This document shows positions 1 to 35,946 of a stretch of 35,946 nt of DNA, piece after piece (the first letter of the stretch is position 1; the number at the start of each line of letters is the position of its first letter). The position numbers were made by a program, and so were the translations under genes. This stretch comes from an uncultured Acetobacteraceae bacterium (GTDB lineage Bacteria; Pseudomonadota; Alphaproteobacteria; Acetobacterales; Acetobacteraceae), in NCBI GenBank assembly GCA_964249315.1, contig CAXUCM010000001.1, forward strand, positions 1 to 35,946. The letters are read 5' to 3'. A model generated the notes under the pieces. It saw only the letters and a list, made by a program, of their open reading frames with translations. It did not search any database and was not told the origin of the DNA.

Positions 1-51
1 AAGGCCAGGGCTCTGCCCTGGACCCGCTCAAGGCTCAGCCTTGAGAATCCA
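1..51 (+). repeat. REP-like double-hairpin repeat, copy 1 (may extend left of the window)
   Basis: CCAGGGC-tct-GCCCTGG and CTCAAGGC-tca-GCCTTGAG hairpins. Matches 31732-31782 at 50 of 51 nt. Lies just downstream of the 70..1236 stop. Confidence 0.85.
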
Positions 52-69
52 CTTTTCTAGTCGATCGAT

Positions 70-1236
70 TCATATCACGTTCAATTCCTCGATCCGTGCA
101 CCGCGCCCCACCCGCTCCACCGAGAGCGGCGAAAGGTCAATGCTGCTGAATGCCCCCTGTGTGATCAGCTCGCACACGCCGCGGCCGGCGGCCGGCGAAT
201 GCTGCATGCCATGACCGCTGAAGCCGGCGGCAATCATGAAGTTATCCGTGCCCGGCGCCCAGCCGATCATGGCGTTGTGGTCGAAGGTATTCATCTCGTA
301 ATGTCCGGACCAGGCGCGGGTCATGCGTATGCGTTCGAATGCCGGAATCCGATGCGCCAGCGCCGGCCAGACGAATTCGTCGAACTGCGCGTAGTCGGGT
401 TCCAGATCCTCCGGATCGGCATCCGAACGCCAGGGCGGCCCGCCGGCGATGAAGCCGTCGCCTTCCGGACGCACGTAGAAGCCGCTGGCATCCACCACCA
501 GGGGCATGTCAGGCGGCGGATCCGGGCAGCGGAAGGCGAAGATGGTCCGCTTCTCCGGTGCGACGGGCAGGTACAGGTCCGCCCAGGCGGCCACCGCGGC
601 GGCCTGGGGTCCCGCCGCGTTCACGAACAGGTCTGCCGGGATGTTGCCGGACTGCGCCGTTCGCACGGCAACGATCCTGCCGCTCTCCCGTATCAGGCCG
701 ACGGCACTCTCCTTGAGAAAGGTGACCCCGAGGCTGCGCGCCTTCTTGCGGAACGCCTGCATCAGGCTGTAGCCGTCGAACCAGCCCTCGCCGGACACGC
801 CCAGCGCCCCCAGGCCCAGATCGTCCACGTTCAGCCAGGGGAACCGGGCCGCCAGGCTCGCGGGCGGCAGGCCGATGACCGGCACGTCGTTCTCCGTCTG
901 CAGGCGCAAGGCGGCCTCGAGCCCGGCCGTGCGTCCGCTCGGGGCAAGATAGAGATAGCCACGCTCGATGAGGCCGATCTCGGGCCTGTCCCCGTCGACT
1001 TCCAGGCGGTCGCCGACGCGACGCAGGAACTCGAAGCCATGACGAGACATGCTCATGCAGACGGGGGTGGTGAATTGCTGCCGGATCGAACTCGCTGACA
1101 ACGCCGAGGATGCCCGCGCGTAGCTGGGATCGCGTTCGAGCACCAGGATCGAGCGGTGACCGGATTCGGCCAGATGGAAGGCGATCGACGAACCGATGAC
1201 GCCGCCGCCGATGATGACGATGTCGGATCGCGTCAC
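70..1236 (-). CDS. FAD-dependent oxidoreductase, DAO/sarcosine oxidase-beta (FOXRED1/AgaE-like) family
   Basis: N-terminal IIGGGVIG dinucleotide motif, SALSASSIRQQF, C-terminal GFSGHGMQHSPAAGR. GTG start overlaps the SDR stop (GTGA). Confidence 0.9.
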   Translation of the reverse strand: MTRSDIVIIGGGVIGSSIAFHLAESGHRSILVLERDPSYARASSALSASSIRQQFTTPVCMSMSRHGFEFLRRVGDRLEVDGDRPEIGLIERGYLYLAPSGRTAGLEAALRLQTENDVPVIGLPPASLAARFPWLNVDDLGLGALGVSGEGWFDGYSLMQAFRKKARSLGVTFLKESAVGLIRESGRIVAVRTAQSGNIPADLFVNAAGPQAAAVAAWADLYLPVAPEKRTIFAFRCPDPPPDMPLVVDASGFYVRPEGDGFIAGGPPWRSDADPEDLEPDYAQFDEFVWPALAHRIPAFERIRMTRAWSGHYEMNTFDHNAMIGWAPGTDNFMIAAGFSGHGMQHSPAAGRGVCELITQGAFSSIDLSPLSVERVGRGARIEELNVI

Positions 1237-2006
1237 GTACGGGCCGGGACCGGCACGGTGTAGTTCAATCCGAGGCGGCCGCCGTCGGGATAGATCGTCT
1301 GGCCGGTGACGTAGGACGATTCATCGCAGGCGAGGAAGACGGCGATGCTCGCCACTTCCTCCGGTGCGCCGGTACGACCGAGGGGCGTGCGGCTCAGGAT
1401 CCGATCCTCCGCAGCGCGGTCGGTCATGATGGAGCGGGCAAGATCCGTCATGATTGTGCCTGGCCCGATCGCATTCACCCGGATCCCGCGCGGCGCGAGC
1501 GACAACGCGGACACGTTGGTAAGCTGTTTCAGGGCGCCCTTGGATACGGCGTACGGAATCTGGTTGGGTATTCCGAGGATTGCATTCACCGAAGACATGT
1601 TGATGATCACGCCGCCGGCCTTCATCAGTCGTGCAGCGTTCTGCGTTCCGAACAGCGCGGACTTGAGGTTGATCGCCATGACGCGATCGAAATCTTCTTC
1701 CGTCAGATCCAGCAGATCGGCCGCGTGCGTGACGCCCGCATTATTGACGAGGATGTCCAGGCCGCCCCAGCTCTCCGCGACGAACGTGAAAAGCGCGTCG
1801 ATCTCGGACTTCCTGGAAACGTCGGTTCGACGGGCGATTTGTCCGAGGCTGGCGGCCAGCTCCGCGTTCGCCGCCTCCGCGATGTCTGCCAGGATCACGG
1901 CGGCGCCTTCCCGGACGAAGGCCTGGGCGATCGCGCGACCGATCCCGTTCGCGGCCCCGGTGACGACGGCGCGTTTTCCAGCGAGACGCTTCATTCGGCT
2001 TGCCAT
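1233..2006 (-). CDS. Classical short-chain dehydrogenase/reductase
   Basis: TGAANGIG, NNAG, catalytic S...YAVSK, IRVNAIGPG, YVTGQTIYPDGG. Confidence 0.93.
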   Translation of the reverse strand: MASRMKRLAGKRAVVTGAANGIGRAIAQAFVREGAAVILADIAEAANAELAASLGQIARRTDVSRKSEIDALFTFVAESWGGLDILVNNAGVTHAADLLDLTEEDFDRVMAINLKSALFGTQNAARLMKAGGVIINMSSVNAILGIPNQIPYAVSKGALKQLTNVSALSLAPRGIRVNAIGPGTIMTDLARSIMTDRAAEDRILSRTPLGRTGAPEEVASIAVFLACDESSYVTGQTIYPDGGRLGLNYTVPVPART

Positions 2007-2110
2007 CTTTCTCTAGGCCCGACGACGGGATCCTACGATCGTATGGCGGCGTTGATGCTATGACCAGAAGTAGCAGATATTCCCTGGAGCCGGAGGCTGG
2101 TTCGCGGCGG

Positions 2111-3028
2111 CTACAAGACGGTTCCCGTCAGCACGCCGGCTGCCACGCAACTTTGCACCTGCTCGACGAGAAGTACCTGAAGTTCTTTCGTCAGCCGAGG
2201 GATCGGTCTGTGCAGCGGCGTTGCACAGACCAGGAGTGCGCTCAAGCCCTTCTTGAACGGTCGCGCCTGCAACTTGCCCTCGCTCACTTCCCGGAACACG
2301 GCGCCGTAGGGAAGGATGCAGCGCTCCGGCCCATCTTCCGCAACCTTTTTCAGGGTAGCGATGGAGTCGATCTCGGCGGTGACGTCGATCCTTATGCTGG
2401 GGAGCGACGCCGCGGCATCGACGACGCGACGCAGCCCGTTGGACGCGTTGGGCAGCACGAAGGGGCCGATACCGAGTTCGGCGATGTCGGCGGGCTCGCT
2501 GCAGCCGGGTGCAGCGGCGCTTTCGATAAGATAGAGATGCTCGCGCAGAAGCGGATTGACGAGGAGCGTGGGCGACAGCCTGGCATCGTAGAGAACGCCG
2601 ATATCCACCTTGCCCGCTTCGAGCATCTCCAGCAACGAGCCGCTGAAGGCCTCGATGACGCGCAACCGAGCCTTGGGGAAACGCCGGGTGAACGCGCGTG
2701 CCAGAGGCACCGCGAGGGATGCGCCGAGTGACGGCGGCAGACCCAACGTGGCCCAGCCTTTCGGCTGGTGCTGTCCGTCATCGAGCTCTTCACGCACGGC
2801 TTCAAGCTGGCCGAACACGGCGCGGGCCACCTCCTCGAGCCGGACTCCCGCCTCAGTCAGCCGCACGCCACGCCCGTGCCGGTAGAGCAATCGGCTGCCG
2901 ACATCCCCCTCGAGCAATTGCACCCGCTTGCTGATAGTCGGTTGGGTCAAGCCAAGCTTGATGCCTGCCCTGGTGAAACTGCCGTGCTCGGCGACGGCGA
3001 GCAGGAGCTTAAGCGCTTCGAAATCCAC
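2111..3028 (-). CDS. LysR-family transcriptional regulator
   Basis: N-terminal HTH (GSFTRAG...LTQPTISKRVQLLE...LLYRHGRGVRLTEAG) plus substrate-binding domain; 305 aa. Confidence 0.95.
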   Translation of the reverse strand: MDFEALKLLLAVAEHGSFTRAGIKLGLTQPTISKRVQLLEGDVGSRLLYRHGRGVRLTEAGVRLEEVARAVFGQLEAVREELDDGQHQPKGWATLGLPPSLGASLAVPLARAFTRRFPKARLRVIEAFSGSLLEMLEAGKVDIGVLYDARLSPTLLVNPLLREHLYLIESAAAPGCSEPADIAELGIGPFVLPNASNGLRRVVDAAASLPSIRIDVTAEIDSIATLKKVAEDGPERCILPYGAVFREVSEGKLQARPFKKGLSALLVCATPLHRPIPRLTKELQVLLVEQVQSCVAAGVLTGTVL

Positions 3029-3065
3029 AGGCCTACCGATCAGTACTCATGCAACATTCTTCCGA

Positions 3066-3086
3066 GGTATGTCTCCACGCTATACC
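3066..3086. promoter_or_regulatory. Candidate LysR-type operator (T-N11-A within a dyad)
   Basis: GGTAT-gtctccacgct-ATACC: a 5-bp inverted repeat whose inner T3070 and A3082 are separated by 11 nt, about 40-60 bp upstream of the LysR start. Confidence 0.45.
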
Positions 3087-3238
3087 AGCACCTTGGGGCA
3101 GGCAATCGGCTGCCTGCCGCTGCCTGGACCCGGATGCATCGATATGGCGGCCTTCGCCCTTCGGTATCATTTGGCAGAAGCAACTTGTTTTCGGCGTCGA
3201 TTGAGGCCGAACGGACATCGTGCGTCAAACTGCCGGCG

Positions 3239-4882
3239 TCACTGCGCTGTCGCCGCAATCAGGCCCCGACCGACGACATGCGCCTGGATCTCGGCAGCAC
3301 CCTCGAAGATGTTCAGGATCCGGGCGTCGCAGAGAATGCGGCTGGCTTCGTATTCCAGCGCATACCCGTTGCCGCCGTGGATCTGCACGTTAAGGTCCGC
3401 ATTGCACCAGGCCACGCGAGCGGCGAGCAGCTTGGCCATGCCGGCCTCGACGTCACACCGCCAGCCGGCATCCTTGGTCCGGGAGGCGGCGTAGGTCAGC
3501 TCGCGCGCCAGCACGATCTCCGTTGCCATAAGTGCCAGCTTGTCCGAGACGCGGGGGAACGCAGTCAGGGCGCGACCGAACTGGCGGCGCTCGGTCGCGT
3601 ATCGCAACGCAAGGTCGAAAGCGTTCCAGGCGACACCCACGGCGCGCGCCGCGGTCTGGATGCGCGCCCCCTCGAAGGTGCGCATCAGTTGCTGGAAGCC
3701 GCTCCCTTCCTGGTCACCCAGGATCGCGTCACCCTCGACCCGGAAGCCGTCGAAGGAAAGGACGTATTCCTTCATGCCGCGATAGCCGAGGACCCCGATC
3801 TCTCCGCCTTCCAGCCCGGCATCCGGAAAATCGCTGGCCTCGGTCCCGCGTGCCTTCGGCGCGAGCAGGATCGACAGACCGGCATGCCCTTGCCTCTGCG
3901 TATCGGTGCGTACCAGCATCGTCATCAGGTCCGCCCGCGCCGCATGGGTGATCCAGGTCTTGCTGCCATGCACCAGCCAGCCTGCGCCGTCTCGTCTTGC
4001 CCGTGTCCTCAGCGAGGCGAGGTCGGAGCCGGTGTCGGGCTCCGTGAAGACCGCCGTCGGGAGGATCTTGCCGGACGCGATGCCGGGCAGGAAGCGTGCC
4101 TTCTGCGTCGCCGTGCCGCTCGACGCGATCAGCTCGCCGGCGATCTCCGAGCGCGTGCCGAGCGATCCGGCGCAGATCCAGCCCCGGCTCAGCTCCTCGG
4201 AGACCACGCTCATCGCGAGCTTGCCGAGCCCGAGGCCGCCATACTCCTCCGCGATGCAGATGCCGAAGACGCCGAGCGCCGCCATCTCGGCGATGACGTG
4301 GTCCGGGATCAGGGCGTCGGCCAGATGCCAACCGTGCGCGTCGGGTGCGATCCGGCGGGCGGTGAAGCCGCGGAGCTCATCGCGTGCCATATCGAGCGCT
4401 GGATCGTCCAACGCCTCGCCGGGCCGTTCGCCATCCTGCAATCGCCGTGCGAGCTCGGCACGAGCGGCGGCCACGTTGCCCTCCTTGAGGAAGAGCTGCA
4501 CTGCCGGGTCGCCGGCCAGGATCGCCGCCGCCTCATCCAGCTCCAGCTCGGACGGCCGGACGAACTCGTTCTGGCTCATCGGAATGCCGCCGAGAAGCTG
4601 GCTCAGATACTCGCCGAAGCCGATCCGCAGAACCAGCACGTCCACCGCCTGCAGGCGTCCGGCATCCTCCGAAGCCGCCGCCCAGCCGCGCAACGCGCCG
4701 AGCGCGGCACTGGTGGTGGCGATCCAGGCCAGTCCGTGCAGCAGGCGCTGCTCGCGGTCGGCCAGGGCGGGATCCAAGCGTCCGCCAGGTGCCACGATCG
4801 CGGCAACGCCGGCGCAGGCGGCGTCGGTGAAGCGCGCCGCGGCATCGGCCGCCTGCTTCGCGTCAACCAGGAACCGGGTCAT
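3239..4882 (-). CDS. mcd: Acyl-CoA dehydrogenase, (2S)-methylsuccinyl-CoA dehydrogenase-like
   Basis: Start moved to ATG 4882 (MTRFLVD), 547 aa. N-terminal extension with [72 protein letters not shown] match my recollection of the Mcd subfamily. Confidence 0.8.
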
Positions 4883-4964
4883 CTCTGTCCTGCCTTTGCG
4901 TCCAAGCCGACGACGCCGTCGCCGCGAACGGACCGATGCGACCGACCGAGCCGTTCCGCCCCGT

Positions 4965-6155
4965 TCACGCGACGATCCCCGTGTCGTGCAGGTGCCCGAT
5001 CTCGGCAGCTCCCATCCCGAGCAGCGTCTCCAGGACCAGGTCCGTATGCTGGCCGAGGCTCGGTGCGACCGAGGCCGAGCGAGGCTCACCGGGAAGACGC
5101 AGGGCCGAACCGGGCGTGAGGTAGGTGCCGCCGGGATGGCGGGTTTCGGCGAAGACGGGATTGTCCGTGAAGAAGCGCGCCTCGTTCGCGATCGCGCCGG
5201 CGAGCGTGTCGTAGCGCGACCAGCAGACGCCATGGCTGACGAAGCTGTCCGCCAGGTCCGCGACGCAGCGGGCCTGCACGGCGGCGGCGACGATTGGAAA
5301 GAGCCGATCGCGATGGACGAAGCGCCGGCCCTCGTCCAGGAAGGACACGGCGAGTTCCTCCTCGAGTGCCGAGACCGGGGTGCCGAGGTCGAGCGACTGC
5401 ACGAGCCCGGACCATTGCCGTGTGGTTATGGCGACGATCATCAAGCGGACGCCGTCCGCGGTCATGAAGTCCCGTCCGAACGCGCCGAACAGGTCGTTTC
5501 CGTGACGTGCCCGATCGCCGCCGCTGATGGTCTCGGCGAGGGATCCCAGGTGAGCCAGGGTCGCCGCGGCGAGGTCGGACAGAGCGAGCTGCACGTCCCG
5601 GCCTCGCCCCGTCCGCGCGCGGTCCCGCTCGGCCGCGAGCAGGGCGAACGCGCCATAGGCTCCGGCGACGAGGTCCCACGCGGGCAGCACGTGATTGACC
5701 GGGCCCGGGTCGTCTGCGGGACCGGTCATCATCGGCACGCCGATCGCGGCATTGATCGTGTAGTCGACCGCCGGCGTGCCGTCCGCCCAGCCCTTGATGC
5801 GCAAGCAGATGAGATCATGCCGGAGCTTCGCGAGCGCGTCGTAGGAGAGGAAGCCGCGTTCGGGGAAGCTGGTGACGAACAGACCGTCGCCTGCCGTGGC
5901 GATCCGCTGTGCAAGCCGCCGGCCGGCCGGTTCGGACAGGTTGATCGCGATCGACTGCTTGGCCTTGTTCAGCCCCTCCCAGTAGAAGCTCGTCCCGTCT
6001 TCCGCCCTGGGCCATCGCCATCGATCGGGACCGCCGCCGATCTGATCGAAGCGTACGACCGTGGCGCCGAGCTGGGCGAGGTGCAGGCCACAGGAGGGGC
6101 CGGCGATGAACGCGGCACCCTCCACCACCGTCATGCCGCTGAGCAACCCATACAT
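4965..6155 (-). CDS. mct: Family III CoA transferase, mesaconyl-CoA C1-C4 transferase (2-methylfumaryl-CoA isomerase)-like
   Basis: [11 protein letters not shown]...[46 protein letters not shown] (catalytic Asp), [14 protein letters not shown]. These are Mct-subfamily signatures rather than generic CaiB ones. Confidence 0.8.
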
Positions 6156-6170
6156 GCCGGGCTCGAGCCG

Positions 6171-9820
<3,650 letters not shown>

Positions 9821-9824
<4 letters not shown>

Positions 9825-12379
9825 CGGACCTCACCCAGGGCGCGAAGGATCAGCGCATGTTGATCGCGATCGTGCCAGTTGTGAAAGCTGCCGGCCGGCG
9901 AGGCGGATTCCGATCGTGCAACCATGGGCAGGAGCGAGATTCCGGCCGCGGCCGCAAGTCCGGCCAGTTTCGGCATCAGCCAGGCGCCCGCGCCGAAATT
10001 CTCCGGCTCCTCCTGGAGCCAGACCAGATCCTTCGTGCCGAGCGCCTTCAGGCGAGAGGACAGGCTCTCGGCCGGGAACGGGTATAACGCTTCCAGCCGC
10101 AGCACGGAAACCGAAGCTGCGGTCGCGGCGCGCAGTTTCTCGACCTCGTAGGCGATCTTGCCGCTGCAGAGGATCGCGCGGGTGGCGGGATCGCCGGAAG
10201 CGGACACGATCACCGGCTCGAACGTCGCCTGGGACGTGAAGCTCGCGAGCTCCGATCGCGCCTGCGGGAGGCGCAGCAGCATCTTCGGGGTGACGATGAA
10301 GAGCGGGCGCCGGTTCTGCCGCGCCTGATCAAGCAGGAGGTGGAAATAGTTGGCCGGCGTGGTGGGATGCGCCACGGCGATGTTGTCGCCCGCGCAGAGC
10401 TGCAACAGGCGCTCGATGCGGGCGGAGGAATGTTCCGGGCCCTGACCTTCCAGACCGTGCGGCAGCAGGATCGTCAGGCCGGAGGTCTGCGTCCATTTCT
10501 CGAAACCCGCGGCGATGAACTGGTCGATCACGATCTGCGCGCCGTTGGCGAAGTCGCCGAACTGCGCTTCCCACAGGCACAGCGTCTGCGCGGAGGCCAG
10601 CGAGTAGCCGTACTCGAATCCCAGCACCGCATATTCCGACAGAGGGCTGTTGATCACCTCGAACCGCGCGCCGTCGCGCGCGAACTCGAGGAGCGTATGG
10701 TGCTTGGCACCGGTCTCGGGATGGATCGCGGCAAGATGACGTTGCGAGAACGACCCACGCTCCACGTCCTGCCCGCAGAAGCGTATGGAACGCCCCTCTC
10801 GTAGCACACAGGCGAACGCCATGGCTTCTGCGAGCGGCCAGCTGATCCCTGCCTCGATCTCGTCCAGGCGGCGGCTCATCAGCTTGGCCATCTTGGCGTG
10901 ACCGCGTCCCTGAGGCATCCGACTCAGCGCGGTGATGATCTCGCGCAAATCGTCCAGGCCACGATCCGCCGCCGGCGCGACCGCACTCCTGATGCCGGTG
11001 CCCATCCTGGTATCGGGCAAGGCGTTGGGGCGGCCGACGCGCTGCACCGCATAGGCCTCCTCGAGGATGCTCCGGATCGCCTGCCGACGGTCCTGCGCCT
11101 GCGCCGGCGTCAGCAGACCGCATTCGATCATCCGGCGCTCGTACAGCTTGGCGGGACCGGTCTTCGCATCGGCCGCCCGGTAATACACCGGTTGCGTGAA
11201 GCGCGGCTCGTCGATCTCGTTATGTCCATTGGCGCGGTAGCAGACCAGATCGATGACCGCGTCCGAGGCGAAGCGCCGGCGGAACCCCATCGCCAGCCGG
11301 ACGGCACGCAGACCCGCATCCACGTCGTCGCCGTTCACGTGCAGCAGCAGGCTGTCCACCGCGCGCCATGGACCGGTGCAGTAGCGCGAGGTCCGCGCTT
11401 CCTCGACGTTCGTCGTGAAGCCGACCTGGTTGTTGACGACCACATGCAAGGTGCCGCCGACCTCGAAGCCGCGCAGCCCGCTCATCTGCAGCAGTTCGGC
11501 GTTGACGCCCTGACCGATCACGCTGGCATCCGTGTGCAGGATCACCGCGAGCGACCGGGCGCCTTCCTGCCGGCGTGCGCGGGTGTAGCCGATCACCAAC
11601 GGATTGACCGCCTCCAGATGCGACGGATTGGGAAACAGCGTGCAGTGCACGCCGTCCCGCACGCCCTCGAACCCCAGATGGTACGGCAGGTCCGCCGGCT
11701 GGTCCGGCTGGTCGGCGAACGGATGCTCGCCGCCGATCAGTCCGAACAGGCGGCTGAACGACATCGTGCCGAAATTGCCCAGGATGGAAAGCCTTCCCCT
11801 GTGCATGGAGCCGATGACGATCTCGTCGATGCCCGTCCGTGCGCATTCGCGCCGCACGGCGTGCAGCAACGGCAGGATGACATCCGCTCCCTCGCTGCCG
11901 AACCGCTTCTTGCCGGGATATTTCGAAGCGAGGAAGCCGTCGAAGATCTCCGTCTCCAGGAGCTGTTCGTAGGCCGCGAGGTCCGGACGGGCCGGTTCCG
12001 CCTGGATCTCCTCGAAGGCGGATGCGACCCACTCGGCCATCTCGGGCGAGTCGAGATGGCCGGTTTCCACCGCGAGGGTCCCGGTATATGCACCTCGCAT
12101 CCCGTCCACGACGTCAGGCTGGAGGAGACCGTGCGGCAACGGGACCGGTTGCGCGATCCCGAGCGGATCAAGCGACGCATGCAGATGTCCGAAGCGTTGC
12201 AGATAGCGGTTCCGCAGATCCGCACCGGCGTCATGCCCGGTCCAGGCCGGGTTCGATCCAGCATCGCCATAGAAGGTCTGGATGAAATCGAACGCGTTCC
12301 GCCAATCTGCAGGCAGACTCGCCGGTGACGTAACGTACTTGTTCCAGAGCGATTCCAGATAGCTCGCATCTGCTATCAT
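9821..12379 (-). CDS. 2-oxoglutarate dehydrogenase E1-like (SucA paralog, divergent)
   Basis: KRFGSEG, HRGRL, NPSHLEAV, ThDP motif HTDAS...NNQVGFTT, GHNEIDEP, NSPLSEYAVLGFEYG, WEAQFGDFANGAQ, GPEHSSAR. No sucB or lpd in the window. Confidence 0.9.
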
Positions 12380-12504
12380 ATAGATCTCAGACGCTGTCCG
12401 CCGTTTCCAGAGATGCCTGATTAGCAGGCCGGAGACATGCTACCTACGGATCCTGCACACTACCAGCTATTCGGCCGGATTGGGAGGTGCAAGCCGCGTC
12501 CCGA

Positions 12505-13437
12505 CTACGGCGCAGGTGCCTCGGCCACCATGCAAAGCCTGGCCGCTGCGAGATCCTGGATGGCGTGGCCGACGGACTTGAAGAGTGTCGGCATGCCACG
12601 GGGCGTGACGAGCGGGCCCGTTGCCCTGCAGAGCTGGAAGAGGTCGGTCCGGACGTGCTCGGCCTCGATCGTGCCTTCCGCGATCGGCGTCAGGATGTCG
12701 CCTGCCTCCGCCAGGACGCCGTCGCGCGTGTCGGCGGCAACGTAGCTGCGCCGGATCGCTTCACTGTCTGCTTCGCGCATGGACGGGCGGAAACCGCCGA
12801 TCAGGCTCAGATGGGTGTCCCTTCCCAGCCATTCGCCCCGTATGATCGGTTCGGTCGCGAACGTCGCGCAGGCAATGATAGAGGCCGTCGCAGCAGCTTC
12901 GGCAAGATCGGTGCAGACCGAGGCGGCCGTGCCTTGAGCCTCGATTTCCCGAACCAGGGCGGCAGCGCGGACGGCCTGACGCGCCCAGACCGTCACCCGC
13001 CGGATCGGACGCACGGCCGACAGCGCGGCGGGAAGCTCGCGTGCGACACGGCCGGCACCGACCACCAGCACGTGGTCCGCCGCCACCGGCGCCAGGAACG
13101 AGGCCGCCAGCGCCGCGACCGAAGCGGTCCGCCGCGCCGTCAAGGTCTCACCGTCGATGAACGCCTCGAGTTCCCCGGTTCTGCCATCGCTCAGCAGGTA
13201 GTGGCTGGAGACGGTAGGCTGCCCGTGGCGCGCGTTGCCCGGAAAGACGTTGACCAGCTTCACGCCGAGATGGCGCGCGTTCCAGGCCGGCATCATCAGC
13301 GTGCTCGACCCACCGCCGAGATCGAAATGCACGCGCCTTGGTGTCTGCCATTCCTGCGCGAGGGCATCCCGGAGCGCCGGCACCAGCCGATCGTAGGGCA
13401 GGCGCGCCGCCACCGTCCGTGCGTCAAGGATCACCAT
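12505..13437 (-). CDS. Ornithine cyclodeaminase/mu-crystallin family; likely Delta1-pyrroline-2-carboxylate reductase-like
   Basis: MPAW...GVKLVNVFPGN, LTARRTAS, GAGRVA, FKSVGHAIQDLAAA. Start placed at ATG 13437 (GGAGGG SD), overlapping the end of the AcnX small subunit gene. Confidence 0.85.
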   Translation of the reverse strand: MVILDARTVAARLPYDRLVPALRDALAQEWQTPRRVHFDLGGGSSTLMMPAWNARHLGVKLVNVFPGNARHGQPTVSSHYLLSDGRTGELEAFIDGETLTARRTASVAALAASFLAPVAADHVLVVGAGRVARELPAALSAVRPIRRVTVWARQAVRAAALVREIEAQGTAASVCTDLAEAAATASIIACATFATEPIIRGEWLGRDTHLSLIGGFRPSMREADSEAIRRSYVAADTRDGVLAEAGDILTPIAEGTIEAEHVRTDLFQLCRATGPLVTPRGMPTLFKSVGHAIQDLAAARLCMVAEAPAP

Positions 13438-13853
13438 GTCGCCCTCCACGACAATCGGGCGATGCCCGCGGCGTCACAGGCGATCCGGAGGGCGTCACCG
13501 CTCTCGATCCCCTCGGTCGGACATACCATCATCGGCAGGTAGAGTCCGTAGAGTCGCTGTGCCACCAGACAGGCGACCAGCATGATCGGGTCGGGACGGG
13601 CGAGCACGATGCCGAGCGGCGCCGTGCGCAACCGGATCGCCTCCGCCAGCACCGACGCGGAGGACGAGGAACCCCTGCCGCCCGGGATGACCAGAACATG
13701 ACCCATGACGACGCGGCCACGATCGGGATGCGAATGGTCGATGATCTCGCCGGTTGCCACGGCAACGCCGCCATAGAAGCTGAGCGGCGCGCGGAGGACG
13801 AGCGCCGGACCTTCAGCCTCGCCGGCGGCATAGGCGCGTCCGGGCCGCTCCAT
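13431..13853 (-). CDS. Aconitase X swiveling-domain subunit (DUF126)
   Basis: GEAEG.ALVLRAPLSFYGGV...TGEIID.SHP, GGRGSSSSA. Start moved to ATG 13853, directly after the large subunit stop. Confidence 0.88.
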   Translation of the reverse strand: MERPGRAYAAGEAEGPALVLRAPLSFYGGVAVATGEIIDHSHPDRGRVVMGHVLVIPGGRGSSSSASVLAEAIRLRTAPLGIVLARPDPIMLVACLVAQRLYGLYLPMMVCPTEGIESGDALRIACDAAGIARLSWRATW

Positions 13854-13854
13854 G

Positions 13855-15105
13855 TCAGGTCCGGACCACCCGACCGGCCGCTGCGGACGCAATGCAATCC
13901 TCCAGCTCGCCGAAGGCGACGTCGCAGCCTATGTTGCCCGGTGCGTAATGCGCCCACTTGCCGGAGCTGGTCATCACGGCGCCCTGGAAGCGCCCGAGGA
14001 TCGTGGTGACGTAGGTGCAGGTGTCGACGACCGGGACGAGGCCGAGATCCTCGAGCCCGTCCAGCAGGCCCTCGCCGCGCACGGCCTCCAGGATTGCCCG
14101 GCTCGTATTGACGTAGATCGGCACCGCCTGGTTCGGTGCATGCTGTCGCAGCAGGTCGGCCAGGCGGCGCCACTCGTCGATCGAAAAATGCGGCGTGCCC
14201 AGGCAGAGAGCACCGACCGGCGTGCCGTCGGGCACGGTCGACAGGCCGCCCAGGGCGGCGCGAACATCGCCGGGCGTCAGTTCGATCCGCGCGACCGGGT
14301 CGGCGCCCGCGAAAGCCTCGGAGACGGTCGGGGCCTCGGGGGTGATGCCGACTGCGTGAAACAGCCCGACAGCGCCGGTCGACGCAGCCGCCGCGCCGAG
14401 CGCCTTGAGCTGGTCCTCGTCGCGCGGCGGCGGCAAGCCTTCGATGACCGGAACAAGCTCGCCGCACCTTGCGCCGACCGCGAGCCCGATCGCCACGAAC
14501 AGGGAGTCCGTGGGCTCCGGAGCCGACGCGAAGCCCGTCAGCGTGAAGAGGATTTGCCCCCGTCGGTTCTCATCCAGGTGCAACCCCCAGGCAGGCGCCC
14601 TGCCTGCGATCGCGCAGCACAGATCGATGAAGTCGCCATAGCGGTTGGTGCGTGCACCGATGACCGAGTTGGCGAAGACGATGGCATTGGACTCGCCCCA
14701 GGCGACCTGGTCTCCGAACGCCGGCCGGAACAACGTCTGGTAGGGTGCACAGGTGAACGATGGAACGCAGCCGAGTTCCTCGTGCGCCCGCATCAGCCGT
14801 CGCGGCCCTGTCTGTTGCTCGGCGCCCATGCGGACGAGGCCAGGATGGATCAGGTCGATCGATCCGACATTCAATGTGGTCGGAACACGAACGCGGCCAC
14901 CGCCTTTCAGCAGGGCTTCGACGAAATCCAGCCCTGCCTCGCCATGATAGAGGCAGCCATCCACATGCGCTCCGCGGATCGGCAACAGGGCGCGCGCGCC
15001 GATCGCCCCGGCGTAGTCTTCCAGGACCTGCATCGCTAGAGCCGCGCCGTCGCCACCTTTTCCATGCAGCAGAGCACGCTCGTCGTCATCAAGGTGGAGT
15101 GTCAA
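13855..15105 (-). CDS. Aconitase X catalytic subunit (DUF521), cis-3-hydroxyproline dehydratase-like
   Basis: AHVDGCLYHG, PTTLN, FTCAPY, AWGESNAIVFANSVIGARTNRYG, LGTPH, DTC, TSSGKWAHYAPG. Confidence 0.9.
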   Translation of the reverse strand: MTLHLDDDERALLHGKGGDGAALAMQVLEDYAGAIGARALLPIRGAHVDGCLYHGEAGLDFVEALLKGGGRVRVPTTLNVGSIDLIHPGLVRMGAEQQTGPRRLMRAHEELGCVPSFTCAPYQTLFRPAFGDQVAWGESNAIVFANSVIGARTNRYGDFIDLCCAIAGRAPAWGLHLDENRRGQILFTLTGFASAPEPTDSLFVAIGLAVGARCGELVPVIEGLPPPRDEDQLKALGAAAASTGAVGLFHAVGITPEAPTVSEAFAGADPVARIELTPGDVRAALGGLSTVPDGTPVGALCLGTPHFSIDEWRRLADLLRQHAPNQAVPIYVNTSRAILEAVRGEGLLDGLEDLGLVPVVDTCTYVTTILGRFQGAVMTSSGKWAHYAPGNIGCDVAFGELEDCIASAAAGRVVRT

Positions 15106-15112
15106 ACTCCAG

Positions 15113-16225
15113 CTAGGCGGCAGCTCGCTTCGAGCTGCAATAGTTCCTGAGCTTGGGCATAACCTCGTGGGCGAGGAGTCGCATGGACTTCTTGTGAACC
15201 TCAGGCTTCTCCCACTCCTTGAACGTCGAGATCAGCGCTCCGAAAGAGCCTCCGACCCGGTCGACGACGTCGACCAGCCTGTCGAGAACGGTTGACGGCG
15301 AACCGGAAATGACCAGCGTGTCGACGCAGTATTTGGGTGTGACGGCCTCGTCCGGCACGGACGGGTCGGCCTTGAGGACACCCACCAGGTTAAAGAATCT
15401 CATGTCGTCGACCAGGAACCGGAATTGACACTCGTAGGCGTTGTCTTCCTCGGCCAAATAGTCGCGCGCCTCGGCATCCGTGTCGGCCACGAGGATCGAC
15501 CTCGAGATCCGCCAGTCCTGCCGGTTCGGTCGCCGGCCGACGCGCTCGCACCCGATGACGTACTGCTCCCAATGTGTTGCGGCCGAGTCGAGCTGGGCGA
15601 AGTTGCCGGAGAGGATGCCCCACCCGCGCTCGCCTGCCTGCGCGGCGCTCTTGGATTTCGGCGACATCACGGACGTCACGACGGGCGGGAACAGCTTCTG
15701 ATAGGGCTTCAACATCGGACCGAACCCAAGCTGTGGCACGATCTGATCCTTGATCTTTACGTTCCAGTACTTTCCCTCGATGTCGTAGGGAGGATCGGAA
15801 GACCAGATCTTGTGGATCATCTCCACGGATTCGAGGACCATCTCGCCGCGATTCTTGTCCAGCACGTCGAAAAGTTCCAGGTCGCTGACCTGCGCCCCGG
15901 GACCGACGCCCATGATGAAGCGCCCGCGCGACATGTGATCGAACATCGCCACATCCACCGCGACCTTCGCGGGATGATAGATCGGCAAGGAGATCACGGC
16001 GGTGGCGAACTTGATCTGTTTCGTCGAGTGGATCAACGAGGCACAGAATTGAAGCGGATTGGTGACGAGCTCGATGCTGGACGATTGATGCTCACCGACC
16101 CAGGCTTCGTCGAACCCCATCTGGTCGGCGAATATGATCGCCTCGCGGCATTCATCGAGCATGTCGGCCGGATGGCGCGACAGATCGCGATTCTGGATCG
16201 GATGCATGAAAAGGCCGAGATCCAT
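15113..16225 (-). CDS. Luciferase-like (LLM) flavin-dependent monooxygenase
   Basis: ADQMGFDEAWVGEH, TKQIKFATAVISLPIYHP, FDHMSRGRFIMGVGPG, SMRLLAHEVMPKL. GGAG SD. Confidence 0.9.
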   Translation of the reverse strand: MDLGLFMHPIQNRDLSRHPADMLDECREAIIFADQMGFDEAWVGEHQSSSIELVTNPLQFCASLIHSTKQIKFATAVISLPIYHPAKVAVDVAMFDHMSRGRFIMGVGPGAQVSDLELFDVLDKNRGEMVLESVEMIHKIWSSDPPYDIEGKYWNVKIKDQIVPQLGFGPMLKPYQKLFPPVVTSVMSPKSKSAAQAGERGWGILSGNFAQLDSAATHWEQYVIGCERVGRRPNRQDWRISRSILVADTDAEARDYLAEEDNAYECQFRFLVDDMRFFNLVGVLKADPSVPDEAVTPKYCVDTLVISGSPSTVLDRLVDVVDRVGGSFGALISTFKEWEKPEVHKKSMRLLAHEVMPKLRNYCSSKRAAA

Positions 16226-16365
16226 GGGTCACTCCTTGTGATAAGATCACGTCCCATTCAGAGCCGGGGCCGTGCAATCGCCGATGCAAGCCTACGTAGC
16301 AATAGAAGCTCGTCTAAATCATGACAACTCATTTCCAGCGAAACCACCAGGTCGGGCGCCGCTGG

Positions 16366-17850
16366 CTACGCGAACCTCATGATTACCGACTTGGTTTCCA
16401 GATACTCTTCCATCTGTTCCGATCCGCATTCCCGGCCGAGACCGCTGGTCTTGTAGCCTCCGAACGGAACCGCCGGATCGAGGCCGCCATACGTATTTAC
16501 CCAGACCGTACCTGCCCGCACGGCTTTCGCCATTCGGTGCGCGGTTGCCAGACTTCGGGTCCAGACCCCGCTTCCCAGCCCGAAATGGGTCGCATTGGCG
16601 ATGCTGGCTGCCTCCTCGAAGGTGTCGAAGGGCATCGCGCACACCACCGGTCCGAAGATTTCCTCCTGGGCGGTTCTCATCTCGTTCGCGACCTTCGAGA
16701 GAATGGTCGGCTGGATGAAAAACCCGTCCTCGTAGGCACCGGACACCAGCCGTTGGCCGCCGGCGACCGCTTCCGCCCCCTCCTGGATACCGAGCGCGAT
16801 GTAGCCGGTCACCCGCTCCATCTGCTTCCGGTTGATCAGGGGACCGATCTGGGTGGCCGGATCGGCACCGTCTCCGACCTTGAGGCCTTCCGCAAAATCC
16901 GAGAGAGCCTGGATGAACTCTTCGAACACGGGTCTCTCGATGAGCAGCCGCGTGCCGGCGGTGCAGGATTGTCCGGTGTTCGCGAAGGCGCCCATCGCCG
17001 CTCCCGGGACGGCCAGATCGAGGTCGCAATCCTTGAAGACGATGTTCGGGGACTTCCCGCCCAGCTCGAGCGTCAGCCGCTTCATGTTCCCCTGGGACGC
17101 TTCGATGATCTTTCGCCCGACCGCCTCGGAACCCGTGAACGAGACCTTGTCGACGTCGAGATGCGACGCCAGCGCCGCACCTGCCGTGTGACCGGGTCCG
17201 GTGACGATGTTCACGACCCCGTCTGGTACCCCCGCCTCCAGCAGCAATTCGCCCAGTCGAAGCGCCGTCAGCGACGCATCTTCCGCCGGCTTCAGCACCA
17301 GCGTGCAACCGGTGGCGAGAACCGGCCCGATCTTCCACATCGTATGGACGACCGGTCCATTCCACGGCGTGATCGCACCGACAACCCCGACCGGCTCTTT
17401 CAGCGTGTAGGCGAAAACCTCGCCGGGAAAGGAGTGCGGCGGCGTCGCGCCGCGTATGGCGGTGCACATGCCGGCATAGAACCGCAGCAGCCCGAGAACG
17501 CGCTGCCTGCGAGTTCTCGACACCGTGATCGGAACCCCCATATCGAGCATGTCGGTGACAGCCAGCTCTTCAAAGTTCGCGTCGACCAGCTCGCTGAAGC
17601 GAAGGATGCAGGCCTGGCGCTCGAACGGCGTGAACCTGCTCCAGGGTCCGACGAACGCCCGACGGGCCGCGGCGACAGCGAGATCGATGTCAGCGTCGCC
17701 TCCTTCCGACACACGCGCGAGAAGGTCTCCCGTCGCCGGATTACGCGTCTCGAAGCTACGTCCGGAAATCGACGGAACCCACTTGCCGTCTATCAACAAG
17801 AGCCTCGGCAACGGATCCAGGGTGAATTTCGCACCACCATCCATGTCCAT
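16366..17850 (-). CDS. NAD-dependent aldehyde dehydrogenase
   Basis: GAITPWN, KPAE, SFTGS, LELGGKSP (Glu), GQSCTAG (Cys), EEIFGPV, PFGGYKTSG. Confidence 0.95.
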   Translation of the reverse strand: MDMDGGAKFTLDPLPRLLLIDGKWVPSISGRSFETRNPATGDLLARVSEGGDADIDLAVAAARRAFVGPWSRFTPFERQACILRFSELVDANFEELAVTDMLDMGVPITVSRTRRQRVLGLLRFYAGMCTAIRGATPPHSFPGEVFAYTLKEPVGVVGAITPWNGPVVHTMWKIGPVLATGCTLVLKPAEDASLTALRLGELLLEAGVPDGVVNIVTGPGHTAGAALASHLDVDKVSFTGSEAVGRKIIEASQGNMKRLTLELGGKSPNIVFKDCDLDLAVPGAAMGAFANTGQSCTAGTRLLIERPVFEEFIQALSDFAEGLKVGDGADPATQIGPLINRKQMERVTGYIALGIQEGAEAVAGGQRLVSGAYEDGFFIQPTILSKVANEMRTAQEEIFGPVVCAMPFDTFEEAASIANATHFGLGSGVWTRSLATAHRMAKAVRAGTVWVNTYGGLDPAVPFGGYKTSGLGRECGSEQMEEYLETKSVIMRFA

Positions 17851-17903
17851 GAACCAAACGCTCCTTCAGCGATGCTGATCAGACTGGGACCGAGGCCCTG
17901 CCT

Positions 17904-19475
17904 TCACGAAGGCACCAGGCTCAACGCATCGACAGGAGCCCGGACGCCGAGCAACCGCCGGTACTCGGACCAGAACTCCGCAACGGCTTCAGCGCGAGCC
18001 TGCTCCGACAGGCGAAGCTCCATGGCAAGCACCGATGCCGCCCGTTCCACTTCAGCTTCTGTGAAGCTGTGGCGCCAGGCAAGGCCGGTCCGTCGGAACA
18101 GTAAGTCCACGAGCGTTACCGCGTGCTCCTCGGTAATCGCGTGCTGAAGATCCGACAGGCGCGTGGACCCGACGCCGGGTATGAACGGCGGCGAGTTGTC
18201 GTTGACCGGAGGGAGCTTCGGCCCGAAGTCCGGCGATCGTGGTGCCCGACGCGCCTTGAGCCGGCGGCCAACCTCGGATGCCAGCAGCGCACCCCCGGAT
18301 CTGTAGCTGGTGATCGGGCCTGCCGTCATCGCCACGACATTCGGGAGGCCGTCATCAAGAAGGTCGTGGACCTGGCGCGAACGGTTTCCGAAGGGTATTG
18401 CCGGGTCGTAGGTCAGAGGTCGAACGCCGGCCCAGGTCAACACGATGTCTTTGGGCGATAGATGGATGCCCGGCATCAAGCGGTTGGCCTCGTCCAGAAG
18501 CCATGCCTGCTCCGCCGCCGTCACGGCGATGTCATCCTTGTCGCCTTCGTAGATCGTTTCCGAAGGGCCGAAGAAGTGGAGGTCATGCCAAGGTACGCAG
18601 TAGAAAGGCTCGCTCTTCGTGTTCAACGTGGCCACGCCGCGGCCGACATAGTCATGCGGCAACTTGACGACGATGTGCGTGCCCTTCGTGCCCAGGACGC
18701 GCTTTCGCGCTGCTGGGGCCGCCTTGCGACTGATCTCGTCGAGCCATATCCCCGCCGTATTCAGAACGACGTTTGCGCGCACTCTTGCTTTACGTCCGTC
18801 GAGTTCATCTGCCAGCTCTATGCTCCAGAGCCCGTCCGGATCCCTCTTCTCGAGGGTCGCGGACGTATAATTTCTGCACGTCGCTCCCAGCCGGATGGCA
18901 TCCAGGATGCAATCCATGCAGACGCGCTCCGGCCAGTCGAACTCATACTCGTCGTACGTCGCCACCGACTTGAGCTGCTCCAGGTCTCGAAGCTCGTTCG
19001 TGAGAGGCTCGTCCCTCGCCTTCGCCGCGGAGATACGCCGGTAGTTCAGCCGAGGTCCCCTCGGCCAAAGCAACTTCAACACGACGAATGCAATATCGAT
19101 CTGCCAGCCGAGATAAGGCCCGCCTTTGTAGATGGGGAAAGAGAACGTCATCCGTCGGGCTCGCGCGGACGTATCTTCGACGAACTTCGCCCTGGCTTCC
19201 ATGCAGGCGCGTGCCATCCTCAGCGAGGTCACCAGCCGCGAGGGATGCCGAACGAAGTCCCACAGCGATCGTCCGGGCGCCAGGTATCGCAAGCCGCAAT
19301 GCAGAAGACGGCTGGATCTGCTCGTGGAGCCGGAACCATAATCCGACTTCTCGACGAGCAGTACGTCGTATCCCTCTGCCGCGATCCTCTGCGAAGCTGC
19401 AGCACCGTTGATGCCGCCGCCGATGATCAGGACGTCAAACTCTCGACCGTCGAGTTCATCCAGCTGCTGTCGCAC
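17904..19475 (-). CDS. GlpD/EryB-like FAD-dependent oxidoreductase (divergent)
   Basis: IIGGGINGA, GSTSRSSRLLHCGLRYL, NTAGIW, KGTHIVV, TWAGVRPL, C-terminal EHAVTLVDLLFRRT. Confidence 0.85.
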   Translation of the reverse strand: MRQQLDELDGREFDVLIIGGGINGAAASQRIAAEGYDVLLVEKSDYGSGSTSRSSRLLHCGLRYLAPGRSLWDFVRHPSRLVTSLRMARACMEARAKFVEDTSARARRMTFSFPIYKGGPYLGWQIDIAFVVLKLLWPRGPRLNYRRISAAKARDEPLTNELRDLEQLKSVATYDEYEFDWPERVCMDCILDAIRLGATCRNYTSATLEKRDPDGLWSIELADELDGRKARVRANVVLNTAGIWLDEISRKAAPAARKRVLGTKGTHIVVKLPHDYVGRGVATLNTKSEPFYCVPWHDLHFFGPSETIYEGDKDDIAVTAAEQAWLLDEANRLMPGIHLSPKDIVLTWAGVRPLTYDPAIPFGNRSRQVHDLLDDGLPNVVAMTAGPITSYRSGGALLASEVGRRLKARRAPRSPDFGPKLPPVNDNSPPFIPGVGSTRLSDLQHAITEEHAVTLVDLLFRRTGLAWRHSFTEAEVERAASVLAMELRLSEQARAEAVAEFWSEYRRLLGVRAPVDALSLVPS

Positions 19476-19661
19476 GAAGCTCTCTCTGTTCCAGGACCCG
19501 GCTGCCGGCCCATTCGTCGCGGTCGTTGATCACGGGCGACAACTCCGGGGTCCACAGGTACACAACAGTTGTTCGGATCCTGCAGAGTGTCGACGGCCGG
19601 CGCTCATATACCAGATATGCCTAGTATTACTATCGAGGCGCAATCCGCGGCATGATCCGGT

Positions 19662-21116
19662 TCAGAGCCGCCCGATCCCGGCATAGACGGTCGGTCGCAC
19701 CTTTCGATAGAAGGCCGCCACGGCGAGGCCCGCTGCAGGAACCGAGATGACGGCGATGATGGATGCCAAGCCCATCGCTCGAGTGCCGACGAGCACACTC
19801 AGGTTCAACGATGTTATGATGAATAGCGCGCCGATCCCGAGTGCGGACAAGGCTGGGGCGATGAGCCGCGTCCAGAGAGTCGCGTCGATCGATCGATGTC
19901 GTTGATAGAACACGACGACGGAGCAGCTCGTCGCGATGAGAAGCGGCAAGAGAAAGTAGATTCCCATCCCCGTGATCGCCGCGTAGGAAGCCACCGGACT
20001 GATCCCGAGTTTCGTGATCCCTGTCAGCACGCACAGGCTCAGCGCGGAGACGGTCAAGATGGCGGCATGTGGCGACTGGAGACGGGGGTGAACGCGACCG
20101 AGCCAGACCGGCAACACGCGCGCCCGTGCCAGGGAGAAGAGATAGCGCCCGGCCGAACCCTGGACGGAGATCGACGCGATCATCTGGCTGGTGACCAGAG
20201 TCAAGGCAGTAAGTTTGGCAAAGACCGATCCCAGATAGAAGCTCACGCTATCGAAAAAAGACCCTACCGGATTCGTGGTCGCGATCAGGCTGACTTTCGA
20301 CGGGCCTTCCGCAACGATGTACAACCAGGTTCCGAGAGCGTAGAACAGCGTCATGAAGATGACGGCGATGTAGGTGGCTCGTCCGACATTCCTCTCGGGA
20401 TCGATCGTCTCCATGCTGAAGCAAGCGCCGGCTTCTATGCCGATCATGCAAAGCATCGCGAACAGGACGCCGAGGGACGGGGAGCCGTGCAGGAAAGCGC
20501 TCGGGGCGAAGGACGTCAATGAATAGCCTTCCGGGCCGCCTCTGATAAGAGTCGCTGCTTGCCAGAGTGCCACGATACCGACCTCCAGACACACGAGCTT
20601 CCCGAGGACTTTGATCGACGTGTCGATGCGAAGCACGCTGACAGCTGTGACGACCAGGAGAAAGATCAGGGCCCACTCGAGCCAGGAAAAAAGCGGTCGT
20701 CCGACCAGGTGCGTGGCGCAGTCGGCGGCGATCAGGCCCATGTAAGGGTATGATCCTACGCTCATCAAGAGGTAGGCCGACGCGGCAAGAAAGGCCCCGG
20801 CAAGTCCCAGCGGCCTCCCGGACCCCAGGACGATGAACTGATAGAACGCTCCCGGGTTCTCGATGAAGCGGCTCATGCCGACGAACCCTGTCGAAAAGGT
20901 CAGGAGGAGTGCGCCCGCGACGAGAAATGAGACCGGTGCGCCGATGCCGTTTCCGAAACCGATGGAGAGCTGCGCGAAGCCCGCCATGACGGCGAGCGGC
21001 GCGTTGAACGCGACGATGATCAACACCAGTGCCGACACGCCGAGTCGCCGAGGCAGGCTTCCGGGATCGGTGGCGTCCCTGGATCCCGGAACCGACAGCA
21101 CATGCTCGGTGGTCAA
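19662..21116 (-). CDS. APC-superfamily amino acid/amine permease
   Basis: Many hydrophobic helices, NPGAFYQFI..G.GR, G.EA...FSME...P.RNV, RYLFSLAR.RVLP.WLGRVHPRLQSPH. TTG start. Confidence 0.9.
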   Translation of the reverse strand: MTTEHVLSVPGSRDATDPGSLPRRLGVSALVLIIVAFNAPLAVMAGFAQLSIGFGNGIGAPVSFLVAGALLLTFSTGFVGMSRFIENPGAFYQFIVLGSGRPLGLAGAFLAASAYLLMSVGSYPYMGLIAADCATHLVGRPLFSWLEWALIFLLVVTAVSVLRIDTSIKVLGKLVCLEVGIVALWQAATLIRGGPEGYSLTSFAPSAFLHGSPSLGVLFAMLCMIGIEAGACFSMETIDPERNVGRATYIAVIFMTLFYALGTWLYIVAEGPSKVSLIATTNPVGSFFDSVSFYLGSVFAKLTALTLVTSQMIASISVQGSAGRYLFSLARARVLPVWLGRVHPRLQSPHAAILTVSALSLCVLTGITKLGISPVASYAAITGMGIYFLLPLLIATSCSVVVFYQRHRSIDATLWTRLIAPALSALGIGALFIITSLNLSVLVGTRAMGLASIIAVISVPAAGLAVAAFYRKVRPTVYAGIGRL

Positions 21117-21199
21117 GGTCTCTCACCTGCTCCTGGATTGATCTGCGGTCATGCCGGTTTCGGCAAGACCCTGTCCGCTTGCTGGCGAACGTCCCCGTC

Positions 21200-22786
21200 T
21201 CAAGCCGACTGCCTGACGAAGTCCGCGACCCGTTCGCCAATCATGATCGCCGGTGCGTTCAGATTGCCTGAGGGGATGCTGGGTATGATGGACGTGTCGG
21301 CGACCCGAAGTCCACGCAGGCCATGCACCCGCAAGGAGGGATCGACGACGGAAAGCTCGTCCGTGCCCATCTTGCAAGCCCCGCAAGGATGGTAGGCACC
21401 CTGCGCCTTCTGGCGCACGAAGCCTTCCCGGTCCGCCTGCGAACGCAAGCGTTGCGCGGACAGCGAGTCCTGACCGATATGTCGCACCATCGCCGGCTGG
21501 CTCATCACCTCTTGGCCGATCCTGACGCCCTCGGCGAGACAACGTACGTCTTCAGGGTCGGAGAGGTAGTTCGGACGGATCACCGGGGGGGCGAGCGGAT
21601 CGCTCGAGCGCAACATGATCGTCCCGCGGGACCGGGGCCGCGACTGGCTTACGGCCAGGCCGCATCCCCTGCCGCTCGGAACTCCCTCCATGCCGTCCTC
21701 GACGGCGGAACCCGGAAAGAAGAAAGCCTGCAGATCCGGCAGGGAACCCGCATCCTTGCCGTACCAGAATGCGCCACCCTCGATGACGTTCGAGGTTGCC
21801 GGACCGGATCGGAAAAGGCCGTATTCGAGCGCCGCCCAGGCCTGCCAGGCAGGATTGCGATATTTGTCGAAGCTGTCGCCGCCGTGAAGGTCGTAGAGCA
21901 TGTATATGATGGCGTGATCATGCAGATTATGGCCGACGCCGGGAAGATCGTGCGCGACCGGTATGCCTTGAGCTCTCAGGTGATCGGCAGGTCCGATACC
22001 GGAGCGCAGCAGCAGATGCGGGGAACCGATGGCGCCCGCGCAGAGGACGACCTCCCGATCCGCCCGCGCGATGGCGACCTTCCCGTGCCTGACATATTCG
22101 ACGCCGACCGCACGGTCACGCTCGACGATGATCCGAAGCACCCGAACACCACTCATGACTTTCAGCCCCCGGCGGCGTCGCCGGGCTCGCAAGTAGGCCA
22201 CCGCGCTGCTCCGGTGACCGTGGCGTGTGGTCAGCTGATAGAGACCGCAGCCTGCCTGCGTCCCCGAGTTGAAATCTGCATTCGGCGCGATGCCGGCCTC
22301 GTGACAGGCACGGAGCCAGGCCTTCGTCAGAGGATGCGTGTAACGCTGGTCCGACACGCCGATCGGGCCGCCGGTGCCGTGTGCCGCGCCACCGAGAGAC
22401 TCGTTGTCTTCAGCCCGCCTGAAGTATGGAAGCACCTCCTGGTAACTCCAGCCGGAACAGCCCATCTCGTTCCAGCCGTCGTAATCTTCCGGACAACCAC
22501 GAATATAGACCAGACCGTTTACCGAGCTGCCGCCACCGAGTATGTTCGCCTGCACCATCGGAGCGAGGCTCGAAGCGGCGTTTCCGCTCCCGTCCAACTG
22601 GTAGTGCTTCAGCTTGTCGCTCTTGTAGAGCTTCGAGTACGCTGCCGGCACGTGAAGATAGAGGTTGAAGTCTCGGCCACCCTGTACGAGGAGCAGCACG
22701 GACGCGTCACGATCCTCGCTGAGCCTGGAGGCAGCCACGCAACCGGCCGAGCCGCCTCCGACGATGATGTAGTCCGTCATTGTCAC
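21200..22786 (-). CDS. GMC oxidoreductase (choline dehydrogenase-like)
   Basis: DYIIVGGGSAG, LGGGSSVNGLVYIRG, GAIGSPHLLLRSGIG, VGHNLHDH, YHPCGACKMG, VADTS, GNLNAP. Confidence 0.93.
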   Translation of the reverse strand: MTMTDYIIVGGGSAGCVAASRLSEDRDASVLLLVQGGRDFNLYLHVPAAYSKLYKSDKLKHYQLDGSGNAASSLAPMVQANILGGGSSVNGLVYIRGCPEDYDGWNEMGCSGWSYQEVLPYFRRAEDNESLGGAAHGTGGPIGVSDQRYTHPLTKAWLRACHEAGIAPNADFNSGTQAGCGLYQLTTRHGHRSSAVAYLRARRRRRGLKVMSGVRVLRIIVERDRAVGVEYVRHGKVAIARADREVVLCAGAIGSPHLLLRSGIGPADHLRAQGIPVAHDLPGVGHNLHDHAIIYMLYDLHGGDSFDKYRNPAWQAWAALEYGLFRSGPATSNVIEGGAFWYGKDAGSLPDLQAFFFPGSAVEDGMEGVPSGRGCGLAVSQSRPRSRGTIMLRSSDPLAPPVIRPNYLSDPEDVRCLAEGVRIGQEVMSQPAMVRHIGQDSLSAQRLRSQADREGFVRQKAQGAYHPCGACKMGTDELSVVDPSLRVHGLRGLRVADTSIIPSIPSGNLNAPAIMIGERVADFVRQSA

Positions 22787-23005
22787 CCCAGCTCGGTTAC
22801 TCGCCAGAATCTAGGTCGGATCGCGCTTGTCGCGAAGCGCCCGTTGACGCGGGGAGGTCCGCCATAGGCTGCGAGCGTCTGCGGTCTCCAACCTACGTGG
22901 TGCCGGTTTGCTTAACAAGAGAGCGAGACCCGTTACGGAAGCTGATCACGTCATCGGGCAGGGGCCGCCCTGTGCACGAACCAGCCGGGTCTTGCCCTCG
23001 ACGGA

Positions 23006-25390
23006 TCAGAAGCGTGTCCCGATTGCCGCCGTTATCGTCAACGGCTCACCGTACTGACGCAGCGCAAAGCCGGCATACACGACATCGAAGGCACCGACCT
23101 GGTTCAACCGACTGAAGGCGTTGTCGACGTTGAATTGCAGATACCAGCTCCGAGGCGCATCCACACGAAGCCAGAAATTGGCAAGCGCATAGGGAGGTGC
23201 ACGGTCGAGCGGGATGTTAAGCAGGTTGTAGTAGGTCTGTCCGACATATCGGCCGGTATAGCCGAGAGTGAGTCCGAAGGCGTGACCCAGGTTGAAGAAC
23301 TTCGACGCGCCCCAGTTGAAGGCAGTCCGCGGCGCCAGGTTCGGCCGCTGACCCTCACCGTTCGGCGCGCCGTTGACGTCGCGAACCAGGAAGTGGTTGT
23401 ACTCCGCGTTGGCGAACAGCGTCACGGTCGGTAGCGGGCGAGCATTTACTTCGACGTCATAGCCGTAGGCCGTCGCATCCTTGTCGATGACCGTCGCTAT
23501 GATGCCATCGAACAGGAAATTCTGATTGTTGTGGTAGTCATAGTAGTAGCCGGTAGTGTTGATGGTCAATCGCTTGTTGAAGAACTGCGCCTTTTCGCCA
23601 ATCTCGCCGTCATAAAGCTGTTCCGGCGCGTAGGCGACCCCTCCCGGTGGTATCTCAGCGCCGACGGGCGCGGTAAACCCCCCTGCCTTGAACCCCTTGT
23701 TGAGACTTGTATATAGAAGAAGGTTATTGTACGGCTGGTAGTTGAGCTCTATCTTGCCGCTCCAGTCGCCATCCGAGGTGCTCTCTCGATAGCCGTTGAC
23801 GCTCGGTATGCCGATGATCGGAAACACGCTGTCTCCGGAGGGACCGAGATCTCCGGAGCCACAGGCCCCGATCGCGTCCTCGTAACAATGGTCGTTAAGG
23901 TGCAAGCGTTCTTGATCTGCGCTGTAACGAGCGCCGAGAATGAACGTAACCTGCTTGCTTATCTGATACTCTCCTTGCGAATAGACAGCCTCGGACACGG
24001 TCCTGACCTGATAGTTGTTCTCGGTGTCCTGGTGCGGGATATCTCCCGGACCCTCGAAGACTGGAACGATGTTATAGTTGGAGTAATCTCCATCGATGTA
24101 GAGAAAGTAGACCCCGGCCGTGTAGTGGAAGCGGCCAGTCGAGCCGGTCAACCGGAACTCCTGCTGCGCATCGAAGGCCCGGGACTGGACACCAGCCTCG
24201 AACTCGTTGATCGGCGTCGAGTCGGTATCCTCGCGGTAAACGGCACGGTCATAGGCGGCAGCTGTCACCGACGTGAACTTGTTGTTGCCGTTCAGCTGAT
24301 AATCGACCGTCGCCGACAACGTATCCGTGGCGTTGTTGTCTGCCCCGGGGTCGTTGAGCGCCACCTTGAGATCACTGACCGGATACGGGTTGCGATAGCC
24401 GTAGAAGTCGCCGCCGGGCACGCCGTACGCGTTGACATTTGGCGGCAAGAGTACGTCGACGCCTGCGCTATTGGTATAGGCCGGCGTCGAGATGTATCCG
24501 GGCGCAGTCCTGGTCTCGTTGAAGCCCTGGAAGCGGACCGTGACCGTCGTTGCGTCGGACGGCGTATATCGGAGCTGATCGCGATAGGCGAAGACCTCGG
24601 AGTTGCCGCGGTTCGCCCCGAGCACGTTATCGATGAAGCCCTGTTGCGTCTGGTAGTAGAACGAGAAGCGGTTCGCGACCCTGTCATTGCCGAGATCGAG
24701 AACGCCCTGGAGCCTGTACAAGTCGCGCGAGCCGGTTGCCGCCTCGATCGCACCGCTGAAGCCTGGAAGCGGCGGTGCACTGATGTATTGGATCGCGCCG
24801 CCGGTTGCGTTGCGCCCGAACAACGTACCTTGCGGGCCACGCAGGACTTCGACGCGCTGCAGATCGAACAGCGGAATCGAGGCGGCGGTCGCGAACGGGC
24901 TGTAGACACCATCCGTATAGGCGGCGTTCGGCTGCTCCTCGTGATCCGAGACGTCAGACTCGCCGACACCGCGAATTACGAACGTCGCGACGCCAGCGCC
25001 GGTCGACGTCGTGGCGTTCACACCCGGCACCAGCCTCTCCAGCTCCTCCGCGGACTGGATGTTGTTGCGTCCCAGCGTCGCACCGGATAGCGCGGTGAGC
25101 GAGACACCGACCTTCTGGGCCGGTTGCTCACGACGGTTCGCCGTGACGACGACATCCTCGCTCGGGTTTGCGCTTGCTGGCGCACCCTTCGTGACGGCTG
25201 ACGAAGTTCCTTTCGTTGCCGGCACCTTCGCCGCCCGGTTGCCGGGCTGAGCCGCCGCAGCGGCTGCGGACTGCCCGTTCGAAGGCTGAACCGGCGTCGC
25301 TTGTGCAAAAGCGGAGACTGAGGACATCAGGCTCAGTGACGACGTGATGGAAAGCAGTCCCACCCACCGCGATGCAGCGAAAGCCGTCAT
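23006..25390 (-). CDS. TonB-dependent outer-membrane receptor
   Basis: Start moved to ATG 25390 (AGGGAG SD). Signal peptide ending AFAQ, TonB-box-like EDVVVTA, plug motif RVEVLRGPQGTLFGRNATGG, C-terminal Phe. Confidence 0.93.
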   Translation of the reverse strand: MTAFAASRWVGLLSITSSLSLMSSVSAFAQATPVQPSNGQSAAAAAAQPGNRAAKVPATKGTSSAVTKGAPASANPSEDVVVTANRREQPAQKVGVSLTALSGATLGRNNIQSAEELERLVPGVNATTSTGAGVATFVIRGVGESDVSDHEEQPNAAYTDGVYSPFATAASIPLFDLQRVEVLRGPQGTLFGRNATGGAIQYISAPPLPGFSGAIEAATGSRDLYRLQGVLDLGNDRVANRFSFYYQTQQGFIDNVLGANRGNSEVFAYRDQLRYTPSDATTVTVRFQGFNETRTAPGYISTPAYTNSAGVDVLLPPNVNAYGVPGGDFYGYRNPYPVSDLKVALNDPGADNNATDTLSATVDYQLNGNNKFTSVTAAAYDRAVYREDTDSTPINEFEAGVQSRAFDAQQEFRLTGSTGRFHYTAGVYFLYIDGDYSNYNIVPVFEGPGDIPHQDTENNYQVRTVSEAVYSQGEYQISKQVTFILGARYSADQERLHLNDHCYEDAIGACGSGDLGPSGDSVFPIIGIPSVNGYRESTSDGDWSGKIELNYQPYNNLLLYTSLNKGFKAGGFTAPVGAEIPPGGVAYAPEQLYDGEIGEKAQFFNKRLTINTTGYYYDYHNNQNFLFDGIIATVIDKDATAYGYDVEVNARPLPTVTLFANAEYNHFLVRDVNGAPNGEGQRPNLAPRTAFNWGASKFFNLGHAFGLTLGYTGRYVGQTYYNLLNIPLDRAPPYALANFWLRVDAPRSWYLQFNVDNAFSRLNQVGAFDVVYAGFALRQYGEPLTITAAIGTRF

Positions 25391-25781
25391 GTCTCTCTCC
25401 CTGTCGAGCCAGCGATCGACGCCGCCAAGTCTAAAAAAGGTATCGAAGTAAGTAGAGCGAGACCATGACAGATCAACTATATCAGCTATTCGTGGCGAAA
25501 CCGTCACGGAAGCCACGATGCCCTGCAGGGCCGACCTCACGCAGCGCGATGCGACTTCCCCGCCTGGAGACGGGACCGCGATGTCGGGTCCGGCTTGGAC
25601 AACGACACGCACGTGGCTTCGGGCAGATACTCGGCTTGTAGCGTCTAAATATCGTTTATCTCACGATGGCAGCCGTAGATCGGCCATTTTGATTTCGAAA
25701 TGACGTGACCATAGGCGACATCAAGATCCGACTGCGCCGCTGCGCGCTAGGTCCGAGCACCGAGGTCGGATACGTCGTCTG

Positions 25782-26640
25782 TCACAACAGGCGGTTCCTG
25801 CGGATGTAGCGGCCCTCCATGATCGCCGTGAGGAACCTAGCATTCCGCTCCCGCGTCGCTTTCCTTGCGGCCGAAATATGCTCGGGGGTTTTGATGACCG
25901 GCACGTAGAAATCGGTGTTGTCGGCGATGCCTACCTTTGTGCCGGCTTCGGCATGCGCTCGGATCGCCTGCACACCGAGACCATGTGCCAGCACGCCATG
26001 ATGGCGCACCTGATTGACCTCCATCGGCCCCAGCCTCAGTCCCGGCGCGTGGATGCCGGTGCGATGGCCGAGATCGGTGAAGCAGGAGAGCTCGTTTGGC
26101 GTCATAAATCGTGGACGCGGTCCGAAAGCTTGCCGGCCATGAAGCCTGCGTAATCGGCGAAGGCGTCAGCCGTATCGCGGTTCTGCCATCCTCCCGGCAG
26201 TGCCTGCGGCAGATCCCAATGGAACATCGTGACGTAGGGGCGGATGCCGGCGGCAAGCAGGCCGTCGATGACCTGGTTGTAATGGTCGATCCCATTCTGG
26301 TTGGGCTGACCGCGACCTTCCGGAAAGATGCGCGCCCAGGCGACCGACATGCGATAGCTGTTTACCCCTAGCGCTTTCAGAAGCGCCGTGTCCTCAGGGT
26401 AACGATGGTAGCTCTCACAGGCGATCTTGCCCGAACTATGCGAGAACACGTCCCAGTTGGTAAGGCCACGTCCGTACTCCGTCACCGCGCCTCGATCTAA
26501 TAGGCTGCGGTCGCGCAGCCCCAGCCGAAATTCTTGGGAAAGGAGAGGTCGATCGGCTTTGCCGCCGCCCGCTGTGATCCGGCGGCCATCCCTGCGCCGA
26601 ATGCAAGTCCAGTCCGCAATAGACCCCGACGCCTCATCAT
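25782..26640 (-). pseudogene. GH1 beta-glucosidase pseudogene with Tat signal
   Basis: MMRRRGLL leader, FPKNFGWGCATAAY then TAG (normally Q-IEG), frameshift to GRGLTNWD...YRMSVAWARIFP...TMFHWDLP, frameshift to TPNE acid/base. Truncated before the ENG nucleophile. Confidence 0.88.
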
Positions 26641-26714
26641 CCTCTTATCGCTTCGCCCTTGACGACAATACTTCGAGAATGATGAGGTTCGTCGCTGACA
26701 AGCAGTGGACGACG

Positions 26715-27776
26715 TCACACTTTGCCGAAAGCTCGAGCGATCGCGTTGTCCAGCGCTTGCGTGTATTGCAACGTTGCACGTGCGGATGGAGCGACGTCGA
26801 ATCCGTGGTAGGCGCCGGGCAGTACAAGCAGTTCCGTCAGTACCCCTGCATCGAGAAGCCGACGGGCATATTCCACGTCCTCATCGATGAAGAGATCGAT
26901 CGATCCGACACAGAGGAAGGATGCAGGCAGCGCGGAGAGATCCTCGACCCGAGCCGGCACAGCGCCCCTGGGTACAGCCGCCGACCCTGCCGGGACGCCC
27001 AGCAGGGACGACCACCCGAAGCGATTCATCGCCCTCGTCCAGACGAACGTGCCGATCCAAGGTGCCGGCTCACGTCCGCTTCCGGTGCGGTCGTCCAACA
27101 TCGGGTATAGCAGGATCTGGAGGCAGATGGGCACCTCGCCGCGATCTCGAGCGGCGATGGCCAAGGCTGCCGCATGCCCACCGCCAGCGCTCTCTCCCAT
27201 GATCGCGATACGGGTGGCATCAACGCCGAGCTCGTCTGCGTGGCCATGAAGCCAGCGAAGGGCCGCGTAATTGTCTTCCAGGGAACCTGGAAAGGGCGTT
27301 TCCGGTGCGAGCCGGTAATCAACGGTGATAATCAGGCAAGCGTGCCTCAAGGCAATAGCTTGGAGATAGCTGATGATGTCAATGGCGCGCCCGAAGACGT
27401 AACCACCTCCATGCATGTGTAAGATGGCAGGACGCGGTGCCCCAGATGCGTGGCCTATGATATAGACACGGACATCCGGCTGCCCATGGCTCCCGGGTAC
27501 CACTCGTTCTGAAAAGTGAGGCACTCGTCCGGGAGGCGGGGACGCTTTGTCAAATTCCGTTCGCATGCGCTGAAGAGTTTCTGCATTTAGAACGTCGTTC
27601 GTAATTCCGGTAACACTACCGGTTAGTAGGAGTAAAGAGGATCTGAGTTCTGGATCCACCAGCAACATTGGATCCATACGCCCGTGAGGACACTGTCCAG
27701 CCATCAAAGGCCAGGGGCGGCTCAGGATGCCACCGGTAGCGCCCAAGACTGCCGATGTGAGTTGTCGTCGTGACAT
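26715..27776 (-). CDS. HSL-family alpha/beta hydrolase (Aes-like esterase), Tat-like leader
   Basis: MSRRQL leader, HGGG oxyanion motif, DYRLAPE, GESAGG, DLFIDE, HGF. Alternative start at 27785. Confidence 0.9.
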   Translation of the reverse strand: MSRRQLTSAVLGATGGILSRPWPLMAGQCPHGRMDPMLLVDPELRSSLLLLTGSVTGITNDVLNAETLQRMRTEFDKASPPPGRVPHFSERVVPGSHGQPDVRVYIIGHASGAPRPAILHMHGGGYVFGRAIDIISYLQAIALRHACLIITVDYRLAPETPFPGSLEDNYAALRWLHGHADELGVDATRIAIMGESAGGGHAAALAIAARDRGEVPICLQILLYPMLDDRTGSGREPAPWIGTFVWTRAMNRFGWSSLLGVPAGSAAVPRGAVPARVEDLSALPASFLCVGSIDLFIDEDVEYARRLLDAGVLTELLVLPGAYHGFDVAPSARATLQYTQALDNAIARAFGKV

Positions 27777-27810
27777 GCAACCCATGCGAGGTATCTACGT
27801 ATCAAGGATT

Positions 27811-27933
27811 AAGGTAGGGCTCCGTCCCATCGATCCGCTTCGCGGCTCGATCGCCAAAGGCTCGCCGTTGGAAACCTCTTATAAATGGATTCTCAAGGCT
27901 TCGCCTTGAGCGGGTCCAGGGCGGAGCCCTGGT
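27811..27933 (-). repeat. REP doublet (BIME/REPIN-like), copy A
   Basis: 27886-27932 is the reverse complement of the 1-51 unit with stems intact and loops changed. 27811-27877 is a second, related unit in the opposite orientation. The whole block aligns to the reverse complement of 31732-31857. Confidence 0.8.
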
Positions 27934-27973
27934 CTCCCTTGAGCCCAGCACGAAATCGACAGGTATAAGTTTA

Positions 27974-30259
27974 TCAATCAGCCATTTTCACGGCGACGTT
28001 GCGAGACGAGACCGTTGGATTGTGTGCAGTGCCGTCTGGGTCCGCGATCGCATGAAGCTCATAAAGGCCCGCCACTGCCGGTGCCTCCAGATCCAGGAAG
28101 TAGGTTTGCGCGCCTAGTGCAGCCAGCGAGAAGGACGATGTTGCAACAGACACCTCGCGGCCCGCGAGGTCCGTGAAGACCAGGCGGAGTCGACCCGTTG
28201 TCGCATGATCCTCGTCGTTGACCATACTGATACCGTAATGGTAAGACTGCCTCGACTTGAGCGTGGATTGCCAGAAGTTCAAATAGACGCCGAGCGGCTT
28301 GAAGGCTTGTTCCATCGCACGGGCGAAGTGCGGCTCCAGGGTCAGATGGGCAAGGTCGACGAAGTTGTCGGATGTGAACCCATGTGGTTCGCTTGCCGTC
28401 AGATAGGCGAAGTGCAGGACGGCCGTGTAACGCCTGTAGGCGCGCCAGAACTCGGTCTCGCCCCCCAGGATGTACGCGGCAAGGTCTCGGCGGTTCTCGA
28501 CCGTGTTCCTGGCGCCGAGCAGCTTGGGGTAGAGCTTTTCCGTCAGCAGGGTCGGTGAGCCGTCCCGGTTCAACCACAGCCAGCCATATTCGTTCAGGAT
28601 GCCGGCATGACCGGTCTTCAGGAAAGGCTGCGGTCCCGGACCCTGCAGGCTTTCCAGGTCTTTCAGGTGGAAGACGGTGCCCTCGCCGCCGGCGTCGAAG
28701 CCGTCAGCCGGATACTCCAGGAAATATTGGTGATCTTCCACCGGATCGTCAGGGCCGTTGGGCGAATTGTAGCTGTCTTCCCAGGCGCGGCCCGACAGGT
28801 CCAATCCCCGAACGGCGGGGATCACCTTGGAGGAAAGCTCGGGGAAGTCGGACTCGTTGGAGGCATCCCAGAGCACCACGCTGGGATGGTTCCAATCGTC
28901 ACGCATCCATTCCCTGAACTCGCCGATAAGCTCGTCGATGTCGTAGGACGACTTCCATATCGTAAATAGCGGCGAGCCGGTCCAGATCGGGTATTCGTCC
29001 TCGATCAGCAGGCCGTTCTCGTCCGCCAGTTCCAGCCAGCGGTCCGGCGGCGGTCCGAGCGTGAAACGGAAGGCATTCCAATGGAGCTGTCTAGGGATGT
29101 CGACCAGGAGCCGATGAAGCCAGGCATCGTTCCATGGCAGGGTCCCCGACTGCGGGTCCTCATAGAACCGGTTGATGGCAATGTTGGACCCTCGCATGAA
29201 GAAAGGGCGTCCATTCAAGTAGGCACGCTGGGTCACCGTATCGAAATGGAACTCCCGCATACCGAAACGCGTCGCGAGCTCGTCGCCGCTCGTTCGGGTA
29301 TCAAGCTCATAGAGGAACGGATCCGACGGGCTCCAGAGATGGGCGTTCGGTATAGGCACCACCGAGCGAACCTGCGCGGTTGCCCCTGCAGGAAGGGTGA
29401 CCTGGACCGTCTTGACTGCGGAAGCAGCTCGACCCGACTTGCGCTCGAACACCTGTTGGCGAAGTTCGCTGGTGACCGGATGGTCCGAATAGTTGTGCAG
29501 TTGCGTCTGCACGAGCATGCCAGCGTTGGGGTTGCCGGTGCTTGCGAGTCGAGGTGCCGCCTGAACCGTCGCGATCACCGGGTTGTTCATGGTCATCAGG
29601 GTCACGTCGTCATAGATACCCGGCGTCCACCGGTTCTTCTCGAAGTCGGTGCCACCGGATACGGACGGCGGCAAAACGCCCGGATGAGCGCCGATCCTGA
29701 TGACCAGCTCATTGTCCGCGTTCCAGCGGATCGCGCGGGTCGCATCGAAAAAGGCGGCGGTAAAGCAAGGCGCATGCTCGCCAATGCGCACGCCGTTCAG
29801 GAACACGGCCGCACCGAACTGCGCCTTGCTGATTTTCAGGATGGCCACCGCCACCGGACGAGGCGCCTTGAAGGTTTTTTCATACCAGAAGTAGTTGCGT
29901 GCCTGGTGCGAGATACCGCGGATATCACCCAGTCTGTCGTACTCGGCCCGGCTGTAGAGGCCGTAGAAGCTCCAGTTGGAGAGGAGCTGCTTGGTGACAT
30001 ACTGATCGACATCGGGAAATGCGGGCATGGCGGAGTGAGCAAGGCCGGGGACCGGACCATGATGCGAGAACGTACTCGGAACCCGATCCGGGCCTACGCT
30101 GTCGGCGATACGCCAGTCGCCGTCCAGCGACAAGGTGGTGCGACGGGAAAGCGCGTCGGCGGTCGCGCTGCGAGCCGGCCCGATCAGGGCCATGGCGAAG
30201 AAGCCGACCGCCAGTCGCCTGGAGAACACCAGACGTGTCTTGCCGCCGCAACGTCTCAT
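27974..30259 (-). CDS. Glycoside hydrolase family 2 protein, probably exported
   Basis: Start moved to ATG 30259 (ATGA overlap with the upstream gene). SRR-containing leader, LSLDGDW, HLWSPSDPFLY, RFGMREF, LNGRPFFMRG, NHPSVVLWDASNE acid/base, NEYG nucleophile. Confidence 0.88.
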   Translation of the reverse strand: MRRCGGKTRLVFSRRLAVGFFAMALIGPARSATADALSRRTTLSLDGDWRIADSVGPDRVPSTFSHHGPVPGLAHSAMPAFPDVDQYVTKQLLSNWSFYGLYSRAEYDRLGDIRGISHQARNYFWYEKTFKAPRPVAVAILKISKAQFGAAVFLNGVRIGEHAPCFTAAFFDATRAIRWNADNELVIRIGAHPGVLPPSVSGGTDFEKNRWTPGIYDDVTLMTMNNPVIATVQAAPRLASTGNPNAGMLVQTQLHNYSDHPVTSELRQQVFERKSGRAASAVKTVQVTLPAGATAQVRSVVPIPNAHLWSPSDPFLYELDTRTSGDELATRFGMREFHFDTVTQRAYLNGRPFFMRGSNIAINRFYEDPQSGTLPWNDAWLHRLLVDIPRQLHWNAFRFTLGPPPDRWLELADENGLLIEDEYPIWTGSPLFTIWKSSYDIDELIGEFREWMRDDWNHPSVVLWDASNESDFPELSSKVIPAVRGLDLSGRAWEDSYNSPNGPDDPVEDHQYFLEYPADGFDAGGEGTVFHLKDLESLQGPGPQPFLKTGHAGILNEYGWLWLNRDGSPTLLTEKLYPKLLGARNTVENRRDLAAYILGGETEFWRAYRRYTAVLHFAYLTASEPHGFTSDNFVDLAHLTLEPHFARAMEQAFKPLGVYLNFWQSTLKSRQSYHYGISMVNDEDHATTGRLRLVFTDLAGREVSVATSSFSLAALGAQTYFLDLEAPAVAGLYELHAIADPDGTAHNPTVSSRNVAVKMAD

Positions 30260-31473
30260 AGCCGGTTCCACAGGCGTCCCTCCTGGACCGTAGCGTCCAG
30301 GGGGGAGGACTTGATGGCGTTCGTCAAACGTTGGTGCCAAGCCACGTCGCGCCACATGCCCCGGAACTGGGGTCCGCAGAAGTTGCTGGTCGCGATCGCC
30401 ACCCATTGCCCGGTGGCGGTCGCTGCCAAAGCGCCCAGGGCGCAGACCTCCTTGACCCAGTCCCAGGGGAGCAGAGGCCAGTCCTTGTAGTCGACGATGG
30501 CCCAGCATTCCGTCGTCATCAGCGGTTTCTTCGCAGCGCGAGCCGCAGCTGCCAACTGGCCAATGTTGTCGGTGAGCAGCGTCTGCCAGTATCGAGGTCT
30601 TTGCGCGTATAGCCTGGCGGCATGGAACTGGACGTTGTGAAAGCCCTTCTCCGAAAACTTTTCATAGTTGTAGCCCGCATGCTTATAAAACTCGTCGTCG
30701 TTCTGCGTCACCATCCACAGATGTTGTTCAATGGCGTCGACGAAGCCAAGATCTCGACTGGCGAAGAGCTCGTAATCGACGCCGTCGGTCGAGAAGAGCA
30801 GCGGCAGCTCGGGATAGCGAGAACGAACGAGTGCGATCGCGGTTCGCATCCAGGCCATGGCGCGCGGGTCGTCCCAACGTCCCCAATCCAGCGGCGGTTG
30901 CAGGAAGGGCGCCCAGACCGGGCTCGGCCATTCGTTGCAGAGATCGACGTAGAGGATGGTGTCGAGAAGACCGGCCTTGGCAATGCTGTCCAGGGTGGCG
31001 TTCCAGACCTGCGCCATCTTCTCGGGACCGGTGATCGTCAGGCGCGTATCCTTCTCGTCCTGACGGAACCACGTCGACAAGGCGACCTTGATCTTGCGGT
31101 CGCGGCACTTGCGCAGGAACGTATGGAGTTCCGGTTCGACGCGCACCACGACGAAGGTCGGCGCACCCCAATCCTGGGTCTCCCAGACGGGTTTCAGCAG
31201 CCAGGATTTCAGCGGACCTGCCGCGAGCAGGTGTGGATAGGGGTCGATACGCAGCGCGTCGTATCCGCGTGCGGCAAGACCATCGAGCGCTTCGTCCCAA
31301 TCCTCGTAGCCGGCTCCGGGCCAACGCCGCTCCAGCCATGAGAAATCCCACATTGCGATGGCGCGCGCCCGTTTGGGTCTCCCGGCAGCCCGCGTGGCCC
31401 GCTCTGCAGGGACCGCAGCCGCCAACGAAAGGGCAGTCCCACCGATCCCACGCAGAAACATCTTACGATTCAT
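30256..31473 (-). CDS. Cellulase-like (GH5-like, clan GH-A) protein with Tat-like leader
   Basis: Start ATG 31473 (AGGAG SD), MNRKMFL leader, AIAMWDFSWLERRWPGAGYEDWD, RIDPYP, DLCNE, TTECW. Confidence 0.8.
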   Translation of the reverse strand: MNRKMFLRGIGGTALSLAAAVPAERATRAAGRPKRARAIAMWDFSWLERRWPGAGYEDWDEALDGLAARGYDALRIDPYPHLLAAGPLKSWLLKPVWETQDWGAPTFVVVRVEPELHTFLRKCRDRKIKVALSTWFRQDEKDTRLTITGPEKMAQVWNATLDSIAKAGLLDTILYVDLCNEWPSPVWAPFLQPPLDWGRWDDPRAMAWMRTAIALVRSRYPELPLLFSTDGVDYELFASRDLGFVDAIEQHLWMVTQNDDEFYKHAGYNYEKFSEKGFHNVQFHAARLYAQRPRYWQTLLTDNIGQLAAAARAAKKPLMTTECWAIVDYKDWPLLPWDWVKEVCALGALAATATGQWVAIATSNFCGPQFRGMWRDVAWHQRLTNAIKSSPLDATVQEGRLWNRL

Positions 31474-31501
31474 CAAGCATCTCCTGGGAGGCACTTGGAG
31501 A

Positions 31502-32018
31502 TTACAGCCATGATGCCCTTACCCCCTCAACAGGCAAGCCCGAGTAGATCGAGGCGGCAGGGTTAAGCTGATATGACCGCGGCGGAACGGCTTGGATAGC
31601 GCCGGAGCTGGCGTTCGGCAGCTGCATGCCCATCGCCACGCTTGCCGTGGCTTCGTTGTTCGACGCAGCGCACTCGAGGTTGTCCAGGATCAGGCTTGTG
31701 TAACAGCAAACGACCTTGAGCATGACCGTCCAAGGCCAGGGCTCCGCCCTGGACCCGCTCAAGGCTCAGCCTTGAGAATCCAATTATCTTGGTTTCCACA
31801 CGCCGAGGCCTTTGGTGCTTGAGCCGCGAAGCGGACCAATGGGCAGAGCCCAGCCTTCCTCTTCCATCAGCCGGGACTTTGCGCGTGCCAAAGCGGTCTA
31901 TCCACCTTCGTCCGCTGGAGGGTTTCATGGCCGCTGAAGCCAGCTCGATAGGCTTCCCTGATATGTCTGGATCCAGATCCGAAGTAGTTCCGTCGGAACG
32001 ATACCAGCTATTCCGCAT
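31502..32018 (-). pseudogene. Possible gene remnant interrupted by the REP doublet
   Basis: Strong GGAGGAG SD before ATG 32018. The frame runs into the repeat, and a separate short coding-like segment follows it (LILDNL...VPPRSYQL). No clear family. Confidence 0.3.
31732..31857 (+). repeat. REP doublet (BIME/REPIN-like), copy B
   Basis: Unit 1 at 31732-31782 is near-identical to 1-51. An AT-rich spacer follows, then an inverted unit 2 at 31791-31857. Outer ends AAGGC...GCCTT. Confidence 0.85.
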
Positions 32019-32063
32019 GTCTTGGACACTCCTCCCACCATGTGCAAGTTGATGGTTTGAGGC

Positions 32064-34229
32064 TCAGCCGTCCATGACGCAGCGGAAGCCGATGGTCCCG
32101 GAACGGTCTATGCTGGGCGCCATCAGGAGATACTTGCCATGTTCCGACAGCTTGTAGGCCTGTGGAAAGTACCAGCGGGCGCCCAAAGGACGATAATGGC
32201 TGCCGCCTCGGACGATGGCGGCGCGCGTATGGTCGTCACGCCATTCATCCGTCCACTGCCAGACATTCCCTACCATGTCGAGGACGCCGAACGGGCTGGA
32301 CCCGCGCGGATGGGCGTGGACGTCGCTGGCCGGCAGCATGCGCCGCCCATTGTCTGAAGCTGCTACGTTGGCGTCCTCCCAGCCGTCTCCCCAGGGATAG
32401 TCGCGCCCGTCCAGGCCTTGGGCGGCATACTGCCACTCCCACTCGTGCGGCAATCGTCTTCCAGCCCACTTCGCGTAGGCGCGAGCATCCTCGATGGAAA
32501 CCCAGGTCACGGGCTTGTTGTCCCAGCCTTTCGGGTAGGTGCCGTCCGTCCAGTCACGCAGGAAGTTGTGGTCGTCCTCGGGATGATAGCGGGTCGCGTC
32601 CACAAACTGCTTGAACTGCCGGTTGGTCACCGGCGTGACGTCGATCCAGAACGGCGCGATGTGCACCATGGTGTCGTGATAGCGACGGGGGGACGGCTCG
32701 CCGGCGTATTGGACGTCGACGCCGTCGTCGTCTCCGCCCTCGATCTCCACCCCGTTCACGCGAAACCGGAAGTCCGCCGCGGGGATGTGCGACATGCCCG
32801 GCGGAGGCGTCGCGGGTGCCCTCGTCGCCGCGATCGCCACGACGGATTGGGGCAGCGCCGTCCAGGCCTTGGAGAGGCTGGCCAGGGGCGTGGCGGACAG
32901 GGTCCGCGCCTGCACGAGCAGCCTTGCAAGGTCCTGCGTGACGTCGGCCGTGGCCAGGACCGCGCCGAATCCGTCCGGCTCGAGATCGAACGACAGGATG
33001 TCCCGGCCCCGTTCGGATCCCGGGCGGAGCTCGATCCCGTTCCAGAGATCGAAGTAGCGCATCCCGACCTGACGCGGAACGGAGAGCTGGCTTCCGCCGA
33101 CGCCGAAATGGTTGCGGTTGACGATCGTCCACAGCGTCGCCGAGGCCATCGGCCACCGGCTGGCGAACACGCCATACTGGCGGGTCGGGCTGTAGGGCTC
33201 CCAGCCCTGGGAGACCAGGAACTGGCGGCCGAAGCGTTCGATCATCGCGATCCGCCGCAACGCCGCGGCGTCGCGCGGCGTCAGGCCGTTCCACTCGCCC
33301 CAGACGTCCTCCCAGCTCTCGAAGCCCGAACCGTTGAAGAAGGCGAACTGCAGATCGTCCGTATGGTCGTGCATCAGCCGATCGGAGACGTGCACCATGT
33401 GGCGCGGCTCCAGCCATTTGTAGCGGCTGACGGTGGGAACGAACCCGTAGTCCCAATAGCCCCAACTCATCGCGTTCCAACCCAGCATCTCATCCGAGAC
33501 CGGCCCGATCTCCGGCTCGAAGGCGAGTGCGCGGCCGGCCTGTTCGGAGGCGGTGCGGAACGAGTGCGGCAGCCCGTCCATGGTGTCGCCGTTCATGCCG
33601 TCGGCGCCGACGTCGGCCACTTCCCTGGCGATCGCCAACGCATCGGGGGTGCCCGTATCGCGCGTCCCCTGGTCCCAGGGCAGGAAGGGAAACAGCACCT
33701 TGACGCCTCGGGCATGGAAGTCGGCGACGAACGTGCGAATGCCCGCGACGCCGCCCGGCAGATCGTGGAACAGGTCGTACTGGTTGCGGTCGTCGACGCC
33801 GAGGTTCGGATAGACGGGCCAGACCAGCACGCTGTCGATCCCGCCGTAGCGACGGTCGAGGTCGTCGAGGTAGCGTTGCACGGTGTAGCGATGCGTCCCG
33901 GCGTCGTAGAAGAAGCGGTCGTGCGCCATCATCTGCGGTTGCACCAGGCTCGACTGGGTCCACCGCAGGGCGGGAAGGCTGTATTCGGCGTCGCTGTAGC
34001 CTGAGCGGATGTGGCGCTCGGCCCGCCAATGCGTCGCATCGTCGCGCCACGCCTGCAGCTGCTCGTCGCGGCAGGGCTGCGGCGCAGTCCGTACCTCCCA
34101 GGTCGGCGGGATCGCGCAGGTCGGTCCCGCGATCTGTTGGCCCGGAAACATCAGTGCCGTTTCCTGCGCCGAGCCGCTGGACCCGAAGCCGAGCCCGACC
34201 AGGGCGATTAGTGGAAAGAAGCAGCGCAC
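32064..34229 (-). CDS. Secreted protein with GH-like N-terminal domain and C-terminal FGE-sulfatase (SUMF1-fold) domain
   Basis: Signal peptide. C-terminal VTNRQFKQF, PVTWVS, RLPHEWEWQYAA, YPWG, DMVGNVWQW, RGGS, GFRC. N-terminal FVADFHARGVKV...GADGMNGD...FEPE resembles a TIM-barrel glycosidase. Confidence 0.85.
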   Translation of the reverse strand: MRCFFPLIALVGLGFGSSGSAQETALMFPGQQIAGPTCAIPPTWEVRTAPQPCRDEQLQAWRDDATHWRAERHIRSGYSDAEYSLPALRWTQSSLVQPQMMAHDRFFYDAGTHRYTVQRYLDDLDRRYGGIDSVLVWPVYPNLGVDDRNQYDLFHDLPGGVAGIRTFVADFHARGVKVLFPFLPWDQGTRDTGTPDALAIAREVADVGADGMNGDTMDGLPHSFRTASEQAGRALAFEPEIGPVSDEMLGWNAMSWGYWDYGFVPTVSRYKWLEPRHMVHVSDRLMHDHTDDLQFAFFNGSGFESWEDVWGEWNGLTPRDAAALRRIAMIERFGRQFLVSQGWEPYSPTRQYGVFASRWPMASATLWTIVNRNHFGVGGSQLSVPRQVGMRYFDLWNGIELRPGSERGRDILSFDLEPDGFGAVLATADVTQDLARLLVQARTLSATPLASLSKAWTALPQSVVAIAATRAPATPPPGMSHIPAADFRFRVNGVEIEGGDDDGVDVQYAGEPSPRRYHDTMVHIAPFWIDVTPVTNRQFKQFVDATRYHPEDDHNFLRDWTDGTYPKGWDNKPVTWVSIEDARAYAKWAGRRLPHEWEWQYAAQGLDGRDYPWGDGWEDANVAASDNGRRMLPASDVHAHPRGSSPFGVLDMVGNVWQWTDEWRDDHTRAAIVRGGSHYRPLGARWYFPQAYKLSEHGKYLLMAPSIDRSGTIGFRCVMDG

Positions 34230-34246
34230 GATGTGGTCCTCGTTCA

Positions 34247-34610
34247 GGTTCTGTCAGCTCTCGCGCCAACTATTGATTCGGTGGCGGCCGGATGGCTGAC
34301 GCAGCGTCGCCATCGGGCGGGGTTCCTGGATGAGCCGCGTATGCTGTGGCTCAGCGGCCGTGCCCGAACGGCCGATGTCACGACAAGCGGCTACTGGCGG
34401 TTCCGCTGCCGCAGCTGCGGGCGGCAGTTCCACAAGCGCAGAGGCAGGGTATTGAACCGCATCTGCCTGCCCAGCGACATCATCGCCTTCATGGTGTTCT
34501 GCAGGCTCCGCTACCGGCTGACGCTGCGCAACCTTATCGAGATCATGGCGCTTCGCGAGGTCGAGTTGAGCCATGAAGCCGTCCGGAACTGAGAAGCAAA
34601 GCTGCTGCCA
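34247..34610 (+). mobile_element. IS6-family remnant (left end plus broken transposase N-terminus)
   Basis: GGTTCTGTC IS6-like terminus. ATG 34330 with a frameshift, GYWRFRCRSCGRQF...PSDII...RLRYRLTLRNL...SHEAVRN, then TGA in place of W before EAKLLP. Confidence 0.8.
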
Positions 34611-34849
34611 ATACTCCGATACGCCGGCCTCTCATAGAGGCGCACAAACACTGCGGTGGCTGCAACGTCCAAGTTGGAGGCCAGTGCATACGCCTAGATG
34701 ATTTCGTTGTCGGACTTATGTGGTGAGGTCGTCGAGTGACAGCGTCAAGATAATCGTAGCCGGACGTGACCTGTCAACGAGAGCTTCCGCTTGCAATGGC
34801 TAAACAGAAACTGGCTCAGCTGTTGCGGGCGTGAGGGTGCAGGTGAAGT

Positions 34850-35005
34850 CTAGCTCTTGACGTGGGCGGCATAGGCCAGGATCAGCACACCTTCGCCATG
34901 GGACAAGATGTGCCAGACCGGCTTCCAGTAGACGCCCGTCGCTTCCGTCGCGAAGTGGGTGCAGCCGCACCCGGCCAGCCAGGCCGAGTGCGCCAGCCGG
35001 CCGCG
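34850..35005 (-). mobile_element. IS110-family transposase fragment
   Basis: My translation, in a frame not in the ORF track: SAWLAGCGCTHFATEATGVYWKPVWHILSHGEGVLILAYAAHVKS-stop, matching the DEDD-domain EATGVYWKP motif. Confidence 0.8.
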
Positions 35006-35378
35006 ACAAATGGCCCAAGCTCGGGACGTTCATCGACGACAGCGAGACCGACATGCTGGCGCACACGGACTTCCCAACCCCGCACCGCACCCGGATCCAC
35101 TCCATGAATTCGCTGGAGCGCCTGGACGAGGAGGTGAAACGCAGGGCCGACCTCGTCGGGATCTTCCCGAACGAGAGCTCCATCATCCGCCTGATCGGCG
35201 CCGTGCTGCTCGAGGCGAACGACGCGTGGCAGACCAGCACCGCGACATGCAGACCGAACCTATGGCAGAGCTCATCGCGCCCATCATCAACGTCGAGCCT
35301 GCACGGATCGCCACCGCAGCCGCGTGACCGTCAGCCGCCTCAGCGATACGCAATTCCACCACGTCGACGGATATGACC
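35002..35378 (+). mobile_element. IS256-family remnant (transposase C-terminus and right end)
   Basis: KWPKL...FP..HRTRIHSMNSLERLDEEVKRRADLVGIFPNESSIIRLIGAVLLE, frameshift near 35233, then terminus-like TTCCACCACGTCGACGGATATGACC. Confidence 0.85.
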
Positions 35379-35466
35379 ACCGTCCTTACGGTCGGCAGCG
35401 CAAATGAACACCAGCAGGCGGCGCATTGCCGGTGTACGGCCGGTCGTCGAGGGTGTAGGTCTGAGG

Positions 35467-35585
35467 TGCGGGTTGTGGTGTCATGTCGCCCGGCATTCCG
35501 GGGGATGCCCACCCGCCAATCCGGAATGATGTTGCCCATGATTTCGATGGGATGTCGTCCACCATTCCGATCTGAAGTCGCTCGG
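35467..35585 (+). mobile_element. IS21-family-like terminal region with about 23-bp degenerate tandem repeats
   Basis: Begins TGCG, followed by 4-5 degenerate units like ATTCCG-N4/5-GATG-NCGCCC. No istA or istB follows. Confidence 0.6.
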
Positions 35586-35617
35586 CTTGGCGGTCTTGAC
35601 CGGCTGGGTTGCCGATG

Positions 35618-35875
35618 CGGGAACCTCTCTGGCTTTTCCGATGAAGCAATGATACAGCGATGCGACGTATTGGTGCCCGCCGCCATGAAGCGGGTCATTA
35701 CGAAGGAGAATGCCAGCCGCATCCTCGCCGAGGGTGCCAACCGCCGACCACTCGGGAGGCCGACGAGATCCTCGACCACCTCCATCCCAACATATCCGTC
35801 GGCGTCATCGTGAGCTGTTTCGAATGGGTGCAGGACCTGCAGCACCTGTTCCGATCGAAGGCGGAGGTCAACATC
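35618..35875 (+). pseudogene. Glu/Leu/Phe/Val dehydrogenase C-terminal fragment
   Basis: CDVLVPAAMKRVITKENASRILAEGAN, frameshift, EADEIL...GVIVSCFEWVQDLQHLF...EVN, with internal deletions. Confidence 0.78.
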
Positions 35876-35891
35876 AACAGGGAGGCAGACA

Positions 35892-35946
35892 ATGAAAGCT
35901 TGTTTTGGGAACGCTACGGTCGCGGCGGGCGTGGCGGCACGCCGGT
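35892..35946 (+). CDS. Possible gene start running off the window (MKACFGNATVAAGVAARR...)
   Basis: GGGAGG SD before ATG 35892. Too short to assign. Confidence 0.3.
   Translation, partial: MKACFGNATVAAGVAARR

What the first reader, a model, noticed from the sequence alone, without database searches (positions are those of the whole stretch)
70..25390. Candidate undescribed catabolic pathway for a methyl-branched (hydroxy)proline/pyrrolidine, funnelled through methylsuccinyl-CoA and mesaconyl-CoA
Seen: one co-directional cluster, with several coupled junctions, joins proline-type enzymes to C5-dicarboxylyl-CoA enzymes and dedicated uptake (TonB receptor, APC permease). Known: bacterial AcnX dehydrates cis-3-hydroxy-L-proline to Delta1-pyrroline-2-carboxylate; OCD/mu-crystallin homologs reduce it to proline; 5-oxoprolinase opens the lactam to glutamate; SucA-type E1 starts conversion of 2-oxoglutarate to succinyl-CoA; Mcd oxidises methylsuccinyl-CoA to mesaconyl-CoA; Mct swaps CoA between C1 and C4. 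Inference: plain proline would need no extra E1, Mcd or Mct, but a substrate with one more methyl needs all three. Proposed route: hydroxy-methylproline, methylproline, methyl-5-oxoproline or methylglutamate, methyl-2-oxoglutarate, methylsuccinyl-CoA, mesaconyl-CoA. Natural candidates include 3-hydroxy-4-methylproline (echinocandins), 4-methylproline (cyanobacterial and fungal peptides, apple) and 3-methylproline, or a larger pyrrolidine alkaloid trimmed by the upstream oxidases. I know of no described pathway with this combination. Missing from the window: E2/E3, ETF, flavin reductase, aminotransferase, mesaconyl-CoA hydratase and lyase.
Basis: partly seen in the sequence, partly recalled or inferred. 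Interest (0 to 1): 0.88.

Follow-up and report, generated by a model that had tools for sequence, protein, structure and literature searches.

The report
Breakdown pathway for methyl-branched proline
This bacterium carries a 16-gene cluster built around an unusual second copy of a Krebs-cycle enzyme that recurs in other bacteria beside methylsuccinyl-CoA enzymes, and that likely lets it break down methyl-branched proline or glutamate relatives by a route that was not found described.

Summary
All 16 genes are present, co-directional and partly coupled. The E1 belongs to a separate, monophyletic SucA-like subfamily (152 sequences, seven diagnostic substitutions). It recurs beside Mcd, an Mct-like transferase and a LysR in 10 of 17 long metagenome loci (0 of 79 ordinary-SucA control loci) and in Azospirillum brasilense Sp7. 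Itaconyl-CoA-hydratase and citramalyl-CoA-lyase relatives often sit alongside; this genome holds them elsewhere, with SucB/Lpd, and no Ccr was found. Mcd keeps every residue for a C1-thioester with a C2 methyl, which favours 3-methyl-2-oxoglutarate (isoleucine skeleton) over the 4-methyl isomer. Oxoprolinase maps to the E1 branch holding the window; AcnX shares contigs with that branch by length matching only. The six upstream genes (TonB receptor to LLM) are compositionally foreign and form their own module elsewhere, so one 16-gene pathway is not established. No substrate is shown, and the echinocandin residue has the wrong stereochemistry for AcnX. Verdict: likely an undescribed catabolic module with an unannotated E1 specificity, testable in Sp7.

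The parts
23006..25390 (-). TonB-dependent receptor (upstream block; link to the pathway not established)
   Evidence: Pfam Plug + TonB barrel; ATG 25390 with SD-like motif; best plasmid hits 30-32%
21200..22786 (-). GMC-family FAD oxidoreductase (upstream block)
   Evidence: 50-60% relatives lie beside LLM relatives in A. larrymoorei and M. loti
19662..21116 (-). APC-family amino acid/amine permease (upstream block)
   Evidence: best plasmid hits 33-38%
17904..19475 (-). Glycerol-3-phosphate-dehydrogenase-like flavoprotein (upstream block)
   Evidence: below all curated cut-offs; 62% relative in Paraburkholderia lacks the other genes
16366..17850 (-). Aldehyde dehydrogenase (upstream block)
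   Evidence: 57% relative near the LLM relative in A. larrymoorei
15113..16225 (-). LLM flavin monooxygenase, closest solved relative 3,6-diketocamphane monooxygenase; 7 nt upstream of AcnX
   Evidence: shares contig lengths 102,525 and 58,480 with AcnX relatives
13855..15105 (-). Aconitase X large subunit, type-IIa-like (3-hydroxyproline-dehydratase type)
   Evidence: equivalents of Asp203, Cys273, Glu292, Ser293, Cys508, Lys530, Tyr534 kept; Ile206 is Leu, Cys510 is Tyr
13431..13853 (-). Aconitase X small (swivel) subunit
   Evidence: catalytic Ser70 kept; Trp35 is Tyr, Cys71 and Thr72 are Ser
12505..13437 (-). Delta1-pyrroline/piperideine-2-carboxylate reductase (OCD/mu-crystallin family)
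   Evidence: NF004793 347.8 bits, cut-off 322
9821..12379 (-). E1*: divergent SucA-like thiamine-diphosphate E1, proposed methyl-2-oxoglutarate dehydrogenase
   Evidence: 39% identical to the genome's own SucA on C21
6171..9824 (-). Fused hydantoinase/oxoprolinase (ATP-dependent lactam hydrolase family)
   Evidence: only copy found in the genome; 55-61% relatives are common on plasmids
4965..6155 (-). Mct-like family III CoA transferase
   Evidence: TIGR04253 390 bits, cut-off 725; closest solved structures 7XKG/8APQ; Arg47, Tyr136, Asp165 kept, Leu43 is Pro
3239..4882 (-). (2S)-methylsuccinyl-CoA dehydrogenase (long, Mcd-type)
   Evidence: 633 bits to 6ES9; all eight residues named for PdMCD kept
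2111..3028 (-). LysR regulator that travels with E1*
   Evidence: 19 of 44 metagenome E1* loci; distance correlation with E1* rho 0.88
1233..2006 (-). SDR dehydrogenase, coupled to the DAO gene
   Evidence: 78-81% relatives in L131 and L132
70..1236 (-). DAO-family flavin amine oxidoreductase, likely a cyclic imino-acid dehydrogenase
   Evidence: 54% relative beside piperideine-6-carboxylate dehydrogenase; 45% relative beside SDR and PxpABC
1..52 (.). Genome-wide REP-like double hairpin just after the last gene; the contig ends in it

Best explanation
The ten genes from AcnX to the DAO oxidase likely break down a methyl-branched (hydroxy)proline, and their conserved core, a divergent E1 that recurs with Mcd, an Mct-like transferase and a LysR, likely converts methyl-2-oxoglutarate (more probably the 3-methyl isomer) to methylsuccinyl-CoA and mesaconyl-CoA. 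Inferred steps: AcnX dehydrates a cis-3-hydroxy-methylproline; the reductase gives methylproline; DAO oxidises the C5-N bond; SDR oxidises the hydrated imine to the lactam; oxoprolinase opens it to methylglutamate; a host transaminase gives the 2-oxo acid; E1* with borrowed SucB/Lpd gives methylsuccinyl-C1-CoA; Mcd gives mesaconyl-C1-CoA; the transferase moves CoA to C4; Ich/Meh and Ccl, encoded elsewhere, yield pyruvate and acetyl-CoA. Shown here: gene content, co-conservation, residues. Inferred: every reaction. My odds: core acts on a methyl-2-oxoglutarate 0.7; 3-methyl rather than 4-methyl 0.65; pyrrolidine-carboxylate feeder in this lineage 0.6; the six upstream genes serve the same substrate 0.35.
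For: E1* is a monophyletic group of 152 sequences with none of 77 ordinary SucA inside it (support 0.957). It has seven columns fixed differently (S191, P232, T283, G336, W338, S543, M700, plus A103 away from the site) while both histidines, Tyr233, Ser253 and the Mg-binding Asp are kept. The genome keeps a normal sucA-sucB-lpd operon. Of 44 metagenome loci with E1*, 17 are 10 kb or longer; Mcd, Mct-like and LysR each occur in 10 of the 17, against 0 of 79 ordinary-SucA loci. The same set is in A. brasilense Sp7, A. doebereinerae, G364 and G714. Itaconyl-CoA-hydratase relatives lie in 10 and Ccl relatives in 5 of the loci examined, which points to a C4 sink after the transferase. Mcd keeps Ser248, Arg252, Ala285, Phe287, Arg376, Glu380, Thr418, Arg421, the pocket described for the C2 methyl of a C1 thioester. 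No Ccr over cut-off and no long MaoC protein were found in the 87%-complete genome, so Mcd is not explained by the ethylmalonyl-CoA pathway. All 4 oxoprolinase-bearing loci fall in the 33-member branch that holds the window (support 1.0); 0 of 19 other long loci have one. DAO + SDR sit beside a non-homologous oxoprolinase (PxpABC) in Haematobacter. Four of 23 closest E1* share exact contig lengths with close AcnX relatives, 0.065 expected by chance. The E1* N-terminus on the host SucB core gave weak support: score 0.60, best of 3 controls 0.00, partner pLDDT 49-51, runs agreeing in at least 70% of contacts; at 0.60 or under, 5 of 78 solved complexes and all 4 passing mismatches of 180 reached the mark, and likeness to solved complexes may explain it.
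Against: No activity, growth or expression data. AcnX, the reductase and the six upstream genes were found in 0 of 44 metagenome E1* loci; their link to E1* outside this window rests on contig lengths, not on DNA I read, and the reductase was not tested that way. Most E1* loci carry other feeders (TRAP + ApbA-like reductase + ALDH + GlcD-like oxidase; molybdo-hydroxylase + amidohydrolases; F420 genes), so proline is not intrinsic to the core. L122, L126 and L130 pair E1* with a short acyl-CoA dehydrogenase and, in L122 and L126, a benzoate-CoA-ligase relative. The transferase fails the TIGR04253 cut-off and has Pro where known intramolecular enzymes have Leu/Ile. The SDR family is unspecific: of 26 class-level relatives (49-61%), none had DAO within 1.5 kb and one had a hydantoinase. 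The genome has a second Mct-like + Mcd pair with no E1* on its 6-kb contig, so the pair can serve other inputs. No aminotransferase is in the cluster. Natural 3-methylprolines are rare peptide constituents.
Confidence: 0.5

Rival explanations
1. Same module, 4-methyl series (leucine skeleton: 4-methylproline, 4-methyl- or 4-methyleneglutamate, 2-methylglutarate). E1* makes methylsuccinyl-C4-CoA and the transferase first moves CoA to C1 so that Mcd can act.
For: Intramolecular transfer on a saturated dicarboxylyl-CoA before dehydrogenation has precedent (ThnP). The transferase differs from Mct at position 43. AcnX differs at Trp35 and Ile206, the residues that contact ring C4-C5; Trp is kept in two plasmid relatives. 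4-methyl compounds are commoner in plants and cyanobacteria (recalled).
Against: With an Ich/Meh + Ccl sink the transferase would have to act twice. A one-step C4-specific dehydrogenase is known and this genome has a cluster arranged like that one on C41, which would make Mcd + Mct unnecessary. Leu at position 206 is general in the AcnX clade (115 of 119). The echinocandin-type residue is trans, which AcnX rejects (descriptor recalled).
Confidence: 0.2
2. All 16 genes are one pathway for a larger N-heterocyclic amino-alcohol (iminosugar or alkaloid) that GMC, ALDH, the GlpD-like enzyme and the Baeyer-Villiger-type LLM trim to the hydroxy-methylproline.
For: All co-directional; LLM ends 7 nt before AcnX. 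An LLM relative (71%) shares contig lengths with E1* and AcnX in one other lineage (102,525 and 4,753,037) and another with AcnX alone (58,480). Amine-type uptake fits an N-heterocycle.
Against: Tetranucleotide distance ranks at the 95th percentile of 93 contigs for 15.1-25.1 kb against the 60th-61st for 1-15 kb. LLM + GMC + ALDH recur on A. larrymoorei and M. loti plasmids with serine deaminase, glycerate kinase or malate synthase and without AcnX or E1*. Only 1 of 23 close E1* matched an LLM contig length.
Confidence: 0.2
3. Ordinary cis-3-hydroxyproline/proline/5-oxoproline use via glutamate, with a spare SucA, next to an unrelated methylsuccinate or itaconate cassette.
For: E1* passes the NCBIfam SucA cut-off (820.7 against 764) and keeps the OGDH-type pocket residues. 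AcnX relatives of about 51% lie in a hydroxyproline cluster.
Against: E1* is a separate clade, rare (1 of 400 class and 1 of 400 family genomes), and tied to Mcd and the transferase, with correlated divergence (rho 0.50 and 0.44; kin are not independent). A housekeeping SucA is present.
Confidence: 0.07
4. Pipecolate-type pathway: a six-membered imino acid goes to 2-aminoadipate and 2-oxoadipate, with E1* as a bacterial counterpart of DHTKD1.
For: The DAO relative in Ralstonia sits beside a piperideine-6-carboxylate dehydrogenase over cut-off. The reductase model covers piperideine-2-carboxylate too.
Against: At all four positions where DHTKD1 differs from OGDH the window's E1* is OGDH-like: Phe160, Tyr233, Phe321, Glu649. 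Glutaryl-CoA would need neither Mcd nor Mct.
Confidence: 0.03

Closest known systems
2-oxoglutarate dehydrogenase E1 (SucA) and human DHTKD1 (2-oxoadipate E1 that interacts with the OGDH E2, DLST)
   Same: Same domains; catalytic histidines and Mg-binding Asp kept; stands as an E1-only paralogue beside a housekeeping complex.
   Different: 39% identical to the host SucA; seven fixed substitutions near active-site motifs; lacks the four DHTKD1-specific changes; linked to Mcd and Mct-like genes.
Ethylmalonyl-CoA pathway Mcd (Paracoccus/Rhodobacter) and 3-hydroxypropionate-bicycle Mct (Chloroflexus, Roseiflexus)
   Same: Closest solved structures; substrate-pocket residues kept.
   Different: Used together in a catabolic setting; no Ccr found; the transferase has Pro43 and scores under the curated cut-off.
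Pseudomonas/Cupriavidus itaconate-methylsuccinate cluster (Ict, Ich, Ccl, C4-specific Mcd, MmgE/PrpD)
   Same: Same likely end steps, mesaconyl-C4-CoA to citramalyl-CoA to pyruvate + acetyl-CoA.
   Different: That route starts from free C5 diacids with a short C4-thioester dehydrogenase; here the thioester would come from a C6 2-oxo acid and a long C1-type Mcd.
cis-3-hydroxy-L-proline pathway (AcnX type I/IIa + Delta1-pyrroline-2-carboxylate reductase)
   Same: Split AcnX with the amine-binding Asp and two conserved cysteines of type IIa, coupled to the reductase.
   Different: Substitutions at Trp35, Thr72, Ile206; a further cysteine conserved in 119 of 119 relatives; no hydroxyproline epimerase genes in the window; continues to a lactam hydrolase and E1*.

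Membership tests
SucA (2-oxoglutarate E1) | Curated score cut-off | tested here: inconclusive
   NF006914 820.7 over 764; TIGR00239 696.2 under 770
SucA (2-oxoglutarate E1) | Invariant motifs (Met before HRGR, DVKYH Lys, HGD Gly) and grouping with housekeeping SucA | tested here: not met
   M, K, G in 77 of 77 controls; S, P, T in the window; separate clade
SucA (2-oxoglutarate E1) | Catalytic and carboxylate-binding His, Tyr, Ser, Asp | tested here: met
   His193, Tyr233, His234, Ser253, Asp284, His650; roles of the E. coli His260/His298 equivalents are recalled
SucA (2-oxoglutarate E1) | Turns over 2-oxoglutarate with E2/E3 | not testable with these tools
   needs assay
DHTKD1-type 2-oxoadipate E1 | Tyr190, Ser263, Tyr370, Asp707 | tested here: not met
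   Phe160, Tyr233, Phe321, Glu649
(2S)-methylsuccinyl-CoA dehydrogenase (Mcd) | N-terminal extension of about 170 residues; Ala285/Phe287 shift; Arg252, Arg376, Glu380, Arg421 | tested here: met
(2S)-methylsuccinyl-CoA dehydrogenase (Mcd) | Part of the ethylmalonyl-CoA pathway (Ccr in the genome) | tested here: not met
   no match over the TIGR01751 cut-off in an 87%-complete genome; incompleteness limits this
Intramolecular mesaconyl-CoA C1-C4 transferase (Mct) | Asp165, Arg47, Tyr136 | tested here: met
Intramolecular mesaconyl-CoA C1-C4 transferase (Mct) | Leu/Ile43 gate and TIGR04253 cut-off | tested here: not met
   Pro43; 390 under 725. Works-like claim stands; membership is not claimed
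[quoted passage not shown] | Split subunits, Ser70, Asp203, Cys273, Glu292, Cys508, Lys530, Tyr534; no Cys449 or Cys510 | tested here: met
[quoted passage not shown] | Complete conservation of substrate contacts (Trp35, Thr72, Ile206) | tested here: not met
   Tyr, Ser, Leu (conservative changes); Supplementary Fig. 8 of PMC8184944 was not looked at
AcnX type IIb mevalonate-5-phosphate dehydratase | Ala47/Ser50 phosphate site and third cysteine at 283(L) | tested here: not met
   Asp, Leu and Thr at those positions
Delta1-pyrroline-2-carboxylate reductase | Curated cut-off | tested here: met
   NF004793 347.8 over 322
ATP-dependent 5-oxoprolinase (fused type) | Hydant_A_N + Hydantoinase_A + Hydantoinase_B in one chain | tested here: met
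   substrate range not testable

The most novel reading that the evidence does not exclude
E1* defines an unrecognised bacterial subfamily of methyl-2-oxoglutarate dehydrogenases that dock on the host SucB/Lpd and form a hub through which several methyl-branched C6 compounds (here a 3-methylproline series, passing through an imine-to-lactam-to-glutamate detour) reach citramalyl-CoA. Databases currently label these genes as ordinary SucA.
Probability: 0.45. Interest if true: 0.78.

Novelty: new variant of a known kind. Interest (0 to 1): 0.64.

Why it matters
It would add a new substrate class to the 2-oxoacid dehydrogenase E1 family and a natural source of methylsuccinyl-CoA outside the ethylmalonyl-CoA pathway. 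It would give a first role to Mct-like genes in heterotrophic proteobacteria and a first catabolic route for methylprolines or methylglutamates from microbial peptides. The core is present in the tractable strain A. brasilense Sp7 (AMK58_RS26080-26100), so the central claim can be tested with a few purified enzymes. An E1 that accepts a branched 2-oxoglutarate would also be useful in synthetic C5-dicarboxylate pathways.

Tried and rejected
The single genome-contig scan picked universal SucA motifs: 1 of 80 loci was an E1* (L034); the other 79 served as controls. Genome samples found E1* in 1 of 400 (class), 1 of 400 (family), 0 of 401 and 0 of 321 (order and family of G809); only 2-3 candidates per genome were scored and the strict threshold misses partial copies such as G024. 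No locus from the window's own 24-member clade was obtained, so AcnX synteny could not be read directly. AcnX was not found in 15 genus mates. Rows dropped: L139 and L153 (pattern match, no E1); E1 sequences under 600 aa were left out of the tree. The SDR as a pathway marker was rejected. Promoter and terminator scan of 11.5-26 kb was at chance level. Earlier scan findings: nothing in 3 look-ups. Homarine pathway: no oxoprolinase, hydantoinase or luciferase-type gene mentioned in its main text. Siderophore anhydromevalonate via AcnX was rejected because hydration is at C3 and needs no E1, and the residues are not MVA5P-type. Steroid-glycoalkaloid ring fragments were rejected because they would give methylglutaryl-CoA; Sphingobium TomTYG64 relatives are scattered and that plasmid had no E1* among listed hits. 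PMC6017585 added nothing. Ten literature searches listed no paper on this combination; the library holds only open-licence PMC and bioRxiv papers.

Full report
Observation. The window is the whole of contig C1 of an unnamed, 87%-complete genome. Tight junctions are LLM-AcnX (7 nt), AcnX large-small (1), small-reductase (7-nt overlap), E1-oxoprolinase (2), oxoprolinase-transferase (15) and SDR-DAO (4-nt overlap). The last gene is followed by a repeat found 421 times (35 nt or more) on 273 contigs, at which the contig ends.

The E1 is not a spare SucA. The genome has a normal sucA-sucB-lpd operon on C21, 39% identical to the window's E1. The best 120 database relatives fall into a close group (55-66%) and a wider group (44-49%). 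In a tree of 229 sequences of at least 600 residues, 152 form one clade (support 0.957) with none of the 77 ordinary SucA inside. Columns nearly fixed in SucA differ throughout this clade (window residues S191, P232, T283, G336, W338, S543, M700, A103), while His193, Tyr233, His234, Ser253, Asp284 and His650 are kept. At the four positions where human DHTKD1 differs from OGDH (PMC7340257, passages) the window is OGDH-like. NCBIfam would still name it SucA. I call the clade E1*. It is rare: 1 of 400 class genomes, 1 of 400 family genomes, 0 of 401 and 0 of 321 around G809. Named relatives of the close group are Sphingopyxis sp. and a Sphingomonas bacterium.

A conserved core. A motif scan of metagenomes gave 46 loci, 44 with E1. 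Over all 44: LysR 19, Mct-like 13, Mcd 12, SDR 6, oxoprolinase 4, DAO 3. Among the 17 loci of 10 kb or more, Mcd, Mct-like and LysR each occur in 10; among 79 ordinary-SucA loci (66 of 10 kb or more) none occurs. E1*-Mcd-LysR-SDR-Mct is annotated on A. brasilense Sp7 plasmid p3 and present in A. doebereinerae and G364; G714 has the set without SDR; a Pseudorhizobium plasmid has a more distant E1 beside a 64% Mcd. Pairwise identities of E1* correlate with LysR (rho 0.88, n 17), Mcd (0.50, n 17) and Mct-like (0.44, n 14); relatives are not independent, so this shows joint inheritance at most. Relatives of itaconyl-CoA hydratase lie in 10 distinct loci and Ccl relatives in 5, out of 56 stretches scanned; L131 carries its own SucB-like E2. 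The window's genome has such hydratases on C41 and C513, a Ccl over cut-off on C43, ETF and flavin reductases. No Ccr over cut-off and no long MaoC protein were found.

What the core likely does. The acyl-CoA dehydrogenase scores 633 bits to 6ES9, whose numbering matches the PdMCD residues in PMC5798300 (passages); all eight named residues, including the Ala285/Phe287 pocket for the C2 methyl, are kept. That enzyme type acts on the C1 thioester, whereas the Pseudomonas enzyme acts on C4 (PMC12290011, passages; PMC13491972, passages). The transferase is closest to Mct and keeps Arg47, Tyr136 and Asp165, but has Pro at Leu43 (PMC9813914, passages); several E1*-linked relatives have Ile there. 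By inference, E1* acting on 3-methyl-2-oxoglutarate would give methylsuccinyl-C1-CoA directly, and Mcd, the transferase, hydratase and lyase would each act once. The 4-methyl isomer would need two transfers or would bypass both genes through a C4-type dehydrogenase. A transfer-first order has precedent (PMC11659651, passages), so I put the odds at 65:35. A predicted complex of the E1* first 100 residues with three copies of the host SucB core gave weak support (0.60; best of 3 controls 0.00; partner pLDDT 49-51; at least 70% contact agreement; at this level 5 of 78 solved complexes and all 4 passing mismatches of 180 reach the mark, and memory of solved complexes may contribute).

The feeder in this lineage. 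All four oxoprolinase-bearing loci (L131, L132, L145, L149) fall in the 33-member branch containing the window's 24-member clade (support 1.0), and 0 of 19 other long loci have one. L131 and L132 also carry DAO (62%) and SDR (78-81%). In Haematobacter, DAO (45%) and SDR (51%) precede PxpABC, an unrelated 5-oxoprolinase; in Ralstonia a 54% DAO relative follows a piperideine-6-carboxylate dehydrogenase. The best solved relative of DAO is 1Y56_B, which I recall as an archaeal proline dehydrogenase subunit. This suggests imino acid to cyclic imine to lactam to open amino acid. Against weight on the SDR: 0 of 26 class-level relatives had DAO beside them. AcnX is type-IIa-like (PMC8184944, parts 1-4 of 7 and passages; its supplements were not looked at) with conservative changes at three substrate contacts. 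It was absent from all 44 metagenome loci, none of which belongs to the window's own clade. For that clade, 4 of 23 E1* share exact contig lengths with close AcnX relatives (0.065 expected); the wider group gave 2 of 96 (0.2 expected), one of them in the 33-member branch; two more matches appear among cluster members. This is indirect. [quoted passage not shown] (2S,3R)-3-hydroxy-3-methylproline, made from isoleucine, occurs in polyoxypeptin (PMC3943440, passages) and by my reading of the descriptors has the cis arrangement. It fits the chemistry; nothing shows it is the natural substrate.

The upstream six genes. From about 15.1 kb to the contig end the DNA is atypical for the genome (95th percentile of 93 contigs, against 60th-61st for 1-15 kb), with lower GC per gene (0.60-0.64 against 0.64-0.70). 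The LLM, closest to 3,6-diketocamphane monooxygenase, has 88-89% relatives, far closer than any E1* relative. LLM + GMC + ALDH recur on A. larrymoorei and M. loti plasmids with other downstream genes. Yet LLM matches AcnX on two contig lengths and E1* on one. The block may trim a larger amino-alcohol for this pathway or may be a separate acquisition; I give 0.35 to the first.

Novelty. Every enzyme belongs to a known family, but ten searches of the open-licence library (listings only unless cited above) showed no description of this E1 clade, of E1 with Mcd and Mct, or of methylproline catabolism; subscription journals are not covered. I rate it a new variant of a known kind, interest 0.64: a well-supported unannotated module whose substrate is inferred and whose core can be tested directly in A. 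brasilense Sp7.

Noticed in passing
window 1-52, 27886-27932, 31732-31782: A 52-nt double-hairpin repeat with 421 copies (35 nt or more) on 273 contigs, 101 of them near contig ends; it probably explains the fragmented assembly.
   Followed up: partly
window 25782-26485: Two short ORFs match consecutive parts of glycoside hydrolase family 1, a broken gene; next come an HSL esterase, GH2, a cellulase-like and an FGE-domain gene in the same atypical region.
   Followed up: no
G000:C239:183-5823 (L001): A second Mct-like + Mcd pair (56% and 67%) between a thiolase-like ORF (judged by eye) and an MFS-like ORF, with no E1* on the contig.
   Followed up: partly
G000:C41:2650-9084 (L170): Itaconate/methylsuccinate-type cluster (acyl-CoA dehydrogenase, CoA transferase, hydratase, PrpD-like) whose lyase gene is interrupted by stops; an intact Ccl lies on C43.
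   Followed up: partly
L180:10837-16145 (Haematobacter massiliensis pOT1-1): DAO + SDR + pxpABC + LysR: a candidate plain proline or pipecolate route through the lactam, without E1*.
   Followed up: partly
L122, L126, L130: An E1* sub-group paired with a short acyl-CoA dehydrogenase, branched-chain ABC transport and, in L122 and L126, a benzoate-CoA-ligase relative; possibly a different substrate.
   Followed up: no
window AcnX large subunit, residue 301: A cysteine three residues before the type-IIb ligand position is conserved in 119 of 119 relatives and could be a third Fe-S ligand.
   Followed up: no
L162 (A. larrymoorei pTi) and L164 (M. loti pML2037): An uncharacterised LLM + flavin reductase + GMC + ALDH + amine-oxidase module with serine deaminase/glycerate kinase or malate synthase, suggesting catabolism of a hydroxylated amine.
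   Followed up: partly
L033:6683-11730 (G024): Mcd + Mct-like beside a partial E1* (44% of the query) with an IS transposase nearby; looks like a decayed copy of the module.
   Followed up: no
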